A DNA stretch of 64,000 nt from an uncultured Anaerolineaceae bacterium (GTDB lineage Bacteria; Chloroflexota; Anaerolineae; Aggregatilineales; Phototrophicaceae): contig CAZQIY010000005.1 of assembly GCA_964593565.1 (NCBI GenBank), positions 18,334 to 82,333 of the forward strand, written 5' to 3'. The number at the start of each line of letters is the position of its first letter. Positions within the stretch are counted from its first letter, which is position 1. The translations under genes and the position numbers were made by a program. Shown here piece after piece: positions 1 to 64,000 of the stretch. The notes under the pieces were generated by a model that ran no database searches, was not told the origin of the DNA, and was given only the letters and a program-made list of their open reading frames with translations.

Positions 1-597
1 CATAATGCCGACCTCGCGCTCCTGCGCGATCTGCAGCAGGCGTTCTGCGTCGCGCCGGTAATCGGCGTTGCCATACATCACGCCGTTGACCGGGAAAAGC
101 ACGCTGTCGAAGTCGAAGCGGTTGAGCGCCTCGATATAAATGGACGGGGCCAGCCAGCCGTGCCCGGTGATACCGATATACTTTGTCAGACCCTCGTCGC
201 GTGCCCGCTGCGCCGCTTTCAGCGCGCCATCCGGCCCGGTGGCCTTGTCCAGTTCCTCGAACGTCGTCACGGCGTGAATCTGGATCAGGTCCAGCGGCCC
301 ACGCAGCAGCGCCACCGACCGGTTGAATTCCGCCCAGGCGCCGTCATAGGTGCGCAGGCCGGATTTTGTGCCCAGGAAAATCTCGTCGCGATGCCGTTCG
401 ACCCACGGCCCCATGCGCGTTTCGGCCATACCGTGCGAATAAGAGGCCGCCGTATCGTAATGATTGACTCCCGCCGCCAGCGCCCTATCCAGCGCCGCTT
501 CCGCTTCTTCCTGGCTGATCGTCGGGTGCAGGGCCGCGCCGCCAAAAATCGCCACGCTGCTCATGTGCCCGCTGCGGCCATAGCGTCTCTTTTCCAT
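1..597 (-). CDS. aldo/keto reductase family oxidoreductase (C-terminal part runs off the window start)
   Basis: Absent from ORF track because it is open at the edge. My reverse-strand translation from ATG (cat at 595-597) reads MEKRRYGRSGHMSSVAIFGGAALHPTISQEEAEAALDRALAAGVNHYDTAASYSHGMAETRMGPW...LDLIQIHAV...YIGITGHGW, a typical AKR layout. Confidence 0.75.
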   Translation of the reverse strand, partial: MEKRRYGRSGHMSSVAIFGGAALHPTISQEEAEAALDRALAAGVNHYDTAASYSHGMAETRMGPWVERHRDEIFLGTKSGLRTYDGAWAEFNRSVALLRGPLDLIQIHAVTTFEELDKATGPDGALKAAQRARDEGLTKYIGITGHGWLAPSIYIEALNRFDFDSVLFPVNGVMYGNADYRRDAERLLQIAQEREVGIM

Positions 598-683
598 GAA
601 CCTTCGCCTCCGTTTCCTCTTGAATTCTGTCCGGCTCCTGCGATAAAACCACACGCCTTATGGTACATCATTCATCCGGCCTG

Positions 684-692
684 TGCTATAAT
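684..692 (+). promoter_or_regulatory. candidate extended -10 promoter element TGCTATAAT for the downstream GT-C gene
   Basis: Exact TGnTATAAT at 684-692 in the 93-bp divergent gap. It overlaps the first ATG (691), so the ATG at 703 may be the real start with a very short leader. No good -35. Confidence 0.35.
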
Positions 693-2190
693 GCCGCCCG
701 CTATGGATACGCTCCTGGGCTGGTTATTGATTGTGCTGGTGCTGGTGGCTGCCTACCCCTGGGCGGCCTGGTTGACATCCCGCAGCCAGCGCGAGGGTGG
801 TTTCTGGCTGCCGGTACTGCTGGCGCTGGCCCTGTGCAGCGGCGCACTGTCGCTGATCATGTTCTGGCAGGGGCTGGCGAATATCCCCTTCAGTCTGTGG
901 GGTATCACCCTGCCGTACCTGCTGCTGATGCTGTTGGGGGCGTGGTTGTGGCGGCGCGCTGGCATGCCCCGCCCGGCCCTGACCCTGCCCGCTGCGCGCT
1001 GGGAACGAATCGCGCTGGCCCTGCTGCTGCCCATCTGCGCCGGGGTGTTGTTCAACAGCCTGTACTGGCCCTTCAGCCGCGAGGATGCGCTGGGCATTTA
1101 TGCGCGATATGGCGAAGTGATGTTTGACCAGCGCGCTCTGGTCGACCTGCCCGGCGAGTTCACCGTTTACGAAGCCTACCCGATTCTCATCCCGCTGACG
1201 TACACCTATACCTATCTCGCTTCCGGCTGGCAGAACGAATTTCTGGCGCGGCTGTTCCCGGCGCTGATGAGCCTGGGCTGTCTGGCGGCCATCTTCACGC
1301 TGGGGCGCATGCTGCGCGGCCCGCTGGCGGGGTGGGTGGGGGCGCTGCTGCTGGCGATCACCCCCGCTTTTGGCAGTTGGGCCTCATCGGGCTATGTCGA
1401 TCTGCCAATGGCGTTCTTTTATACGCTGGCGGCGATCTTTGCCTGGCGCCAGTGGCAGGGCGGGCACTGGCGCGATGCGCTGCTGGCCGGGGCCATGATG
1501 GGACTGGCAGCCTGGACAAAAAATACCGGCCTGATCGGAATCGGGCTGCTGGCGGCCTGGCTGCTGTGGGTCCGGCTGCATGGGCGCATCACCTGGCCGC
1601 AGATAGCGCTGGTGCTGCTGGCCTGCGGGCTGCTCGCGGCGCCCTGGTACCTGCGCAATCTGGCCGGGGCGGGTTTGCTCATCCCCCCGACCATCTGGAC
1701 GGAACAGGCCAGCCGCACGCTGGACACGCTGCTGACTCCGATCACGCACCCCCAGACCTACAGCATCACCGGGCCGATTGTGCTGGTCAGCGTGGTGATG
1801 GCGCTGGTGGAACTGCTGCGACGCAGGCTGAATCTGCCCTCATTCGCGCTGCTGCTGTCGTGGACCCTGCCGTTTTATGTCGTGTGGTGGTGGTATGCCA
1901 GCTACGACCCGCGCTTTATCCTGCTGTTTCTGCCGCTGTGGTGCGTGCTGGCCGGGGTGCAGTTAGCGCGGGTGTGGGCTGCGCTGCCGGCCGGGTGGCA
2001 TCGCTGGCTGATCGCGCCGGTGCTGGTACTGGTGACCGGCCTCGTGCTGCTGGCGACCTGGGACAGCGTGGAAAACAAGGACGACCTGCTGCGTAATCCG
2101 CTGATGAGCGTGGAGGAACGCCGCATGGTCGCCATCCGCGAACGCCAGCCGGAGCTGTACCAGCGCCTGTATGGCGATGAAGCGCCGTAG
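691..2190 (+). CDS. polytopic membrane protein, putative GT-C fold (family 39/PMT_2-like) glycosyltransferase
   Basis: C-terminal ~500 aa of ORF 160..2190. The part before 691 is antisense to the AKR gene. Starts MPPAMDTLLGWLLIVLVLV (alternative ATG at 703). Many TM helices, acidic loop motif FSREDALGIY, and TKNTG between helices as in ArnT/PMT-like enzymes. Confidence 0.6.
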   Translation: MPPAMDTLLGWLLIVLVLVAAYPWAAWLTSRSQREGGFWLPVLLALALCSGALSLIMFWQGLANIPFSLWGITLPYLLLMLLGAWLWRRAGMPRPALTLPAARWERIALALLLPICAGVLFNSLYWPFSREDALGIYARYGEVMFDQRALVDLPGEFTVYEAYPILIPLTYTYTYLASGWQNEFLARLFPALMSLGCLAAIFTLGRMLRGPLAGWVGALLLAITPAFGSWASSGYVDLPMAFFYTLAAIFAWRQWQGGHWRDALLAGAMMGLAAWTKNTGLIGIGLLAAWLLWVRLHGRITWPQIALVLLACGLLAAPWYLRNLAGAGLLIPPTIWTEQASRTLDTLLTPITHPQTYSITGPIVLVSVVMALVELLRRRLNLPSFALLLSWTLPFYVVWWWYASYDPRFILLFLPLWCVLAGVQLARVWAALPAGWHRWLIAPVLVLVTGLVLLATWDSVENKDDLLRNPLMSVEERRMVAIRERQPELYQRLYGDEAP

Positions 2191-2210
2191 GGGCAATATT
2201 CGCCTGTTTG

Positions 2211-4082
2211 TCAGGGGATATGCACCGGCCCCAGCCCGATCTGATCGTCGGTGGTGCCCTCCGGCAGCGACACGGCCAGCCGCTGTTCCAGTTGGCTTTC
2301 ATCGGCAAAGGCTGCCAGGCTGATCCACCATTCGCCCGGCATGGGCTGATCCGGCAGGGGCAGGCGCACCACCTCGCCCACGATTTCCCCCGGCTGCCAG
2401 CAGGTGGTCGGGTAGCGCGTATCCAGTGCCTGCCAGACCGTCGTGTCCTGTGGCAGCGATCCATCCGGCGCGACCAGCAGCGCCGCGAACCAGTACGGCG
2501 TCGTCATCTGGCGCAGCGGCTGCCAGTTGAGATGCAGCGTCAGGTGATCATCTGCGGCCTGCGCCTCCCACCCCACCAGCCGAAAATCCTCGCCAAAGGT
2601 GGCCTGTGCAGCATGCGCCACCGGCACTGGCCCCGGCGCCTGTGGTGGCGGATTCATGTCCGGCGCGTTAATCAGCAGCCATGTCCCCGCGACAGCTACC
2701 AGCAGCGCCGCCTGTCCCGTGCTGATGAGCAGCCATCCCCTGGCGGCACGCTCCCGGTTGAGGCTGGCCGCCGCGCTGATGAGCACAAACGGAGCAAAGA
2801 ACAGCCACACCCGCCCGGTTTCGCCGCGTGCTGTGCCGCTGATGACCAGCACCAGCATGGTCAGCAGCAGGGCCAGCGCCAGCACGCCGCCGTTATCCGG
2901 TTTGCGCCGCAGCGCCCACACCAGCCACAGCGCGATCAGCGGCAGCCCGGTCAGCAGCGCCCATTCCCAACTGTGCAGCCACAGCCAGGGCAGGTAAGGG
3001 CGATCCAGAATCAGATGATTCGCCATCGCGTGATCGAGTAAATCCAGCGGAGACAGGCCGCTGAGCAGCCAGTACATTACCCAGGGCGCCGCCAGCCCCA
3101 GCCCGAACCACAGCCCGGCGACAATGGGACGCCGCAGCCCGCGCCGCCGCAGCCACAGGTCATGCAGCAGCGTATAAAAGCCAAAAAGCCCCAGCAGCGG
3201 CACCATCGAAAAATTGGCGAAGATCAGCAGCCCGGCGACCAGCCCCGATGCCACCAGCCAGCCCGCGCCGCCCTGTAACCCGCGCAGCAGCAGCCAGAAA
3301 GCGACCAGCGCCCCCAGCGGATAGACGGTGTTCCATGTGGGGGTGAACAGCACCAGCGCCGGCACCAGCGGCCACCACGCCACCGCCAGCCGCGCCGCCT
3401 GTCCATCATCATCGACCAGCCGCCGGGTGATGGCATGCAGCAGAATCACCGCCAGCCCGGCCCACACCGGCATCAGCATGCCGAACCAGGCCGATGCCCA
3501 CTGCGCCGGGCTGTAGGCCAGCAGCGCATAATTGCGGCACTGGTACACAATCAGCGCCCGGTGCAGCGGATCTGTCACCGCCGGGACCTGATCCAGCGCC
3601 GTGTTCAGCGCGCCGTACCACAGCGGCAGGGCCGGGCCAGACAGTACGATATGCCCGCTGCGCCCGACAAAGGGTTCAACCGTTTGCGGCCAGTTCAGCC
3701 AGGCGGGGTCAGACCAGTCAATTTCGGCGCCTGCCAGATGCTGCCCGGTGGTGACGCCGGAAGCGGTGCGGATAAACAATTCGTAGACCACATCATCAGC
3801 GCGCAGCCACAGCCCCGCCAGCGACAGGGCCACCACCCCGGCAAAGCTCCAGATCAGCAGCCAGCGGGTCTGCCGCCTGTGCCGCAGCAGCGCCCATGCC
3901 CCGGCCACATATACCGCCATCGCGGCCAGCAGCGGCACAACCCGCACCGGCGATACAGGATCATAGGGCCACTGCCAGCCGAAGCCACCGCGCAGCAGCG
4001 GCACGGCATCCACCAGCAGCAGCAGCGCCACCCCCAGCGACAGCGCCAGCAGAATCAACCAGGGCCGGGATAGTGCGCGCAT
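2211..4082 (-). CDS. polytopic membrane protein with C-terminal beta-rich extracytoplasmic module (putative glycosyltransferase-associated)
   Basis: 623-aa ORF with more than 10 predicted TM helices (MRALSRPWLILLALSLGVALLLLV...). C-terminal 124 aa resemble the tails of the 792-aa and 609-aa GT-C proteins. Its start overlaps the upstream stop (TAATG at 4080-4084). Confidence 0.6.
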   Translation of the reverse strand: MRALSRPWLILLALSLGVALLLLVDAVPLLRGGFGWQWPYDPVSPVRVVPLLAAMAVYVAGAWALLRHRRQTRWLLIWSFAGVVALSLAGLWLRADDVVYELFIRTASGVTTGQHLAGAEIDWSDPAWLNWPQTVEPFVGRSGHIVLSGPALPLWYGALNTALDQVPAVTDPLHRALIVYQCRNYALLAYSPAQWASAWFGMLMPVWAGLAVILLHAITRRLVDDDGQAARLAVAWWPLVPALVLFTPTWNTVYPLGALVAFWLLLRGLQGGAGWLVASGLVAGLLIFANFSMVPLLGLFGFYTLLHDLWLRRRGLRRPIVAGLWFGLGLAAPWVMYWLLSGLSPLDLLDHAMANHLILDRPYLPWLWLHSWEWALLTGLPLIALWLVWALRRKPDNGGVLALALLLTMLVLVISGTARGETGRVWLFFAPFVLISAAASLNRERAARGWLLISTGQAALLVAVAGTWLLINAPDMNPPPQAPGPVPVAHAAQATFGEDFRLVGWEAQAADDHLTLHLNWQPLRQMTTPYWFAALLVAPDGSLPQDTTVWQALDTRYPTTCWQPGEIVGEVVRLPLPDQPMPGEWWISLAAFADESQLEQRLAVSLPEGTTDDQIGLGPVHIP

Positions 4083-6460
4083 TATTCCTCCACGATGATG
4101 GCTGCGGGCAGCACGCCGATGGTGCCTTCAACGGTTTCTGTGCCCTGTACAGGCAGGTTAACGAGCGTGCCATCCGGCGCGGTGGTATACAGCACCACCC
4201 ACAGGCGATATTCCCCCGGCGGTGTATCAGGCGGCACCTGCAGGGCGCGGTTATCCCACACCGGCACGCCCGGGCGCCAGCTATCGGTAGGCGCAAAGCC
4301 CATCCCCGGCTCGCTGTCCCACCCCTGCGCTACTGGCCCGCCGCTGGCATCGCGCAGGAACCAGGCGATGGTGTAGCGCGCCTCCAGCGCGGCATCTGTG
4401 CGCCAGTACAGCGAGACGGGCAGCGGGTCGCCCGGCGCATAGCGCGTCCCGTTGGGCAGTTCGTAACCCGCCAGGGTGATATGATCGCCATAGACCAGAT
4501 CGGTGGTGTACTGCGGCCCCAGAAAGGCGTAAGGGGCAGGGGCCTGGGCCGTGCTGTACTCGATCAGGCGTACCTGTGGCCCGGTGGACCATTCGCGTAC
4601 TGGGTAATAATAAGCGGCCATAAAACGCTCAACCGGGCGCACGCTCCAGGGGTGGAACGGTCCGCTGTCGGCCAGCACAAACAGGCGCTCGTGCTGTTGG
4701 GCCAGCGCAAAGATCAGCGGCCCGGTGCTGCGGTGGATTAATGCCTCCGGATTTTCCGCCACAACCTCCGGTGGCTGTTCCGGGCTGGGCTGTTCGCCGG
4801 GCTGAAACGGCAGGCTGACGATGCGCGGGCTGTCCGGCCTTTCGTGCTGGGTGAAGAAGCGCTCATAGGCCAGGCTGCTCAGCAGCACTACATCATCGCG
4901 CTGCGTTTCGGCCTGCATCATCGCCTGCATGTCGTGTAACTGCTGGTTATCAGCTTGAAACAGCGGATCATCCGCTATCGCCCGCAGGCCCAGCAGCGCC
5001 GCCAGCGCAAAGCCTCCCGCCAGCGCCGCCGCGCTCCAAGTGGGCAGGCGCTGCCCGCGCAGCCGCTGCCACAGCAGATAACTTCCGATCAGCGCCAGCC
5101 CGCCAAAGGCTACCGGCCACAGCGGCACCCCCAGCCGCACCCAGGCGAAGTCAAAGTCTGCCTGCGGCCATAACGCCGGGATGACGACCCAGCGCAGGTA
5201 ACGCACCACGTTCAGCCCGCCGCCCCATTCGCCCAGACGATTCGCTTCTGGCGGCAGGGCCGCGCTGTAATCGCCCCACCACAGCGTCACCGCGCTGAGC
5301 TGCACCCACACCGCATACAGCAGCAGCGCCAGCGTCACCAGCAGCATGGCGTTGGGGTAGGGGCGGCGCAGGGCGCGATCCAGCGCGGGCAGCGCGGCAA
5401 TCAGGCCGAACGGCACCACCGGGATCAGAAAACGGGGCGGCCACGACAGGCCCCCGAACCAATCCTGCCCCTGCCACAGCGCATAGACCAGCGCAAAACT
5501 GAGGGCGATTACCCCCAGTGCCAGCCCGTGCCGCCAGCGCCGCGACAGCCACACGCCCGGGATCGCCAGCAGTATCACCGGCGATGTGGCCCACACACTG
5601 CCGCCAATGCTCAGCAGGTAGCTGTGCAGGGCCACCCCCAGCGCCGGACTCGGCCTGCGCACAATATTCACCAACTGGTTGATGCGCCCGGCAATGCCCA
5701 GCGTCTCGCCGAACAGCACCACCAGCCCCGCCAGCGCCAGCCCCACCAGCCCCAGCAGCAATGCGCGCCGCACGGTCAGGCGCGGGGCCACAATCACCAG
5801 CAGCGCGGGCAGGGCCAGTACCGCCGCCGCCTTGCTGAAGGCCGCCGCCACACCCAGCGCCAGCGCCAGCAGCAGCCAGTACAGGGCGTGGTAACCGCTG
5901 GCGCGCCATTTTTCCAGCATCAGCGCGCAGCTCAAAATCAGCAGCAGGGTCAGCGGTTCCTGAAAGAAGGTTTTGCTGTACGGCCAGACAATCGTCCCTA
6001 CCGCCAGCAGCAAGGCCGCCAGCACCCCCACACGCTCATCATAGCCCAGCGTACGGGCATAGAGGAACAGCACACAGGCCGCCGCCGCGCTGACCAGGAT
6101 ATTAAACAGATAGACGACATGCACCAGCCCGACGCCGGGTATCTGAGACGCCAGCCAGTACAACGGGGTCACCAGGATAATCTGAAGGGGTTCCGCCCCG
6201 ACATGAGGCAGGGGATAGCGGGTGTCTGTAGGCAGGCTGCCCGGTGGCGGCGGCCTCACCCCGGCGCTGATATCCAGTCGCAGGTCGCCATAGCGCACCA
6301 GGCTGCCAGCAGCATCAAACAAAAACAGCGTATCGGTGCTTTCGATACGTGCGCTGTAGGTCAGCATATAGAAGCTGCACAAACTGACAAAAAGAACCAC
6401 CAGCAGCCCGAACCGCCGGTGGCTCTGTATCTGATTCTGTACTTGTTCTGGCGATTGCAT
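4082..6460 (-). CDS. GT-C fold membrane glycosyltransferase-like protein (family 39-like) with C-terminal beta-rich module
   Basis: 792-aa ORF. N-terminal TM then loop YSARIESTDTLFLFDAAGS, YSKTFFQEPL between helices, more than 10 TM segments, then a soluble region ending in ITLAGYELPNG...SLYWR...PPGEYRLWVVLY. Confidence 0.65.
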   Translation of the reverse strand: MQSPEQVQNQIQSHRRFGLLVVLFVSLCSFYMLTYSARIESTDTLFLFDAAGSLVRYGDLRLDISAGVRPPPPGSLPTDTRYPLPHVGAEPLQIILVTPLYWLASQIPGVGLVHVVYLFNILVSAAAACVLFLYARTLGYDERVGVLAALLLAVGTIVWPYSKTFFQEPLTLLLILSCALMLEKWRASGYHALYWLLLALALGVAAAFSKAAAVLALPALLVIVAPRLTVRRALLLGLVGLALAGLVVLFGETLGIAGRINQLVNIVRRPSPALGVALHSYLLSIGGSVWATSPVILLAIPGVWLSRRWRHGLALGVIALSFALVYALWQGQDWFGGLSWPPRFLIPVVPFGLIAALPALDRALRRPYPNAMLLVTLALLLYAVWVQLSAVTLWWGDYSAALPPEANRLGEWGGGLNVVRYLRWVVIPALWPQADFDFAWVRLGVPLWPVAFGGLALIGSYLLWQRLRGQRLPTWSAAALAGGFALAALLGLRAIADDPLFQADNQQLHDMQAMMQAETQRDDVVLLSSLAYERFFTQHERPDSPRIVSLPFQPGEQPSPEQPPEVVAENPEALIHRSTGPLIFALAQQHERLFVLADSGPFHPWSVRPVERFMAAYYYPVREWSTGPQVRLIEYSTAQAPAPYAFLGPQYTTDLVYGDHITLAGYELPNGTRYAPGDPLPVSLYWRTDAALEARYTIAWFLRDASGGPVAQGWDSEPGMGFAPTDSWRPGVPVWDNRALQVPPDTPPGEYRLWVVLYTTAPDGTLVNLPVQGTETVEGTIGVLPAAIIVEE

Positions 6461-6505
6461 TCTTACCGGTTTAAGCCGCGAAAATACAGTCGCACAACTA
6501 TAACA

Positions 6506-7051
6506 TTAATTGACTTTGCTGCCACCGGTCAGCTTGTTGCGCATCCCCAGCAGCCCCTTGATGACTTTCTGGCTGGCAGAAAGCTGGTCCAGATTTTCCA
6601 GGCCCACTTCATAGGTGGCAGCCCCGCGCATGACGTTGCCTTCGCGCACCTGCAGGCCGCCCATCGCGATCAGCGTTTCGCCGTACAGCTTCTTTTCGCC
6701 CAGTTCATCGAAAATATCGGCGGCCTGGCGATAGCAGTTGTAGGCCTGTTCCTTATCATCCAGCGCGGCATACACCCCCCCCAGGTTGCCCAGGGTCATC
6801 GCGCTGCGGCGCATATCCTGCATCGTCCTGAAGGTGTGCAGTGCTTCCTGCATGACATCCAGCGCCTGCTGGTGTTGGCCCAGAGCGCGGTGCACCAGCC
6901 CCAGATTCACCAGCATTTCGGCCACCATGTCCATCTGGCCTTCGGCTTCATAGGCATCGCGCGCCTGATGGAACAGCCGCGCCGCATCTTCGTAATCCTG
7001 CTGCTGGAACAGTTTAACGCCCTGTGCCTGCAATTCTTCTGCCTGATTCAC
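6506..7051 (-). CDS. tetratricopeptide (TPR) repeat protein
   Basis: 181 aa, GTG start. Repeated 34-aa helical pattern: GVKLFQQQDYEDAARLFHQARDAY, LGLVHRALGQHQQALDVMQEAL, LGGVYAALDDKEQAYNCYRQAADIF. Confidence 0.8.
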   Translation of the reverse strand: MNQAEELQAQGVKLFQQQDYEDAARLFHQARDAYEAEGQMDMVAEMLVNLGLVHRALGQHQQALDVMQEALHTFRTMQDMRRSAMTLGNLGGVYAALDDKEQAYNCYRQAADIFDELGEKKLYGETLIAMGGLQVREGNVMRGAATYEVGLENLDQLSASQKVIKGLLGMRNKLTGGSKVN

Positions 7052-7068
7052 TGCTGCTTACCTCATCA

Positions 7069-7821
7069 CTACATGGTAATTTCGAGCATACTTTCGCCCA
7101 CCTGACGTAACTTGTCAGTAGGCATTTTACTGAGCATGATGGCGATTTCGATAAAGCCGATGTTGACCGGATTTGCCGCGAACTGGCGCACATCATCCGG
7201 CAGGTTGGTAAAATGTTTCCATTCCTCACGGCTTGCCAGCAGCCTGCCAATATAGCTGCTGCTTTCCAGAAAATAACTCAGGTTTTTGTTGACCGCGTTT
7301 GCCAGCACAGACAGTTCATGAATCGGCAGGGGCGTTTCGCCCAGTTCATAACGTTCGATCTGTTCAACGGCGATCTGGCTGGTCTCGCTCAACGTTTCCA
7401 GACTGTGCCCGGCTTCTTCCCGCGCCTGCCGCAGCAGCGCCCCGATCATGCGGTCGCGCAGGGCCAGGTACTGGGTATTGGCATCAGTCCGCTGGTCCTG
7501 GCTGTCGCTGATCGTTTCCGTGCCCCAGAAATGCGACACCGGAACCCCCAGAAAACTCGCCAGCAGTTCCAGTTGGGGCAGGCTGGGCACACTTTCGCCA
7601 TATTCCCAGGCCTGCACCTGGGCCGGCTCTACCCGCAGCAGCAGCGCGCATTCCTCGATGCTGCGTTTGGCGCTCAGCCGCGCATCCTGGATCAGTACCC
7701 CGACCATGCGGGCGCGCAGACGATACGATTCGGCAGGGTCTGCCGGTCTGGGCTGTGGAGCAGCAGACTCCGGCTCCTGATGCGCTTTTTTGAATCTTGA
7801 GGAAACGTCTCCGAAATCCAT
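7069..7821 (-). CDS. XRE-family transcriptional regulator with two helix-turn-helix domains
   Basis: Internal ATG at 7821 (MDFGDVSSRF...) is preferred over the track start 7914, because a TTGCCC-N17-TATAAT promoter lies inside the longer version. Two HTH_3-like units: IEECALLLRVEPAQVQAWEYGESVPSLPQLELLASFLGV and LETLSETSQIAVEQIERYELGETPLPIHELSVLANAV. Confidence 0.75.
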   Translation of the reverse strand: MDFGDVSSRFKKAHQEPESAAPQPRPADPAESYRLRARMVGVLIQDARLSAKRSIEECALLLRVEPAQVQAWEYGESVPSLPQLELLASFLGVPVSHFWGTETISDSQDQRTDANTQYLALRDRMIGALLRQAREEAGHSLETLSETSQIAVEQIERYELGETPLPIHELSVLANAVNKNLSYFLESSSYIGRLLASREEWKHFTNLPDDVRQFAANPVNIGFIEIAIMLSKMPTDKLRQVGESMLEITM

Positions 7822-7860
7822 TATGCAACTCCACCCAGCACCATTAAACAGTATAAGCGC

Positions 7861-7889
7861 ATTATAAAGTGCCCGTCCCTTAAGGGCAA
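7861..7889 (-). promoter_or_regulatory. candidate sigma-70-type promoter for the XRE-TPR-GT-C operon
   Basis: Minus strand reads TTGCCC, a 17-nt spacer, then TATAAT (plus-strand attata at 7861-7866, gggcaa at 7884-7889). This is about 40 nt upstream of ATG 7821. Confidence 0.45.
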
Positions 7890-8011
7890 CTCGTATGATG
7901 GCCAGGCCGGGCACTGCATCAGGGCGCTGAATGGTGGCTGTTTAACCAGTCATAAACAGCCTCATGCAGGGCAAACTGTCCATGTTCTGGCGGAATCCGT
8001 ATACCTTAATA

Positions 8012-8040
8012 GTTTTAATGGTGTCAGGGCAGTGTATAAT
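8012..8040 (+). promoter_or_regulatory. candidate promoter for the histidine kinase gene
   Basis: Perfect TATAAT at 8035-8040, 37 nt upstream of ATG 8077. Only a weak T-rich -35 (gttttaa) at 8012-8018. Confidence 0.35.
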
Positions 8041-8076
8041 ACGCAAAGATGATTTACCGAAAACAGCATTTTTCCT

Positions 8077-10194
8077 ATGACTTCAGATAAAGTGATTCAG
8101 GAAGATAAGTTTGATGATCAGGCGGCGCTGTTCCAGGAGATGATTCTCTCTGTCGGGACGGTGCTGGATCTGGATACGCTGCTGGGGCAGCTTGCCGCCA
8201 GGGTGGTCGAATCGCTGCCGTGTGATCGCTGTCTGGTGCTGACCCTGGACGATGAGAACCTCGCGCTGCGGTTTGGGGCGCTGCGGACGATGCCGCAGGT
8301 ATCAGCCGAAACCAGCCAGTTTGAAAACTTTGATTTCGCGCTGTACAGCGCGGAAGCTCATGCCGTCATAGATGCCTGGATGGCCGGGCAGGCCCAGCAC
8401 CTGACGCCGGAAACCGTCACGACGCACCGTGCCCTGAACTGGCTGATGTCCGCGCTGCAAACTCAGCAGATGTACAGTGTGCCGCTGACCGGCACGAATC
8501 AACTGATCGGCGTGCTGCTGGTGGATAACCCGCACAGCACGCAGCCTCTCACCCCGGAACTGGAGTCACGCCTGAAAACGCTGGCCTCTGCCGGGGCGGT
8601 CACCATGCAGAATGCCCGCATCTACAGCAAGACCGTTCATCAGGCCGAAACGCACCTGCGCGAACTGACGATCCTGCGGCAGATTGACCGCGAACTGAAC
8701 GACACCATCGAACCGCAGCATGTCTTTCAGATGACGCTGGATTGGGCGCTGCGTTTTACCAACGCCCATGCCGCCTCTGTTGCCCTGTACGATCAGGACA
8801 CGGACGAACTGCGGGTGATGGTCACCTACGGTTATGACATCGAACAGGAACAACTGGCTATCCTGCGTATGGAGCAGGGCGGCATCGCGCACCGGGTGGC
8901 ACGTTCTGCCCATGCAGAAGTGATCCCCGATACGATGATGGACAAGGACTTTATTCAGGGAACCAGCCTGACCCGGTCCCAGATGTCTGTGCCGGTCATG
9001 CGCGAAGACCGGGTGATTGCGGTCATCACCGTCGAGAGTAAAAAGCTCAATGGTTTTGCGGATGAACAACTGGATTTTGTCGAAAAACTGGCGACCCGGG
9101 CCGGGGTAGCCATCGACAATGCGCGCCTGTTTGATGAAACCGCCCGCGAACGCGAAAAGCTCTCGCACATCCTTAACAACATTGCCGATGTGGTTATCGT
9201 GTTCGGGCTGGATGAACGGCTCATCCTCATCAACCCGGCGGCAGTGTCTGCCCTGCGCATCTATCCGCATGAAGTGTACCAGGGGCAGAAATTTCAGGAT
9301 GTCGTGATGAACACCGCCGTGATCGACGCCTATATGCGCGCCAGAACCAGCGGCGACCCGATTGTTGAAGAAGTGCAGATGAACAATGATCGCACCTTCC
9401 ACATGAACCTGATTCGTCAGGAGAATGTGGGCTGGATCATCGTTATGCACGATATTACGCCCTTCAAGGAGATGGATCAGCTAAAGAGCGAGCTGATCGC
9501 GACGGTTTCGCACGATCTTAAACAGCCGCTGGCCGTCATGAACGGGTATATCGAGCTGCTGCTGATGCACCGGCAGTTCGATACCACCGGCATTAACTTC
9601 CTGGATATGGTGCGCCGTTCGATTCAGAACATGCGCCAGTTGATTGATGACCTGCTTGATCTGGCCAAGATCGAAACCGGCATTCATCTTAATTTGCAGT
9701 CGCTGGAGCTGAAAGACCTGGTCGAGGAATGCCGCGACGCCCTGCAGCCCAGCGTGCTGAATAAGGCGCTGGAACTGGCCATCGACATCCCGCCGGACCT
9801 GCCCCCGCTGCTGGCGGACCGCGCCCGCCTGCACCAGATTCTGATGAACCTGATTGGCAACGCCGTTAAATATACCCAGCCGGAAGGGTGGGTGCGGGTT
9901 ATGGCGGAATCGCGCGATAAAATCATCCGCATCGCCATTCAGGACAACGGCATGGGCATCAGCCCGGAAGATCAGGCGCATATCTTCGAGCGCTTCTATC
10001 GGGTGCGCCGCCCGGAAACCGACAGCATCGACGGCACCGGCCTGGGCCTGGCGATTGTCAAAAGCCTGGTGGAAGCACATAAGGGGAAGATCAGCCTGGA
10101 AAGCCGCCTGGGCGAAGGCACAACTTTTTTCCTGACTTTGCCCGTCGCCTCTCAGTCAGAAGAGAAAGCCCCTGCCTCGCCTGTGGAAAAGTGA
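8077..10194 (+). CDS. sensor histidine kinase (GAF-GAF-PAS-HisKA-HATPase_c), cytoplasmic
   Basis: 705 aa. Two GAF-like regions, a PAS-like segment, the H-box SELIATVSHDLKQPL, an N-box QILMNLIGNAVKYT and G-boxes IQDNGMGI / GTGLGLAIVK. No TM segment and no adjacent response regulator. Confidence 0.9.
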   Translation: MTSDKVIQEDKFDDQAALFQEMILSVGTVLDLDTLLGQLAARVVESLPCDRCLVLTLDDENLALRFGALRTMPQVSAETSQFENFDFALYSAEAHAVIDAWMAGQAQHLTPETVTTHRALNWLMSALQTQQMYSVPLTGTNQLIGVLLVDNPHSTQPLTPELESRLKTLASAGAVTMQNARIYSKTVHQAETHLRELTILRQIDRELNDTIEPQHVFQMTLDWALRFTNAHAASVALYDQDTDELRVMVTYGYDIEQEQLAILRMEQGGIAHRVARSAHAEVIPDTMMDKDFIQGTSLTRSQMSVPVMREDRVIAVITVESKKLNGFADEQLDFVEKLATRAGVAIDNARLFDETAREREKLSHILNNIADVVIVFGLDERLILINPAAVSALRIYPHEVYQGQKFQDVVMNTAVIDAYMRARTSGDPIVEEVQMNNDRTFHMNLIRQENVGWIIVMHDITPFKEMDQLKSELIATVSHDLKQPLAVMNGYIELLLMHRQFDTTGINFLDMVRRSIQNMRQLIDDLLDLAKIETGIHLNLQSLELKDLVEECRDALQPSVLNKALELAIDIPPDLPPLLADRARLHQILMNLIGNAVKYTQPEGWVRVMAESRDKIIRIAIQDNGMGISPEDQAHIFERFYRVRRPETDSIDGTGLGLAIVKSLVEAHKGKISLESRLGEGTTFFLTLPVASQSEEKAPASPVEK

Positions 10195-10249
10195 CACAGA
10201 AAAGCAGCGCCTTCTCTTCATGACTTTACAGCAGGCTGACGAGGCAGAA

Positions 10250-12178
10250 TCAGCCCGCGCCGGGTGTGTCCATGTGCATGACATGAAACGGCACATCAAT
10301 GACCACCACATGTTCCATGGAACGCAGCCGCCCGCGCAGGATGTTGGCGGTCTGGTTATGCAGCAGACGCGCCGCTGCCTGGGCCGGCACAAATTCCGGA
10401 ATTACGATAGTCACCAGTTGATCCTTAAATTCCTCGCGGCTGACCTGCTCGATGTAGGCCACCAGCGGCGTCAGCACATCGCGGTAATCGTAGTCGATAA
10501 TCATCAGTTGGATACCGGTCATCAGCCGGGGGAAACGTTCCCAGCGGCGCTGAATGCGTTCGTGCATTTCCGGCGAGGTGGCTACGGCAACCGCGCGCAC
10601 GTCGTCTGAAATTCGCTTGGCATACTGCAGGGCGCGCAGCGTGCCCCGGTGGACATCCGCAATCGGCACGATGGCGACATTGGCCACGTCCAGCAGCGCA
10701 TCCTCATGGAACTCTGCTGTTGTCAGTGTGGCGGCCACATCATCATAATGCTGGTGAATCTTATAGAACATGAAGATCAGTGCCGGGATCGCCAGCGCCA
10801 CGATCCAGGCACCTTCTGTAAACTTGGTCGCCAGCAGGATGACGAACACCACGCCGGTCGTGATCGACCCGATGATGTTGATGGCGCGTTTCCAGTGCCA
10901 GCCCTTTTCATAATGGATGGTGGTCGCGTCGGTGTCCATGCTTTCGCCCGGCTTTAAGGTGCCGATCTTCGCCATCAGGCGCGACATGCCGGCCTGCGAC
11001 AGCGTAAAGCTGATCATCACGCCCAGGGCATACAGCGGCAGCATGGCGATTTCGTTGGCCTGGAACACAATGATAATCAGCGACGAAACCACCGCCAGCA
11101 CCACAATGCCGGAACTGTACACCAGTCGGTCACCCCGGTTACGCATCCAGCGCGGCATAAAGCCATCGCGGGCCAGGAAGTAGCTTAAACGCGGGAAGTC
11201 CTGATAGCCGGTGTTCGCCGCGAGGAACAGGATCAGCGCAGTAAAAAGCTGCACCCAGAAATACAGAAAGCCGCCGCCGGTCACCTCGCGGGTCATCTGC
11301 GACAGAATACTTTCCTCATGCTCCGGGATCAGGTGCATGTGGGTGGCAAGGTACGAAATGCCAACAAAAAGCGACATGGCCATTATGCCCATCGCCACCA
11401 TTGTAATTGCTGCATTTTTAGACTCCGGCGGTTTGAAGGCCTGCACGCCGTCGCTGATGGCTTCGATACCTGTCAGGGCGGTACAGCCGCCTGCAAAGGC
11501 CCGCAAAAGCAGCCAGACAAAGGCCAGACCGACCACCGACGCCTGTGCCGGGACAACATCCTGATGCACCGGCAGGGGCGCCGCGCCAAACCAGCCAAAA
11601 CTGCGCACCAGGCCGATGCCGATCACCAGCAGTACGCCGCCGACAAAGGCATAGGTCGGGAAGGCGAAGATGGTGCCGCTTTCACGCATCCCGCGCAGGT
11701 TAATCCACGTGATAAAGGCCACCGCCGCCAGCGCGATCAGCACCCGGTAATCAAATGCTTCCGGGAAGGCCGAAGTCACGGCGCGCACCCCGGCAGAGGC
11801 GGATACGGAGACGGTCAGCGTATAGTCGATCAGCAGCGCCGCGGCCGCCAGCAGCGAGGGATACCTGCCCAGGTTATCCTTAGAGACGATATAGGCCCCG
11901 CCACCATGCGGGTAGTGCAGGATCGTCTGGATGTAGCTGAAGATCACCAGCAGCACCAGCGTAACCACCGCCATCGCCACCGGCAGGGTGAGTGCCAGCG
12001 CGCCGCTGCCCAGCACTATCAGCACCCCCATAATGGCCTCAGTGGCATAGGCGTTGCTGCTGATCGGGTCTGATGCGAATACCGCCAGGCCGCGTACCTT
12101 GTCCAGGCGTTCGTGCATTTCCTGGCTGGTCGGGAAAGGCTGGCCGATCAGCACCCGTTTAATACTGCGCGTGTCCAT
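10250..12178 (-). CDS. APC superfamily permease with C-terminal cytoplasmic domain
   Basis: 642 aa. N-terminus MDTRSIKRVLIGQPFPTSQEMHERLDKVRGLAVFASDPISSNAYATEAIM, about 12 TM helices, then a ~200-aa soluble tail. Substrate (amino acid or K+) cannot be decided from sequence. Confidence 0.8.
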   Translation of the reverse strand: MDTRSIKRVLIGQPFPTSQEMHERLDKVRGLAVFASDPISSNAYATEAIMGVLIVLGSGALALTLPVAMAVVTLVLLVIFSYIQTILHYPHGGGAYIVSKDNLGRYPSLLAAAALLIDYTLTVSVSASAGVRAVTSAFPEAFDYRVLIALAAVAFITWINLRGMRESGTIFAFPTYAFVGGVLLVIGIGLVRSFGWFGAAPLPVHQDVVPAQASVVGLAFVWLLLRAFAGGCTALTGIEAISDGVQAFKPPESKNAAITMVAMGIMAMSLFVGISYLATHMHLIPEHEESILSQMTREVTGGGFLYFWVQLFTALILFLAANTGYQDFPRLSYFLARDGFMPRWMRNRGDRLVYSSGIVVLAVVSSLIIIVFQANEIAMLPLYALGVMISFTLSQAGMSRLMAKIGTLKPGESMDTDATTIHYEKGWHWKRAINIIGSITTGVVFVILLATKFTEGAWIVALAIPALIFMFYKIHQHYDDVAATLTTAEFHEDALLDVANVAIVPIADVHRGTLRALQYAKRISDDVRAVAVATSPEMHERIQRRWERFPRLMTGIQLMIIDYDYRDVLTPLVAYIEQVSREEFKDQLVTIVIPEFVPAQAAARLLHNQTANILRGRLRSMEHVVVIDVPFHVMHMDTPGAG

Positions 12179-12269
12179 AGGATAGCTCCGTTAATACCCC
12201 ACTTGAATCTATAACTGGCAAGCCATCTGACTCGCCAGTTCCTTTGGATTTCTCTTACGCATTAGTTTG

Positions 12270-12278
12270 ATTATATCA
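12270..12278 (-). promoter_or_regulatory. candidate extended -10 promoter (TGATATAAT) for the APC permease gene
   Basis: Minus strand reads TGATATAAT (plus attatatca at 12270-12278), about 92 nt upstream of the ATG at 12178. The leader contains the hairpin AACTGGC/GCCAGTT (12213-12240). Confidence 0.45.
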
Positions 12279-12362
12279 TGAAGACTGGCTTTTGATGGCG
12301 GTAATTTTCTGCTGCCGAATATATTCCACAGCAAGCCTTCATGTGCTGCAAGGTCAGGAAAA

Positions 12363-13526
12363 TCAGCCTGGTATCTTGATGCCTGACCCTCTTTGCAGGC
12401 GTTTGCGCCCCACCGTCAGGAAAGCCGCCGCAGCGACCAGCATATTATACGCGGCCAGCCCGATCCAGAAGGCAGACCAGCGCCGTTCCCGCACCGGAGC
12501 CGGTGTAACTTCCTGCGACGTTGGCACTGGCTGGCCAGTCGCAACGCGGGCCGGCAGCAGCGATCTGCGCGCGGCCAGCGAAGTCGCGGCGGGCCTGGGG
12601 GTGGGGCCAGGGCTGGGGGTGGCTGGCGTGCCCGTCTGGGCTTCCACCTCGCTGATCGGCACGGCGTTATCCGCTGGCTGGATGCGCGCCCCCCGGCGCC
12701 GGGCATAGACCTGGGTAAATTCTGCGCCAAACAGCAGAATCTGCGCCGAATAATAGACCCACAGCAGCAGCACCACAAACGACCCGGCGACGCCATAGGT
12801 CGAGGCTACGCCGCTGTTGCCCAGGTACAGCCCCAGCAGAAACTTGCCGATAGTGAACAGCAGCGCGGTGATGGCCGCCCCCACCCAGACATCCCGCCAC
12901 TCGATTTCCACATCCGGCAGAATCTTGTAGATCATGGCGAACAGCAGCGTGATGATGCCAAACGAAATCAGGTTGTTGATGATCTGGCTGACAAGCTGTG
13001 CCTGGGGCAGCAGCCCTTCGACATAATTGTGCAGCGAGGAGACCAGCGCGCTGATGAGCAGCGACACCAGCAGCAGGAAGCCGATGCCCAGCACCATGGT
13101 AAATGACATAAAACGATCCTTGACGACCGCCATAATGCCGCGTCCGGGTTTTGGGGCGACATCCCAGATGGTATTGAGCGCGTCCTGAAGCTGGCCGAAG
13201 AAGCCCGCCGCGCCAAAAATAATCGCGCCGATGCCCAGCACGGTGGCGATAATACCGGAGGAGGTATCGCTGGCATTTTCGATCATCGTCTGGATGATCT
13301 GCGCCGATTCTGCGCCGACTTCGTTCTCGATCTGGCGCATAATCTCGCCCTGGGCGGCGCTCTGGCCGAAGGCCAGCCCGGCGACCGCGATCACGATCAC
13401 CAGCAGCGGCGCAATCGAAAAGGCGGTGTAATAGGCCAGGGCCGCAGCCAGCCGGGGGGCCTTGTCCTGATTCCATTCCGAGAAGGTTTCTTTCAGCATG
13501 TCAAAAGCGGTTTTAAGAAAGTTCAT
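12363..13526 (-). CDS. YihY/BrkB family membrane protein
   Basis: 387 aa. MNFLKTAFDMLKETFSEWNQDKAPRLAAALAYYTAFSIAPLLVIV is the characteristic YihY N-terminus. Six TM helices plus a Pro/Thr-rich tail and one extra TM. Confidence 0.85.
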   Translation of the reverse strand: MNFLKTAFDMLKETFSEWNQDKAPRLAAALAYYTAFSIAPLLVIVIAVAGLAFGQSAAQGEIMRQIENEVGAESAQIIQTMIENASDTSSGIIATVLGIGAIIFGAAGFFGQLQDALNTIWDVAPKPGRGIMAVVKDRFMSFTMVLGIGFLLLVSLLISALVSSLHNYVEGLLPQAQLVSQIINNLISFGIITLLFAMIYKILPDVEIEWRDVWVGAAITALLFTIGKFLLGLYLGNSGVASTYGVAGSFVVLLLWVYYSAQILLFGAEFTQVYARRRGARIQPADNAVPISEVEAQTGTPATPSPGPTPRPAATSLAARRSLLPARVATGQPVPTSQEVTPAPVRERRWSAFWIGLAAYNMLVAAAAFLTVGRKRLQRGSGIKIPG

Positions 13527-13725
13527 CGCCCGTTACCCTGGATGTACGCGTACAGATACTTGCTCCCACTGTAAACGCGGCGCAGGCTGTACAAAAGAGG
13601 CTGCTGGGCTATTTTGATCTCCTACAGGTGGCTGGCAGGCGGCGGTACAGTACATAAGAGTTTCATAGGAATCAGGCGGATGTCACCTTTTTGTAAGAAA
13701 TAACGTAGAACATTTGTTGTCTGTG

Positions 13726-13734
13726 TGACATAAT
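13726..13734 (+). promoter_or_regulatory. candidate extended -10 element (TGACATAAT) upstream of the ABC importer operon
   Basis: TGnCATAAT at 13726-13734, 68 nt upstream of ATG 13802. The RBS AGGAGGA lies at about 13791-13797. Confidence 0.3.
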
Positions 13735-13801
13735 AAACGCCTTGTTTCTTCGCCTCCCCAACTGAAGAAACAGGTATAACTTAATCAATCCAGGAGGAAG
13801 T

Positions 13802-15355
13802 ATGAACGCGAGCAATTCTACTTTAGTCAGACGCATCGCCACAATCCTTACCCTGGGGCTGCTTATGATCGCTGTCTTTGCGACAGCGAACGCGCAGGAA
13901 GAATCTTCCCTGCGCATCGGCATCAATGTACCGGAAGACAATCTCGACCCGGCGCTGGCCTCCAGCGACTCCGCGGTGCTGCTCAACCGCCACATTTATG
14001 ATTACCTTGTCGAGGTGACCCCGGCGGGGGAGATTGAGCCAAATCTTGCTACGGACTGGACCATCAGCGATGATGGGCTGACCTACACCTTCACCCTGGT
14101 TGAAAACGCGACCTTCCACGATGGGACGCCGTTTACGGCGCAGGATGTGGTGTTTACATTTAACCGGCTGGAAGAACTGGAATCGGCAGCAATCGGGCTG
14201 CTGGGCGATTTTGAGGTGCAGGCCGAAGACGATCATACGGTGGTCTTCACCCTGGCCGGAGTCAATGCGGATTTTCTGTATGGCGTCGGGTCGCGCTTCG
14301 CCCTCATCCTGAAGGACGGCACCACCACCCCCAACCAGATCGCCGAAGGGGAGAACCCATATGCCAGCTTTAACGGCACCGGCCCCTTCCGCCTCAGCGA
14401 TTACCGCCAGGGCGAATCCGCAACGCTGGTGCGCAACGACGCCTACTGGCGCGAAGGCCAGCCGCTGCTGGACAGCCTGGTATTTGTCTACAACAATGAC
14501 CCCATCGGCCAGATCAACCAGATTCTGGATAATCAGGTGGATGTGATTTTCCGCGTTCCGCTGGATGAACTGGTGCGGCTGGAACAGAACCCCGACATCA
14601 GCATTCTGCAGGAAGTGACCAACCAGCACCCGCTGATTCGTCTGCGGGCGGATGAGGGCTTTCTGGGCGAGGATGTTCGCATCCGCCAGGCCTTTAAGCT
14701 GGCGACGGATCGCGAGGAACTGAACGATGTGTTCCTGAACGGGCTGGGTACCGTCGGCAACAATGACCCCATCGGCCCCAAGTACGCCCAGTTTTACAAC
14801 GATGCGATTGAAGACCCCGGCTATCAGCCGGAAGCCGCCTGCGAGCTGATCCAGCAGACGGGTGTGGATCGCCTGAGCGTGCAGCTTTATGTGGTGCAGG
14901 ATGCTTTCCTGTACGAGGAACGGTTGGCCCCGGTGCTTCAGCAGCAGTGGGAGCAGGGCTGCATCGACGTGACGGAAATTCTGGGCCGGCCGGAATCGGT
15001 CTACTATGGCGAAAATGAATGGCTGGAAGTCGAACTGGGCATCACGCCCTGGGCGGATCGTCCGGTGCCGCAGGAATATCTGGCGACTTCGTATCATTCC
15101 GAAGGCGTCTGGAACGAGGCGCACTGGTCTAACGCGGAACTGGATGACCTGATCCAGCAGGCCAGCCAGGCCGTTGATGCCGAGGAACGCGCCGCTATTT
15201 ATGCCCGCATCAGCGAGATTTTCGCGGAAGAAGGCCCGGTCATCATCCCCTTCTTCTCGCCAATTGTGGCCGCTGTGCGTGCCGATGTCAGCGGGATTGA
15301 GATGAATCCATTCCCTGGCCTGACGGACTTCCGGCAGGTGAGCGTAAACGGCTGA
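13802..15355 (+). CDS. ABC transporter substrate-binding protein, peptide/nickel family 5
   Basis: 517 aa. Signal peptide (LLMIAVFATANAQEE). Motifs LVEVTPAGEIEPNLATDWTISDDGLTYTFTLVENATFHDGTPFTAQDVVFTF are typical of SBP_bac_5. Strong RBS. Confidence 0.9.
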   Translation: MNASNSTLVRRIATILTLGLLMIAVFATANAQEESSLRIGINVPEDNLDPALASSDSAVLLNRHIYDYLVEVTPAGEIEPNLATDWTISDDGLTYTFTLVENATFHDGTPFTAQDVVFTFNRLEELESAAIGLLGDFEVQAEDDHTVVFTLAGVNADFLYGVGSRFALILKDGTTTPNQIAEGENPYASFNGTGPFRLSDYRQGESATLVRNDAYWREGQPLLDSLVFVYNNDPIGQINQILDNQVDVIFRVPLDELVRLEQNPDISILQEVTNQHPLIRLRADEGFLGEDVRIRQAFKLATDREELNDVFLNGLGTVGNNDPIGPKYAQFYNDAIEDPGYQPEAACELIQQTGVDRLSVQLYVVQDAFLYEERLAPVLQQQWEQGCIDVTEILGRPESVYYGENEWLEVELGITPWADRPVPQEYLATSYHSEGVWNEAHWSNAELDDLIQQASQAVDAEERAAIYARISEIFAEEGPVIIPFFSPIVAAVRADVSGIEMNPFPGLTDFRQVSVNG

Positions 15356-15362
15356 GATCAGT

Positions 15363-16286
15363 ATGGCCCATATGGAAACATCGGGGGGGCGGCCTGCCGG
15401 GGCTTCCCCCTCCCTTTCTGCGCGAACGCAGCGCCGCGTCAGCGGCTTTTTCCGGCAGATGGCCCGCAGCCCGCTGGCGCTGGTGGGCTTCATCATCGTC
15501 ATGATTTTTATCCTGCTGGCATTTCTGGGGCCGGTGATCGCCCCCTACGATTTCGACAGCCTCCAGCGCAACGAGGAAGGCCGCGTCGCCCGTTACGAAT
15601 CGCCATCGGCCCGCTTTTACTTTGGCACGGACAGCATCGGCCGCGATGTCTTCAGCCGGGTGCTGTGGGGCGCGCGCGAGGTGATTCTCATCCCCGGCAT
15701 CGCGACCCTGCTGGCCGTCAGCCTGGGGACCGTCACCGGCCTGATCCTGGGCTACTTTGGCGGCTGGCTGGATGAGCTGATCTCGCGAGTGCTGGACAGC
15801 CTGCTGGCGATCCCGGCGATGGTGCTGGCGCTGGTGCTGGTCGGCACGATTGGCCCTTCTACCATTGGCCTGATTGTGGTGATTGTGGTGCTGTATGTGC
15901 CCATCGTCACCCGCGTGATTCGCAGCGCCACGCTGAACCTGCGCGCCAGCGGCTATATCGAGGCGGCCCGTCTGCGCGGTGAATCCATCGCCTATATTCT
16001 CTTTCGCGAGATTCTGCCTGGGGTGCTGCCCGCGCTGGCTGTCGAGGCGGCGCTGCGCTTTTCCTATGCCATCTTTCTGACCGCTTCGCTGGGGTTTCTG
16101 GGGCTGGGGGTGCAGCCGCCCTCGCCGGATTGGGGCCGCATGGTCAACGAGGCGCGGGGCGACTTTTTCCGCGCCCCCTGGACACTCTGGTTTCCGGCCG
16201 GGGCCATTGCGCTGCTGGTCATCAGCGTCAACCTGATGGCCGACGGCCTGCGCCGCATCTTCCGCTATGAAGGTCAACTGCGATGA
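15363..16286 (+). CDS. ABC transporter permease (DppC/OppC-like)
   Basis: 307 aa. APYDF N-terminal motif and the EAA-loop region YIEAARLRGESIAYILFREILP. Its stop overlaps the next start (ATGA at 16283-16286). Confidence 0.9.
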   Translation: MAHMETSGGRPAGASPSLSARTQRRVSGFFRQMARSPLALVGFIIVMIFILLAFLGPVIAPYDFDSLQRNEEGRVARYESPSARFYFGTDSIGRDVFSRVLWGAREVILIPGIATLLAVSLGTVTGLILGYFGGWLDELISRVLDSLLAIPAMVLALVLVGTIGPSTIGLIVVIVVLYVPIVTRVIRSATLNLRASGYIEAARLRGESIAYILFREILPGVLPALAVEAALRFSYAIFLTASLGFLGLGVQPPSPDWGRMVNEARGDFFRAPWTLWFPAGAIALLVISVNLMADGLRRIFRYEGQLR

Positions 16287-18355
16287 CTCCTGTGATCGAA
16301 GCCAGACATCTGTCGATAGATTACAGACTGGGCCGCCAGTGGATCAATGCTATCAACGACGTGGCGCTGCATGTCGACCCGCTGGAAATTCATGGCCTGG
16401 TGGGGGAAAGCGGCAGCGGCAAAAGCACGCTGGCCCTGGCGCTGATGAATTATCTGGCGGAAAACGCGCGCGTATCCAGCGGCGAAGTGCTGCTGGAAGG
16501 CGACAACCTGCTGGGCAAATCGCTGGATGAGATGCGCCGTATCTGGGGGCGCGACCTCAACCTTGTGCCGCAGGACCCGCTGGCTTCGCTCAACCCGTCC
16601 TACACCATTGGCGACCAGATCGCAGAAATTACCCGGCTTCATCAGGGCCTGTCGCGCCGCGAAGCCCGGGATCAGGCGGTGGACATGCTGCGCGAAGTCA
16701 GAATTGCCGACCCTGCCACCGTCGCCCGCCAGTACCCGCACCAGCTTTCCGGCGGCATGCAGCAGCGCGTGACGATTGCCATGGCGCTCAGCACGCACCC
16801 GCGCCTGCTGGTGCTGGATGAACCCACGTCGTCGCTGGATGTGACCACCCAGGCCGTCATCCTCGATCTGTTCCGCGACCTGATTCGCGATAATCAGGCG
16901 GCGGCGCTGTATGTCTCGCACGATCTGGGGACAGTGGCGCAGCTTTGTGACCGCGTGACAGTGCTGTATGCCGGCGAGGTGATGGAAACCGCCAGCGTGT
17001 ATGATCTGTTCGCCCAGCCGCTGCACCCATACACAGCGGGCCTGCTGGCCAGCCTGCCGCGCATGACCGAAGGCACAGAAACCCGTCTGTTTACCATCGG
17101 CGGGGTCGCGCCTGCACTGAATGATCGCCCGCCGGCCTGTGTGTTTGCGCCGCGCTGCCCGGTGGCGCTGGATATCTGCCACCAGCAGAAGCCGCCGCTG
17201 GAAGCTGTCGATTCAACCGGGCGGCTGGTGCGCTGTCATCGCTGGCAGGAAATCCGCAGCGGCGAACTGGTTCTGCCTACCGCGCCCCAGAGCCAGGCGG
17301 CGGATGTCGCGCCGCAGCGGGGCCGCGTGCTGGATGCCCAGCGTATGACGAAACGTTATGGCGAAACATCACTGCTGGATACGCTGCTGCGCCGCCCGGC
17401 GGAGTATGTGCAGGCGGTGGATGATGTCTCGCTGACGATCCAGCAGCGGTCTACGCTGGGGCTGGTGGGGGAAAGCGGCAGCGGCAAAACCACGCTGGCC
17501 CGCTGCATCGTCGCGCTGGAAACCGCCGACAGCGGCACGCTGGAATTGTTCGATATGCAGATCAGCCCCCGGCTGGAAGAGCGCAGCCGCGAAGCCCTGC
17601 GCAATCTGCGGATGGTGTTTCAGAACCCGAACGACACGCTCAACCCCTATCACAATGTGCGCCAGGCGCTGGAGCGTCCGCTGCGCCTGCTGAGCGAACC
17701 GCGCCTGACAGCGGACGAGATTCGCCAGCGCATCGACGAGCTGCTGCTGGCGGTGGGCCTGACGCCGGACTATGCCGAACGTTACCCCGCAGAACTGAGC
17801 GGCGGCGAAAAGCAGCGGGTGGCCATCGCGCGCGCCTTTGCGGCCAACCCGGCGCTGGTTGTGGCTGACGAACCGACCTCCGCGCTGGATGTCTCCGTCC
17901 AGGCCGTTATCCTCAACCTGCTGAAGGACCTGCGGGCACAGCAGGGCGCTTCCTACCTGCTGATCTCGCATAATCTGGATGTCATCACCTACCTGGCGGA
18001 CTGGATCGCGGTGATGTACCTGGGGCAGATTTTGGAGGAAGGTGAAACGGCGGATGTCTATAACCCGCCCTGGCATCCGTATACCGAAGCGCTGCTGTCT
18101 GCCATCCCCGTGCCGGACCCCACCCGGCGGCAGGGGGCGATCCGGCTGGAAGGCGACGTGCCCAGCGCCCGCAACATCCCGCAGGGCTGCCGCTTTCATA
18201 CCCGCTGCCCGCGCAGGATTGGCCCGGTGTGCGAGCAGGAAGCCCCGCCCTGGCGCGATGCCGGGAACGGCCATTTTATCCGCTGTCACATTCCCATCGA
18301 GGAACTGGCGGCGCTGCAATCTGGCCCGCAGGAAGCCACGACACAAGAGGAATGA
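16283..18355 (+). CDS. fused double ATPase of a peptide-type ABC importer (DppD-DppF-like)
   Basis: 690 aa. Two Walker A motifs (GESGSGKST / GESGSGKTT), two signatures (LSGGMQQR / LSGGEKQR) and two Walker B motifs (LLVLDEPTS / LVVADEPTS). Each half ends in a 4-Cys oligopeptide-C-terminal-type motif. Confidence 0.92.
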   Translation: MTPVIEARHLSIDYRLGRQWINAINDVALHVDPLEIHGLVGESGSGKSTLALALMNYLAENARVSSGEVLLEGDNLLGKSLDEMRRIWGRDLNLVPQDPLASLNPSYTIGDQIAEITRLHQGLSRREARDQAVDMLREVRIADPATVARQYPHQLSGGMQQRVTIAMALSTHPRLLVLDEPTSSLDVTTQAVILDLFRDLIRDNQAAALYVSHDLGTVAQLCDRVTVLYAGEVMETASVYDLFAQPLHPYTAGLLASLPRMTEGTETRLFTIGGVAPALNDRPPACVFAPRCPVALDICHQQKPPLEAVDSTGRLVRCHRWQEIRSGELVLPTAPQSQAADVAPQRGRVLDAQRMTKRYGETSLLDTLLRRPAEYVQAVDDVSLTIQQRSTLGLVGESGSGKTTLARCIVALETADSGTLELFDMQISPRLEERSREALRNLRMVFQNPNDTLNPYHNVRQALERPLRLLSEPRLTADEIRQRIDELLLAVGLTPDYAERYPAELSGGEKQRVAIARAFAANPALVVADEPTSALDVSVQAVILNLLKDLRAQQGASYLLISHNLDVITYLADWIAVMYLGQILEEGETADVYNPPWHPYTEALLSAIPVPDPTRRQGAIRLEGDVPSARNIPQGCRFHTRCPRRIGPVCEQEAPPWRDAGNGHFIRCHIPIEELAALQSGPQEATTQEE

Positions 18356-18361
18356 TCGTCC

Positions 18362-19309
18362 ATGCTGCAATTTCTGGTGCGCCGCGTTCTGCTGCTGGTG
18401 GTGACCATGCTCATCACCTCAGTTATCATCTTCGCGCTGACTCAACTGCTGCCCGGCGATATCGCTCGCCTGATTCTGGGACGCGACGCGGGCGAGGCGG
18501 CGCTGGCGGCTATGCGCGAGCAGTTTGGGCTGGATGACCCTGTGCCGGTGCAGTATCTCAACTGGCTGAAGGGCTTTGTCACCGGTGACTGGGGCCGTTC
18601 CTTCAGCAGCGGCAACCCACCCGTCCGGCCGCTGGTGCTGGCGCGGCTCGCCAATTCCATGCGGCTGATGCTGATGACGCTGGCGCTGTCGATTCCGCTG
18701 TCCATTGCGCTGGGGGTGATTGCGGCGCTGCGCGAAAATACCTGGATCGATCATGTAATTTCGGTGCTGTCGCTGTCGGTGGTGGGCCTGCCGGAATTTG
18801 TCACTGGGCTGGTGCTCATCAACACCCTGGCGCTGGGGCTGGGCTGGTTCCCGGCGTCGTCGCTGGTGGAGGATGGCTACCAGTTATCCGACTGGCTGCG
18901 CACCCTGTTTCTGCCCGCCCTCACGGCGACTTTTGTGCTGCTGGGGTATGTGCTGCGCATGACCCGCGCCGGGGTGCTGGAAGAAATCCGCAAGCCTTAC
19001 GTCCGCACCGCCACGCTTAAAGGGCTGCCCCAGCGGACGATCATCATCCGGCATGTGCTGCGCAACGCGCTGCTGCCCACCATCACCGTGATCGCTATCA
19101 GTATTGGCTGGCTGATCGGTGGGGTGGTTGTCATCGAAACCGTGTTTAATTACCCCGGTCTGGGCGCGCTGCTGGTCGAGGCGGTCAGCCAGAAGAACCT
19201 GACCCTGCTGCAGGCCTGCGTGATGGTGGTGATCTTTTTCTTCGCGCTGGCTAACCTCATCGCCGACCTGCTGTACGCCCTGCTGAACCCGCGTATCCGG
19301 CTGGGTTAG
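18362..19309 (+). CDS. ABC transporter permease (DppB/OppB-like)
   Basis: 315 aa. MLQFLVRRVLLLVVTMLITSVIIFALTQLLPGD and the EAA region YVRTATLKGLPQRTIIIRHVLRNALLP. Confidence 0.9.
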   Translation: MLQFLVRRVLLLVVTMLITSVIIFALTQLLPGDIARLILGRDAGEAALAAMREQFGLDDPVPVQYLNWLKGFVTGDWGRSFSSGNPPVRPLVLARLANSMRLMLMTLALSIPLSIALGVIAALRENTWIDHVISVLSLSVVGLPEFVTGLVLINTLALGLGWFPASSLVEDGYQLSDWLRTLFLPALTATFVLLGYVLRMTRAGVLEEIRKPYVRTATLKGLPQRTIIIRHVLRNALLPTITVIAISIGWLIGGVVVIETVFNYPGLGALLVEAVSQKNLTLLQACVMVVIFFFALANLIADLLYALLNPRIRLG

Positions 19310-19414
19310 GTGCCAGTTAATGGACTGCTCATCCAAGATACTCATGTCGGCTGCGGCAGAATGCGGGTATGATGAAAGCAGCACTGACCAACTGGAAGTA
19401 AAGGGAGTTGCAGC

Positions 19415-19720
19415 ATGCCCCTGTATGATTACCGCTGCCCGAATTGTAATCACCTGTACGAAGCGCGCCACAGCTTTAATGAATCCGCGCCGCCCTGCCC
19501 GGAATGCGGCCATGTCGAAGTGACGCGGGTCATCCTGAAAGCGCCGCGTGTGGCCCAGGGCATGAATGCCAGCGTCAGCGACACCGGCAGCGCGACCAAA
19601 GAGCAGCTTCAGGACAAGTGGGCCGAAGAAACACCCAAACTGCGCCGTAAGCTGGTGGACAAGCTGGGTGAGGACACGGTCAACAAATACGCGCCCACCC
19701 TCAACAAGCAGTACGATTAA
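19415..19720 (+). CDS. FmdB-family zinc-ribbon protein
   Basis: 101 aa. [36 protein letters not shown] is the CxxC...CxxC FmdB motif. The stop overlaps the convergent gene stop (TTAA at 19717-19720). Confidence 0.85.
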
Positions 19721-20682
19721 CGGCTGACCTGATGGGGCAGGGAGTCGCCCCGCAGCCCGGCCAGCAGATTTTCCGCCGCGATTTCCGCCATGCGGTTGCG
19801 GGTGCGCACACTGGCGCTGCCGATGTGCGGCACGATGGTGATGTTAGGCAGCGTCAGCAGCGGGTCATCTGCCGGGATCGGTTCCGGGTCCGTTACGTCG
19901 AGCGCGGCATGGGCGATCTGGCCTTCCTTCAGCGCCGCGTACAGCGCCTGCTGGTCGACGATTGGGCCGCGCGCCGTATTGATCAGAATCGCGGTGCGTT
20001 TCATCCGGCGCAGCGCCTCCGCATTAATCAGGTGGCGGGTGGCGTCCGTCAGCGGCGTATGCACAGAAACAAAGTCAGATTCCACCAGCAGCGTATCCAG
20101 GCTGACCAGCGAAACCCCCAGCGCGGCGGCGGATTCTGAAGAAGCGCTGGGGTCATGGGCGATCAGGCGCATATCAAAGCCGCTGGCGCGCCGGATCATC
20201 GCCCTGCCGATCCTGCCCAGGCCGATGATGCCCAGGGTGGCCCCGGTCAGGTCCGCGCCCAGCAGCGTTTCCGGCTCCCAGGTTTTCCATTCGCCCGCCT
20301 TGATGTAATTCACGCCTTCGACAATGCGCCGGGCGGCGGCCAGCAGCAGCGCAAAGGCCAGGTCGGCGGTGGCTTCGGTCAAAACGCCGGGGGTATGCCC
20401 CACCGGGATGCCACGTTCGGCAGCGGCGGCCAGATCAATGTTGTCATAGCCGACGGCCAGCTGGCTGATGACCTTCAACTGTGGCCCGGCGGCATCCATC
20501 AGGTTCGCGTCGATCCGGTCCGTCAGCAGGCACAGCAGACCATCCACGCCCTTCACTCGTTCGAGCAGCACTTCGTAGGGCGGGGGCATCTGTTCTGGCC
20601 ACACATCAACGTCACACTGTTCGCGAATTCGATCCAGCCCGGCGGCGGGGATAACACGGCTGACAAATACTCTGGGTTTCAT
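19717..20682 (-). CDS. D-isomer-specific 2-hydroxyacid dehydrogenase (glyoxylate/hydroxypyruvate reductase-like)
   Basis: 321 aa. NAD fold [12 protein letters not shown] and catalytic-region motifs [11 protein letters not shown] and PHIGSAS. Confidence 0.9.
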
Positions 20683-20688
20683 GCGGTT

Positions 20689-21420
20689 TTACACCTTGGG
20701 TTCAGTGGGTAATTCAGTCGGCTTGGTGCGCGGCGTCAGGTACATATCCCGATACAGCATACCCAGGTCGCGCACCGTGCGCGGGATACGCATAAACGGA
20801 CTGTACCGCGAGGGCCGGGTTTCTTCAACCGTAACCGGCAGTTCAATGGTCGTCAGGCCGGCCTGCTGCGCCCGCAGGATCACTTCCGTATCAAAAATCT
20901 CGCGTTCTGTGATGCAGTCCTTGACCACCGGCACGATGCGCCGCCGCCGGAAGGCCTTGATGCCGTGCGTATCGGACCCGGTAAAGCCAAACATCACCCG
21001 CAGCAGCAGGTTAAAGGCCCAGGTGATAAAGCGCCGGTTAAATGGCCGCTGGTCGTGCGACTGCTGGTGCCGTTTGGAGGCGATGACAATATCATAGGTT
21101 TCCAGCAGGTGCAGGGCCTGTCGCAGAAAATCCAGGTCCCACAGGTCGGCATTAAACACGACAATATTTTCGCCCTGGCTGTTGAGGATGCCGGTTTTGA
21201 TGGCGCGGCCATAACTGGCGGTCGGGCTGCTGATGACCACCACATTAGACACTTCGGCGGCCAGCCGCTGCGCCAGGGCCAGCGTGTTATCCTTGCTGCC
21301 GTTTTCGCTCAGGATCAGTTCGTAATCTGTATTCAGATCATGCAGGCCGTTCGTCAGTTCGTGGATCAGCGATTCGAGGATGCGTTCCTCGTTGTGAATC
21401 GGGATTACGATAGAAAGCAT
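20689..21420 (-). CDS. family 2 glycosyltransferase, polyprenyl-phosphate sugar synthase-like
   Basis: Preferred start MLSIVIPIHNEE (ATG at 21420; the track ORF begins at 21450). Motifs SENGSKDNT, FNADLWD (DxD-like) and GIKAFRR. Size and layout resemble DPM1/GtrB-type enzymes. Confidence 0.8.
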   Translation of the reverse strand: MLSIVIPIHNEERILESLIHELTNGLHDLNTDYELILSENGSKDNTLALAQRLAAEVSNVVVISSPTASYGRAIKTGILNSQGENIVVFNADLWDLDFLRQALHLLETYDIVIASKRHQQSHDQRPFNRRFITWAFNLLLRVMFGFTGSDTHGIKAFRRRRIVPVVKDCITEREIFDTEVILRAQQAGLTTIELPVTVEETRPSRYSPFMRIPRTVRDLGMLYRDMYLTPRTKPTELPTEPKV

Positions 21421-21583
21421 GAACACAACACCCCACTCAGGCACTGGCACATATGGGGGCGTTCTGCTCCCCGGTGCCTAACTTTACCTGAGGTGTCCGG
21501 TTTCGTAAAGCGCCGGACAGCCCGGAACGGGTTTCAACCGCCGGGCCTGTTTCTCGTCTGCTTTACAGGGCTGAACCCCGTCT

Positions 21584-21611
21584 TTTAAGCCCTGTACCCG
21601 CCCGATATAAT
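21584..21611 (+). promoter_or_regulatory. candidate promoter for the 21645 GT-C gene
   Basis: TTTAAG (21584-21589), a 16-nt spacer, then TATAAT (21606-21611). GGAG RBS at 21632-21635 ahead of ATG 21645. Confidence 0.3.
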
Positions 21612-21644
21612 GAGCCGCTGGTTTTTTCTGTGGAGACGTGCCGG

Positions 21645-23459
21645 ATGGCAAAAATAATCACTTCGCGCCCCTGGCTGTTCGGCGTGGTGTTGGTCTTTCT
21701 CAGCGCGGTGGTGCTGGTGACGGGCATCGATTCGGTGCAGATGCGCCCCGACGAAAGCCTTGTGTATGATTTCACCCGGAATGATCTGCCCTATCTGGTG
21801 CGCTATCTGGCTGCGGAGGATTCGCACCCGCCGCTGTGGTTTTCGTCATTCTGGCTGTGGCGGCAGTTTGTGGGCGACAGCGAATTTGCCGGGCGGCTGC
21901 TGGCGCTCTTTTACAGCCTGCTGGCGCTGGCGCTGGTCTATCAGGTGGGGCGGCGCTGGTTTGGGACACCGCGCTATGGCCTGCTGGCGATGGCGCTGCT
22001 GGGCGTCAACGCCTTCTTTTTTATCCACGCGCTGGAAATCCGCCCCTATGGACTGATTCTGCTGCTGGTCACGGCGTCGATGTGGACGTACCAGCGCTGG
22101 CTGACCAAGCAGACCGGGCGTGCCGCCTTCTGGTATGCGCTGACGCTGGGGGCCATGCTGTACGTCCATTACTTCCTGTTCGTGCTGATGCTGGTGCAGG
22201 GCCTGTATTTTCTGCTGCGGCGTCCATCACGCAGGCTGCTGGCGCAGGGCCTGCATGTGGTGGTGATGGCCGGGCTGATCTGGCTGCCCTGGCTGCCGTT
22301 TGCCATCTTCCAGGTGCTGCATGTGCGGCAGGCGGAAACCATCGGCGGTAACCAGCGCGGCCTGCTGGGGGCCGGTTCGACCACCATTCCATCATCACCG
22401 GATGCCGCCCTGGACCTGTTCGCGCTGGCGTCCAACGGCCAGATTGCGTTATATGCCGCGCTGCTGGTAGTGGGCGTGGTGTTCCTGTGGCGCAAATCCG
22501 CCTACCGGCTGGCACTGGCCTGGGCCTTTGGCGTGCCGCTGGTGTCGCTGCTGATCAATCTGGCCATTGCGGTTTACCTGCCGCGTTATGTGGTCTACAT
22601 GGTGATCGGCTTTGCGCTGGTGATGGCGGCCGGGCTGGCGGTGCTGCCGGGGCGGGTGCGCTGGCCAGCGGCGGCGGGGGTGCTGGCGCTGTCGCTGGTG
22701 GCTCTGCCTGCACAGATTCCGGCGCGAACGCCCTATCGCGATTTGTTCCGGCAGGTTTCGCTGGAGGCTCAGCCGCAGGACGTGATCCTTTTTGACAGCG
22801 GCGGCCTGTATGATGGCTTTGTCCGCGGGCAGGTGCGCCGCTATCTCGACCCGGAACTGTGGTCGCGCCGGGTGGACAGCATCGAGGAAGCGCAGACTCA
22901 CCGCCGCGTCTGGTACGTGACTGATGGCGAATGGCGCGCCGACGACACCCGCGCCCGCTTCGCCCGGATTGAACAATCGCACCCATTGCAGCAGGTGATT
23001 GGCGATTGTAACCGGCAGTGGTGCTATCTGCTTCAGCTTCTGGAAGCGCCGCCCTGGACTGAACCGGCGGTCTTTGCCGATTCGCTGGTCTTCCTGGGCA
23101 TGGATGTCGATGCCATCACGGACGGCAGCATGACGGTGCGCCTGTGGTGGGCGGCGGAATCGCCCATCTCGCTGGATTATTCCATCGGGCTGCATCTGCT
23201 GGATGACGAAGGCGCACTGGTGGCCCAGGCTGATGGCCCGATCACGGATTTTTACAGCGGCCAGCCTGTGCAGACCTCCATACTGGAACCGGACCGGCTC
23301 TATATTGATCTGCGCGTGCTGGACCTGTCCGACGATCTGCCAGCAGGGCAGTATCAGCCGGCGCTGGTGGTGTACCAGTCCTGGGATAACACCCGCCTGA
23401 CGCTGCCCGGCGGCGAGGATCAACTGCTGCTGGAACCGCTGAACCTGAATGCTTCATGA
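21645..23459 (+). CDS. GT-C fold membrane glycosyltransferase (family 39/ArnT-like) with C-terminal beta-rich module
   Basis: Start MAKIITSRPWLFGVV (the track GTG at 21630 is possible). First-loop motif MRPDESLVYDF, then HPPLWF, EFAGRLLALFYSLLALALVY and about 11 TM helices. Tail LVFLGMDVD...VRLWW...PAGQYQPALVVY. Confidence 0.75.
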   Translation: MAKIITSRPWLFGVVLVFLSAVVLVTGIDSVQMRPDESLVYDFTRNDLPYLVRYLAAEDSHPPLWFSSFWLWRQFVGDSEFAGRLLALFYSLLALALVYQVGRRWFGTPRYGLLAMALLGVNAFFFIHALEIRPYGLILLLVTASMWTYQRWLTKQTGRAAFWYALTLGAMLYVHYFLFVLMLVQGLYFLLRRPSRRLLAQGLHVVVMAGLIWLPWLPFAIFQVLHVRQAETIGGNQRGLLGAGSTTIPSSPDAALDLFALASNGQIALYAALLVVGVVFLWRKSAYRLALAWAFGVPLVSLLINLAIAVYLPRYVVYMVIGFALVMAAGLAVLPGRVRWPAAAGVLALSLVALPAQIPARTPYRDLFRQVSLEAQPQDVILFDSGGLYDGFVRGQVRRYLDPELWSRRVDSIEEAQTHRRVWYVTDGEWRADDTRARFARIEQSHPLQQVIGDCNRQWCYLLQLLEAPPWTEPAVFADSLVFLGMDVDAITDGSMTVRLWWAAESPISLDYSIGLHLLDDEGALVAQADGPITDFYSGQPVQTSILEPDRLYIDLRVLDLSDDLPAGQYQPALVVYQSWDNTRLTLPGGEDQLLLEPLNLNAS

Positions 23460-23526
23460 ATTGGTGTTACTTGGGCTTGGCAAGATGGGCTAACATAGGG
23501 GCAGGCTGACACATTCGAGAAGATGT

Positions 23527-25305
23527 ATGACTGTTGAATTTGATGCGCCCGGCGCATTTACAAGCAATCGATCCAGTCCCCTGCGGTTTATTCTGTCGCA
23601 TGTCATTCGCCACTGGTGGGTGGGCGTGCTGATGGTGCTGGGGGCCTTTGGCAATGCCGCCTTTGCCGCCTCCATCGCCTATCTGATTGGCGAAGCCTTC
23701 GATGCGATTATCAACAACAGCGATCTTCAGCAGGTGCTGGCGGTATGTCTGGGCATCGTCGGCATCTCGGCGGTGCGCTCTGTGGTGCAGTTCACCCGCA
23801 ACATCAGCGCGCAGGTCTATGGCCAGCGTATCGAGCGCGATGTGCGCGACGAACTGTATGCCAGCCTGCTGGGCAAGAGCATGGATTTCCATGATATGCA
23901 GCCCGTGGGCGAGATCATGGCGCGGGTGACCAACGACGTGATCGAACTTAACATGATGATGAATACCGGCGTCAATCTGCTGGTGGGGTCCTCTATGTTT
24001 CTGGTCATGCCGCTGATCGCTTCTCCGGCCATTCATCCGCACCTGATTCTGTCGCCGGTGGTGTTCGTCCTGATTCAGCTTATCATCGCGGTGCGGTTTG
24101 TACGCCGCCTGCATCCTATCGCGCAGGAGGTGCGCGCCAGTTTTGGGCGGATGAATGCGCGCCTGGCGGAATCGCTGGAAGGTCTGCAGGTTGTCAAGGG
24201 TGCTGCCCAGGAAGATCAGGAAGTGGCACATGTCAGCAGCCTGGTGGATACCGCGCGTGACCGGTTTATCGAGCAGGGCGAACTGGAAGCCCGTTACTGG
24301 TCGAACCTGCTGTACCCCCTCACGGTGTTTAGCGCGCTGCTGCACGCCATGCTGCTGTTCCAGCAGGGCCGCATTGATACGGGGGATATTGTCGCCTATG
24401 TGGGCATTGTCACCCTGTTCCAGTTCCCGGTCTTTTCGACCCTGTTCACGCTGCCGCGCATCGCCCTGGGTTATGCCAGCGCCGCGCGCATCCTGAAAGT
24501 CATTAATGCGGAAAACAACCTCGACCAGAACGCCGCCGGTCATAACCAGCCGATTAAGGGCGAAATCCGGTTCGAGCATGTCAACTTTGGCTATACGCCG
24601 GAGAAGGAAGTCCTGCACGACATCTCCTTCACCATCAAACCGGGCCAGACAGTGGCAATTGTGGGGCAGACTGGCGCGGGTAAAACGACCATCACCAAAC
24701 TGATCAACCGCACCTACGACGCCACCGGGGGCCGCGTGCTGGTGGATGGGGTGGATGTGCGCGACTGGTCGATGGAGGCGCTGCGCTCGCAGATCAGCAT
24801 TATCGAGCAGGATATTTTCCTGTTCAGCCGCACGCTGGCAGAAAATGTCGCCTTTGGGGCGGAGCAGGCCACGCAGGAGCAGGTGGAGGATGCCGCCCGC
24901 AAAGCCCAGGCCCACGATTTTATTCTGTCCTTCCCGGAAGGGTACGATACCAAAATCGGGCAGCGCGGCGTGACCCTCAGCGGCGGCCAGCGCCAGCGCA
25001 TCGCGCTTGCACGCGCCTTTGTCACCCAGCCGCCGGTGCTGATCCTGGATGACAGCACCAGCGCGATTGACAGCGCCACAGAAGACATGATCCAGCAGGC
25101 TATCTGGACCGCCTCGCGCGGGCGCACCACCATTCTGATCACACACCGCCTGTCGCAGATTCGCTGGGCAGATCATATTATCGTGCTGCGCAACGGCCGG
25201 GTGGCCGCCCAGGGCAGCCACGAAGACCTGCTGCAGACATCGGAAGCCTACCGCCGCATTTTTGCCCGCTACGAAGCGCCGGCCAGAACGGCGAATAAAT
25301 CCTGA
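23527..25305 (+). CDS. ABC exporter half-transporter (TMD-NBD), degenerate-site subunit
   Basis: 592 aa. Six TM helices plus an NBD: Walker A GQTGAGKTT, signature LSGGQRQR, Walker B ILDDSTS (Asp where the catalytic Glu normally sits; codons gat gac at 25048-25053). Confidence 0.9.
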   Translation: MTVEFDAPGAFTSNRSSPLRFILSHVIRHWWVGVLMVLGAFGNAAFAASIAYLIGEAFDAIINNSDLQQVLAVCLGIVGISAVRSVVQFTRNISAQVYGQRIERDVRDELYASLLGKSMDFHDMQPVGEIMARVTNDVIELNMMMNTGVNLLVGSSMFLVMPLIASPAIHPHLILSPVVFVLIQLIIAVRFVRRLHPIAQEVRASFGRMNARLAESLEGLQVVKGAAQEDQEVAHVSSLVDTARDRFIEQGELEARYWSNLLYPLTVFSALLHAMLLFQQGRIDTGDIVAYVGIVTLFQFPVFSTLFTLPRIALGYASAARILKVINAENNLDQNAAGHNQPIKGEIRFEHVNFGYTPEKEVLHDISFTIKPGQTVAIVGQTGAGKTTITKLINRTYDATGGRVLVDGVDVRDWSMEALRSQISIIEQDIFLFSRTLAENVAFGAEQATQEQVEDAARKAQAHDFILSFPEGYDTKIGQRGVTLSGGQRQRIALARAFVTQPPVLILDDSTSAIDSATEDMIQQAIWTASRGRTTILITHRLSQIRWADHIIVLRNGRVAAQGSHEDLLQTSEAYRRIFARYEAPARTANKS

Positions 25306-25320
25306 AAGGGGTAAATCACT

Positions 25321-27150
25321 ATGGGTGGTCCCGCATTCATGCGCGGGCTGGAAGCCGATAAATATGACCGCCAGTATACAGATGCCTACCTGTTCCGGCG
25401 CATCCTGAGCTATTTTAAAACCTACCGGCGGCAGGCCATCATCATGCTGACCGCGTTTGCGGTGCTGGCTGTGCTGATCGGTGTGCAGCCGCTGCTGATC
25501 TCGGAAGGGGTGGCCCAACTGGAGGATGCGGGCAGCCCGGTGCCACAGCTCGTGCTGGGGGCGCTGTTTGTGGCGGCATTTTTACAATACATTTCCAACT
25601 GGGCGCGCCGCCGCATGCTGACCTTTATCGTCGGCAATGTGGTCGCCCGGATGCGCAAGGATGCCGTCGTGGCGGCAGTGGGGCGTGACCTGGCTTTTTA
25701 TGATGAGAACAGCACTGGCAAGATTGTCAGCCGCATCACCAGCGATACGCAGGAATTTGGCGATATCGTCATGGTCAGCAGCGACATTGTGACGCAGGTG
25801 CTGCAGGTATTTATTCTGGTGTTTATCATGCTCAGCCGGTCCGTCACCATGACCGCCCTGCTGCTGGCAGTCGCCCCGGTGGTGGTGCTGGCGGCGCTGG
25901 CGTTCCGGCGCATGGCGCGGTTCGTCACCCGGCAGTCGTCGCGCCAGCTTGCCATCGTCAACAGCACCATTCAGGAAAGCGTCTCCGGCATCAGCGTGGC
26001 CAAAAATTTCCGCAAAGAGGCCATGGTTTATGATCAGTTCGTGCAGGTGAACAACGATTCCTACCGCATCAACCTGCAGCGCGGGCTGGTGCTGGCGCTG
26101 GTCTTCCCGGTGCTGACGGTGCTTTCCGGGCTGGCCACCGCGCTGATTGTGTATGCCGGGGCGTCTCTGGTCATCGCCGGGACGATTTCTGCGGCGGCCT
26201 GGTTCCTGTTTGTGCAGGGGGTGGATCGCTTCTGGTTCCCCTTCATGAACGTGTCCTCGTTCTGGAGCCAGTTCCAGCAGGGCCTCAGCGCGACAGAACG
26301 TGTTTTTGCGCTCATCGACGCGGAAAACACCATTGTCCAGCACGATCAGCAGCCCGCCGCCCGGCTTTCCGGCCATATTGAATTTGAGGATGTCACCTTT
26401 GAGTATGTGCCCGGCGACCCTGTGCTGAAAAACTTCAACCTCGAGATTCAGCCGGGCGAAAGTGTGGCCTTTGTGGGGCACACCGGCGCGGGTAAAAGCA
26501 CCATCGCCAAGCTGATCACACGCTTTTATGAATTTCAGCGTGGGCAGATTCGGGTGGATGGGCAGGATATTCGTTCCTTCGATCTTCAGTCATACCGCAG
26601 CCGTCTGGGTATTGTGCCGCAGGCGCCGTTTCTGTTCAGCGGGACGATTATGGAGAATATCCGCTACAGCAAGCCGGACGCCACGGATGCCGAGATTGAG
26701 GAAATTGCCTACAGCATCGGCGGGGGCGAATGGCTGGAAACCCTGCCGGATGGACTCAACAGTGATGTGGGCGAACGCGGCGCGCGCCTGAGCATGGGCC
26801 AGCGCCAGCTTGTTAGCCTGCTGCGGGTGCTGCTGCAGCGGCCTGCTATCTTTATCCTGGACGAAGCCACCGCCAGCATCGACCCCTTTACCGAGATGCA
26901 GATTCAGGAAGCGCTGAACATGATTCTGGCGCGTTCCACCTCCATTCTGATCGCGCATCGCCTGAGCACGGTGCGCAGCGCGGATCGTATCATTGTGCTG
27001 CGCCAGGGCGAGATTATCGAGCAGGGCAGCCACGAGTCGCTGATGGAGCAGGAAGGGCACTACGCGGAACTGTACAACACCTACTTCCGCCACCAGTCGC
27101 TCAGCTACATCGAAAATGCGAAGGATATGTTCACGGCCAGAAACGCCTGA
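25321..27150 (+). CDS. ABC exporter half-transporter (TMD-NBD), consensus-site subunit
   Basis: 609 aa. Walker A GHTGAGKST, Walker B ILDEATAS, altered signature LSMGQRQ. Confidence 0.9.
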   Translation: MGGPAFMRGLEADKYDRQYTDAYLFRRILSYFKTYRRQAIIMLTAFAVLAVLIGVQPLLISEGVAQLEDAGSPVPQLVLGALFVAAFLQYISNWARRRMLTFIVGNVVARMRKDAVVAAVGRDLAFYDENSTGKIVSRITSDTQEFGDIVMVSSDIVTQVLQVFILVFIMLSRSVTMTALLLAVAPVVVLAALAFRRMARFVTRQSSRQLAIVNSTIQESVSGISVAKNFRKEAMVYDQFVQVNNDSYRINLQRGLVLALVFPVLTVLSGLATALIVYAGASLVIAGTISAAAWFLFVQGVDRFWFPFMNVSSFWSQFQQGLSATERVFALIDAENTIVQHDQQPAARLSGHIEFEDVTFEYVPGDPVLKNFNLEIQPGESVAFVGHTGAGKSTIAKLITRFYEFQRGQIRVDGQDIRSFDLQSYRSRLGIVPQAPFLFSGTIMENIRYSKPDATDAEIEEIAYSIGGGEWLETLPDGLNSDVGERGARLSMGQRQLVSLLRVLLQRPAIFILDEATASIDPFTEMQIQEALNMILARSTSILIAHRLSTVRSADRIIVLRQGEIIEQGSHESLMEQEGHYAELYNTYFRHQSLSYIENAKDMFTARNA

Positions 27151-27168
27151 CAGCCTGATGGTGCAGGT

Positions 27169-28188
27169 ATGAACATCCTTGCCCTGACCACACGCGGCCT
27201 GGAATCCATCAGCGCGGCGGAAATGAGCACCCTGCCCGGCATGGTCAGCCCGCAGGTGGCTTACCGCCGCGTGACCGCCGAATATCAGGGCGCGCTGAAG
27301 CACCTGCTGCGCCTGACCACCGTCGATGATGTATTTATCCATCTGGCCACGTGGGAGGGCATTGGCCGCCCACGCGATGCCCTCAGGCATCTGAATCAGC
27401 ACAGCCAGGGGCTTGATGTCGCGGTGGCGGTGGGGGCGCTGCGCGATCTGCGCCCGCTGGATGCCGCCCCGGCATTTTCCATCACCGCCAGTTTTGTTGG
27501 CAAGCGCAATTACACCACCGCAGAAATTAAGCAGGCTGTGGCCGAAGGCGTGCTGGCGGCGCAGCCGGGCTGGCGCTATGTCGATGATGACCGCGACGCC
27601 GCGCTGAACCTGCGCCTGTTTATCGAGCATGAAACCGCGCTGGTGGGGCTGCGCATTGGCGCCACCAGCCTGCACCGGCGGCCCTATAAGCAGCATCATC
27701 TGCCCGGCGCGCTGAAGCCATCAGTCGCGGCGGCCATGCTCCACGTGGCCGGGCTGGAACCGGGGCAGCGGCTGCTTGATCCTTTCTGTGGCACCGCCAC
27801 GATTGTCATTGAAGCGGCCTATCAGGGGGCGGCGGCGGCGGGCAGCGACCTGGCGGCCAATGCGCTGCAAATGGCGCTGGCGGACCTGAACCGCGCCGCG
27901 CTGTATGCAACCTTTGTGCAGGGGGATGCGCGCCAACTGCCTTTCAGGCGCGCCTGTATGGACTGCGTGGTTTCGAATATGCCCTGGGGCAAGCAGGTGC
28001 TGAACCCGCAGGACCTGCCTACGCTGTACCGCGCCAGTTACGCCGAAATGCGGCGGGTTATCGCGCCGGGCGGGGTCATCGTGCTGCTGACCAGCACGCC
28101 GGAACTGCTGCCCGATCAGCCGCAGATACAGATCGAGATCAGCCTGTTTGGGGAAACGCCAAAGATCAGCCTGTTTCGCCCCGGCTGA
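27169..28188 (+). CDS. THUMP-domain RNA (guanine-N2-type) methyltransferase
   Basis: 339 aa. N-terminal THUMP-like region, SAM motif LLDPFCGTATIVIEA and catalytic tetrapeptide region VSNMPWG (NPPY-type). Confidence 0.75.
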   Translation: MNILALTTRGLESISAAEMSTLPGMVSPQVAYRRVTAEYQGALKHLLRLTTVDDVFIHLATWEGIGRPRDALRHLNQHSQGLDVAVAVGALRDLRPLDAAPAFSITASFVGKRNYTTAEIKQAVAEGVLAAQPGWRYVDDDRDAALNLRLFIEHETALVGLRIGATSLHRRPYKQHHLPGALKPSVAAAMLHVAGLEPGQRLLDPFCGTATIVIEAAYQGAAAAGSDLAANALQMALADLNRAALYATFVQGDARQLPFRRACMDCVVSNMPWGKQVLNPQDLPTLYRASYAEMRRVIAPGGVIVLLTSTPELLPDQPQIQIEISLFGETPKISLFRPG

Positions 28189-28205
28189 GACGCATCAGCG
28201 TCGGG

Positions 28206-28754
28206 TTATTCGCCGCCGTACAGTTCCTGCCAGACGGCGCGCAGTTCGCGGTAGGTGTTCTCCAGCGAATCCGGAATGACGCGGGTGGAGGCGACGGTGC
28301 TCATAAAGTTCACATCGCCTGCCCAGCGCGGCACGATATGGAAATGATAATGCTCCGCGATGCCCGCGCCCGCCGCCGCGCCGATGTTGGCCCCCAGGTT
28401 GAATGCCTGCGGATTATACAGGCGGCGCAGCGCCCCCAGCGCCCGGTTGGTCGTCAGCATCAGGTCGGTGAGCGCTTCTGTGGGCAGGGCTTCCTGCGTA
28501 TCGACATGGGCATAGGGCACGACCATCACATGGCCGTTGTTATAGGGGTACAGGTTCAGCGTGACGTAAACATGCTGCGAACGGGCGACGATCTGTTCCT
28601 CGTCGTCCTGCGCGTTGATCTTGTTGCAGAAAATGCAGCCTTCCACCGGTTTTTTCTCACCTCGAATATAGGCCATGCGCCAGGGTGTCCAGAGATGATC
28701 CACGATACCCTCACTTTTCGCTCTTGGGTCTGTCCGCAGGCATGTTACAATCAT
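28206..28754 (-). CDS. HIT (histidine triad) family protein
   Basis: 182 aa. LWTPWRMAYI, CIFC and the histidine triad HYHFHIVPRW. Confidence 0.85.
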   Translation of the reverse strand: MIVTCLRTDPRAKSEGIVDHLWTPWRMAYIRGEKKPVEGCIFCNKINAQDDEEQIVARSQHVYVTLNLYPYNNGHVMVVPYAHVDTQEALPTEALTDLMLTTNRALGALRRLYNPQAFNLGANIGAAAGAGIAEHYHFHIVPRWAGDVNFMSTVASTRVIPDSLENTYRELRAVWQELYGGE

Positions 28755-28782
28755 CGGGCATACTTGAAAAGAGAGAGTCGCC

Positions 28783-29532
28783 TTGAGTCTGAATCAGGAA
28801 CGTCTGCAAAGCCTGCTGGCGCCGCGTCCGGTGCGGTTTTATGCGCAGGCCGGCAGCACCAATGATATCGCCCGCGAATGGCTGCTGGATGGAGCGCCGG
28901 CGGGTGCGGTGGTGATTGCGGATGAGCAGGTGCAGGGCCGGGGGCGTCTGGGACGTGCCTGGCACACGCCCGCTGGCAGTGCGCTGGCCCTGTCTGTGGT
29001 GCTGCACCCGACGCCGGAGGCTCTGCCGCGCCTGAGCATGCTGGGCGCGCTGGCGGTGGCGGATCTGGCGGCGCAGCCTGGCGCGGCGGATGTGGGCATC
29101 AAATGGCCCAACGATGTGCAGATCGGCGGGTTGAAGGTATCCGGCGTGCTGCCCGAAGCGGTATGGCAGGGCGCGCATCTGGCCGGGGCGGTGCTGGGGC
29201 TGGGGGTCAATGTGCGGGTCGATTTTGCCGGTACGGACCTGCAGGGCAAGGCCACCAGCCTGGAAACGGCGCTGGGGCGGCGGCTGGATCGCGCAGAACT
29301 GGCGCAGGCGCTGCTGGCGTGTATAGAGCGTTGGTACGGGCGCATTGGCACGGAAGCATTCTTTGCGGCATGGCAGGGGCGGCTTTCCACCCTGGGGCAG
29401 TGGGTGACAGTAGGCGATGTGCAGGGGCAGGCAGAAGCCGTGAATGCAGACGGCGCGCTGCTGGTGCGCGATGCCAGCGGAGAGATTCATCAGATAACAG
29501 CCGGTGATCTGGCGATAGGGATGAGCAGTTAA
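28783..29532 (+). CDS. birA: biotin--[acetyl-CoA-carboxylase] ligase (group I, no HTH domain)
   Basis: 249 aa, TTG start. Motifs GSTND, QVQGRGRLGRAWHTPAGSALALSV and KWPNDV. Confidence 0.88.
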   Translation: MSLNQERLQSLLAPRPVRFYAQAGSTNDIAREWLLDGAPAGAVVIADEQVQGRGRLGRAWHTPAGSALALSVVLHPTPEALPRLSMLGALAVADLAAQPGAADVGIKWPNDVQIGGLKVSGVLPEAVWQGAHLAGAVLGLGVNVRVDFAGTDLQGKATSLETALGRRLDRAELAQALLACIERWYGRIGTEAFFAAWQGRLSTLGQWVTVGDVQGQAEAVNADGALLVRDASGEIHQITAGDLAIGMSS

Positions 29533-30902
29533 TGGTTCGTCTGGATTGGGAAATAGAATCCGAACAGCAGGTGGTGCGGCAGACAGGCGGCGAGGACCCG
29601 GAATCGCGCCGCCGCCGTCGCCGTCGCCAGTTGATATTGCTGATGCTGCCGCTGGTGCTGGTCGGGCTGGTGGCGCTGGTGGTGGGGGTGGTCATTTTCC
29701 GTCTGCGGCAGGTCGAGGCGGAGACAGTGCAGGTGCTGCGTGATACGGTGGATGCCGAAGTGGCGACCCTGCGCATTGGCGATGAGCAGGCATTTCTGGG
29801 GTTTCAGCGCAGCGCCAACGACACCTGGCTGAGCGCGCAGCAGGAGGCGTTCAACCGCTATCAGGACCTGAAGCTGAATGATCAGATTCAACTGACTGGC
29901 CAGATTCTGGATGCGGCGGTGGATGGTCACCGGGCGCGGGTGCAGGTGCAGGAAATTCTGGACGGCGCGCCTTATGTGCAGACCTGGTTTTACTGGCGTT
30001 ATGATGATGGCTGGCGCCATGTTCCGCCGGATTACACTTTCTGGGGGGATGCCGCCACGCTGGAAACAGACCGCCTGACGATTCGTTATCAGCGCGTCGA
30101 TGAAGCGCTGGCGCATACTATGCGCGATGCGCTGGCCGGGTGGCTGCAAACCGCCTGCGCCAGCCTGGGCTGTGCTGATCTGCCAATGGTGACGGTGGAA
30201 ATCGTGCCGGACCCTGGCCTCGCCAGCGGCTGGTCTGCGGAGGATGCCTGGTTATTGCGGGTGCGTTCGCCCTATACGCAGGCGGCGCGGCAGGATATGC
30301 CCTTTGATTTTGCGCTCCAGTTTGAACTGGCCAATCTGCTGGCAGAACGGCTGGTGGGGGTGACCGCCGGCGGGATGCAGCCCGTTTATCCGGCGGATGC
30401 CTTTTATCTGCTTTCGTCGGTGGATTCGTGGCTGGTGGGCCGGTTCGTGTCGATAAACACCAACAGCTTTCTCGTCGACAGCGTGGCCCGGAATTACGGT
30501 GAAGAAGCGGTGGGCGGCCTGCTGCGCGCCATGCAGCCGGATTCCAGCGCGGCGGTGCTGAACAGTATTCTTGGTACGCAATCGCTGGCACAGGCCAACC
30601 TGGACTGGCGCGACTTTCTGACATGGCGGCTGACGCTGGAAGACGAACTGATCCAGCGTGGCGATGAGAATAACTTCCTGGCCCTGTACGACACCCGCGA
30701 CGAATCCATCCGCAATCAGGCTTACCAGCGCTACAATGCCGGGCCAGCAGGCGAAAACCGGGTGGTGGTATCTGTCACACCGGAAACCACACCAGAAGGC
30801 ATTTATCAACTGCGGGCGCTGGTGGAAGTGGGCGACCCGGCCACACGGCAGGAAGAGGTGCTGTTCCGGCTGGTGGATGAGCGCTGGCTGCGGGCAAATT
30901 GA
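29532..30902 (+). CDS. hypothetical single-pass membrane protein with large extracytoplasmic region
   Basis: 456 aa. Start overlaps the birA stop (TAATG). Arg run RRRRRRR, then TM LILLMLPLVLVGLVALVVGVVIF. I recognise no family. Confidence 0.6.
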   Translation: MVRLDWEIESEQQVVRQTGGEDPESRRRRRRRQLILLMLPLVLVGLVALVVGVVIFRLRQVEAETVQVLRDTVDAEVATLRIGDEQAFLGFQRSANDTWLSAQQEAFNRYQDLKLNDQIQLTGQILDAAVDGHRARVQVQEILDGAPYVQTWFYWRYDDGWRHVPPDYTFWGDAATLETDRLTIRYQRVDEALAHTMRDALAGWLQTACASLGCADLPMVTVEIVPDPGLASGWSAEDAWLLRVRSPYTQAARQDMPFDFALQFELANLLAERLVGVTAGGMQPVYPADAFYLLSSVDSWLVGRFVSINTNSFLVDSVARNYGEEAVGGLLRAMQPDSSAAVLNSILGTQSLAQANLDWRDFLTWRLTLEDELIQRGDENNFLALYDTRDESIRNQAYQRYNAGPAGENRVVVSVTPETTPEGIYQLRALVEVGDPATRQEEVLFRLVDERWLRAN

Positions 30903-30957
30903 CAGGCGTTCTGATCTGGATTATGCTGGAAAACACGCGTGCTGAGGAGAATGATTG

Positions 30958-31176
30958 ATGCTGGATGATCTGCGCAGAGACGCGCTGGAAAACGATTTTG
31001 AGGATTTTGAGGAAGAAGAGGATACCTACGTTGCCGAGGTGGATACTTCTGGCGACGGGGGCCGTTTTCTGGGCATGACGGCGGTAGAGCGCATGTTCCT
31101 GTCGATCTTCTTCTTTATGAATGTGGTGGTACTGGGGCTGGCGCTGCTGCTGGCAACACAGCGAATTATGCTGTAA
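30958..31176 (+). CDS. small tail-anchored membrane protein, acidic N-terminus
   Basis: 72 aa from ATG 30958 (the track uses TTG 30955). RBS GAGGAG lies 8 nt upstream. MLDDLRRDALENDFEDFEEEEDTYVAEVD..., then TM FLSIFFFMNVVVLGLALLLA. Confidence 0.5.
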   Translation: MLDDLRRDALENDFEDFEEEEDTYVAEVDTSGDGGRFLGMTAVERMFLSIFFFMNVVVLGLALLLATQRIML

Positions 31177-31228
31177 TTCCGCCAGTATTCCACTGCTGGC
31201 CAGGCGCGTGACTGCGCTGTATCCTGGC

Positions 31229-31714
31229 TCACTCGTTGAGGGCCGCTAATTCCGCTTCAATCCTGCCAGCATAATCTCTCGCCTGGGCGGCGTATTCGCC
31301 ATCCGGCGCCAGTGCCAGATAATGCCGGAAGTCTGCCAGCGCTTCCTCGCGCAGGGCCTGCCCGGTCTGCAAAACCGAATAATACAGCACCCCACGATGA
31401 AAATAGGCATCGGCGTAATCCGGCGCGAGTGCTATCGCCGTGTTGAAATCTTCCAGCGACTCATCCCATTCGTACAGGTTCAGGTAAAGCTGCCCCCGAT
31501 TGATATAGAGCAGGGGGTTATCCGGCTGAAGGTCGATCATGAGGCTGGCATAACCGAGTGCCGATACTGTTTCAAATTCGCCGGCGCTGCGCTGCTGCCA
31601 TACCAGAAAACGCGCGGCTTCCCTGGCGACAGACCCAGCAAAATTACCAACCGGGGCACAGCCCGTCACCCCGGCCATACTCATCAGCACGATGATCATC
31701 CAGAAACGGCGCAT
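31229..31714 (-). CDS. TPR-repeat lipoprotein
   Basis: 161 aa. Signal and lipobox MRRFWMIIVLMSMAGVTGC. TPR units (YINRGQLYLNLYEWDESLEDFNTAIALAPDYADAYFHRGVLY). GGAGG RBS. Confidence 0.8.
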   Translation of the reverse strand: MRRFWMIIVLMSMAGVTGCAPVGNFAGSVAREAARFLVWQQRSAGEFETVSALGYASLMIDLQPDNPLLYINRGQLYLNLYEWDESLEDFNTAIALAPDYADAYFHRGVLYYSVLQTGQALREEALADFRHYLALAPDGEYAAQARDYAGRIEAELAALNE

Positions 31715-31731
31715 GATTGGCCTCCGTGTGG

Positions 31732-31776
31732 GTTATCCCAAAAAATTTGGGATAACGCTCTTAACATTTGGGATAC
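31732..31776. promoter_or_regulatory. candidate operator: 11-bp-arm perfect palindrome plus a third half-site
   Basis: GTTATCCCAAA-AAA-TTTGGGATAAC at 31732-31756, and TTTGGGATAC again at 31767-31776. Half-site starts are 21 bp apart. Lies between the divergent lipoprotein gene and gyrA. Confidence 0.45.
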
Positions 31777-31788
31777 AGGAACCCGCTA

Positions 31789-31817
31789 TCGCCATTTTTG
31801 CCATTTTGGAGTATAAT
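31789..31817 (+). promoter_or_regulatory. candidate gyrA promoter
   Basis: TCGCCA (31789-31794), a 17-nt spacer, then TATAAT (31812-31817). Implies a leader of about 170 nt. Confidence 0.3.
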
Positions 31818-31989
31818 AAAAGCGTTATGGACAGACAATGGTACGGGTGCTGGATGTGTAACATCGTTAATGGAATCCCCCGCATAATGCACCCTCACGC
31901 CGGGCTTAAACACCGCATCCGGCGAAGAAACTGACGACAGAGAATGACCACGAAAGGAGTTCGGCGCTGCCGGGTGGTGCAGCCCCGCA

Positions 31990-34506
31990 GTGCGCCTGTT
32001 GCCTATGGATGAAATCGGGATTGTACGCCCCATAAATATTAACGAGGAGATGCGCGGCAGCTACCTCGACTATGCCATGAGTGTCATTGTGGCCCGCGCC
32101 CTGCCAGATGCGCGCGACGGTCTGAAACCGGTCCACCGGCGCATTCTGTATGCCATGCACGAGATGGGCATGCGCTATAACTCGCAGTACAAGAAGAGCG
32201 CCCGTGTGGTGGGCGATGTGCTGGGGAAATATCATCCGCACGGCGACAGCGCAGTGTATGATGCCATGGCCCGCATGGTGCAGGATTTCTCGCTGCGCTA
32301 CCCCCTTATCGACGGCCAGGGCAACTTCGGCAGTGTCGATGGTGACAGCCCGGCGGCCATGCGTTATACCGAAGCGCGGCTGGCGCGCATCGCCGAAGAA
32401 CTGCTGGTCGATATCAGCATGAACACGGTGGATTTTGTCGATAATTATGACGGCACCCAGCAGGAACCGGAAGTGCTGCCGGCGCGTCTGCCAAATCTGC
32501 TGCTGAACGGCACCAGCGGCATCGCGGTTGGTATGGCGACCAGTATTCCGCCGCACAACCTGCGCGAACTGGTGGCCGCGATCACCTATCTGATTGATAA
32601 CGCAGAACGCATTGATGATGTCACCGTCGATGAACTGATGCAGTTCGTCACCGGGCCGGACTTTCCCACCGGGGCCATTATCGTGGCGGATGACGGCCTG
32701 AAGGAAGCCTATGCCACCGGGCGGGGCCGGGTGGTGGTGCGCGCGCGGGCAGAATTTGAAGAAATCCGCGATGAACGGCATCGCATTGTGTTTACGGAAA
32801 TCCCCTACCAGGTGGGCAAATCTGCCATTATCGAGCGCATCGTCTCGCTGGTGCGCGAAGGGCGCATCGACGCCATTGCCGACCTGCGCGATGAATCTGA
32901 CCGGAAAGGCATGCGGCTGGCGGTGGAACTGCGCCGGGGCGCGCAGCCGCTGAAAGTGCTCAACCAGCTTTACAAATACACCCAGCTTCAAAGCACCTTC
33001 AGCATCCAGATGCTGGCCCTGGTCAACGGCGAACCGCGCACCCTCGGCCTCAAGCGGTCGCTGCAAATCTATGTTGAACATCGCTATGATGTCATCGTCC
33101 GCCGTTCTGAATACGAACTGGAACGACTGCGGGCGCGGGCGCACATCCTGGAAGGGCTGCTCAAGGCGCTGACCAGTATTGACCGCATAATTCAGACGAT
33201 TCGTTCGTCAGATGATACCGAAGCCGCCCGCAGCCAGTTGATCAGCCGGTTTGATCTGACCGAAGCGCAGGCCAACGCGATCCTGGAAATGCAGCTTCGG
33301 CGGCTGGCCGCGCTGGAACAGCAAAAGCTCAAGGATGAATATGACGAGGTGATGTCGCGCATCACCTATCTGGAAGACCTGCTGGCATCGCCCGCGATGA
33401 TCCTGTCCGTCATTCGCGAGGACGTGAACGACCTTGCAGAGACCTTTGGCGATAACCGCCGCACAGAAATCCAGTACGGCGTCAGCACCGAATTTAACGA
33501 AGCGGACCTGGTGCGCGATGAGCGTGTGCTGGTGACGCTGTCGACACGGGGCTATATCAAGCGCGTGCCAACCACCGCCTACAGATCGCAGCGGCGCGGC
33601 GGCAAGGGTGTGATCGGCATGACCACCAAAGAGGAAGATGCCATCTGGGATATCTTCTCTGCGGGCAGCCTGGATTATCTGCTGTTCTTCAGCGACCGGG
33701 GCAAGGTGTACTGCGAACGCACCTTTGCCATCCCGGAAACGCAGCGCGCCAGCAAGGGCACGCTCATACACTCGATTTTGCCCCTGATGCCGGATGAACA
33801 TATCACGGCGGTGCTGCCGGTCAGTACTTTTGACGGCGTCGAAGGCTATTTCACGATGGCCACGCGGCATGGGCGCATCAAGCGCGTGCATCTGGATCAG
33901 TTCGCGGATGTGCGGCCCAGCGGCCTGATCGCCATCACGCTCGACCCTGGCGACACCCTGAACTGGGTGAAATACACCACCGGCAGCCAGCACATCATGC
34001 TGGTGACGGAAGGCGGGCAGGCGGTGCGCTTCCACGAAGATCAGGTGCGGGTGATGGGCCGCCCGGCAGCAGGCGTGAACGCCATCCGTCTGCTGCGCGG
34101 CGATATGGTCGCAGGCATGGACGTGATCGAGGAAGAGGATACGCATCTGCTGGTGGTCACCGCCAACGGCCACGGGAAACGTACCGCGCTGGATGAATAC
34201 GCGCTGCGCGGACGCTTTGGTATCGGTGTGCGCACGCTGGCCCGCAATGAAAAGACCGGGCCGGTGGTCAAGATGGGCTGCATCAAGGAAAGCGATGCCA
34301 TCATGCTCATGACGGAAAACGGGGTTGTGCTGCGGACTCAGCTTAACGAGATTCGCGAGACCGGGCGCAGCACCCAGGGCGTGACGCTGATGAATCTGGC
34401 CGAAGGTGACCGCGTGGTGGGGCTGGCGATCATGGATATAGAAGCCGAAGCCGCCGTAAACGAAAACGGCAAGCCACCTGCTAACGGGGCCGTGCCAGAA
34501 GAATAA
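31990..34506 (+). CDS. gyrA: DNA gyrase subunit A
   Basis: 838 aa. [42 protein letters not shown], active-site [10 protein letters not shown], and a C-terminal beta-pinwheel. GTG start at 31990; the ATG at 32005 (MDEIGIV...) is an equally plausible start. Confidence 0.97.
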
Positions 34507-34530
34507 CGGCTTGCAGGCTGATCACGGGAA

Positions 34531-34576
34531 AAATAAAACTGGCGAGCTAACACACAGTCTCGCCAGTTTTTGTTTT
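34531..34576. terminator. bidirectional rho-independent terminator between convergent gyrA and L25 genes
   Basis: Stem CTGGCGAG (34539-34546) / CTCGCCAG (34559-34566), 12-nt loop, A-run upstream and TTTTTGTTTT downstream. Confidence 0.8.
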
Positions 34577-34608
34577 GTGTCTCTGGTGCGGGCAGGGCAG
34601 AGAGGCGA

Positions 34609-35265
34609 TTATTCCTCGTCGCCTGCTTCTTCCTCAGCCGGGGCTTCGCCTTCAGCGGCTTCGGCTGCGGCTTCTTCGCTCTCGATTTCATCCAGCAGGG
34701 CAGCGCGGGCCGCCGACGGCTGGACGATGCGCACCACCAGATCTTCGGGGTCGTTGAGGATGTTGATGCCCTCGCCCAGGTCCAGATCGCGCACATGGAT
34801 TGAATCGCCCACTTCAGCCAGGCTGGAAAGATCGACTTCGACATATTCCGGCAGGTTGGCGGGCAGTGCTTCCACGCTCAGGCTGTTGGACCCTGTCAGC
34901 AGGATACCCTGGCTGCTGCTGACGGCCGGGCTTTCGCCGACGAACTGGACATAAATATCCGCCGCGATAGGCTGGGTCAGGTCGATTGCTACAAAATCGA
35001 CGTGCAGAATATCACCCCGGATGACGTGGCGCTGCACATCACGGGTCAGCACGGTGTGCTTCTGCTTATCGACCTGAATATCGATCAACTGAGTCCCGCC
35101 GGCCTTCATCAGGGCGACTTCCAGCGGACGATAGGGAATCTGAATCGAGACTGGCTCCATCTTTGATCCGTAAACAATCGCCGGAACCAGGCCCTGGTTG
35201 CGCAGTTGCTTCACCTGCTTGCCGGTGATGGTGCGCGGCTGCGCTTCGATGACATAATCAGCCAC
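34609..35265 (-). CDS. rplY: 50S ribosomal protein L25 / general stress protein Ctc
   Basis: 218 aa, GTG start with AAGGAGA RBS. ADYVIEAQPRTITGKQVKQLRNQGLVPAIVYG, plus the Ctc-type C-terminal domain and an acidic tail. Confidence 0.93.
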   Translation of the reverse strand: MADYVIEAQPRTITGKQVKQLRNQGLVPAIVYGSKMEPVSIQIPYRPLEVALMKAGGTQLIDIQVDKQKHTVLTRDVQRHVIRGDILHVDFVAIDLTQPIAADIYVQFVGESPAVSSSQGILLTGSNSLSVEALPANLPEYVEVDLSSLAEVGDSIHVRDLDLGEGINILNDPEDLVVRIVQPSAARAALLDEIESEEAAAEAAEGEAPAEEEAGDEE

Positions 35266-35319
35266 TGTTATTCTCCTTCAAACCAGAGCCTCGATGGAGA
35301 CTCTTTCATTCGTTTTCAA

Positions 35320-35344
35320 GAAAAACGCGCCTTGGGGCAGGCGC
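35320..35344 (-). terminator. rho-independent terminator after tRNA-Gly
   Basis: Minus strand reads GCGCCT-GCCCCA-AGGCGC followed by GTTTTTC (plus 35321-35344). Confidence 0.55.
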
Positions 35345-35355
35345 ATTTGCCGTAA

Positions 35356-35428
35356 AGCGGGTAACGGGACTCGAACCCGTGACACCTTGCTTGGGAAGCA
35401 AGTGCTCTACCAACTGAGCTACACCCGC
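35356..35428 (-). tRNA. tRNA-Gly (anticodon CCC)
   Basis: Reverse complement GCGGGTGTAGCTCAGTTGGTAGAGCACTTGCTTCCCAAGCAAGGTGTCACGGGTTCGAGTCCCGTTACCCGC folds as a cloverleaf. Anticodon loop TTCCCAA, T-loop GGTTCGAGTCC. CCA is not encoded. Confidence 0.95.
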
Positions 35429-35439
35429 AACCTGACCAA

Positions 35440-35468
35440 ATTATAGGGGGCGGGCAGGGGTGTGTCAA
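35440..35468 (-). promoter_or_regulatory. consensus sigma-70 promoter driving tRNA-Gly
   Basis: Minus strand reads TTGACA, a 17-nt spacer (cacccctgcccgccccc), then TATAAT (plus attata 35440-35445, tgtcaa 35463-35468). The -10 ends 11 nt before the tRNA 5' end. Confidence 0.75.
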
Positions 35469-35600
35469 GAGTCTGCCCGGCCATCTGCCCTGTAATGAAG
35501 TTTGTGATAGCTGATAATCAACCCTAACAATCTGCAACCGCCTTTGGCTATAATCCCTCTTTGGGTGTGGTTCCGCCACGAAGTATGACAGGACAGGCAC

Positions 35601-36602
35601 TTGAAGCACTGGCGAATCGGGTTGCTGGGGGCGGTGGTCAGCCTGCTGGCGCTCTATTTCATGCTTTCTCAGGTCGATCTGGCGCGGCTGGCACAGGCGC
35701 TGGCGGCGGCGCGTTATATTTATGTACTGCCTTCGGCGCTGCTGCTGCTGGCCGGGCTGCTGACTCGTGCGGTACGCTGGCGGGTGCTGCTCAATGGCGC
35801 GCTGCCGCTGGGGCGGGCCTTCAGCATTACCAATGTGTCCTATCTGGTCAACGGCCTGCTGCCGCTGCGCATGGGCGAGGTGGCCCGGGCGGTGCTGGCT
35901 TCGCGTGTAGAGCCGCCGGTGCCGGTGTTAAAATCGGCCAGTTCGATCATCGTCGAGCGCATGCTGGATTTGCTGGCGGTGCTGCTGCTGCTGGGGTTCG
36001 CGCTGGCGTTTGTCCCGGCGCTGCCAGATGATTATCGCACGGCGGCGATTTTCACGGTGCCGCTGCTGCTGGTCGGCTTTGGGGTGCTGGTGACGCTGGC
36101 AGCCCGGCGGGCGCATCTGCACCGTCTGCTGGCGTGGATCGTACAGCGTGCGCCCCTGCTTCAGCAGCGGAACCCGGCCGCGTGGCTCGATCATTTTCTG
36201 GATGGCCTGCTGCCCCTCACACAGCCGGCGCTGCTGCTGCGGGCGCTGTTCTGGACCGTGATAAGCTGGGGTTTTTCGCTGGCAGCCGGGTATATACTCA
36301 TGTTTGCCTTTTATGACCGGGCAGACTGGGCGGCGGCGGCGCTGTTTATCGCGGCGGCGGCGTTCGTTATCGCGGTGCCGGCGGTGCCGGGCAATATCGG
36401 CACCTATGAATGGGCGATCATGCTGGCCATGAGCGCGATGGGTTACGGCGCGGCCACAGACCCGGTGAATGTCTCCTTTGCGGTGGTGGTGCATGCGCTC
36501 AATCTGGCGCTTTATGCGGTGATGGGCACGCTGGGGTTTGTGCAGGAAGGCATCAGTCTCAACCGCCTGACCCGCGAAGTAGAAGGTTATCGCGCAACAT
36601 AA
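35601..36602 (+). CDS. UPF0104 / lysylphosphatidylglycerol-synthase-TM-domain family membrane protein (flippase-like)
   Basis: 333 aa, TTG start. KHWRIGLLGAVVSLLALYFMLSQVDLARL, RAVRWRVLL and PGNIGTYEW motifs. Eight TM helices. Confidence 0.8.
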   Translation: MKHWRIGLLGAVVSLLALYFMLSQVDLARLAQALAAARYIYVLPSALLLLAGLLTRAVRWRVLLNGALPLGRAFSITNVSYLVNGLLPLRMGEVARAVLASRVEPPVPVLKSASSIIVERMLDLLAVLLLLGFALAFVPALPDDYRTAAIFTVPLLLVGFGVLVTLAARRAHLHRLLAWIVQRAPLLQQRNPAAWLDHFLDGLLPLTQPALLLRALFWTVISWGFSLAAGYILMFAFYDRADWAAAALFIAAAAFVIAVPAVPGNIGTYEWAIMLAMSAMGYGAATDPVNVSFAVVVHALNLALYAVMGTLGFVQEGISLNRLTREVEGYRAT

Positions 36603-36618
36603 CATATACAGGAACGCA

Positions 36619-37797
36619 ATGTCCGCGAACGGTAAATCGTCGGAAAAACTGAAAATTCTGATCGCCTTGCTGTATTACTTTCCGCACCGCACCGGGCTGA
36701 CTATTCATGTGCAGCGGGTGGCGGAGGAACTGGCGCGGCGCGGGCATGAGGTGACGGTGCTGACGGCGCGCTATCACATCTCGCTGCCGCGTGACGAGGT
36801 GATTCATAACGGCGTGCGCATCGTCCGGTTGTGGACTCCGCCGGTGGCCGTCAGCCGGGGCATGGTGATGCCGGCTTATCCCTGGGCGGCGCTGGGGCTT
36901 ATGCTGCAGCATGATGTGGTGTGGGTGAATGTGCCCATGCTGGAAACGGCGCTGCTGGCGGTGCTGGCACAGCTTACCGGGCGCCCGATTGTCGCCACCC
37001 ATCATGGCGACCTGATCCTGCCGGAAGGCCGCCTGAACCGGTTTATCACAGATACCATGTTCTGGATGTACAAATTCATGGCACGGCGCAGCGCCCGCCT
37101 GATCGCCTACAGTCAGGATTATGCCGAGCATTCCTACTATCTGCGCCCCTTTCTGGATAAGGTGACGGTGATCTCTCCGCCGATTCACATGCCGCTGCCA
37201 GACCCGCAGCGGGTGGAGGCGTGGCGCAGCGAATGGGCCAACAACGGCGGCCCGGTGATCGGGTTTGCCAGCCGCTTTGTCGAGGAAAAACGGCCGGACC
37301 TGCTGCTGCGCGCCCTGGAGATTATCAACCAGCGCTACCCTAATGCGCGGCTGGTATTTGTGGGGGAGTATCCCATCAAGTACGAAAAGGAATTCTGGGA
37401 TCAGAACCAGGGGCTGCTGGAACAATACAAGGATCAACTGGTGTTCCCCGGCCTGATGACCGATATGCAGGCCATGGCGGATTTTTACGCCGCCTGCGAT
37501 GTGCTGGCGCTGACCAGCGATTCTGAATGTTTCGCGCTGGTACAGGTGGAGGCGATGCTGTGCGGCACGCCGGTGGTCATGACGGATATTCCGGGTGGGC
37601 GCGTGCCCGTGCGCGAAACCGGCATGGGCCGGCTGGCCAGGGCGGGCGACTGGCGCTCGATTGGCGAGGCGATTGTGGAGGTGCTGCAAAATCGCGAGCA
37701 GTACATCCGCCCGCGTGAAGTTATCGAGGCGAAGTTTTCCTTCCAGGAAACGGTGGATCGTTACGAGAAGGTATTCTATGACCATGCCCGACGCTGA
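36619..37797 (+). CDS. glycosyltransferase family 4 (GT-B fold, group 1)
   Basis: 392 aa. KILIALLYYFPHRTGLTIHVQRVAEELARRGHEV and the E-x7-E region ECFALVQVEAMLCGTPVV. Confidence 0.88.
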   Translation: MSANGKSSEKLKILIALLYYFPHRTGLTIHVQRVAEELARRGHEVTVLTARYHISLPRDEVIHNGVRIVRLWTPPVAVSRGMVMPAYPWAALGLMLQHDVVWVNVPMLETALLAVLAQLTGRPIVATHHGDLILPEGRLNRFITDTMFWMYKFMARRSARLIAYSQDYAEHSYYLRPFLDKVTVISPPIHMPLPDPQRVEAWRSEWANNGGPVIGFASRFVEEKRPDLLLRALEIINQRYPNARLVFVGEYPIKYEKEFWDQNQGLLEQYKDQLVFPGLMTDMQAMADFYAACDVLALTSDSECFALVQVEAMLCGTPVVMTDIPGGRVPVRETGMGRLARAGDWRSIGEAIVEVLQNREQYIRPREVIEAKFSFQETVDRYEKVFYDHARR

Positions 37798-38653
37798 CGG
37801 CGGCGTTGATCCGCAGGTGATCGCACATATGACGCGCAACGAGGCCGACATGGCCTTCAAAAAGCGCGTCCAGACCATCTTTGAATGGATCGACCCGCGC
37901 GATGACAGCCTGATTCTGGATATCCCCTGTGGGCGGGGGTTTTACCTGAACATGTTTCGCTACGTCAGCCGCTGCCAGCTTGTGGGGGCGGACCTGGATT
38001 GGGACGTGATGCTGAAGGCGCAGCGCAACGTCGGCCATCTGCCAGACATTATGCTGAATCACGCCAGCATTTATGCGCTGCCTTACCCGGACAACACCTT
38101 TGACGGCGTTATTCTTTCTGAAGTGCTGGAACATCTGGAGGACGACGTGGCTGGCCTGCGCGAAGCCTTTCGCGTGCTCAAACCGGGTGGCGTGGCGGCT
38201 GTCACCGTGCCCAATGCCAATTATCCCTTCTGGTGGGACCCGATCAACAGGACGCTGGAAACCGTCTTTGGCACGCACATCAGCCGGGGGCCGCTGGCGG
38301 GCATCTGGGCCAATCATGTACGCTTATATACACAGGAACAGTTGGAAGCCAGCGTGCAGGCATCCGGCCTGATGATTGAGGAAACGCGTGCCTTTACGCA
38401 TTATTCGTTTCCGTTTATCCATAATATAGTGTATGGCCTGGGCAAACCGCTGCTGGAAGCCGGCATGATGCCGGAAACGCTGGCGAACGCGGCGGACCGC
38501 ACCACCTTCGACAAAAACAATGGCAGCCTGCTGAACCCGGTGAACCTGGGCCTGAGAGTGTTTAATTATTTTGACCGACGCAACGCCATCAGCGAACCGC
38601 CGGGCCGGTCTACTGTGAACCTGGCCGTGAAGGCGCGCAAACCGGAACGTTAG
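37778..38653 (+). CDS. class I SAM-dependent methyltransferase
   Basis: Internal ATG at 37778 (MTMPDADGG...) of track ORF 37595..38653. It overlaps the GT4 3' end by 20 nt. SAM motif ILDIPCGRGFY, then LPYPDNTFDGVILSEVLEHL and LKPGGV. Confidence 0.82.
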   Translation: MTMPDADGGVDPQVIAHMTRNEADMAFKKRVQTIFEWIDPRDDSLILDIPCGRGFYLNMFRYVSRCQLVGADLDWDVMLKAQRNVGHLPDIMLNHASIYALPYPDNTFDGVILSEVLEHLEDDVAGLREAFRVLKPGGVAAVTVPNANYPFWWDPINRTLETVFGTHISRGPLAGIWANHVRLYTQEQLEASVQASGLMIEETRAFTHYSFPFIHNIVYGLGKPLLEAGMMPETLANAADRTTFDKNNGSLLNPVNLGLRVFNYFDRRNAISEPPGRSTVNLAVKARKPER

Positions 38654-41176
38654 ATGACTGACATTTCTTCCTTACCGCCAGAAGCTTCTGACAACGAACC
38701 ACAGGCCACCCCGGACCGCAGCTTTGAGGATTTCACGCTGGCTGAAGCAGTCGGCCAGATGCGGCGGATGCCAGCGGCGACTCTGCGTGCGCTGCGTCAG
38801 GTGGCGCGTGCGCCGCGTGGGGCCACAGCCGCGCCAGTCGCGCTGACGCCTGCTGTGCGTGCACCTGTACAGCGGCGGCAGAAGGGTCGTGCGCAGCCAG
38901 TGCCGGATGCTCAGCGGCGCGAGGCGGCGTTGTTCGGCCTGCGCATGACGGCGTTTCTGGTGGCATGGTGGGGGGCGGGCATCCTGGCCAATACCCCCCT
39001 GCGCAGCGAGGAAGTCGCGCTGGCGGCGGGCGCGCCGTTTCTGCTGGGCGGGTTTCTGATCTGGCTGGGGTCGGAACTGTATGCCGACTGGCCGGAAATC
39101 CAGCGCCGCCGGGCACAGCGCAGGCAGGCCGCAGAAGCATCGAGCGCGGCGGATGCTGTCGATGTGCCCGCAGACACAGCGCAGCCAGAGCCGGTGGTGG
39201 ATGAGCAGCCGCCACCGGACAGCCCGGCGTTCCCGGCGTGGGCCGGGCTGCATCCTGCGCGGGTGATGACCGGGCTGGCGGCGGTGCTGCTCAGCCTGCT
39301 GGCGCTGGTGTTTACGGCCAATAATCAGTTTACTTTCATCGGTTTCTGGGGCTGGATCGCCAGCATTGTCCTGTGGGTGACGACGCTGGCGCCGCAGGAT
39401 AACGGCCCGCTGGTGTGGGTGCGCGGCGCACTGGTGGCGGTGCGCGGGATTCGCTGGCGCAGCGGGGTGGTGCTGGCGCTGCTGGCGATTCTGCTGCTGG
39501 GGGCGTGGTTCCGCCTGTCGGCGCTGGATACCGTGCCGCCGGAGATGACCAGCGATCATGTGGAAAAAATCCTGGATTCGCATGGGGTGCAGCAGGGCCA
39601 GCATAACGTCTTCTTTGCCAACAACGGCGGGCGCGAACCGTTCCAGATGTACGCGATGGCGCTGTTTGCCCAGCTTCCTGGCCTGGGCATGAACCATTAC
39701 ACGCTGAAGCTGCTGTCCGTGCTGGAAGGCCTGATTTCGATTGTGGCGCTGTTCTGGATGGGGCGCGAGATCGTCGGGCAGGAAAACCGGCGTTTTGGCA
39801 ATCTGGTGGGGCTGCTGCTGGCGGCGCTGGTGGCGGCCAGCTACTGGCATACTGTGCTCAGCCGCCTGGGGCTGCGCATCGTCCTGACCACGCTGGTGAC
39901 CGCCGCGCTGCTGATATTTCTGGCGCGGGCCATGCGCCACAACCGGCGCATCGATTTTATCAAGGCCGGGCTGGTGCTGGGCTTCGGGCTGTATGCCTAT
40001 CAGGCCGTGCGGATGCTGCCGGTGGTCGTGACGGTGGGCGTAGGGCTGGCATTTCTGTTCCACGCCCGCACCTGGCTGGATCGCCGGCGCTATCTGCTCA
40101 ACTTTGGGGTGCTGGTGCTGGTGGCCTTTGTCGTGTTTGTGCCGCTGTTTGGCTACTGGCTGCAATACCCGCAGGATTTCTGGCGGCGGACCCAGGGGCG
40201 TCTGCTGGGCGATGATCTGATCGTCACCACCGATGCCGCCGGGAACCTTGTAGAACGATCCGCCACCGTGCAGGAACGTCTGCAGGCCTTCAGCGAGAAT
40301 ATGCCGATTCTGGCGAATAACTTGCGTACCGCGCTGCTGATGTTCAACTGGAAGGGCGATGTCGCCTGGATCAATGGCGACCCGAACGCGCCCGCGATGG
40401 ATGTATTTACCGGCGCGCTGCTGATTGTCGGGCTGGCGGCGTGGCTGGCGCGCATGCTGCGGCGGCGCGATGTCTTTGACTGGCTGGTTCCGCTGGCGCT
40501 GCTGATCATGCTGCTGCCGTCGGCGTTGTCGATTGCCTATCCGGTGGAGAATCCCAGTCACACCCGCACCAGCGGCGCGCTGCCAGAGGCCTACCTGATC
40601 GCGGCGCTGCCACTGGCGCTGATGGTACAGTCGATAGTGCGGATGGCCCCTGGAACGCGGGGGCGGGTGGCATCTGTCGGGCTGGCGGTGGTCGTCCTGC
40701 TGGGGGCTTATAGCCAGAATTCCCACACCTATTTTGTGGGGCATCATGAGGCCTATATTGAATCCTCGCTGCCGTATACCGAAGCCGGGCGCGTGCTGCG
40801 CGGCTTTGCAGACAGCACCGGCAGTTATGGAAACGCCTTTATGATTGGCTTTTCCTACTGGTGGGATCATCGCGCACTGGGCATTGAGGCCGGGCGCCCG
40901 GACTGGCCCAACGGCATCATTTCTGCGGATAACCTGAAGGAATTCTTACGCATCGCTGCCCAGCGCACGGATGCCTACCAGCTTGACCCGGACCGGGACC
41001 TGATGTTCTTTTTTGCCACTGAGGATGAGAACACACAGGCGATTCTGGCACAGCATTTCCCCCAGGGGCGGACGGTGATCCGGCAGAGCTATCAGCCGGA
41101 TGACACCTATAACCTGTATCTGGTGCCGGCCCTGGGTGCCGATGGCTTCCTGCGGTGGCTGATGGAAGCCGGATGA
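38654..41176 (+). CDS. GT-C fold membrane glycosyltransferase (family 39-like), 840 aa
   Basis: ATG directly follows the methyltransferase TAG. After ~200 aa of N-terminal low-complexity sequence and TM helices comes the loop LDTVPPEMTSDHVEKILD, then GGREPFQMY, about 12 TM helices and a C-terminal soluble domain. Confidence 0.75.
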   Translation: MTDISSLPPEASDNEPQATPDRSFEDFTLAEAVGQMRRMPAATLRALRQVARAPRGATAAPVALTPAVRAPVQRRQKGRAQPVPDAQRREAALFGLRMTAFLVAWWGAGILANTPLRSEEVALAAGAPFLLGGFLIWLGSELYADWPEIQRRRAQRRQAAEASSAADAVDVPADTAQPEPVVDEQPPPDSPAFPAWAGLHPARVMTGLAAVLLSLLALVFTANNQFTFIGFWGWIASIVLWVTTLAPQDNGPLVWVRGALVAVRGIRWRSGVVLALLAILLLGAWFRLSALDTVPPEMTSDHVEKILDSHGVQQGQHNVFFANNGGREPFQMYAMALFAQLPGLGMNHYTLKLLSVLEGLISIVALFWMGREIVGQENRRFGNLVGLLLAALVAASYWHTVLSRLGLRIVLTTLVTAALLIFLARAMRHNRRIDFIKAGLVLGFGLYAYQAVRMLPVVVTVGVGLAFLFHARTWLDRRRYLLNFGVLVLVAFVVFVPLFGYWLQYPQDFWRRTQGRLLGDDLIVTTDAAGNLVERSATVQERLQAFSENMPILANNLRTALLMFNWKGDVAWINGDPNAPAMDVFTGALLIVGLAAWLARMLRRRDVFDWLVPLALLIMLLPSALSIAYPVENPSHTRTSGALPEAYLIAALPLALMVQSIVRMAPGTRGRVASVGLAVVVLLGAYSQNSHTYFVGHHEAYIESSLPYTEAGRVLRGFADSTGSYGNAFMIGFSYWWDHRALGIEAGRPDWPNGIISADNLKEFLRIAAQRTDAYQLDPDRDLMFFFATEDENTQAILAQHFPQGRTVIRQSYQPDDTYNLYLVPALGADGFLRWLMEAG

Positions 41177-41249
41177 GGCGCGGCGGTTGAGGAAAAACGT
41201 GGGGCAGTGTGTAAAATAACTGGTTTGTGTGGGCTGGATTTAAACGCTT

Positions 41250-44200
41250 ATGGCTGAAGCAAGTTTCGCGGCAGAAGGGACCGGACGGCGGGCGGGCTGG
41301 CTCAGCATCACCCTCAGCGATGTGGTGGTGGGGGTGCTGCTGGTGCTGGTGATGCTGGTGGGCGGGTATTTCCGCTTTGTGGGGCAGAACTGGGACGATT
41401 TTACCCACCTGCACCCGGACGAGCGCTTCCTGACGGATGTCGCGTCCTCTATCGGCGGGACGCTGCGCCCCAGCCATCCCTCATCCACCGACCAGCAGGC
41501 GCAGATTGACCTGTGCATGAGCCGCTACCCGAATACCGGCGGCATCGGCGGCTATTTTGACGCGGAATGTTCCACCCTCAACCCGCACAACGCCGGCAAG
41601 GGCCTGTATGTCTATGGGACGCTGCCGTTGTTCGCGGCCCGCGCGGCGGGCGATTTACTGGTCCAGCAGACCGGCGATACCTCGTTAAACAGTTACAGCG
41701 GGGTGCATCTGGTCTGGCGCAGCCTGTCCGCGCTGGCGGAGATGGTGGTGATTCTGGCCGTCTTTGCCATGGGCTACGAACTGCATGGTAAATGGGTCGG
41801 GCTGGTGGCCGGGGCGTTGTATGCCGCCGCCGTCTTTTCGATTCAGGCTTCGCATTTTGGCACGGCAGATGCCATGACCAACGCCTTTGCCGCGCTGGGG
41901 CTGCTGTTCGCGGTGCGGGTGCAGCTTCGCGGCGGACTGCTGGATTATGCATTTTTCGGGCTGGCGTTTGGGGCGGCCCTGGCCAGCCGGGTGAATATTG
42001 CACCGCTGGGCGGGGTGATTGTGCTGGCGGCCATGGTGAACGCGCTGCCGGTGCTGGATCTGCGGCTGGCGGCGGGGCTGCGCTGGCGGCTGCTGCGTCA
42101 GCACGCCCTGGGGCTGATGCTGGCAGGCATCCTGACCGTGCTGGTGTTCCGCATTTTTAACCCATATGCCTTTATGGGGCCGGGGTTCTTTGGCCTGGTG
42201 CCCAACCCGCGCTGGCTGGCGGATATTGCCCAGGCGCGGCATCTGGTCAGCGGCGCGGCGGAAATGCCGCCTAACTGGCAGTGGGTGGGCCGCACGCCCT
42301 ATCTGTTTGCGCTGAACAACATGGTGCTGTGGGGCATGGGGATCGCGCTCGGCCTGACGGGGCTGGCCGGGTGGGTGTGGTCTGGCTGGCGGCTGCTGCG
42401 CGGCAGCGCCGGCGCGCTGCGTAACCTGCTGCCGGTGATATGGTTTCTGGTGTATTTTGGCTGGCTGGGGGCCAACTGGGTCGCCACCATGCGCTATTTT
42501 CTGCCGCTGTATCCGGTCTTTGCGCTGCTGGCGGCCTGGCTGCTGGGCGAACTGGTGCAGCGCGCCCAGGGGCGGCCTGTGCCCCGCCTGTTGGCGGGCG
42601 CGTTCATGGTGCTGGTGGTGGGGTTCACCTTCCTGTGGGCGGCCATGTTCACCAATATTTACCGCCACCAGCTTACCCGCGTGCAGGCCAGCCACTGGTT
42701 CTGGGAGCAGGCACCGGGCGATTTTGCCATGCGGGTCGAAGGCGCGCGGCCGGATACCCCGCTGATCAATATCGCGGTGAGCAACGGCCCGGGGCAGGGG
42801 TATGACCTGCTGGTGAAGGCCTCTGCCCACTATGAAGAAAGCCCGTTTGAATATCTGTTCACCGCCCCGGCCACCGGCACAATCAGCAGTATATATGCGC
42901 CGCACCTGGGCGATAGAGACGATGACCCGGAACCGGAAACCGTCCGCGCGGCGATTCAGGCGGTGGATACGGGCGAAATTCTGGCGGAAGTGACGCTGAC
43001 CGCCAACCTGACACGCGCCAATCATGTGCTGGGCGATGCCTATGACATGCAGTTGGATTCGCCAGCAGCCGTGACCGGGGGGCAGCAGTATCGCTTCATC
43101 TTTGAGGTGATCGAGGGCGGGCCAGTGGTCAGCGGCGGTTCTGTGGTGTCGCATGAAGGCGGCTGGGATGATCCGATCCCCTATACCGTCTGCACGCTGC
43201 CACCGGGCATCAGTCTGGCGGATGATCCGCCGCCGGGCCTGCTGAACGCCCATAACTGCAATGGGCGCACGGCCTGGAGCGCGTTGATTGTGGGCTATGA
43301 CATGCCGCTGGCGACAGAGGATGAGGCGTATAAGCGCGATCTGATGCTGCAGGCGCTGCGCGACAGCGATTACCTGACCATCAGCAGCAACCGGTTTTAC
43401 GACTCGCAGAACCGCATCCCCACCCGCTGGCCGATGACCAACGCCTATTATGACAAACTATTCGCGGGCGAACTCGGCTTTGAGCTGGCAGCGCTGTTCC
43501 AGGAAACCTTCGAGCTGGGGCCGCTGCGTATTTCTGACCAGCACCTGCCGATTTACGACAGCCCGGCCTGGCTGAACGAATTTGAGGCGGAAGAAGCCTT
43601 TCATGTTTACGATCATCCGGTGGTGTTTGTGTTCCGCAAAACGGCGGACTACGATCACCGGCAGGTCGAGAACTTCTTCCACTCCGTCCCGCTGAACCGG
43701 GCTACAGCCGCCGGATCGAACCCGGTGGAAAACTGCCCGTCGGTCTTTATGCAGCCCGGCGGGGGCGGCTGCGATACCACCCTGATTGATACCTTCACCC
43801 TGTCCGCGCTGGATACAGACCCGGCCCCCACCCAGCTCATGCTGACGGACGAACGGCGGGCGATTCAGGAAACGAATGGCAGTTGGCACGAACTGTTTGA
43901 CCGCGACAGCATCATCAACACCCAGCCAGTGCTGACGGTGGCGGTCTGGTGGCTGGCGATTATGGTCATTGGCTGGGTGACGTGGCCGCTGCTGTTCGGG
44001 TTGTTCCCGGCGCTGGCGGATCGTGGCTATGCGGTGGCCAAGCTGGCCGGGCTGGTGCTGATCGGCTGGAGCACGTGGTATGCCGCCAGCGGCGGGCTGG
44101 CGTTGTGGTCGCAGGGCGGCATCCTGCTGGCGATGGCGCTGCTGGCGGTGGCTGGTCTGGTGGTGGTATGGCGGCACCGCGATTCGTTTTTTGGCTATGT

Positions 44201-46508
44201 GCGCACCTACTGGCGGCGGATGCTGGCCGTCGAGATCATCATGGTGCTGGCCTTCCTCGGCTTTCTGGCAGTGCGCCTGACCAACCCGGACCTGTGGCAC
44301 ACCAGCTATGGCGGCGAAAAGCCGATGGATTTTGCCTATTTTAACGGCGTGCTGCGCAGTACGATCTTCCCGGCAATCGACCCCTGGTACGCCGGCGGCT
44401 ACCTGAATTACTACTATTTCGGGTACGTGATCGTGGGGGTTCCGGTGCTGCTGCTCAAGGTTGTGCCCTCGGTAGCCTACAACCTGATCCTGCCGACTCT
44501 GTTCGCTGTCACCGGCATCGGCGCGTTTGCGGTGGCGTTCAACCTGGTGCATCACTGGCAGGAACGGCGGCAGACGGCCGACGACGAACCGGGCGACAGG
44601 CCGGGCTGGCGGCGCATGGGCAACCCCTGGATTGCGGGTATTGTCGCGCTGCTGCTGGCGGTGGTGCTGGGCAACCTGGATACGCCGCGCGTGCTGGGCA
44701 ACGGGCTGGCAGACCTGGGCGGTTATGTGCCGCCGCGTGGGCTGGCCGACTTTCTGATCGATGAACAGATGGCGCAGCGGGGCACGATAGAGGCGTCGAC
44801 GGAAATGGAACTGCGCCAGCGTGCTGCACGGAATCACCTGGGCGACCGGCTGCGGTATGAGGTACATAATTCCGTATCGCTGGTCAGCGGGCTGGTGCGT
44901 GGGGTCGGGGCGGCGCTTTCCGGCCAGTCGCTGCCGATTGGCTCTAACCGCTGGTTCTGGGCGCCCACCCGCGTGATTATGGAAACCCCCGGCGTGGAAG
45001 GTAACGCCATCACCGAAATACCGTACTTTACCTTCCTGTATGGCGACCTGCACGCGCATATGATCGCCATGCCGATGCAGTTATTCGTGATGGCTTTCCT
45101 GCTGCACGAACTGCTGGCGGCGGGGCGCGATGGGCGCAGCGGGCGGATGCGATGGCTGGCGCTGGGGCTGGGGGCGATGTTTGTCGGCCTGCTGCGGGCG
45201 ACCAATACCTGGGACTGGCCCACATTTATGCTGCTGGGGGCGCTGGGGCTGGGCTATGCCTGGTGGCTGGCATGGCGGCACATTGACCGGCATTCGCTGA
45301 TTGATCTGGCGCTGCGGGTGGGCGGTTTTGTCGTGCTGACCTTTGCGGCGGCGCTGCCCTTTACCACGTGGTACGCGGCGGTGTATGGCAGCATTCAGCC
45401 CTGGGAAGGCGGCAAAACCCCGCTGTGGATTTACTTCGACCTGCACGGCCTGTTCCTGTTCCTGCTGTTCTGTCTGCTGGTGTGGGAAACTGCCCGCTGG
45501 TTCAGCAGCGTGTACGTGCGCGATCTGCGCGGCATGTGGCCGCTGCTGGTGGCGCTGCTGGTGGCGGTGGTCACGGTGCTGGCGGCCGGGGCGGCGCTGG
45601 CGATAATGGGCTATCAGGTGGCGCTGGTGGTGCTGCCGCTGCTGCTGTGGATGGCGGTGCTGTTCCTGCGGCCGGGCCAGTCGCGGGCGATGCAGTTTGT
45701 GCTGGCGCTGGCCGGGCTGGCGCTGGGCCTGACTCTGGGCGTGGAATTTGTCGTGCTGGCGGGGGATATTGGCCGGCAGAATACGGTGTTCAAGTTCTAC
45801 ATTCAGGCCTGGATGCTGTTCAGCGTGGCGGGTGGGGCGGCCTTCGCGTGGCTGTTTGAAAGCGCCGCAGGCTGGCGCCCCAGAACGCGCTATGTGTGGT
45901 ACGCAGCGGCGGGGATGCTGTTCACCGTGGCCGCGCTGTATCCCATCATGGCGACGCGTGCCAAAGCGCTGGAACGTATGGCGCCGGATATGCCGTTTAC
46001 GCTGGATGGCATGGATTACATGCAGTACGCCAGCTACTACGATGGCCAGGAAAGCATCCCGCTGTCAGATGATTACCAGATGATTCGCTGGCTGCAGGAA
46101 AATATCCCCGGCACGCCCACCATTGTGGAGGCGCAGGACTGGTGGGAATATCGCTGGGGCGGGCGCGTGGCGATCTATACCGGCATGCCAACGATCCTGG
46201 GCTGGCGCTTCCACCAGACGCAGCAGCGCACCTTCGAGCAGTTGGTGACGATGGTGAACCAGCGCCGCGCCAACGTCAACGGCTTTTACTCCACGACGGA
46301 TATTGATACCGCGCTGGACATCATCGACTTTTATGGCATCCGCTATATCATCGTCAGCGGGCTGGAACGCGCCTACTATCCGCCGGAAGGCCTGCAAAAG
46401 TTCGAGCAGATGGCGGAGCGTGGGCTGCTGGAGAAAGTGTACGAACAGGGCCGCGCTACAGTGTATAAAGTGGCAGACAATGCGCAGGTTGCACAGGTGA
46501 TGGGTTAG
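41250..46508 (+). CDS. giant (1752 aa) polytopic membrane protein: N-terminal HPDERF GT-C-like module + soluble insert + C-terminal YYY (DUF2298/TIGR03662-like) module
   Basis: HPDERF at 41412-41429. C-terminal half carries GGEKPMDFAYFNGVLRS...DPWYAGGYLNYYYFGY (YYYFGY at 44409-44426). It aligns with the next gene along its length, including the tail ...GWRFHQTQQR...IRYIIVSGLER. Confidence 0.8.
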   Translation: MAEASFAAEGTGRRAGWLSITLSDVVVGVLLVLVMLVGGYFRFVGQNWDDFTHLHPDERFLTDVASSIGGTLRPSHPSSTDQQAQIDLCMSRYPNTGGIGGYFDAECSTLNPHNAGKGLYVYGTLPLFAARAAGDLLVQQTGDTSLNSYSGVHLVWRSLSALAEMVVILAVFAMGYELHGKWVGLVAGALYAAAVFSIQASHFGTADAMTNAFAALGLLFAVRVQLRGGLLDYAFFGLAFGAALASRVNIAPLGGVIVLAAMVNALPVLDLRLAAGLRWRLLRQHALGLMLAGILTVLVFRIFNPYAFMGPGFFGLVPNPRWLADIAQARHLVSGAAEMPPNWQWVGRTPYLFALNNMVLWGMGIALGLTGLAGWVWSGWRLLRGSAGALRNLLPVIWFLVYFGWLGANWVATMRYFLPLYPVFALLAAWLLGELVQRAQGRPVPRLLAGAFMVLVVGFTFLWAAMFTNIYRHQLTRVQASHWFWEQAPGDFAMRVEGARPDTPLINIAVSNGPGQGYDLLVKASAHYEESPFEYLFTAPATGTISSIYAPHLGDRDDDPEPETVRAAIQAVDTGEILAEVTLTANLTRANHVLGDAYDMQLDSPAAVTGGQQYRFIFEVIEGGPVVSGGSVVSHEGGWDDPIPYTVCTLPPGISLADDPPPGLLNAHNCNGRTAWSALIVGYDMPLATEDEAYKRDLMLQALRDSDYLTISSNRFYDSQNRIPTRWPMTNAYYDKLFAGELGFELAALFQETFELGPLRISDQHLPIYDSPAWLNEFEAEEAFHVYDHPVVFVFRKTADYDHRQVENFFHSVPLNRATAAGSNPVENCPSVFMQPGGGGCDTTLIDTFTLSALDTDPAPTQLMLTDERRAIQETNGSWHELFDRDSIINTQPVLTVAVWWLAIMVIGWVTWPLLFGLFPALADRGYAVAKLAGLVLIGWSTWYAASGGLALWSQGGILLAMALLAVAGLVVVWRHRDSFFGYVRTYWRRMLAVEIIMVLAFLGFLAVRLTNPDLWHTSYGGEKPMDFAYFNGVLRSTIFPAIDPWYAGGYLNYYYFGYVIVGVPVLLLKVVPSVAYNLILPTLFAVTGIGAFAVAFNLVHHWQERRQTADDEPGDRPGWRRMGNPWIAGIVALLLAVVLGNLDTPRVLGNGLADLGGYVPPRGLADFLIDEQMAQRGTIEASTEMELRQRAARNHLGDRLRYEVHNSVSLVSGLVRGVGAALSGQSLPIGSNRWFWAPTRVIMETPGVEGNAITEIPYFTFLYGDLHAHMIAMPMQLFVMAFLLHELLAAGRDGRSGRMRWLALGLGAMFVGLLRATNTWDWPTFMLLGALGLGYAWWLAWRHIDRHSLIDLALRVGGFVVLTFAAALPFTTWYAAVYGSIQPWEGGKTPLWIYFDLHGLFLFLLFCLLVWETARWFSSVYVRDLRGMWPLLVALLVAVVTVLAAGAALAIMGYQVALVVLPLLLWMAVLFLRPGQSRAMQFVLALAGLALGLTLGVEFVVLAGDIGRQNTVFKFYIQAWMLFSVAGGAAFAWLFESAAGWRPRTRYVWYAAAGMLFTVAALYPIMATRAKALERMAPDMPFTLDGMDYMQYASYYDGQESIPLSDDYQMIRWLQENIPGTPTIVEAQDWWEYRWGGRVAIYTGMPTILGWRFHQTQQRTFEQLVTMVNQRRANVNGFYSTTDIDTALDIIDFYGIRYIIVSGLERAYYPPEGLQKFEQMAERGLLEKVYEQGRATVYKVADNAQVAQVMG

Positions 46509-46514
46509 GGATAC

Positions 46515-49061
46515 GTGATCTTCGAGTGGTTGGCCCGCGAGGGATGGATCGTTTTTAACTGGTGGCTGCTGGTGACGCTGGCTGGGGTGGCGGCGCTGCC
46601 GCTGACCACGCGCCTGCTGGGCGGCCTGCCGGATAAAGGCTATACGCTGGCCCGAGCAGTGGGTTTGCTGCTGGTGGGGTTTGTGTTCTGGCTGCTGGCC
46701 AGCCTGGGCTTTTTGACCAACGCGCCCGGCAGCCTGATTCTCTCCTGGCTGATTGTGCTGGTGGCCGGGATCATCGTTCATTTCCGGCATCCGCAGCGCT
46801 TTGACTGGCGCGGCTGGTGGCAGCAGAATCGCCCGGTGGTGCTGGTGGGCGAGGTGCTGTTTGTGGCACTGCTGATCTTTTTCGCCCTTTTCCGCGCCCA
46901 TATCCCGGACCTGACCGGCACCGAAAAGCCAATGGAACTGGCGTTTATGAGCGCCGTGCAGCGCAGCGAAATCTTCCCGCCCAACGACCCCTGGCTTTCC
47001 GGTTATGCCATCAGCTACTACTACTTTGGCTATGTTATTTCCGCGGCGCTGTCGATGCTCAGCGGCATCAGCAGCACGGTGGGCTTTAACATGACAATCA
47101 CGCTGTTGTTTGCGCTCACCGGGCTGACGGCCTACGGCGTGGCCTATAACCTGGCGGCGTCTCGTGCCCGGCGCGACCAGCCAGCGGCCCCGGCGGCGCT
47201 GATCTGCGGACTGCTGGGCATGGCCTTTGTGGTGCTGCTGGGCAATTTCCAACTGCCGCTGATCGAAATGCCCTACCAGAACCGCATCGCCAGCGAGTCT
47301 TACCTCAGCTTCTGGGGGCAGGATGACCGCCTGATTCCCAAGCCATCGCTGCCAGAAGACGCAGGCGCGATAGCCCCGCAGAACTGGGATTTCTGGTGGT
47401 GGTTCCGCGCCAGTCGGGTGCTGACGGATACCAACCTGGATGGCACGCTGATCGGGGTGCAGCCCATTGACGAATTCCCGGCCTTCAGCTTCGTGCTGGC
47501 GGATGTGCATCCGCACGTGCTGGCGCTGCCCTTTGCCATGCTGGCGCTGGGGCTGGCGCTGAATCTGGTGCTGACGGAGCGCGACCCCACCCGGCAGGAA
47601 GTGGTATTTTATGCGCTGGCGCTGGGTGGGCTGGTGTTCCTTAACACCTGGGATGGCCCGATCTATATGGTCGTGCTGGTCGGGGCGGATGCGGTGCGGC
47701 GGCTGATGCGCAGCGGCAGCGGCAGGCTGACCGGGCGCGATTGGTGGGCGCTGCTGCGGCTGGGGCTGGCGCTGGGCCTGCTGACTCTGGTGTTTTATTT
47801 TCCGTTCTTCATCAGCTTTCGCTCTCAGGCTTCGGGTGTGCTGCCCAACCTGCTGCATCCGACCTACTTCCCGCAGTATTTCATCATGTTTGGCCCCTTC
47901 ATGCTGATTCTGGCGGCATTTCTGTTCCTCGAAGTGCGGCTGGCGGCGGGGCGCATGAACTGGCGGCTGGGGCTGGTGGTGGCGGTTGGCCTGTGGCTGG
48001 GGCTGGTGTTGTTGATGCTGCTGCTGAGTATCATGGCGGCGCTGATACCGGCCCAGCGCGATCTGGTCACCGGGTTTATCGAGCAGTACGGCGGCCTGCA
48101 GGCGGTCCTGCCGGCGCTGCTGTCGCGGCGTCTGGCGCACATCCTGACCTCGCTGGTGCTGCTGGCCGGGGTGGCGGTGGTGGTGGCGCGCCTGTTCCCG
48201 CGTGTACCATCGCTGGAAGAAGTGGAGGATGCGCCCACCGCGGCGCGGCAGGTGATTGCCTACCCGGCGGCGACGGGGTTTGCGCTGCTGCTGGCCGGGG
48301 CAGGCATCGTGCTCACCCTCGCGCCGGATTATGTCTACCTGCGCGATAATTTTGGGGTGCGCATCAACACCATTTTTAAGTTCTACTATCAGGCATGGCT
48401 GATGTTTGGTATCGCCAGCGCCTATGGTGTTTACGTCATTGCAGCGGACCTGCGCCTGCGGGATCGTTTCCGCGCGGCGCGGGTGGTCATGGTGACAGCG
48501 ACAACGGTGGTGGTGCTGCTGGGGCTGATGTACTCGGTGCTGGGCTTCCATAACCGCATGTTCATCGAATCGGGGCGGGCATCTGCCAACACACTGACTC
48601 TGGATGGCGGGCCGACGACGGTCAGCGCCGATGATTACGCCGCTATCATGTGCTTCGATGCGCTTATCGAAGGCGATGATGTGGTGGTGCTGGAAGCGGC
48701 GGACCCCGGCTCTGCCTACAACATTACCGGCAAGTGGGGGCGCGTGGGTATGCTGACCGGCGTGCCAATTGTGCTGGGCTGGCAGAATCATGAAGGGCAG
48801 TGGCGCGGCCCCACCTATGCCCAGACAGTAGGCACGCGCCCGCAGGATATTGACCGCATCTATACTGATCTGCGCTGGGATGTGGTCAGCCCGCTGGTGG
48901 CGCAGTATGGCATCGATTATATCTTCTTTGGCGAGACCGAACGCAGCAAGTATGGCGCCCAGGCCGAAGAAAAATTTGCCCAGAATCTGGCGGTGGTGTG
49001 CGAGCGCGGGTCGAGCCGCTTCTACCGGGTGGATTCCGGTAATCTGGTGGCACGTGGATAA
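46515..49061 (+). CDS. YYY-motif polytopic membrane protein (DUF2298/TIGR03662 Chlor_Arch_YYY-like), 848 aa
   Basis: GTG start 6 nt after the upstream stop. GTEKPMELAFMSAVQRSEIFPPNDPWLSGYAISYYYFGY (YYYFGY at 47016-47033), more than 15 TM helices, and tail GWQNHEGQWR...IDYIFFGETER. Confidence 0.8.
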   Translation: MIFEWLAREGWIVFNWWLLVTLAGVAALPLTTRLLGGLPDKGYTLARAVGLLLVGFVFWLLASLGFLTNAPGSLILSWLIVLVAGIIVHFRHPQRFDWRGWWQQNRPVVLVGEVLFVALLIFFALFRAHIPDLTGTEKPMELAFMSAVQRSEIFPPNDPWLSGYAISYYYFGYVISAALSMLSGISSTVGFNMTITLLFALTGLTAYGVAYNLAASRARRDQPAAPAALICGLLGMAFVVLLGNFQLPLIEMPYQNRIASESYLSFWGQDDRLIPKPSLPEDAGAIAPQNWDFWWWFRASRVLTDTNLDGTLIGVQPIDEFPAFSFVLADVHPHVLALPFAMLALGLALNLVLTERDPTRQEVVFYALALGGLVFLNTWDGPIYMVVLVGADAVRRLMRSGSGRLTGRDWWALLRLGLALGLLTLVFYFPFFISFRSQASGVLPNLLHPTYFPQYFIMFGPFMLILAAFLFLEVRLAAGRMNWRLGLVVAVGLWLGLVLLMLLLSIMAALIPAQRDLVTGFIEQYGGLQAVLPALLSRRLAHILTSLVLLAGVAVVVARLFPRVPSLEEVEDAPTAARQVIAYPAATGFALLLAGAGIVLTLAPDYVYLRDNFGVRINTIFKFYYQAWLMFGIASAYGVYVIAADLRLRDRFRAARVVMVTATTVVVLLGLMYSVLGFHNRMFIESGRASANTLTLDGGPTTVSADDYAAIMCFDALIEGDDVVVLEAADPGSAYNITGKWGRVGMLTGVPIVLGWQNHEGQWRGPTYAQTVGTRPQDIDRIYTDLRWDVVSPLVAQYGIDYIFFGETERSKYGAQAEEKFAQNLAVVCERGSSRFYRVDSGNLVARG

Positions 49062-49109
49062 ATCACCTGAGACGAATCTTTCTGCTGAACGAGTCAACAC
49101 AGGGGCGAT

Positions 49110-50963
49110 ATGCAAGCGGTAACACCTTCTCATCAACTGACGCAGGCACAACCCGGCAGCGCGATCCGCGTGGCCTATGAATGGCTGCTGGTGGCGGCGC
49201 TGCTGGCCCTGTCGGTATGGCTGCGCCTGGCCGAACTGGATACCGTGCCGCTTTCTGAACCAGAGGCGACCCAGGCACTGGCGGCGTGGCGGGCCTTGCA
49301 TCCGCACCTGTCCGGTGGCGCGATTGTGCCTGAAAGTCCGCTGCTGTTTCTGCTGCATGGGGTGGCATTTTCGGCGCTGGGGAGCAGCGAATTTACGGTG
49401 CGCGTTTTTACGGCGCTGGCGGGGGCCTTGCTGCTGACCACGCCGCTGCTGTTCCGGGATGCGCTGGGGCGCGGGCGGGCTTTCCTGTTCACCCTGCTGC
49501 TGACCTTCTCGCCGGTGCTGCTGGTGGCATCGCGTTTCGATTCCCCTATGATCTGGTGCGCCCTGTGCGCCGTGCTGGGCCTGTGGGCGCTGTGGCGCTG
49601 GTGGCGGTCCGGGCTGGCGGGCTGGGCGCTGGCGGCATCGGCGCTGTTTGCCGCTGTCGTGCTGCTGACGGACCCGGCGGGCTGGATTTTCGGGCTGGTG
49701 CTGCTGGGGGCGGGCGCGGTGGCCCTGCTGTGGAACCGGGTGGATAACCCCGATGATGACCCGCTGCCCCAGGTGCAGCAGCATTTGCGGGGCTGGCCCT
49801 GGCAGCAGGCGCTGCTGGTGGGTGGGCTGGCGCTGTTTGCGGTGGCGACGGCCTTCATGTTTTACCTGCCCGGCCTGTCCGCCATCAGTCAGCTTCTGCA
49901 AAGCGGCTTTGCTGGCCTGCTGACATCTCAGGCGGGTGCGCCGCCGGCTTTCCCGCTGCTGACCACGCTTTTTTATGAGCCGCTGCTGTGGGTATTCGGC
50001 CTGGCCGGGTTCCTGCTGCTGGCGCGGCGGGGTGAACTGACCCTGCTGGATCGCTTTCTGGCGGCCTGGGTGGTGCTGGGCGGGGTGGCGGCGCTGCTGT
50101 ATCAGGGCGGCGGGCCACAGCACGCGCTCTGGCTGACCCTGCCGCTGACGGGACTGGCGACGGCGGTGGCGCTGGAATGCCTGAAGCCGGACAAGCACCC
50201 GTTTCTGGATGTGCCATCCTGGGGTAAATGGGTGGTGGCGGTGGTGGTGTTCGCGCTGCTGATTATCCTCGCTATCAATTTTCAGGGCATGGTGCGTGCG
50301 GTGCTGCAAACGGCCGATGGCAGCCTGCTGTCGGTGCAGCCGGACCCGATCAATACAGTCTGGACGGTGATTGCCCTGTTGTTTATGATCGTCGGGTATT
50401 TCCTGGTATCCAGCCTGTGGGGCAGCCCGGCAGCCCTGCGCGGCGGCGCGCTGGGGGTGCTGGCGTTTGCACTGGTGACTTCGCTGGGCAGCGGATGGGC
50501 CGCGGCTGTAACGAACGCGGCCAACCCGGCGGAATTCTGGCATGTAGAGCCGACCAGCCGCGAAACGCTGCTGCTGCGCGATACGCTGCGGGAACTGACC
50601 CGGCGCGAGAGCGAGGGTTTCCCCCGCATGACCGTCTATGTGCAGGCCCCGGATGATGGCGTGATCGGCTGGATGCTGCGTGAATTTACCGATGCGCGCT
50701 ACATTGTGGAGCCAACCGAGGCGCGGGCGCAGGAAGTGGCCCTGCTGGCGGCTGCGGGCGAACCGCCGGAACTGGGCGGCAGTTATGTCGGGCAGAATTT
50801 TGTCCTGGCGCGCACCTGGGCTGCGGGATCGCTGGCCGGGCTGGATTTTCTGCCCTGGTGGACTCAGCGCCGGGTGCGGCTTCAGCCGCTGCCAACGCAG
50901 GAGATGACGCTGTGGCTGCGGCAGGATGTTTATGACGGGGTCGATTTTAGCCCGGCAGGCTGA
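49110..50963 (+). CDS. TIGR03663-like polytopic membrane protein, variant lacking the DE/HGP invariants
   Basis: 617 aa. Aligns by eye with the N-terminal two-thirds of the 52158 protein (FTVRVFTALAGALLLTTPLLFRDALGRGRAF vs FTSRIYPAALGVAMVLMPLLFRRWLGRTGAL). It has LSEPEA (49254-49268) where the paralogue has SHDESL, and no HGP. Confidence 0.65.
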   Translation: MQAVTPSHQLTQAQPGSAIRVAYEWLLVAALLALSVWLRLAELDTVPLSEPEATQALAAWRALHPHLSGGAIVPESPLLFLLHGVAFSALGSSEFTVRVFTALAGALLLTTPLLFRDALGRGRAFLFTLLLTFSPVLLVASRFDSPMIWCALCAVLGLWALWRWWRSGLAGWALAASALFAAVVLLTDPAGWIFGLVLLGAGAVALLWNRVDNPDDDPLPQVQQHLRGWPWQQALLVGGLALFAVATAFMFYLPGLSAISQLLQSGFAGLLTSQAGAPPAFPLLTTLFYEPLLWVFGLAGFLLLARRGELTLLDRFLAAWVVLGGVAALLYQGGGPQHALWLTLPLTGLATAVALECLKPDKHPFLDVPSWGKWVVAVVVFALLIILAINFQGMVRAVLQTADGSLLSVQPDPINTVWTVIALLFMIVGYFLVSSLWGSPAALRGGALGVLAFALVTSLGSGWAAAVTNAANPAEFWHVEPTSRETLLLRDTLRELTRRESEGFPRMTVYVQAPDDGVIGWMLREFTDARYIVEPTEARAQEVALLAAAGEPPELGGSYVGQNFVLARTWAAGSLAGLDFLPWWTQRRVRLQPLPTQEMTLWLRQDVYDGVDFSPAG

Positions 50964-51025
50964 GGATTTTCCGGGCAGGGTGTGTATAAACGGGGTAGTT
51001 ATTTTTGGACAACGGCGGTCTGAGT

Positions 51026-51607
51026 ATGCAGGCAATAGATCAGGCAATTGAGCGCTGTCTTGCGGGCGATCAGCAAAGTTATGCAACCCTGTACGATGAA
51101 TTTGCAGGCGGCATCTATCGCCTGTGTTACAGCCTTCTGCTCAACCGGCAGGACGCCGAAGACGTGACGCAGGAAACATTTGTCTATGCGTTCCGCAACC
51201 TGCGGCGCTATGATCCGCAGCGCGCCGCCTTCAGGACGTGGCTGTACACCATCGCCATCAGCCGCTGCCGCAATCTTTACCGGCGCAAGCGGCCCATGAT
51301 GATGGACATCGCGCAGATGTTGCAGCTCCGGCTGTACAGCCCAAAATCGGAAACGCCGGAAAACGCGCTGTCTGCACAGGATGCCCGCAGCACGCTGGAA
51401 TCCGCCCTGGCGGCGCTTTCGCCCCGCCTGCGCGAGGCGGTGGTGCTGCGCTATGGGCACGGGCTGATGTATCGTGAAATGGCCGAAATTATGAACTGCC
51501 CGCAAAAGACCGCAGAAAGCCGGGTGCGGCTGGCGCACGATGCGCTGCGCGGCCTGCTGCAGGCGGAAGGTCCAGGGTTGCTGGAAGAACTGCTGACGAG
51601 TTCGTAA
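51026..51607 (+). CDS. ECF-type RNA polymerase sigma-70 family factor
   Basis: ATG at 51026 (the track uses TTG 51005). Region 2 DAEDVTQETFVYAFRNLRRYDP...FRTWLYTIAISRC. Region 4 LSPRLREAVVLRYGHGLMYREMAEIMNCPQKTAESRV. Confidence 0.9.
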   Translation: MQAIDQAIERCLAGDQQSYATLYDEFAGGIYRLCYSLLLNRQDAEDVTQETFVYAFRNLRRYDPQRAAFRTWLYTIAISRCRNLYRRKRPMMMDIAQMLQLRLYSPKSETPENALSAQDARSTLESALAALSPRLREAVVLRYGHGLMYREMAEIMNCPQKTAESRVRLAHDALRGLLQAEGPGLLEELLTSS

Positions 51608-51629
51608 AGAGTTTACAGGTACAGACGCG

Positions 51630-52142
51630 ATGTTATGGCGATTGCTGGCTTGTCGTTACTATCATTCAAAACTGGATGCCTTTGTCGATGGCAGACTGTC
51701 TCCGCGTGCGCGGCGGCGTCTGGCGCGGCACATGGATCACTGCCCGGCCTGTTACCGGGCCTATACCCGGCGGCGCGATCTGCATCAGGACCTGCGGCAG
51801 ACTGTGCCTCTGGTCGGGCGCGATCATGCGCCGGATTTTGACCGAATCTGGGGCGCGGTGCGTACCGAGCTGCCCCAGCCCCGGCGGCCTCAGTTTCGTT
51901 ATGGGGTGGCGGTGCTGCTGCTATTACTGGCGCTGCTGGTGCCGTTTACGATGGGCAATCATGAACTGACGCGGGTGATTCCGGAGCATCCTGTGCCACA
52001 TGCGGAACCTTCGACCGAGACACCGGAGCGCACCGATGAGCCACAGATGATGGCTACGGTGGCGGCGTCCTCGACCATGGCGAGCAGTCTGGCACAGGAG
52101 ACTGCCCCCCCGACTTTGCCGGAACCCGATGGGAATCAATAA
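51630..52142 (+). CDS. anti-sigma factor (zf-HC2 type), single-pass membrane protein
   Basis: 170 aa. Zinc-binding motif RHMDHCPACYRAY, TM YGVAVLLLLLALLVPFTM, and a short Pro/Thr/Glu-rich external tail. Lies 22 nt after the sigma gene. Confidence 0.8.
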   Translation: MLWRLLACRYYHSKLDAFVDGRLSPRARRRLARHMDHCPACYRAYTRRRDLHQDLRQTVPLVGRDHAPDFDRIWGAVRTELPQPRRPQFRYGVAVLLLLLALLVPFTMGNHELTRVIPEHPVPHAEPSTETPERTDEPQMMATVAASSTMASSLAQETAPPTLPEPDGNQ

Positions 52143-52157
52143 GGGCGAGTATTTGGC

Positions 52158-55100
52158 ATGGCAACGACGATTGAACATCCCTCACAGACAGAGGCGGTCA
52201 GCCCGCTGAACCGTTTTCTGCTGACTTCTCAGGCCGTAAACTGGGAAATCATCGCCTACACGGTCATCTTCCTGCTGGCGATCTTCACGCGCTTTTACAT
52301 GCTGGGCGATCGGGTGATGAGCCACGACGAAAGCCTGCACACCCGCTACTCGTACAATCTGTACGCAGAAGGCGACTTCCAGCACACCCCGCTGATGCAC
52401 GGGCCGATTCTGTTCCACATCACCGGCTTTTTCTACTTCCTGTTTGGCGACAACGATTTTACGTCGCGCATTTATCCGGCGGCGCTGGGGGTGGCGATGG
52501 TGCTCATGCCGCTGCTGTTCCGCCGCTGGCTGGGGCGCACCGGGGCGCTGCTGGCGTCGATCATGCTGCTGATTTCCCCGATCATCCTGTATTACAACCG
52601 CTACATCCGGCACGATACGCCGTCGACGTTCTTTGCCCTGCTGATGCTGTATGCCATCATGATGTACCTGGCCGGGCCAGAGACGCAGCGACGGCGCGCC
52701 CACTGGCTCTATCTGCTGGCCGGGGCCATGATCGGCAACCTGGGGTCGAAGGAAACCTCGTTTATTTACATCGCCATTTTCGGCAGTTTCCTCACGCTGT
52801 ACTGGCTGGTGCGGCTGGGGCAGCATCTGTGGCGCTGGCGGGGCAGGACGCTGTTTTATTTCCTGACAGTGGGCATTCTGCTGGCGGGGGTGGCCGCGCT
52901 TGGCATTTATGTGGTCTGGTCAATTGTCACACCGGAGCGCGCAGCAGAGGCGGCCCAGCTCAACGGTGGCTGGCTGGCGAGCGTGGATTCCGCCACCTTT
53001 ATCCTGGGGACTCTGGTAGTGTTCGCGGTGGTGGTGGTCGTCATGCTGGCGACTCTGCTGTGGGCGTTCCGCCGCAGCCAGGTTTCGATTCGCCGCAGCG
53101 ATGTTGTGGCGCTGGTGCTGATCGCTGTGATCGTCTGCGCAGGTCTGATCATTATTGAGGAACTGTCGCATGTCAGCCCGGCCAGTTCTGCGGAGACAGC
53201 CGCGCCTTCTGTGCCCGGCGAGGAAATGGTCGAAACCGGCGTTGGACTGCGCTCTCTGCCGCTGATTATCGCCTGGGTGCTGGCCGCGCTGGTGGTGCTG
53301 GGGGTGCTGGCCTCCTGGCGGCTGGGCTGGTGGCAGACGCTGCACCAGTTCCCGGAACTGGATATTCTCCTCGTCATGGGCACGCTGATTCTGCCCTGGC
53401 TGGCGCCGTTTATTATTACGGCGATGGGGGTGGTTGCCACAGATTATTCTACTGATGGCATTGTCCGCGCTGTGCTGGCGCTGATCCCGCTGGCCGCCAT
53501 TTCGATTACGGTCGGGCTGGTGTGGAACTGGCGGCGCTGGCTGGTGTGCGTGGCGATCTTTTACGCTATTTTCGCCTTTTTCTTTACGACTATGTTTACC
53601 AATATCAACGGCCTGGCCACCGGCGTGATCGGCAGTCTGGGCTACTGGCTGGAACAGCAGGGCGTGCGCCGGGGCAGCCAGCCGCAGTATTATTACCTGG
53701 CCCTGATTATGCCGTTTTATGAATTTCTGCCGGTGCTGGGCAGTATCCTGGCCATGTTCAGCGGCCTGTCCCTGTTCTGGGGCTACCGCCGCCGCCGTCT
53801 GGCAGAAGAAGAAGCAGGGCTGGCGCTGGCCAGCATCAATGGCGACGAGCCGCCGCTGGCGGATGCAGACGACCCGGAAGCTGAAATTCCCGCGCTCAGC
53901 GAACTGGTGGTGGACGCGCCATCTGAAACAGAGCCGGGGGTGGTGCCGGATGCATCGGCCTATATCGACGGAAAGCGTAAGGAACGGGCCGACTGGCTGG
54001 ATCGCCTGCCATTTCTGCTGTTTGTCAGTTGGTGGTCCATCCTCAACCTGGTGGGGTATACGCTGGCGGGCGAAAAGATGCCCTGGCTGGGCACCCATCT
54101 GACTCTGCCGCTGATCTTCCTGACGGGCTGGTACTTCGGCAGAATCTTCGAGCGCATCGACTGGCAGAAGTTCCGGCAGGGCGGCTGGTTGTATCTGGTG
54201 CTGCTGCCGCTGCTGTTTGTCACGCTGTTTCAGGTTATCATGCCGTTTATTTTTGGGCGCGGGCCGTTCGCCGGGCTGGAACAGGCGCAGTTGGCGCAGT
54301 CTGGCCAGTGGCTGGCGGTGGTGGCCGTCAGCGGCTTTGTGGTGCTGGCCATCTACCAGCTTGTCGAACGCACGGGCTGGCGGCATCTACGCGGCATGTT
54401 CGCGCTGGCGCTGTTTGGTTTCCTCAGCCTGCTGACGGCGCGCTCTGCCTTTATGGCCTCGTTCATCAACTATGATCTGGCCACAGAATATCTGGTGTAT
54501 GCGCACGCGGCCCCGGCGGTCAAAACGGTGCTTGATGACATCGAGGAAATGAGCCTGCGCACCACAGATGGCTATGACCTGAGCTTTGCCTACGATAACG
54601 AGGTATCCTGGCCATATAGCTGGTATTTCCGCAATTATCCTAACGCGCAGTACTTTGGCAGCAGCCCCAGCCGCCCGGTTATCGACAATTCTATGGCGGT
54701 GGTGGTAGGCGAGGCCAATCGCGCCGCAGTCGAACCGCTGCTGGAAGATCGCTTCTATCACTTCGAATATATCCGGCTGTGGTGGCCCATGCAGGATTAT
54801 TTCAACCTGACGCCGGAACGCCTGCTGAACGCGCTCGACTTTTCGCCGGATAACCCCAATGCCGCCCTGGTGCGGCGCGGCCTGTTTGATATCTGGTGGT
54901 CGCGCGATTACACCACCTATGGGCAGGCGGTGTCGCGCAGCTTTGATGTCACGCGCTGGCCGGTGTCGGACCGGATGCATTACTACGTGCGCAAGGATGT
55001 CGCTTCTGAAATCTGGACTCTGGGTGTGGGCGAAGGCAGCGTTGCCAACCCGCTGGATGAACTGGAGGTCAACGTCTGTAATGCCAACTGGCAGTTGATG

Positions 55101-56132
55101 GCGGCGGATGTGGTCATGGGCAGCCTGGGGCCAGCAGACGGGCAGTTGAACCGTCCGGTAGGGCTGGCGATTGGCCCGGATAACACCCTGTACATTGCTG
55201 AAGAATCCAACGATCGGCTGTCTGCCTATACCACGCAGGGCGAATTTATACGCACCTTTGGCGACGGCGATGGCCTGGTGTTCGCGCGTCCCAACAGCGT
55301 CAGTGTCGGGCCGGATGGCAATCTGTATGTGGCGGATACCTGGAATTACCAGATTCTGGTGCTGTCGCCCGAAGGCGAAGTGCTCAACCGCTGGGGCGAG
55401 CCGGGTGAGTATGGCCAGAACGCGCAGACCGAACCGGTCTATGGGTTCTGGGGGCCGCGTGATGTGGTGGTGGACGGCGAAGGCCGGGTGTTTGTGGCCG
55501 ATACAGGCAACAAACGTGTGCGGGTGTACACGTCTGATGGCCAGCATATCCGCGACATCGGTTCTGCTGGCAGCGCCCCCGGCCAGCTCGATGAACCCAG
55601 CGGCCTGGCGCTGCATCCGGATGGCCGCCTGTTTGTGGCAGACTACTGGAACCGGCGTATTTCGGTCTTCAACGTGAATGGCGAGTTTCTGTACACCTTC
55701 CCGGTGCGCGCCTGGTACGACGAACAGGGCAACCGGCCTTACATGGCGGTGGATGTCGCCCGCGACCAGCTTTACGTGACGGACCCGGATGCCGGGCGCG
55801 TGCTTGTCTATAACACCGCTGGCGACTGTCTGGGATCGTTTGGCCAGCCCAGCCGCGAAGGCTTTGATGCGACACAGTTCCGCGTCTCTGGCGGCGTCGC
55901 GGTGGGATCAGATGGCGCTGTGTTTGTGTCGGATGCGGGCACGGGCCGTGTCCTGCGCTTCGCGCCGTTTGAATCCGGGCTGGACCCGGCCGGGGCGCAG
56001 CAGGAGCAGGCCCCGCTGGATGACGCGGCGGGCGAGGAAGAGGCCGCCCTGCAGGACGAAATCACCGAAGAAATCACGGCGGAAATCACACCTGAAACAG
56101 AGGCCACCAGCGAAGTGGAATCTGTAGACTAG
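52158..56132 (+). CDS. TIGR03663-like GT-C-type membrane protein fused to a C-terminal six-blade NHL-repeat propeller, 1324 aa
   Basis: N-terminal MSHDESLH (DE at 52326-52331) and LMHGPILFH (HGP at 52398-52406). About 15 TM helices. The C-terminus has repeated NHL units (RPVGLAIGPDNTLYIAEESNDRL, PNSVSVGPDGNLYVADTWNYQI, PRDVVVDGEGRVFVADTGNKRV, PSGLALHPDGRLFVADYWNRRI, and others) and an acidic tail. Confidence 0.8.
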   Translation: MATTIEHPSQTEAVSPLNRFLLTSQAVNWEIIAYTVIFLLAIFTRFYMLGDRVMSHDESLHTRYSYNLYAEGDFQHTPLMHGPILFHITGFFYFLFGDNDFTSRIYPAALGVAMVLMPLLFRRWLGRTGALLASIMLLISPIILYYNRYIRHDTPSTFFALLMLYAIMMYLAGPETQRRRAHWLYLLAGAMIGNLGSKETSFIYIAIFGSFLTLYWLVRLGQHLWRWRGRTLFYFLTVGILLAGVAALGIYVVWSIVTPERAAEAAQLNGGWLASVDSATFILGTLVVFAVVVVVMLATLLWAFRRSQVSIRRSDVVALVLIAVIVCAGLIIIEELSHVSPASSAETAAPSVPGEEMVETGVGLRSLPLIIAWVLAALVVLGVLASWRLGWWQTLHQFPELDILLVMGTLILPWLAPFIITAMGVVATDYSTDGIVRAVLALIPLAAISITVGLVWNWRRWLVCVAIFYAIFAFFFTTMFTNINGLATGVIGSLGYWLEQQGVRRGSQPQYYYLALIMPFYEFLPVLGSILAMFSGLSLFWGYRRRRLAEEEAGLALASINGDEPPLADADDPEAEIPALSELVVDAPSETEPGVVPDASAYIDGKRKERADWLDRLPFLLFVSWWSILNLVGYTLAGEKMPWLGTHLTLPLIFLTGWYFGRIFERIDWQKFRQGGWLYLVLLPLLFVTLFQVIMPFIFGRGPFAGLEQAQLAQSGQWLAVVAVSGFVVLAIYQLVERTGWRHLRGMFALALFGFLSLLTARSAFMASFINYDLATEYLVYAHAAPAVKTVLDDIEEMSLRTTDGYDLSFAYDNEVSWPYSWYFRNYPNAQYFGSSPSRPVIDNSMAVVVGEANRAAVEPLLEDRFYHFEYIRLWWPMQDYFNLTPERLLNALDFSPDNPNAALVRRGLFDIWWSRDYTTYGQAVSRSFDVTRWPVSDRMHYYVRKDVASEIWTLGVGEGSVANPLDELEVNVCNANWQLMAADVVMGSLGPADGQLNRPVGLAIGPDNTLYIAEESNDRLSAYTTQGEFIRTFGDGDGLVFARPNSVSVGPDGNLYVADTWNYQILVLSPEGEVLNRWGEPGEYGQNAQTEPVYGFWGPRDVVVDGEGRVFVADTGNKRVRVYTSDGQHIRDIGSAGSAPGQLDEPSGLALHPDGRLFVADYWNRRISVFNVNGEFLYTFPVRAWYDEQGNRPYMAVDVARDQLYVTDPDAGRVLVYNTAGDCLGSFGQPSREGFDATQFRVSGGVAVGSDGAVFVSDAGTGRVLRFAPFESGLDPAGAQQEQAPLDDAAGEEEAALQDEITEEITAEITPETEATSEVESVD

Positions 56133-56172
56133 AACTTGTCAGCAGTAGGGATTTATGCTATGATATAAGCGC

Positions 56173-56198
56173 AAAAGTGGGGCTGAAACCCCACTTTT
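56173..56198 (+). terminator. rho-independent terminator closing the glycosylation supercluster
   Basis: AAAAGTGGGG-CTGAAA-CCCCACTTTT, located 41 nt after the stop at 56132. Confidence 0.8.
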
Positions 56199-56267
56199 GT
56201 TCGTAATTGCAGGAAAACATTCCAGCCCGTATTCAGGCCATTGGAGAGTTAAGAGAAACAGGAAATT

Positions 56268-58202
56268 ATGAGAAGCGAATTCGAACTCGCCTTCAACGAG
56301 ATTACCGAGTTGCGATCGTTGCCACGTGAAGTCGTGCTGGAGGCTTTGCAGACAGCGCTGGTTTCTGCATACCGGCGTGATACTGGCGCGAGCGCAGCGC
56401 AGCGGGTCGAAGCAGATATTGACCCTACAACGGGCAGGCCGCGCATTTTTGTCGAGAAGGAAGTTGTCGATTCCGTCGAGAACCCCTGGACTGAGGTCGA
56501 TCTTGAGCAGGCGCGTTTTTATGACCCCGAAGCTCAGCCCGGGGATATGGTCATGGTGCAGGTACAGCGGACGACCAAGAAATTTGGCCGTATCGCCGCC
56601 CAGACCGCCAAGCAGGTAATCTTGCAGAAGATTCGAGAAGCTGAACGTAACTCTCTGTATGAAGAGTTTGTCGAACGCGAAGGCGACCTGATTACCGGCA
56701 CAGTACAGAGCGTCAACCCGCATGTGGTGACCCTCAGCCTGGGCCGTGCAGAAGCCGTGATGCCCCGCGCCCAGCAGATTCCTGGCGAACGGTACCGCCC
56801 GCACGACAAACTGCGCACCTATGTGGTCGAAGTCAAACGCGGCAACGGCGGCCCACAGATTATTGTCAGCCGTGGCCACAAGAATATGCTGCGCCGCCTG
56901 CTGGAATACGAAGTGCCGGAAATTTATAACGGCCAGGTGGAAATCAAGAACATCGCGCGCGAAGCGGGCTACCGTTCGAAGGTGGCTGTCGCTGCGCTGC
57001 AGGATGGCATCGACCCGGTGGGCGCCTGTGTCGGCATGCGCGGTATGCGCATTCAGAACATCGTCAAGGAACTGCACGATGAGAAGATTGACGTCATCGA
57101 GTGGGTTTCTGATCAGGAAGTGTTTATCGCCAAGGCCCTCAGCCCGGCGCGTGTGAATGGTGTTTATCTGGATGATGACCCCGGCAGCGGGCGGACCGCT
57201 GTGGTGGTTGTGCCGGATGACCAGCTTTCGCTGGCGATTGGGCGCGAGGGGCAGAATGCCCGCCTGGCCGCCAAGCTGACTGGCTGGCGCATCGACATCA
57301 AGAGCGTTTCGGAGGCCGTTCAGGACGCGCTGAACAGCATGCATGTCGAGCCGCTGTCCGAACTGGTCAATACGCAGGCAGACCTGCTGTCTGAGGTGGC
57401 GCGCATTATGGAGAAGAAGGCGGCCAGCCGCACCGTCATGCCGGAGGAATATTCCACGCTGGGGAAATTTGCCGATGTGGCCGAACGACGCCTGCTGGCA
57501 CAGCGCCAGGCCAGACGTCAGGCCCGCCAGGCAGAAATCACCGCCGTAAAGTCGACGCTGCCGGCGGGGGCGTTCCAGCTCCCCGTCGAGGCGCTGGACC
57601 TGCCGGAAGAGATTATCGAAGCCCTGCAGCCGCTGGAAAATGTGGGCGAAATTATGTGGCGCTTCCTCATCGACGAAGGTTCGCTGCATCAGATGCTGAA
57701 CAAGCTGCCGGAAGATTCCATCGCCAGGCTGCAATCTGCGCTGGATCGGGTGGTGATTCCGGAGGTGATGGAAGCCGAACTGGAAGAACACATCCCTGCT
57801 ACGGAGGCCCCGGAAGCGGTGGATGAAGCCGCGCCGCAGGAAGAGGCTGAGATCGTGGCCGAGGCTGCCGAGGCGGCTGAAGCTGTCGAGGTCGAAGAAG
57901 CGCCGGGCGCGTTTGGCGATGAAGTTCCGGAAGTGCTGCCGGTTGAGGACCAGCCAGCGGCCCCTGAAAAACCGAAAACGCGCGAGCGTGAGACCGTCTT
58001 TGAAGAGGAAGATGAATTCGAAGACGAAGACGCCGATGCGCTGCTGGATGAGGATTCACGCGATGAATCCCGCAAGAAGAAGAAAGACCGGCAGAAACGC
58101 CGCCAGTTGGTTTACGATGAGAAGCTGGGCGAAGTGGTGGCCCGCCGCCGCCGTAAAGGCCGCCGGGGCAGCCGGGACGATTGGGACGATTTTCTCGACT
58201 GA
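56268..58202 (+). CDS. nusA: transcription termination/antitermination factor NusA with long charged C-terminal extension
   Basis: 644 aa. N-terminal domain [31 protein letters not shown], an S1 domain and two KH domains ([37 protein letters not shown]). These are followed by ~300 extra residues ending acidic then basic. Confidence 0.95.
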
Positions 58203-58209
58203 GTGAATC

Positions 58210-58485
58210 ATGAGTGCGAAACCGTCAACGAGTCGAAAGCATGTGCCCCAGCGCACCTGCGTTATCTGTGGCCAGAAGCGGGACAAACGTTCGCTGACGC
58301 GGGTGGTTTATACCGCTGAAGGGCTTCAGATCGACCCTACGGGTAAAATGGAAGGACGTGGGGCTTATCTGTGCGAGCAGGATGCCTGTTGGCAGCGCGC
58401 ACTGACCAGCCCAATTCTCGGTAAAGCATTACGGATGACGTTAACCGATGAAGACCGTCAGTCTTTACAGCAGGCAAGGCCGTAA
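58210..58485 (+). CDS. ylxR: YlxR-family (DUF448) RNA-binding protein
   Basis: 91 aa. RTCVICGQKRDKRSLTRVV...GRGAYLC. Conserved position between nusA and infB. Confidence 0.88.
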   Translation: MSAKPSTSRKHVPQRTCVICGQKRDKRSLTRVVYTAEGLQIDPTGKMEGRGAYLCEQDACWQRALTSPILGKALRMTLTDEDRQSLQQARP

Positions 58486-58615
58486 CCCGGATGGGTAACA
58501 CCATGATGGCGTACACGGCAACCCGACAGTTTAATCATAGTTGCGCGATGGGTTAGGTAAGCAGACCACAAAATGCTTTTCCTGTCCCATCGCCTGACAC
58601 CATGCGGAGGATGCG

Positions 58616-60412
58616 ATGGCAAAGGAAAAGCAGGTTATACTCGTACCGGACTATCTTACAGTTCGTGAACTCGCAGAATTAATTGAGGCCAGTCCCATTG
58701 AGGTGATGAAGCAGTTGATCGCCAATGGGATCATGGCCTCAATTAATCAACAGGTCGATTTCGATACCGCGGCAATCGTTATCGAGGAAATGGGCTTCGA
58801 GGCGCAGTCCGAAAGCGCCCTGGTCGCCCAGGAAAAGCAGGAAGAAGCCGCCAAGGCACAGACCTGGCGCCAGCTTTATGCCGAAGAAAAACCCGAAAAC
58901 CTGACGGTACGTCCCCCGATTGTGGCGATTCTGGGCCACGTCGATCATGGCAAGACCACGCTGCTGGATACAATTCGTAAAACCCATGTGGCCGAAGGCG
59001 AGGCCGGCGGCATCACCCAGCATATTGGCGCCTATCGTGCCCAGCACAACGGCCGCACGATCACCTTTCTGGATACGCCCGGTCACGAAGCCTTTACCGC
59101 CATGCGTGCACGCGGCGCCCAGGGGGCGGATATCGCGGTGCTGGTGGTGGCCGCAGATGACGGTGTAATGCCGACCACGCGCGAGGCGATTAATCATGCC
59201 CGCGCCGCCAATGTGCCGATTGTGGTGGCCGTGACCAAAGTGGACAAACGGAATTCCAATATCGAACGGGTGAAGCAGCAGCTTGCAGAGGTGGAGCTTG
59301 TGCCGGACGACTGGGATGGCAATACGATGGTGGTGCCGGTATCTGCGCTTCAGGGCGAAGGCATCGAAGACCTGCTGGAGGCTATCCTGCTGGTGGCCGA
59401 AGACAGCAGCATCGTGGCCAACCCGAAGGCCAACCCCGCCGGGGTGGTGCTGGAAGCCAACGTGAACCCCAGCCGTGGGGTGATAGCGACTCTGCTGGTG
59501 CTCAATGGCAACCTGGAGCGCGGCGATACGATCATCGCGGGCAGCGCCTATGGCCGTATCAAGGCCATGTTCGACGAAGCAGGCAACCAGGTCAAAACGG
59601 CCGGTCCATCAACGCCGGTGGCGGTGATGGGCCTCAGCGACCTGCCAGAGCCGGGCGACAGCTTTGAAGCGGTAAAAAACGAAAAGGCCGCCCGCCAGAT
59701 CATCGCGGAGCGCGAGACAGAAGAAGCCGATGGCACCGCTGCCCGTCAGCCGGTGTCGCTTCAGGATGTCTTTGCCCAGATCGCCAGCGGCCACGCCAAG
59801 GAACTGACTATGATCCTGAAGACGGATTTTCAGGGGACGCTGCAGCCGATTGTGGATTCGCTGGATACGCTTTCGCAGAACAACCCGGAAGGCATCCGCA
59901 TTAACATTCTGGCGGCGGATACCGGCAACATTGGCGAAAGCGATGTCATGCTGGCCAGTGCTTCCGGCGCGATCATCATCGGCTTTAACGTCGACATCGA
60001 CAGCGCCGCCCGCCGCTCGGCAGATTCGCAGAGTGTGGATATCCGCCTCTATAACGTCATCTACAAACTGCTGGAAGATATCGAACTGGCGCTGCATGGT
60101 ATGCTGGAACCGCAGTATGCCGAAAAGCTGATTGGTTCTGCGGAAGTACGCCAGGTCTTCCGAATTTCCCGCCTGGGGTCGATTGCAGGCAGCTACGTAC
60201 GCGACGGCGTGATTCGACGCAACGCCCGGGCGCGGGTGCTGCGCAATGACCAGGTGCTGGCCCAGGATGTGCCGGTGGCTTCGCTCAAGCGCATTAACGA
60301 AGATGTGCGCGAGGTGCGGGCCGGTTTTGAATGCGGTATCGGGCTGGATGGCTTCAACAACTTTGAAGAAGGCGACATTATCGAATTCTTCGTCACAGAA
60401 CGTGTCAGCTAG
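58616..60412 (+). CDS. infB: translation initiation factor IF-2 (short form)
   Basis: 598 aa. IF2_N helix [21 protein letters not shown]. GTPase motifs [20 protein letters not shown] and TKVD. C-terminal IF-2 domains. Confidence 0.96.
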
Positions 60413-60509
60413 GCTTAATCGCCGGGCTGTTCAGGAACAATCGCGCGTCCGGGGATGCCCGCAGGCCCTTACAGGCCAGGGCACCCGGCGGCAGCGAGGA
60501 AGGTGAATC

Positions 60510-60875
60510 ATGACGATCAAACAGGATCGGGTTGCGGATCGCATACGCACTATCCTGAGTGAACTGCTGCTGCGTGAAATTGCCGACCCCCGTTTGCAGA
60601 ATATCACAGTGACCGAGGTCAGGCTCGACCCGGAGCTGAAGTTTGCCAATATCTATGTCAATGCGCTGGGCGATGAAAGCCGCCAGGATGAAGTGATGGA
60701 AGGGCTGATGCGTGCGCAGGGTTTTCTGCGGCGCGAAGTCGGCAAGCGTGTTCGGCTGCGCAGCGTGCCAGAACTGCATTTCCACTGGGATGTCACCCTG
60801 GAACGCAGCGAGCGCCTGAATCAACTGCTTTCGGGCCTGGATATTCCGCCGGAGGAGCCGGACGTTGATGAATAG
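60510..60875 (+). CDS. rbfA: ribosome-binding factor A
   Basis: 121 aa. RVADRIRTILSELLLREIADPRL...VTEVRLDPELKFANIYV...VPELHFHWD. Confidence 0.93.
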   Translation: MTIKQDRVADRIRTILSELLLREIADPRLQNITVTEVRLDPELKFANIYVNALGDESRQDEVMEGLMRAQGFLRREVGKRVRLRSVPELHFHWDVTLERSERLNQLLSGLDIPPEEPDVDE

Positions 60876-61857
60876 CAGCGCGAGAACAGAGTGGGCGCGG
60901 GCCACAGAGGTGGTCAGTGCTGCGCAGAAAATCCTCATCGTGACCCACATCAGCCCGGATGGCGATGCTGTAGGCTCGCTGCTGGGGCTGGGTAATGCGC
61001 TGCTGGAAAAGGGATACAAGGTCACCTGTGCGGTGGATGGCGGCGTGCCGGGTTTTCTTCGCTTTTTACCGGGTGCAGCCACTGTTCAGGAGGAACTGCA
61101 ATCCGGCGACTGGGATGTCATGATTTCCGTCGATTCCAGCGATGAAGAACGCACCGGGCAGGTGGGGGCCTATGGCCGCGCCCACAGCCGCATCGTGGTC
61201 AACCTGGATCATCACGCCACCAACACCTTTTTCGGCGATGTGTTCCTGGTGATGCCGCAGGCGGTTTCCGCTACAGAGGTGATCTACCACTGGCTGACAT
61301 CTATGGGCGCGCCGCTGTCCGATGCGGTGGCCATCCCCCTGCTGACAGGTCTTGTCACTGATACGCTGGGCTTTCGTACCACATCGGTGACGGCCAGTAC
61401 GCTGGAGATTGCCATGCGCCTGATGGCGGCCGGGGCACCGCTGGCGGAAATCACCGCCCGCACGCTGGACAGCAAGCCGTATCGCGTCGTTGAGCTGTGG
61501 AAAAACACGCTGCCTTCCGCCGTGCTGCACGATGGCATTATCGAAGCTGTTGTGTCTCAGGCAGATTTGCAGCGGGCCGGGCTGGACGAAGTGACCGATG
61601 GCGGGCTGGTCGGCTTTCTGATTCGCGTCAACGAGGCGCGGGTGGCCGTAGTGTTTAAGGAACTGGCGGACGGCCGGGTCGAGATCAGCATGCGCAGCAA
61701 GCCAGGCTATGATGTGGCGCAGGTCGCCTTTAGTCTGGGGGGCGGCGGTCATGTACAGGCCGCCGGGGCCACCATTGATGGCCCGCTGGAAGCCGCCCGT
61801 GCGCGTGTCATCGGCCTGCTGCAGCAGATGGTGGCCGCAGGCGCGCTGCTCAAATAA
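60865..61857 (+). CDS. nrnA: DHH-family phosphoesterase (NrnA-like oligoribonuclease/pAp phosphatase)
   Basis: 330 aa. HISPDGDAVGS, DHH (NLDHHATN) and DHHA1 GGGGHVQAAG. Overlaps the rbfA end by 11 nt. Confidence 0.88.
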   Translation: MMNSSARTEWARATEVVSAAQKILIVTHISPDGDAVGSLLGLGNALLEKGYKVTCAVDGGVPGFLRFLPGAATVQEELQSGDWDVMISVDSSDEERTGQVGAYGRAHSRIVVNLDHHATNTFFGDVFLVMPQAVSATEVIYHWLTSMGAPLSDAVAIPLLTGLVTDTLGFRTTSVTASTLEIAMRLMAAGAPLAEITARTLDSKPYRVVELWKNTLPSAVLHDGIIEAVVSQADLQRAGLDEVTDGGLVGFLIRVNEARVAVVFKELADGRVEISMRSKPGYDVAQVAFSLGGGGHVQAAGATIDGPLEAARARVIGLLQQMVAAGALLK

Positions 61858-61874
61858 CCGGCAGCGCCACAAAG

Positions 61875-61899
61875 AGCCAGCATAGACGCTGGCTTTTTT
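61875..61899 (+). terminator. rho-independent terminator after nrnA
   Basis: AGCCAGC-ATAGAC-GCTGGCT followed by TTTTTGTT. Confidence 0.7.
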
Positions 61900-61925
61900 G
61901 TTGTGCTTTTGTAGAATCACACCTT

Positions 61926-62798
61926 ATGCAGAGTATGGGTTTTCTCAATGTGGATAAACCCGCCGGCCTGACCAGCCATGATGTCGTGGCACAGGTGCGC
62001 CGGGGGTTGAAGATTAAAAAGGTCGGCCATGCCGGGACTCTCGACCCGCTGGCGACAGGCGTGCTGGTGATCTGCATCGGGGCGGCGACGCGCCTGAGCG
62101 AATATGTGATGCACACCGAAAAACGCTATCGTGCCCGGATTCATCTGGGCGTGCGCACCACCACCTATGATGCTGAGGGCGAGGTGACGGCCCGGCACGA
62201 TGCATCGCAGGTTGGCCGCGCCGATGTCGAGCAGGCGTTGGCTGGCTTTGTAGGGGAAATCGAGCAGATTCCGCCGATGTACAGTGCGATCAAGCAGGGC
62301 GGGCGCAAACTCTATGATCTGGCCCGCGCCGGTCAGGTAGTGGAGCGCCAGCCGCGCCCGGTCCGCATCGCCTCGCTGGAGATTGTCGATTGGGCGCCGC
62401 CGCTGGTCACTGTCGATGTGGTATGCAGCGCCGGGACGTATATTCGCAGCCTGGCCGATGATCTGGGGCAGGCGCTTGGGACAGGGGCGCATCTGGCCGG
62501 CCTGGTGCGCACGGCCAGCGGAAGCTTTCATCTGGAAGACGCGGTGCAGCCAGCGGCGCTGCTGGAAAGCGAAACCTGGCAGCAGTATCTCATCCCCCCG
62601 GCACAGGCGCTGTCGCATCTGCCGGTGGTGCAGTGCGACGATGCCGCTGCCGAAGCGCTGATGCATGGCCGCGCCGTGCCGGATGCTGGCGCGACAGCCG
62701 GGACCCTGGCACAGGCCTGTAACGCGGCTGGCGACCTGCTGGCGATTGTGGAGGGCAACGGCCAGCACTGGCGGCCCCGCAAGGTTTTTGGCGGCTAG
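61926..62798 (+). CDS. truB: tRNA pseudouridine(55) synthase
   Basis: 290 aa. GFLNVDKPAGLTSHDVV and the catalytic-Asp motif KVGHAGTLDPLATGVLVI. Confidence 0.95.
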   Translation: MQSMGFLNVDKPAGLTSHDVVAQVRRGLKIKKVGHAGTLDPLATGVLVICIGAATRLSEYVMHTEKRYRARIHLGVRTTTYDAEGEVTARHDASQVGRADVEQALAGFVGEIEQIPPMYSAIKQGGRKLYDLARAGQVVERQPRPVRIASLEIVDWAPPLVTVDVVCSAGTYIRSLADDLGQALGTGAHLAGLVRTASGSFHLEDAVQPAALLESETWQQYLIPPAQALSHLPVVQCDDAAAEALMHGRAVPDAGATAGTLAQACNAAGDLLAIVEGNGQHWRPRKVFGG

Positions 62799-62837
62799 GT
62801 TTCTGTTGGCATTTTGGGAAAATGCCCTGTTTTGCGC

Positions 62838-63000
62838 TCATCCCCTGGCCCTGCACGGGAGCAGCCTGGCCCTCATCCCCCGGCCCCTTCTCCCTCACGG
62901 AGAAGGGGAGAAAGAAAGGGAGAAAAGCGGTTTTTGAAGTCCCTCGCCCTGAGGGACGCAGTGCCGCGTCCTTTGCGGTAGAGGGACGCTTCGCAGGGGT
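62838..63000. repeat. hairpin-rich GC/purine-tract intergenic element (REP/MITE-like or structured RNA)
   Basis: Direct repeats CTCATCCCCnGGCCC (62838, 62871). Perfect 10-bp hairpin CCCCTTCTCC/GGAGAAGGGG (62884-62908). GTCCCTC/GAGGGAC (62939-62957). GAGGGACGC occurs twice (62951, 62981) flanking GCGTCC (62966-62971). Confidence 0.5.
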
Positions 63001-63086
63001 GAGGGCAGAAACGAATCTGTGCTGAATCTGAAATGTCAACACAGTAGCGTAGCCTTCAGGGGCGATTTTTGAGGAAAGGTGAGGCG

Positions 63087-64000
63087 GTGACGGAGCATAT
63101 TTATAACCTGCAGAATGCGCGGCTTCCACGGCCTTCGCTGGTGACCATTGGCGTTTTTGATGGCGTCCACCGGGGGCACCAGCATCTGATCCGGCAGTTG
63201 GTGGAGGATGCCCGCCAGAAAGGGTGTGCCGCCGCCGTGCTGACTTTTTTCCCGCATCCGGATGTCGTGCTGCGCGGGCTGAAAGGCCGTTATTACCTGA
63301 CCACTGCGGAACAGAAAGCCGCCCTGCTGATCGACCTGGGGGTGGATTACGTCATCACGCACCCGTTTGATGACAGCGTGCGCCAGATGCGCGCCGCCGA
63401 TTTTGTTGATCAGCTTCTGGACCATCTGAACATGAAGGCGCTGGCGGTAGGGTCAGATTTTGCGATGGGCTACCGGCGCGAAGGCAATGTCGATTTCCTG
63501 CGCGCACAGGCCGCAGAAAAGCAGTTTGAACTTCAGGTGGTGGATCTGGTCAGCAACAACGGCGATACCATCAGCAGCACCGCAATTCGGCAGGCGCTGG
63601 AAGCGGGCGATGTGGCGCAGGCCCGGCACTGGCTGGGGCGCAGTTACAGCGTCAGCGGCACGGTGGTGGATGGCGCGAAACGCGGCCGTCAGATCGGCTT
63701 CCCGACGGCGAACCTGGCCCTGTGGGATGAGCAGGTGATCCCTGCCAACGGCATCTATGCAAGTTGGGTAACGCTGGAGGGCAAGCGGCTTATGGCGGCG
63801 ACCAATGTCGGCATTCGCCCACAATTTGAATCGGGCGAGGTGGCGGTTACTGTCGAGCCGTACATCCTCGATTTTAACCGCGAAATCTATGGCCAGCAGC
63901 TTACCGTGACGTTTGAGAAACGCCTGCGCGATGAGGCCCGGTTCGAGAGTGTGGAGGCGCTGATCGCGCAGATTGGGGCGGATGTGGAGGAAAGCCGCGC
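63087..64000 (+). CDS. ribF: bifunctional riboflavin kinase / FAD synthetase (3' end beyond window)
   Basis: Not in the track because it is open at the edge. GTG at 63087 after the RBS GAGGAAAGG. VTEHIYNLQ...LVTIGVFDGVHRGHQHLI...GRSYSVSGTVVDGAKRGRQIGFPTANL...EPYILDFNREIYGQ. Confidence 0.9.
   Translation, partial: MTEHIYNLQNARLPRPSLVTIGVFDGVHRGHQHLIRQLVEDARQKGCAAAVLTFFPHPDVVLRGLKGRYYLTTAEQKAALLIDLGVDYVITHPFDDSVRQMRAADFVDQLLDHLNMKALAVGSDFAMGYRREGNVDFLRAQAAEKQFELQVVDLVSNNGDTISSTAIRQALEAGDVAQARHWLGRSYSVSGTVVDGAKRGRQIGFPTANLALWDEQVIPANGIYASWVTLEGKRLMAATNVGIRPQFESGEVAVTVEPYILDFNREIYGQQLTVTFEKRLRDEARFESVEALIAQIGADVEESR

Follow-up and report, generated by a model that had tools for sequence, protein, structure and literature searches.

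A conserved Anaerolineae locus with six GT-C modules and an embedded ECF sigma factor pair that may assemble a cell-envelope glycan

Ten plus-strand genes, called g1 to g10 here, span positions 35601-56132 of a 64-kb window (the whole stretch of DNA analysed) and raise the question of what their products build together, and on which acceptor. The original prediction described a co-directional glycosylation block that is closed by a clean hairpin terminator, and this layout is borne out. The ORF coordinates give exactly the predicted gaps of 16, -20, 0, 73, 6, 48, 62, 22 and 15 nt from g1 to g10 (Table 1), and the block ends at a hairpin with a 12-bp stem (-19.5 kcal/mol, z = -3.74; 0/200 shuffles fold equally well) followed by the U-rich tail UUGUU. 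Housekeeping genes lie on both sides, gyrA, L25 and tRNA-Gly upstream and nusA, infB and truB downstream. HMM searches against Pfam and NCBIfam found all the family calls previously made on the ten proteins to be correct.

Table 1. Genes and regulatory features of the locus, in window coordinates
Feature	Positions	Strand	Description
g1	35601-36602	+	333 aa, 7 hydrophobic segments; LPG_synthase_TM/UPF0104/PplT (MprF-flippase-domain family)
g2	36619-37797	+	392-aa cytoplasmic GT4 glycosyltransferase, GT-B, retaining-type
g3	37778-38653	+	291-aa class I SAM-dependent methyltransferase; 20-nt overlap with g2
g4	38654-41176	+	840-aa PMT_2-type GT-C membrane protein
P(g5) motif	41188-41213	+	TGAGGAA-N14-GTGTA; in the 73-nt g4/g5 gap, 37 nt before the g5 ATG
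g5	41250-46508	+	1752-aa three-part fusion
g6	46515-49061	+	848-aa stand-alone DUF2298/YYY protein; C-terminal outer globular domain 686-848
g7	49110-50963	+	617-aa degenerate Agl23/TIGR03663-like membrane protein
P(g8) motif	50961-50986	+	TGAGGAT-N14-GTGTA; its TGA is the g7 stop codon
g8	51026-51607	+	ECF (group 4) sigma factor; ATG start, ORF opens at TTG 51005
g9	51630-52142	+	Single-pass anti-sigma factor, zf-HC2 34.4 bits
g10	52158-56132	+	1324-aa Agl23/TIGR03663-family GT-C-like membrane protein (residues 1-770) plus NHL beta-propeller
Terminator hairpin	56171-56200	+	Intrinsic; closes the block, precedes nusA

Six GT-C modules in five of the proteins fall by hhalign into three paralogous pairs: PMT_2-type (g4 and the N-terminal half of g5, g5-N), DUF2298/YYY (the C-terminal half of g5, g5-C, and g6) and Agl23/TIGR03663-type (g7 and g10). 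Within the first pair (hhalign probability 97.6%), the PMT_2 score is 27.9 bits for g4, against a cutoff of 26.1, and 28.3 bits for g5-N alone. In g4, D301 is invariant and E304 and D308 are conserved among 58 orthologues in the first outer loop region, while the outer C-terminal domain carries a conserved W736-x-D738-x-R740 ("YWWDHR"). The PMT_2-type membrane domain of g5 (residues 1-480) displays H55-P56-D57-E58 within an HPDERF motif (residues 55-60) whose HPDE is nearly invariant among orthologues, and is followed by an outer beta-sandwich plus alpha/beta domain (490-880) and by a complete DUF2298/YYY module (888-1752, from nt 43911). With the AF2 model of g5 residues 1-887 (pLDDT 90), Foldseek retrieved AglB, Pmt4 (TM 0.59 on target), STT3, ALG9/12, ArnT and EmbC.

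The membrane part of g10 contains H56-D57-E58, H81-G82-P83, QPQYYY (508-513) and GEKMPW (638-643), H-D-E and HGP being strongly conserved among orthologues; a linker domain, an NHL beta-propeller (~985-1275, nt 55110-55982) that has PDB matches, and an acidic tail follow. It scores 229.6 bits with TIGR03663 (cutoff 126.25), 39 with PMT_2, 23.5 with PMT and 106 with NHL. The conserved acidic loop motifs HPDE, HDE and D301 suggest, at the level of sequence, that g5-N, g10 and g4 are of GT-C nature. The partner of g10, g7 (hhalign 99.5% for the N part and 97.8% for the C part) reaches 69.4 bits with TIGR03663, under the cutoff, and has no Pfam match; S-E-P-E52 stands in place of the DE aspartate and HGV in place of HGP, and its orthologues have few conserved residues (median identity 35%). 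TIGR03663 had been listed as a family of unknown function, which is outdated: in NCBIfam it is now called "flippase activity-associated protein Agl23", and for the purified Haloarcula hispanica protein a study reports translocation of M5GN2-PP-lipid in proteoliposomes and rescue of a yeast rft1 deletion (PMC11182771).

TIGR03662 matches g5-C with 491 bits and g6 with 460 bits (g6 PF10060, 352 bits), the YYY motif lying at 1054 in g5 and 168 in g6. A full-text literature search found no functional study of DUF2298, PF10060, TIGR03662 or "YYY domain", in agreement with the earlier view that the system is undescribed. In Foldseek, the AF2 model of g6 (pLDDT 93, pTM 0.94) matches STT3A, DPY19, AglB, AftA, ArnT and PglB with probability 1.0 and TM 0.3-0.4, and EmbB is also among its matches; for its C-terminal domain the search finds 3vu0, the C-terminal globular domain of AglB. 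The structural comparison that had been suggested, with AlphaFold and Foldseek, leads for both g6 and g5-N to GT-C enzymes including AglB and ArnT. Judging from the model, DUF2298 has a GT-C fold, with STT3/AglB, DPY19 and AftA as its closest solved structures, a kinship at fold level only, with low TM-scores. Both copies keep invariant E137-K138, D158, Y168-Y169, E320 and D330-x-H332-x-H334, which a positive-inside analysis of the model helices places in outer loops, and three extra N-terminal helices are predicted relative to STT3/AglB/PglB and DPY19. Neither g6 nor g5-C has the WWDYG motif or a match to STT3 in Pfam even at E <= 10, and DUF2298 has no PDB sequence match, even with a profile.

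The order g(1)-2-(3)-4-5-6-7-8-9-10 recurs in ~80 species-level Anaerolineae genomes (Chloroflexota), even where protein identity has fallen to roughly 40%, and is flanked by varying genes (nusA; GH130; trigger factor/ClpP; a two-component system). Counting one genome per species and only loci with enough flank (58 or 54), we found the g5 N+C fusion in 58/58 loci, g4 in 54/58, g2 in 46/58 and g3 in 37/58, as well as g7 in 54/54, g8 in 46/54, g9 in 39/54 (low identity) and g10 in 48/54; the gene order is identical in every counted locus. The least conserved parts are g1 and g3, which are absent, or escaped detection, in a considerable minority of loci. This synteny shows the block to be a real and conserved functional unit, far beyond chance, and the prediction of one system holds in the gene-order check across Anaerolineae. 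It could be objected that unrelated membrane-protein genes lie together by chance or position and form no functional system, as GT-C genes are plentiful in Anaerolineae genomes and two further PMT_2 genes occur elsewhere in this window. However, the order persists while the flanks change, the g5 fusion is invariant, and g5 and g8 have a promoter motif in common; such juxtaposition is effectively refuted by the synteny and we consider it extremely improbable.

The pair g8/g9 is embedded in this order. g8 scores 67.7 bits with Sigma70_r2, 44.9 bits with r4_2 and 100 bits with TIGR02937, and reaches no equivalog cutoff; g9 displays an N-terminal zinc-binding H-x3-C-x2-C (H34...C38..C41), a TM segment (91-109) and a short outer tail rich in Pro/Thr/Ser/Ala. 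The proposal of an embedded ECF switch is strengthened by a new element, in that a conserved ECF-type motif, TGAGGAAT-N15-GTGTA, precedes g8 and, independently, g5 as a candidate promoter. Across species, RAGGA-N14-16-GTGTA was found in 47/61 regions upstream of g8 (N15 in 43), 58-136 nt before the projected g8 start. A PWM trained on g8-upstream sites only gives 31.5 bits for P(g8) and 29.7 bits for P(g5), the only two sites of at least 11 bits on both strands of the window, and finds almost no sites elsewhere in ~1.6 Mb. Upstream of g5, 33 other species have a site of at least 20 bits; its distance from the tblastn match is at most 400 nt in 29 of them and 550-592 nt in the other 4. Only 30 of the 56 loci that contain the sigma gene reach at least 18 bits there (median best site 19.4 bits; background 95th percentile 5.1). 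The g5 motif is absent in four loci (L037, L072, L076 and L078), all without a sigma gene in the locus; L037 and L072 are the loci noted as missing g8. Since there are two internal motifs of this type, transcription of the whole block as a single transcript, as had been envisaged, is unlikely, and the locus is probably divided into several transcription units, the embedded sigma factor controlling g5-g10. We infer that g8 recognises the motif, the link between the two being a correlation.

The genes g1-g3 form what could be a primer module. g1, a predicted lipid flippase, exceeds the cutoffs of PF03706 (149 bits) and TIGR00374 (59.9 bits) and adjoins g2 in 8/15 loci with at least 600 nt visible upstream of g2. 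g2 matches Glycos_transf_1 (95 bits) and Glyco_trans_4_4 (73 bits), its nearest solved structures being BshA-type GT4 enzymes, PimA and MshA, and reaches no NCBIfam equivalog cutoff (GlcN_PG_synth 57.9 bits, 480 needed). The ATG of g3 lies within a longer ORF (37595-38653); its product scores 66 bits with Methyltransf_11, has weak PDB matches that include D-glucose O-methyltransferase, and is absent, for example, from locus L040. As g1 and g3 are so often missing or undetected, the module may be only loosely coupled to the GT-C core. Related arrangements have been described: in Chloroflexi PplT occurs as a fusion with GT-B glycosyltransferases, and fusions with SAM methyltransferases are also found (bioRxiv 10.1101/2022.03.11.483950), archaeal UPF0104 genes neighbour PMT/STT3-like genes (PMC5898192), and the GT4 plus UPF0104 operons gpgSDF and hexSDF make glycosylated glycerolipids, the UPF0104 member being the predicted flippase (PMC12713373).

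We propose, with confidence that is evenly balanced, that this conserved Anaerolineae locus assembles a cell-envelope glycan or lipoglycan on the external side of the cytoplasmic membrane, under its own ECF pair and with an LM/LAM-like logic; the product would probably be an undescribed cell-envelope glycan. On the cytoplasmic face, g2, with g3 where present, would make a (methylated) glycolipid that g1 would flip, mirroring GpgS/GpgF, HexS/HexF and the PimA-type priming of PIM/LM/LAM. Acting outside the membrane, the GT-C modules g4, g5-N, g5-C, g6, g7 and g10 could build a complex glycan by elongating and decorating this primer or a different envelope acceptor, with the acceptor held by the g5 outer beta-sandwich domain and the g10 NHL propeller. 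Their donors would be polyprenyl-phosphate-linked sugars from enzymes encoded elsewhere, a supply that is only assumed since the HMMs found no phosphoglycosyltransferase or GT2 polyprenyl-phosphate glycosyltransferase in the cluster or the scanned window ORFs. For g7, with its lost catalytic-loop aspartate and fast evolution, a role as an accessory subunit or in handling the lipid carrier is more likely than one as a transferase. The g8/g9 pair would serve as an envelope-signal switch in which release by the anti-sigma factor lets g8 fire the TGAGGAAT-N15-GTGTA promoters, that of g5 driving g5-g6-g7 and that of g8 driving g8-g9-g10, while g1-g4 would be transcribed separately, from upstream. 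Mycobacterial LM/LAM and arabinogalactan are polymers built stepwise and extracytoplasmically by many GT-Cs, and protein glycosylation usually needs one; the presence of many GT-Cs in one locus resembles the former more closely.

A protein acceptor is favoured, against an envelope glycan, by the top neighbours of DUF2298, since OST and DPY19 modify proteins, and by the NHL propeller, since such domains often bind proteins (most of those with a solved structure bind proteins or ligands). The GT-C modules would then glycosylate secreted, S-layer or sheath proteins, with DUF2298 as a divergent oligosaccharyltransferase-like or DPY19-like enzyme, the PMT_2 modules as O-glycosyltransferases, and the NHL propeller and beta-sandwich domains binding the protein acceptor, a scheme that we regard as possible and rather doubtful. 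STT3A, DPY19 and AglB are the best Foldseek neighbours of g6, whose C-terminal domain matches that of AglB, the PMT_2/PMT matches and the outer W736-x-D738 of g4 point the same way, and the invariant D-x-H (D330/H332) of g6 and g5-C resembles the metal-binding D161/H163 of AglB (PMC7226087). Against it stand the absent WWDYG motif, STT3 Pfam match and PDB sequence match, TM-scores of only 0.3-0.4, and the presence among the same matches of AftA, ArnT and EmbB, which have lipid or polysaccharide acceptors; six GT-C modules together with a glycolipid-type GT4/flippase module would be unusual, and the locus has no conserved gene that could encode the protein acceptor.

That the Agl23 family is reported as flippase-associated, not as a transferase, also speaks against the assembly of an envelope glycan. 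As a sub-hypothesis compatible with either main reading, and a tentative one, g7 and possibly g10 would be flippases or scramblases for polyprenyl-phosphate sugars that feed the PMT_2 and DUF2298 enzymes. The NCBIfam name, the lipid translocation and rft1 rescue by H. hispanica Agl23 (PMC11182771) and the poor conservation of g7 and its missing aspartate are consistent with this; but H-D-E, HGP and the PMT/PMT_2 homology of g10 look like an active GT-C catalytic loop, its large outer NHL domain is unexpected in a simple flippase, g7 misses the family cutoff, and the locus already holds the flippase-like g1. The self-contained polyprenyl pathway of the original prediction, with the GT4 and methyltransferase building a methylated sugar on the carrier in the cytoplasm, g1 flipping it and the GT-Cs transferring it on the outside, now appears unlikely. 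GT-C enzymes do take polyprenyl-phosphate-linked donors, and the packing of g1-g4 is tight, with genes that overlap or abut; yet it is GT2 enzymes, and not GT4, that make polyprenyl-P-monosaccharide donors, and the cluster has neither a phosphoglycosyltransferase nor a GT2 of the DPM1/GtrB/ArnC type, so that the claimed complete lipid-linked pathway is left without a priming enzyme. Archaeal UPF0104 proteins fused to the Dol-P-hexose-forming AglD are proposed flippases for glycosylation intermediates (PMC5898192), but the characterised GT4 plus UPF0104 operons act on glycerolipids, instead of providing the polyprenyl-linked donor that had been claimed (PMC12713373). Moreover, g3 and g1 are dispensable in many species that retain the GT-C core, and a single donor would hardly call for six GT-C modules from three families.

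For the assembly of an envelope glycan, a close parallel is the route from PIM to LM/LAM, in which the cytoplasmic GT4 enzymes PimA/PimB' prime a glycolipid that is then flipped; in LM/LAM and arabinogalactan, the GT-C enzymes PimE, MptA/B/C, EmbC and AftA-D elongate outside with polyprenyl-P-sugars. Similarly, the solved relatives of g2 include PimA, EmbC/EmbB and AftA are among the matches of the g5-N and g6 models, and an outer beta-sandwich domain follows the membrane domain of g5-N, like the carbohydrate-binding modules of Emb proteins. Unlike the mycobacterial and corynebacterial systems, with which no sequence-level orthology was found, this one belongs to the phylum Chloroflexota, uses PMT_2, DUF2298 and Agl23-type families in place of GT87/GT53/GT85, and has all its genes in one locus with an embedded ECF pair. 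In gpgSDF (Pseudomonas aeruginosa GlcN-PG) and hexSDF (Clostridioides difficile aminohexosyl glycolipid) a GT4 likewise adjoins a predicted flippase of the UPF0104/MprF type, and a tailoring enzyme is encoded between the two or next to them (PMC12713373); that enzyme is a SAM methyltransferase here and a deacetylase there, g2 is no GlcN_PG_synth orthologue, and the module here is attached to six GT-C modules.

The individual GT-C modules also have known counterparts. DUF2298 resembles STT3/AglB/PglB (GT66) and DPY19 in that an outer globular domain lies C-terminal to a multi-pass GT-C membrane domain, and differs from them in its low similarity (identity 9-12%). Like PMT and ArnT-like PMT_2 proteins (GT39/GT83), g4, g5-N and g10 exceed the PMT_2 gathering score and have a DE-type acidic motif in the first outer loop, and the g5-N model matches Pmt4 and ArnT; the differences are that a MIR domain is absent, that the outer domains are of other kinds (beta-sandwich, NHL), and that one module has a further GT-C module, DUF2298, joined to it. 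With H. hispanica Agl23, g10 shares the DE and HGP signatures and a TIGR03663 score above the cutoff, g7 being a remote homologue under the cutoff and without the Asp. Unlike the archaeal protein, g10 is bacterial, has three times the length, and carries additional membrane helices, a linker and the NHL propeller; next to it there is no GT2 Dol-P-hexose synthase (Agl22 equivalent). TIGR03663 was presumably first noted, in the TIGRFAM text, as a frequent neighbour of TIGR03662 (YYY) genes, and the same arrangement is found here.

The ten ORFs of the block (g1 to g10, plus strand, 35601-56132) stand in the ORF table of the window with gaps of 16, -20, 0, 73, 6, 48, 62, 22 and 15 nt when the ATG at 37778 and the ATG at 51026 are used as the starts of g3 and g8, exactly the spacing listed in the original prediction. 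Housekeeping genes flank the block on both sides. Every family that had been named from the sequence was borne out by Pfam and NCBIfam scans of the ten proteins. The C-terminal half of g5 (g5-C) and g6 both lie over the curated cutoffs of DUF2298, the YYY family, with 490.8 and 460.4 bits for TIGR03662 (cutoff 300.25) and 353 and 352.2 bits for PF10060 (cutoff 27.8). By the TIGR03663 cutoff of 126.25 bits g10 is a member of the Agl23 family; g7 is not, being a remote homologue only (hhalign), and has zero Pfam matches even at E <= 10. PMT-type matches are limited to PMT_2, plus a weak PMT match in g10, and the MIR and PMT_4TMC matches of protein O-mannosyltransferases (GT39 proper) were absent in the Pfam scan. 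Two more PMT_2-type GT-C genes were found elsewhere in the window, at 160-2190 and 21630-23459 (both plus strand; 45.6 and 43.1 bits), so the genome is rich in GT-C enzymes.

Features of the glycosylation block and its flanks (positions in the window)
Feature	Position	Strand	Assignment or context	Score or detail
gyrA	31990-34506		5' flank of block	
Ribosomal protein L25		-	5' flank of block	
tRNA-Gly(CCC)	35356-35428	-	5' flank of block	
g1		+	LPG_synthase_TM/UPF0104	
g2		+	GT4	
g3		+	Class I SAM methyltransferase	
g4		+	PMT_2	27.9 bits
Motif site	41188-41213	+	Independent site, 73-nt g4/g5 gap	29.7 bits
g5		+	N-terminal PMT_2 module with HPDERF fused to full DUF2298/TIGR03662 module	28.3 bits (PMT_2 module scanned alone)
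g6		+	DUF2298/TIGR03662	
g7		+	TIGR03663 relative, below threshold	69.4 bits (cutoff 126.25)
Motif site	50961-50986	+	Before g8 (training site)	31.5 bits
g8		+	ECF sigma factor	
g9		+	zf-HC2 anti-sigma factor	One membrane helix
g10		+	TIGR03663 with NHL propeller	229.6 bits
Terminal hairpin	56171-56200		End of block	12-bp stem, -19.5 kcal/mol, z = -3.7
nusA	56268		3' flank of block	
infB	58616		3' flank of block	
truB			3' flank of block	

Conservation of the gene order across Chloroflexota, singled out as a check in the original prediction, was found: the same order recurs in other Chloroflexota loci with changing flanks. Five contigs with g6 homologues at 74, 66, 55, 53 and 53% identity have the identical ten-gene order, flanked by nusA, GH130, trigger factor/ClpP or a two-component system; such synteny rules out a chance juxtaposition of the genes. 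A one-genome-per-species scan yielded 80 loci from Aggregatilineales, Phototrophicaceae and Anaerolineales; one belongs to an isolate (CP146238), and the labels of two contigs suggest mis-binning. Gene presence was counted by tblastn with the window proteins. Where 9.5 kb or more is available upstream of g6, the g5 fusion is present in 58/58 loci, together with g4 in 54, g2 in 46 and g3 in 37 of them (where g3 is missing, as in locus L040, g2 abuts g4). Where the downstream sequence extends for 8 kb or more, g7 is found in 54/54 loci, g8 in 46/54, g9 in 39/54 and g10 in 48/54, and g1 lies beside g2 in 8 of the 15 loci whose sequence reaches far enough. Thus, the core of the locus is g4-g5-g6-g7-(g8-g9)-g10; g2 is nearly always there, and g1 and g3 vary more. 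Variants include loci without the sigma/anti-sigma pair, where g10 directly follows g7 (L037, L072), an inverted g10-g9-g8 upstream of g5 (L055) and g5-g6-g7 alone (L059, L062). In L078 an S8 subtilase of 1426 aa lies between g6 and g7 and an NAD-dependent nucleotide-sugar epimerase/dehydratase precedes g2; such an epimerase precedes g5 in L059.

The six large membrane modules fall into three pairs. The N-terminal module of g5 (g5-N) pairs with g4 at 97.6% hhalign probability, on alignments of the PMT_2-type modules trimmed of the fused DUF2298 half; g10 pairs with g7 at 99.5% (N part) and 97.8% (C part), and the two DUF2298 modules are 27-30% identical by BLAST. No profile similarity was detected between DUF2298 and the PMT_2-type or Agl23-type modules (hhalign probability below 8%). 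Searches of PDB sequences with g6, the DUF2298 profile, g5-N and the membrane part of g10 returned no solved relative, the NHL part giving the sole match for g10, and no membrane module has a solved structure detectable by sequence.

Both DUF2298 copies carry the YYYxG motif (S-Y168-Y169-Y170-F-G in g6, YYYFG at 1054 in g5), in keeping with the TIGR03662 description of a strongly hydrophobic protein of about 700-900 residues with this motif, and Y168, Y169 and G172 are invariant across 113 DUF2298 sequences. The AlphaFold model of g6 (pLDDT 93, pTM 0.94) matched STT3A, DPY19, AglB, AftA, ArnT, PglB and EmbB in Foldseek at probability 1.0 with TM-scores of only 0.3-0.4; GT-C enzymes were the only matches at E < 1e-3 (9 PDB chains), and the C-terminal domain (686-848) separately matched the C-terminal globular domain of an AglB. 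DUF2298 is thus predicted by the model to have a GT-C membrane fold. A positive-inside reading of the model helices suggests 13 canonical helices after three extra N-terminal ones, and would place the C-terminal domain outside and the polar invariants in outer loops. Invariant in both copies are T136-E137-K138, D158, Y168-Y169, E320, D330-x-H332-x-H334, N377, D380, R616, N618, K622, W756, H759, Q762 and R764, of which E137 and D158, predicted to face outward, are candidates for the catalytic acidic residue expected of a GT-C enzyme; the D-x-H motif resembles the metal-binding D161/H163 of AglB (PMC7226087). Assignment of DUF2298 to the oligosaccharyltransferases STT3/AglB/PglB (GT66) was rejected: neither WWD nor WxDYG occurs in g6 or g5-C, DUF2298 has no match to STT3 or another GT-C Pfam family at E <= 10, and no PDB match was obtained by sequence or profile. 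Since WWDYG and an STT3 HMM match are both absent, we term DUF2298 OST/DPY19-like in its predicted fold only.

A DUF2298 profile search of 1.84 billion representatives retrieved 8,952 clusters at E <= 1e-3 (4,078 of them at E <= 1e-30), making this a large family of about 9,000 clusters at 50% identity. Homologues of g6 number in the thousands, and the named ones are all from Anaerolineae or Chloroflexota. Some members are giants of 2,400-2,750 aa with several matched stretches (among them P0267, P0275, P0279, P0283 and P0288), which probably correspond to the two-copy class of the TIGR03662 description. Full-text literature searches for DUF2298, PF10060, TIGR03662 and Chlor_Arch_YYY found no functional study; the appendix of one paper lists a DUF2298 gene together with PMT2 genes in one Chloroflexi gene neighbourhood.

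For g5-N, the model of g5 residues 1-887 (pLDDT 90) matched AglB, Pmt4 (TM 0.59 on target), STT3, ALG9/12, ArnT and EmbC, with GT-C enzymes again the only matches at E < 1e-3 (38 PDB chains), and in it residues 490-800 form an outer domain of the beta-sandwich plus alpha/beta type. A conserved H55-P56-D57-E58 provides the acidic D57/E58 in the first extracytoplasmic loop; the conserved acidic residues there are D57/E58 in g10 and the invariant D301 in g4. An invariant DE dipeptide and an HGP tripeptide near the N terminus belong to the TIGRFAM description of TIGR03663. In g10 these are H56-D57-E58 and H81-G82-P83, and 90% or more of 56 orthologues keep them. In g7, S-E-P-E52 replaces H-D-E, H-G-V replaces HGP and the acidic loop residue is absent; this protein has few conserved positions and the lowest cross-species identity of the modules (median 35%). 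As judged from conserved residues, g5-N, g10, g4 and the DUF2298 copies would fit active enzymes, and g7 differs. Besides, g4 displays a YWWDHR stretch in its outer C-terminal domain (residues 736-740, window 40859-40873), of which W736, D738 and R740 are conserved in at least 90% of 58 orthologues. It recalls the WWDYG motif of oligosaccharyltransferases, a likeness that may be due to chance because g3 too has WWD. Two near-invariant motifs of g10, QPQYYY (508-513; window 53679-53696) and GEKMPW (638-643; 54069-54086), echo the YYY and EKPM motifs of DUF2298; homology on this ground was rejected at an hhalign probability of about 1%.

In the cytoplasmic part of the block, g2 is a generic GT4 whose solved relatives are BshA-type enzymes, PimA and MshA, and its scores stay below the cutoffs of all NCBIfam equivalog models; g3, too, is generic, a class I methyltransferase. 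Architectural precedent comes from gpgSDF of P. aeruginosa and hexSDF of C. difficile, in which glycosylated glycerolipids are made and a UPF0104 member is the predicted flippase (PMC12713373). As there, a GT4 gene adjoins UPF0104 in g1-g2, but a methyltransferase (g3) takes the place of the deacetylase; with the deacetylase missing and g2 scoring 57.9 bits against the cutoff of 480 for NF053787, membership of g1-g3 in this operon type was rejected and the likeness is one of architecture only. PplT/UPF0104 domains also occur in fusions with SAM methyltransferases and, in Chloroflexi, with GT-B glycosyltransferases (bioRxiv 10.1101/2022.03.11.483950), and archaeal UPF0104 genes adjoin PMT/STT3-like genes (PMC5898192). 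Neither a phosphoglycosyltransferase nor a GT2 polyprenyl-phosphate glycosyltransferase was found in the cluster or among the other window ORFs scanned, so the proposal of a complete lipid-linked pathway was not upheld.

The sigma factor g8 has sigma r2 and r4_2 matches (TIGR02937, 100 bits) and g9 has the H-x3-C-x2-C motif (HMDHCPAC at residue 34); the two have the features of an ECF sigma/ZAS anti-sigma pair, including a predicted autoregulatory promoter. Cross-species alignment of the regions upstream of g8 revealed the motif T(G/A)AGGA(A/T)-N15-GTGTA(t/a)A in 47/61 of them, 58-136 nt before the start, its TGA often being the stop codon of g7. A weight matrix trained on these sites alone picks out just two sites scoring 11 bits or more in the 64-kb window; shuffled windows gave 0-2 matches at 11 bits. 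In related loci totalling about 1.6 Mb, every site that scores 20 bits or more lies on the coding strand. Of these, 46 precede g8 (the training class), 33 precede g5 (29 within 400 nt, four slightly farther), and two each precede g7 and g6. Among the 56 loci that contain the sigma gene, 30 have a pre-g5 site of at least 18 bits (95th percentile of the background, 5.1 bits); the motif is absent before g5 in L037, L072, L076 and L078, all without the sigma gene in the locus. L059 has a strong site and L062 a sub-threshold one (15.4 bits). From this co-occurrence we infer that the motif would be recognised by g8. In the simplest reading, g8 would control its own unit, g8-g9-g10, and also drive g5-g6-g7, with g1-g4 transcribed separately. 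The embedded ECF switch of the original prediction is thereby backed by a conserved motif before g8 and g5, and since two ECF-type promoters appear to be internal, a single operon with one constitutive transcript was set aside. A literature search combining ECF, Chloroflexi and mannosyltransferase found nothing.

How these parts act together is best read, with about an even chance of being right, as an ECF-induced assembly line for an extracytoplasmic glycan. A glycolipid primer would be made and flipped by g1-g3, and several GT-C modules would then extend this primer, or another envelope acceptor, with polyprenyl-P-sugars made elsewhere, a scheme modelled on the logic of mycobacterial PIM to LM/LAM. 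A glycan or lipid acceptor is favoured by how many and how varied the GT-C modules are, by the Emb/AftA matches and by the outer beta-sandwich domain. The main rival, protein glycosylation, draws on the OST/DPY19 structural neighbours of DUF2298, the NHL propeller and the conserved YWWDHR of g4; we regard it as unlikely. A self-contained polyprenyl pathway, as originally envisaged, is less probable still, because it has no priming enzyme and leaves six GT-C modules unexplained.

Compatible with the assembly line is the idea of Agl23-type proteins, above all the degenerate g7, that handle carrier lipids or flip them and are not sugar transferases, as reported for Agl23 of H. hispanica (PMC11182771); the conserved HDE/HGP and the large outer domain of g10 argue for a catalytic g10, and we consider this idea rather doubtful. 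A broader reading, also doubtful on balance but slightly less so, joins these elements. In it, DUF2298 would be a sister of the OST/DPY19 lineage, and the PMT_2-DUF2298 double enzyme, the second DUF2298 and the two Agl23-type proteins would form an ECF-sigma-induced assembly line for a new class of envelope glycoconjugate, e.g. a lipoglycan or a sheath/wall glycan of these monoderm filamentous bacteria. The Agl23-type proteins, in direct coupling with GT-C transferases, would then be the carrier-lipid flippases that have long been sought.

As all components belong to known superfamilies (GT-C, GT4, UPF0104, ECF), the system is not categorically new. What is new is the genomic context and model-based fold assignment of DUF2298, the invariant PMT_2-DUF2298 double enzyme and three-pair GT-C architecture, bacterial Agl23-type proteins, one with an NHL propeller, and a predicted locus-specific ECF circuit with two conserved promoters. 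For DUF2298/YYY this gives a first functional context and a predicted fold (GT-C, OST/DPY19/AftA-like), and bacterial Agl23-type proteins beside GT-C enzymes bear on how polyprenyl-phosphate sugars are flipped. Anaerolineae abound in wastewater sludge, sediments and hot springs, and to our knowledge their cell envelope chemistry is almost unknown. Class-wide conservation and six GT-C modules make the locus a prime candidate pathway for a major envelope glycan, and the system can be tested directly, given the predicted sigma factor, the two promoter sites and an isolate whose genome has the locus (CP146238).

Upstream of g1 no convincing sigma-70-type promoter was called, and an Rfam scan gave the tRNA as its sole match, with no leader RNA element. 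The tRNA-Gly gene has a perfect sigma-70 consensus promoter (TTGACA-17-TATAAT, 35468-35440, minus strand) directed away from the block, and the 170-nt region before g1 is thus a divergent promoter region. Elsewhere in the window, 2001-6460 has a G+C of 0.67, compared with about 0.58-0.63 in the rest, and contains two large ORFs on the minus strand, 2211-4082 and 4082-6460, neither of which has a Pfam match. Finally, a 1673-aa antisense open frame (46065-51086, minus strand) lies under g5-g8, with comparable long ones under g4, g5 and g10. The plus-strand genes over them have strong HMM support, and these frames are most likely a by-product of GC-rich codon usage in those genes.

Follow-up and report, generated by a model that had tools for sequence, protein, structure and literature searches.

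The window (the whole stretch of 64,000 nucleotides that was analysed) contains the gene of a membrane protein of 1752 amino acids, named P0001, which lies within a cluster composed of the following genes.

35601..36602, + strand: LPG_synthase_TM (UPF0104) flippase-like membrane protein (Pfam, E 2e-43; same position in loci L004-L007).
36619..37797, + strand: cytoplasmic GT4 glycosyltransferase (Pfam; syntenic in related loci).
37595..38653, + strand: SAM methyltransferase (Pfam; homologues of 266-300 aa); the listed ORF overlaps the GT4 gene, and the gene probably begins around 37.8 kb.
38654..41176, + strand: P0003, PMT_2 GT-C protein of 840 aa (Pfam PMT_2, 27.9 bits; syntenic; fused to an N+YYY chain in P0260).
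41250..46508, + strand: P0001, two-module membrane protein of 1752 aa (ORF; full-length colinear homologues with 50-77% identity).
46515..49061, + strand: P0002, stand-alone YYY paralogue of 848 aa (GTG start 6 nt past the stop of the fusion gene).
49110..50963, + strand: weak Agl23-like (TIGR03663) protein of 617 aa without the DE motif (69 bits, below the 126-bit cut-off; syntenic).
51005..52142, + strand: an ECF sigma factor (51005-51607) followed by a zf-HC2 anti-sigma factor (51630-52142), both within the cluster (Pfam; L005 and L006 have them, L007 does not).
52158..56132, + strand: P0005, Agl23-family (TIGR03663) GT-C-like protein of 1324 aa with a C-terminal NHL beta-propeller (TIGR03663 230 bits, cut-off 126; NHL E 2.5e-31; syntenic).

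The order flippase-like protein, GT4, methyltransferase, PMT_2 protein, fusion, YYY protein, Agl23-like protein and Agl23-like protein with NHL is kept in distant Anaerolineae, and it is preserved where the fusion protein is only 50-59% identical. No polyprenyl-phosphate sugar synthase was found in the cluster.

The analysis has confirmed that P0001 is a real three-part chain, made up of a PMT_2-type GT-C module, a folded outside domain and a DUF2298/Chlor_Arch_YYY module. The two adjacent ORFs of 1752 and 848 aa and the positions of the motifs HPDERF and YYYFGY agree with the initial annotation, which had also proposed two different GT-C-like modules in the longer chain; the ORF is present and the AlphaFold models of both modules match GT-C structures. 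The parts and conserved motifs of P0001 are the following.

41250..42674, + strand: module 1, residues 1-475, PMT_2-type GT-C unit with 11 predicted TM helices and the N-terminus predicted inside (Pfam PMT_2, AF2 model, Foldseek, topology).
41412..41429, + strand: HPDERF, H55-F60, first outside loop (P56, D57 and E58 in 41/41 N-halves and H55 in 39/41, down to about 34% identity).
42675..43904, + strand: outside soluble domain of module 1, residues 476-885 (about 410 aa), with a beta-sandwich (about 492-650) and an alpha/beta part (about 672-812) (AF2).
43905..45965, + strand: membrane part of module 2, residues 886-1572, DUF2298/Chlor_Arch_YYY, with 16 predicted TM helices (a 13-TM core preceded by 3 additional helices) and both ends predicted outside (PF10060, TIGR03662, AF2, topology).
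44316..44333, + strand: EKPMDF, E1023-F1028, first outside loop of the 13-TM core (E1023 in 49/49 YYY modules).
44409..44426, + strand: YYYFGY, Y1054-Y1059 (Y1054, Y1055 and G1058 in 49/49 modules, Y1056 in 48/49).
45015..45059, + strand: E1256-x-P-x-F-x5-D1266-x-H1268-x-H1270, end of the large outside loop (six residues invariant in 49/49 modules).
45774..45812, + strand: R1509-x-N-T-x-F-K1515-x3-Q-x-W1521, outside end of TM15 (invariant or nearly so in 49 modules).
45966..46505, + strand: C-terminal outside alpha/beta domain of module 2, residues 1573-1752 (AF2).

The number and orientation of the TM helices were obtained from the AF2 helices together with the positive-inside rule applied over the family alignments, in which the K+R sums of the short loops were 8.9 inside versus 1.6 outside for module 1 and 18.1 inside versus 3.7 outside for YYY. 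By this prediction the loops carrying HPDERF and EKPMDF both face the outside, and about 27 TM helices (11 + 16) were counted, instead of the 30 or more claimed previously. The protein had been considered exceptionally large, which is not so within its own family, where relatives reach 2300-2700 aa. The membrane parts of module 1 and YYY have been compared as candidate remote sequence homologues, and this relationship was rejected; with an hhalign probability of 2.6%, the two membrane modules of P0001 are not detectably related.

A survey of split and fused homologues has revealed that the fused frame is conserved. A search with the N-half found 841 homologues. Colinear homologues number more than 800, and one homologue has exactly 1752 aa and 76% identity. 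The N-half was present in 263 of the 401 sampled genomes of the phylum, mostly in frames of 1450-1800 or 2500-2700 aa, and no stops were seen in the fusion frames of these sampled genomes. An exhaustive search of representatives gave 3573 matches; among the best 150 of them examined, all the listed proteins above 1500 aa with the N module at their start show the order N module, soluble domain (S) and YYY module. Fusion is not obligatory, as one natural split form was found in genome G394, which encodes N+S and YYY1 apart and unlinked. This separation of the two halves in a relative speaks for the single 5.3-kb frame being an assembly or frameshift artefact joining two genes, an explanation that we regard as extremely improbable given that the same colinear single frame occurs across hundreds of independent assemblies and that the junction falls in a domain that is conserved and folded with confidence in the model. 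The comparative evidence of the conserved colinear homologues thus leads us to take the fusion as genuine, and an artificial fusion can be regarded as excluded. The fused layout is the default form of a large family across Chloroflexota, and P0001 is an ordinary member of it, with nothing special to this locus.

Other candidate split forms have been discarded. P0057 (1005 aa, PMT_2 only) ends 28 nt from the contig end and is therefore truncated, and most of the short matches among the representatives break off within S or YYY, being likewise fragments. Longer arrangements were also found: P0260 consists of a P0003-like part followed by N, S and YYY, P0215 contains N, two YYY copies and TPR repeats, and P0247 also has two YYY copies plus TPR; in P0001 there is one YYY copy and no TPR. 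In a scan of genome contigs for archaeal YYY loci, the best 80 loci were all from Chloroflexota.

When residues 1-477 were scanned alone, Pfam PMT_2 (PF13231) matched residues 156-264 with 30.1 bits, against a gathering threshold of 26.1 (E 6.5e-7). The match was not listed in the Pfam scan of the full 1752-aa chain, and a precomputed PF13231 match is present in many homologues. The AF2 model of the N-half (pLDDT 83) gave Foldseek matches with AglB (8.7e-8), EmbC (2e-6) and AftA (2e-4), and also with STT3, Pmt4 and ArnT; the 36 PDB matches of module 1 with E <= 1e-3 were all GT-C enzymes. No Pfam match with the Emb/Aft arabinosyltransferases (GT53/GT85) was found with Arabinose_trans and related HMMs, and the likeness of module 1 to these enzymes is structural only. 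In PMT- and ArnT-type enzymes the catalytic acids sit in the first outside loop, and from its conservation the pair D57-E58 is a candidate catalytic acid pair of module 1.

The soluble insert noticed in the initial annotation is real and extends over residues about 476-885, with a well-folded prediction (AF2 pLDDT > 90 over residues 490-640); it is not a linker but the outside domain of unit 1 itself, and it accompanies module 1 in the naturally split genome G394. Its conserved residues are W483, E636, W639, R715, R722, E782, Y787, D788 and H789, and no Pfam family matched this domain. On visual inspection, the distal portion of this domain (…YLTISSNRFYDS…) looks like a homologue of the C-terminal domain of YYY (…RYIIVSGLERAYY…); this relationship was rejected, as the sub-alignments of the family compared with hhalign gave a probability of about 1% (E 0.05-0.07).

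Assignment of the second module is based on PF10060 (DUF2298), with 353 bits for P0001 (E 4e-105) and 352 bits for P0002 (E 7e-105) at a cut-off of 27.8, and on TIGR03662, with 490.8 and 460.4 bits, respectively, at a cut-off of 300.25; for the membrane part of module 2, PF10060 gave an E of 2.5e-105. Conservation of the YYY motifs was counted over 49 modules from three paralogue groups. The R1509...W1521 stretch was the most conserved of the YYY family in the search for related loci, and the E1256...H1270 motif is a candidate metal or substrate site, as judged from its invariance. In the C-terminal domain, H1655, R1672 and E1706 are conserved. The AF2 model of YYY (pLDDT 88, pTM 0.90) matched AfAglB (2e-5, over about 815 columns), DPY19 (8e-5) and ArnT in Foldseek. 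The models predict that the modules of P0001 adopt the GT-C fold, and since the Foldseek TM-scores were low (0.26-0.35) the fold class alone is secure. A PDB sequence-profile search with E up to 1 found no solved relative. In the literature searched, DUF2298, TIGR03662, PF10060 and IPR018746 appear only as incidental table entries, with no experimental function for any member.

An unlikely alternative to the reading developed below is that P0001 belongs to a protein-glycosylation machine, in which YYY would be a distant AglB/STT3-type OST or O-glycosyltransferase and the PMT_2 module a protein O-glycosyltransferase, with secreted, S-layer or sheath proteins being decorated. Archaeal AglB is the top structural match of YYY over nearly its full length, and the C-terminal domain of YYY gave a separate, weak match with the C-terminal globular domain of AglB-S2 (3vu0; TM 0.52, E 0.03). 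The family of module 1 is named for protein O-mannosyltransferases, and the NHL propeller of P0005 could bind proteins. In addition, Agl23, the partner family, has an effect on both the N- and the O-glycosylation of Haloarcula. However, the WWDYG motif of STT3/AglB/PglB is not conserved, DWWEYRWG of P0001 corresponding to DPGSAYNITGKWG in P0002, from which the 'WW' is missing; Pfam STT3 gave no match at E up to 10, and neither did the PDB profile search. TM-scores with the AglB-type structures were 0.26-0.29, and the lipid- and glycan-acting GT-C enzymes ArnT, EmbC, AftA and ALG9/12 score similarly for module 1.

Alternatively, YYY could be a non-transferase, that is, a carrier, flippase, polymerase-ligase-type protein or scaffold that passes lipid-linked intermediates, the fusion tethering this helper to the PMT_2 enzyme. 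This possibility, which we consider quite unlikely, finds a precedent in the Agl23 family (TIGR03663), GT-C-like in sequence and yet reported to be flippase-associated and active in a flipping assay, with flippase versus transferase still debated. The E instead of D at the first-loop position of YYY, its three extra TM helices and a literature that gives no activity for DUF2298/TIGR03662 also fit a non-transferase. Against it, the invariant outside clusters of E, D, H, R and K and the conserved outside domain are as in an outside-acting enzyme, and the Foldseek matches of YYY with E <= 1e-3 were exclusively GT-C transferases.

The annotation of P0002 as a paralogue of the second module of P0001 was borne out by pairwise alignment, with a similarity far above chance: BLASTP gave 27% identity over 439 columns (E 4e-40) and a second segment with 30% over 290 columns (E 6e-21) that takes in the C-terminal soluble domain. 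YYYFGY of P0002 corresponds to residues 168-173, with YYY from position 47016, and P0002 orthologues show 50-78% identity. In the tree, fused and stand-alone YYY modules lie on opposite sides of a single branch with 98% support, which points to an old duplication. It was also considered whether the stand-alone YYY is the orthologue of the second YYY copy of the 2400-2700-aa relatives, and this was rejected, as that copy forms a separate group on the fused-module side of the tree.

Envelope glycan assembly outside the membrane is the most likely role of the cluster. From the architecture, families, fold class, conservation, synteny and paralogy described, we infer, with somewhat better than even confidence in the reading as a whole, that P0001 is a natural tandem of two complete, different GT-C-fold units with their working faces outside the membrane, which would jointly assemble an envelope glycan; what follows on catalytic residues, on donors and acceptor and on the sequence of steps is proposed. 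Unit 1 would be a PMT_2/GT39-like transferase with its working face outside the cytoplasmic membrane, its outside domain probably holding the acceptor glycan. Unit 2 would start outside and continue with three TM helices, the 13-TM core and the outside alpha/beta domain, as in the AglB/STT3-type layout. Both units may draw sugars from polyprenyl-phosphate-linked donors at the outer face and add them onto the same growing envelope glycoconjugate, with P0002, P0003 and both Agl23-like proteins acting alongside. The primer would be made inside by the GT4 enzyme and the methyltransferase and then exported by the UPF0104 or Agl23-type proteins. Such a scheme would formally resemble the mycobacterial route from PIM to LM/LAM, or arabinan assembly. 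In favour of the reading, the partner family Agl23 is linked to the use or flipping of hexose-P-dolichol (PMC11182771, citing Lu 2020). Against it weigh the low Foldseek TM-scores, the failure of profile searches to find a solved relative, the absence of a polyprenyl-phosphate sugar synthase from the cluster and the separate halves in G394; the acceptor could also be proteinaceous instead of a glycan or lipid. That the two activities act consecutively on one substrate, as suggested initially from the fusion, is plausible and consistent with other fusions of neighbouring cluster genes.

At a broader scale, it is possible, although doubtful, that YYY/DUF2298 constitutes a new and very large GT-C family with a fold remotely akin to AglB/STT3 which, together with the PMT_2 unit and the Agl23 partners, would form an outside glycan-transfer machine of Chloroflexota and Euryarchaeota making the major envelope glycan of Anaerolineae. 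If so, in haloarchaea and methanogens it might supply the missing enzymatic step in which Agl23-dependent hexose-P-dolichol is used. DUF2298/YYY proteins account for thousands of clusters, occur in about two thirds of the sampled Chloroflexota genomes and are among the largest proteins of these organisms. The GT-C fold, the invariant residues predicted outside and the fixed cluster with PMT_2, Agl23-type, GT4 and flippase-like proteins provide a testable hypothesis of envelope building in poorly understood, mostly uncultured filamentous bacteria, and the results point to tractable archaeal carriers of the YYY family, as the YYY and Agl23 families both gave matches in the control genomes Haloferax volcanii and Methanosarcina acetivorans. 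Within Chloroflexota, Chloroflexus aurantiacus is named in the description of TIGR03662.

Among known systems, both YYY modules belong with TIGR03662/PF10060, as they score far above the curated cut-offs, carry YYYxG and co-occur with TIGR03663 in Chloroflexota. The description of TIGR03662 mentions a long class, in which an additional N-terminal region is combined with two copies of YYY and with TPRs, and such proteins were found here (P0215). P0001 differs from this class in having one YYY and no TPR, the second YYY of the window being a separate gene that the 98% branch divides from the second YYY copy of those proteins.

With AglB/STT3/PglB (GT66), YYY shares the predicted 13-TM core, the acid of the first loop, acidic and His residues in a later loop, the C-terminal outside alpha/beta domain and the top Foldseek match. 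In contrast to these enzymes, it lacks WWDYG, has no STT3 HMM match and no detected sequence-level relation, gives TM-scores of only 0.26-0.29, and begins outside with three additional TM helices ahead of the core. Module 1 resembles the PMT/ArnT-type enzymes (PMT_2; GT39/GT83) in passing the PMT_2 score and in its 11 predicted TM helices, first-loop D-E and structural match with Pmt4 and ArnT, whereas it has no MIR domain, carries a C-terminal outside domain with beta-sandwich and alpha/beta parts, and is fused to a second enzyme-like unit.

The family of Haloarcula hispanica Agl23 (TIGR03663) has two members or look-alikes among the neighbours of P0001 in the cluster, and the family-level distribution of TIGR03663 in Chloroflexota parallels that of the N-half and the fusion; Agl23 is, however, a partner of P0001 and a homologue of neither of its modules.

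In the mycobacterial and corynebacterial assembly of PIM-LM-LAM and arabinogalactan, the GT4 enzymes PimA/B are followed by the GT-C enzymes PimE, MptA/B, EmbA-C and AftA-D. The cluster differs from these systems in phylum and in having no sequence-family membership, and the DPPR-synthase-like gene of the Anaerolineaceae genome is unlinked to it; nevertheless, the logic is the same, with a cytoplasmic GT4, a flippase-like protein and several GT-C proteins with outside sugar-binding-type domains, and the structural matches of module 1 include EmbC and AftA.

The 1752-aa fusion protein P0001 and the 848-aa stand-alone YYY protein P0002 are encoded in a gene cluster with the following features:

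35601-36602: LPG_synthase_TM (UPF0104) protein
36619-37797: GT4 protein
about 37.8-38.65 kb: methyltransferase
38654-41176: PMT_2 protein of 840 aa (P0003)
41250-46508, plus strand: fusion protein P0001, 1752 aa, TAG stop
41412-41429: HPDERF, residues 55-60 of P0001
44409-44426: YYYFGY, residues 1054-1059 of P0001
46515-49061, plus strand: YYY protein P0002, 848 aa, GTG start with a G-rich stretch ahead of it
from 47016: YYY, residues 168-170 of P0002
49110-50963: weak Agl23-like protein
51005-52142: ECF sigma and anti-sigma factors
52158-56132: Agl23-family protein with NHL propeller

Six nucleotides separate the P0001 stop from the P0002 start, and the positions assigned to HPDERF and both YYY motifs in the initial annotation were exact. 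In its longest form, the methyltransferase ORF shares ~200 nt (37595-37797) with the GT4 gene; judging by the homologues, which have 266-300 aa, translation probably starts near 37.8 kb. The gene order is retained in assemblies with as little as 50-59% identity in the fusion protein, and L25 and nusA flank the cluster there as they do in the window. The named relatives among the best loci listed are MAGs of Anaerolineae, Aggregatilineales, Phototrophicaceae. The ECF sigma/zf-HC2 anti-sigma pair is an optional insertion in the cluster, present in two related loci (L005 and L006) and missing from another (L007). In L005 (5486-6563) the GT4 gene was called as two pieces of 131 and 247 aa, which probably reflects a frameshift or sequencing error.

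The C-terminal half of P0001 had been described as repeated in the next gene, and both family matches and pairwise alignment bear this out. Pfam DUF2298 matched residues ~886-1752 of P0001 (E 4e-105) and the whole of P0002 (E 7e-105), NCBIfam TIGR03662 'Chlor_Arch_YYY' scored 491 and 460 bits, respectively (cut-off 300), and the two proteins were aligned with 27% identity (E 4e-40) and, in a segment covering the C-terminal soluble domain, with 30% identity (E 6e-21). This confirms the observation at a level far beyond chance.

A maximum-likelihood tree was constructed with 49 YYY modules, the midpoint root, set without archaeal outgroup, serving for drawing only. A single branch (SH-aLRT 98) separates all stand-alone YYY proteins (18/18) from all fused copies; on the side of the fused copies, the second YYY copy of 2400-2700-aa relatives formed a separate group. 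The P0002 orthologues (50-78% identity) are as conserved as those of the fusion and are found on the same contigs. In diverse genomes, a single fused YYY is accompanied by one or more stand-alone copies, adjacent or not. This suggests that P0002 is a paralogue of long standing that has been maintained separately, rather than the product of a recent tandem duplication. A further YYY protein, with 55% identity to P0002, is encoded on a contig attributed by its title to a cyanobacterium ('uncultured Pleurocapsa sp.'; CAZBPB010000023.1), probably a mis-binned Chloroflexota contig.

The genuineness of the P0001 fusion, for which an assembly artefact was the rival explanation, was judged by comparison with homologues. 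With the N-half (residues 1-890) as query, a word-indexed search retrieved 841 of them; nearly all of the best 120 have 1720-1930 aa and contain PF10060, often with PF13231, and one has exactly 1752 aa and 76% identity to P0001. An exhaustive HMMER search against 1.84 billion representatives yielded 3573 N-half matches, 962 of them at E ≤ 1e-30. Among the best 150, all proteins >1500 aa that start with the N module (the PMT_2-type module) run from it through the soluble domain to YYY; most of the shorter ones stop inside a module and are therefore contig fragments. The N-half was present in 263 of 401 genomes sampled across the phylum, mostly in open frames of 1450-1800 or 2500-2700 aa and with internal stops absent; it was missing in four small-genome families (f15, 0/17; f19, 0/16; f27, 0/9; f30, 0/12). 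With colinear homologues and uninterrupted frames, an artefactual frame is effectively excluded, and artificial joining of two genes can, on this comparison, be considered excluded for practical purposes.

Fusion is thus the rule among those proteins >1500 aa, and the survey of fused and split homologues also revealed one natural split form. In this genome (G394), a cluster (L019, G394:C42:55000-68000) contains a P0003-like PMT_2 protein (767 aa) and YYY1-type (829 aa) and YYY2-type (834 aa) proteins as separate genes, and a 783-aa protein composed of the N module and soluble domain is encoded on another contig (L020, G394:C58:29000-38000). The two halves of P0001 are therefore autonomous units. 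The ~400-aa region initially regarded as a soluble insert is real and is predicted to be a folded domain (476-885); it travels with the N module in G394, and is therefore part of the first unit and no mere insert. Other lineages show other neighbour fusions, such as a P0003-like PMT_2 module joined to N module, soluble domain and YYY (P0260, 2315 aa), or an N module followed by two YYY modules, without (P0247, 2445 aa) or with TPR (P0215, 2719 aa).

Residues 1-477 of the first unit, scanned alone, passed the Pfam PMT_2 gathering score (30.1 vs 26.1 bits). The AlphaFold2 model of residues 1-890 (alignment of 41 sequences; pLDDT 83, pTM 0.80) matched exclusively GT-C enzymes in the PDB at E ≤ 1e-3: AglB (8.7e-8), EmbC, STT3, Pmt4, ArnT, ALG12/9, PglB and AftA. 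From the helices of the model, their hydrophobicity and the positive-inside rule as applied to 41 N-halves, 11 TM helices were predicted, starting from an inside N-terminus (short-loop K+R sums 8.9 inside vs 1.6 outside). In this topology the soluble domain is outside, as is the HPDE loop (residues 44-148). Invariance down to ~34% identity was seen for P56, D57 and E58, and also for R42, W48, R157, R301, R348, R415 and Y416; H55 is kept in 39/41 and H202 in 40/41 N-halves. The soluble domain, for which the Pfam scan found no family, is confidently predicted as a beta-sandwich (~492-650) followed by an alpha/beta domain (~672-812), with R715, E782, Y787 and D788 conserved in 41/41 sequences and H789 in 40/41.

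The AlphaFold2 model of residues 870-1752 (pLDDT 88, pTM 0.90) best matched Archaeoglobus AglB in Foldseek (2e-5 to 2e-4 over 760-830 columns), followed by the C-mannosyltransferase DPY19 (8e-5) and, more weakly, ArnT; its C-terminal domain separately matched the AglB-S2 globular domain (TM 0.52, E 0.03). The TM-scores of the unit were low (0.26-0.29), and therefore the fold class alone is safe. This fold match favors protein glycosylation by an AglB-like enzyme as a rival explanation, but both the WWDYG motif and a match to the STT3 HMM are missing from the YYY module, which argues against membership. Sixteen TM helices were predicted, three extra ones plus a 13-TM core, with both ends outside (short-loop K+R sums 18.1 inside vs 3.7 outside in 49 modules). 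EKPMDF, DPW and YYY are all placed within the first outside loop of the core, and both this loop and that of HPDERF are predicted to face outside. The total of ~27 TM helices falls short of the 30 or more initially estimated. In the 49 modules, drawn from three paralogue groups, the (near-)invariant residues are E1023, P1025, M1026, Y1054-1056 and G1058; E1256, P1258, F1260, D1266, H1268 and H1270 at the end of the large outside loop; N1319 and D1322; R1509, N1511, T1512, F1514, K1515 and W1521; and H1655, R1672 and E1706 in the outside C-terminal domain. A further rival explanation is that YYY is a non-catalytic carrier or scaffold.

No significant similarity was found by hhalign between the two membrane modules of P0001 or between its two soluble domains, and both models match GT-C structures; the description as two different GT-C-like modules is therefore correct. 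P0001 is best read as two complete GT-C units in tandem, both of them acting outside. Of this reading, the analysis establishes the architecture, the class of fold, the conservation and the synteny.

Among the candidate partners, TIGR03663 showed nearly identical family-level presence/absence to the N-half (284 vs 263 of 401 genomes), both being missing in f19, f27 and f30. PMC11182771 describes its namesake, Agl23 from Haloarcula, as a putative flippase for hexose-P-dolichol that translocates lipid-linked oligosaccharides in vitro. The 617-aa protein (49110-50963) matched TIGR03663 weakly (69 bits, below the 126-bit cut-off) and has LSEPEA at the place of SHDESL in its paralogue; it is found at the same position in related loci and may therefore be a partner without catalytic function. 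A UbiA-family gene of the same genome, unlinked to the cluster and adjoining a GHMP kinase (G000:C45:9293-10258, minus strand), scored 222 bits against NF008978 decaprenyl-phosphate phosphoribosyltransferase (cut-off 207) and may be one source of a polyprenyl-P-pentose donor.

TIGR03662 and PF10060 already cover the YYY family, including the long fused forms, and homologues are listed at NCBI as, for example, 'DUF2298 domain-containing protein' or 'glycosyltransferase family 39 protein'; no paper assigning a function was found in the literature on DUF2298/TIGR03662. The window locus is a further member of this kind, and the significance lies in the family and not in this instance. What the cluster does is a proposal, as are its donors and acceptor, its catalytic residues and the order in which the steps occur: both P0001 units would work together with four other GT-C-like modules on a single envelope glycoconjugate, and the GT4 protein and the methyltransferase would prime this conjugate in the cytoplasm. 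Such a scheme would be formally alike to mycobacterial LM/LAM or arabinan assembly.
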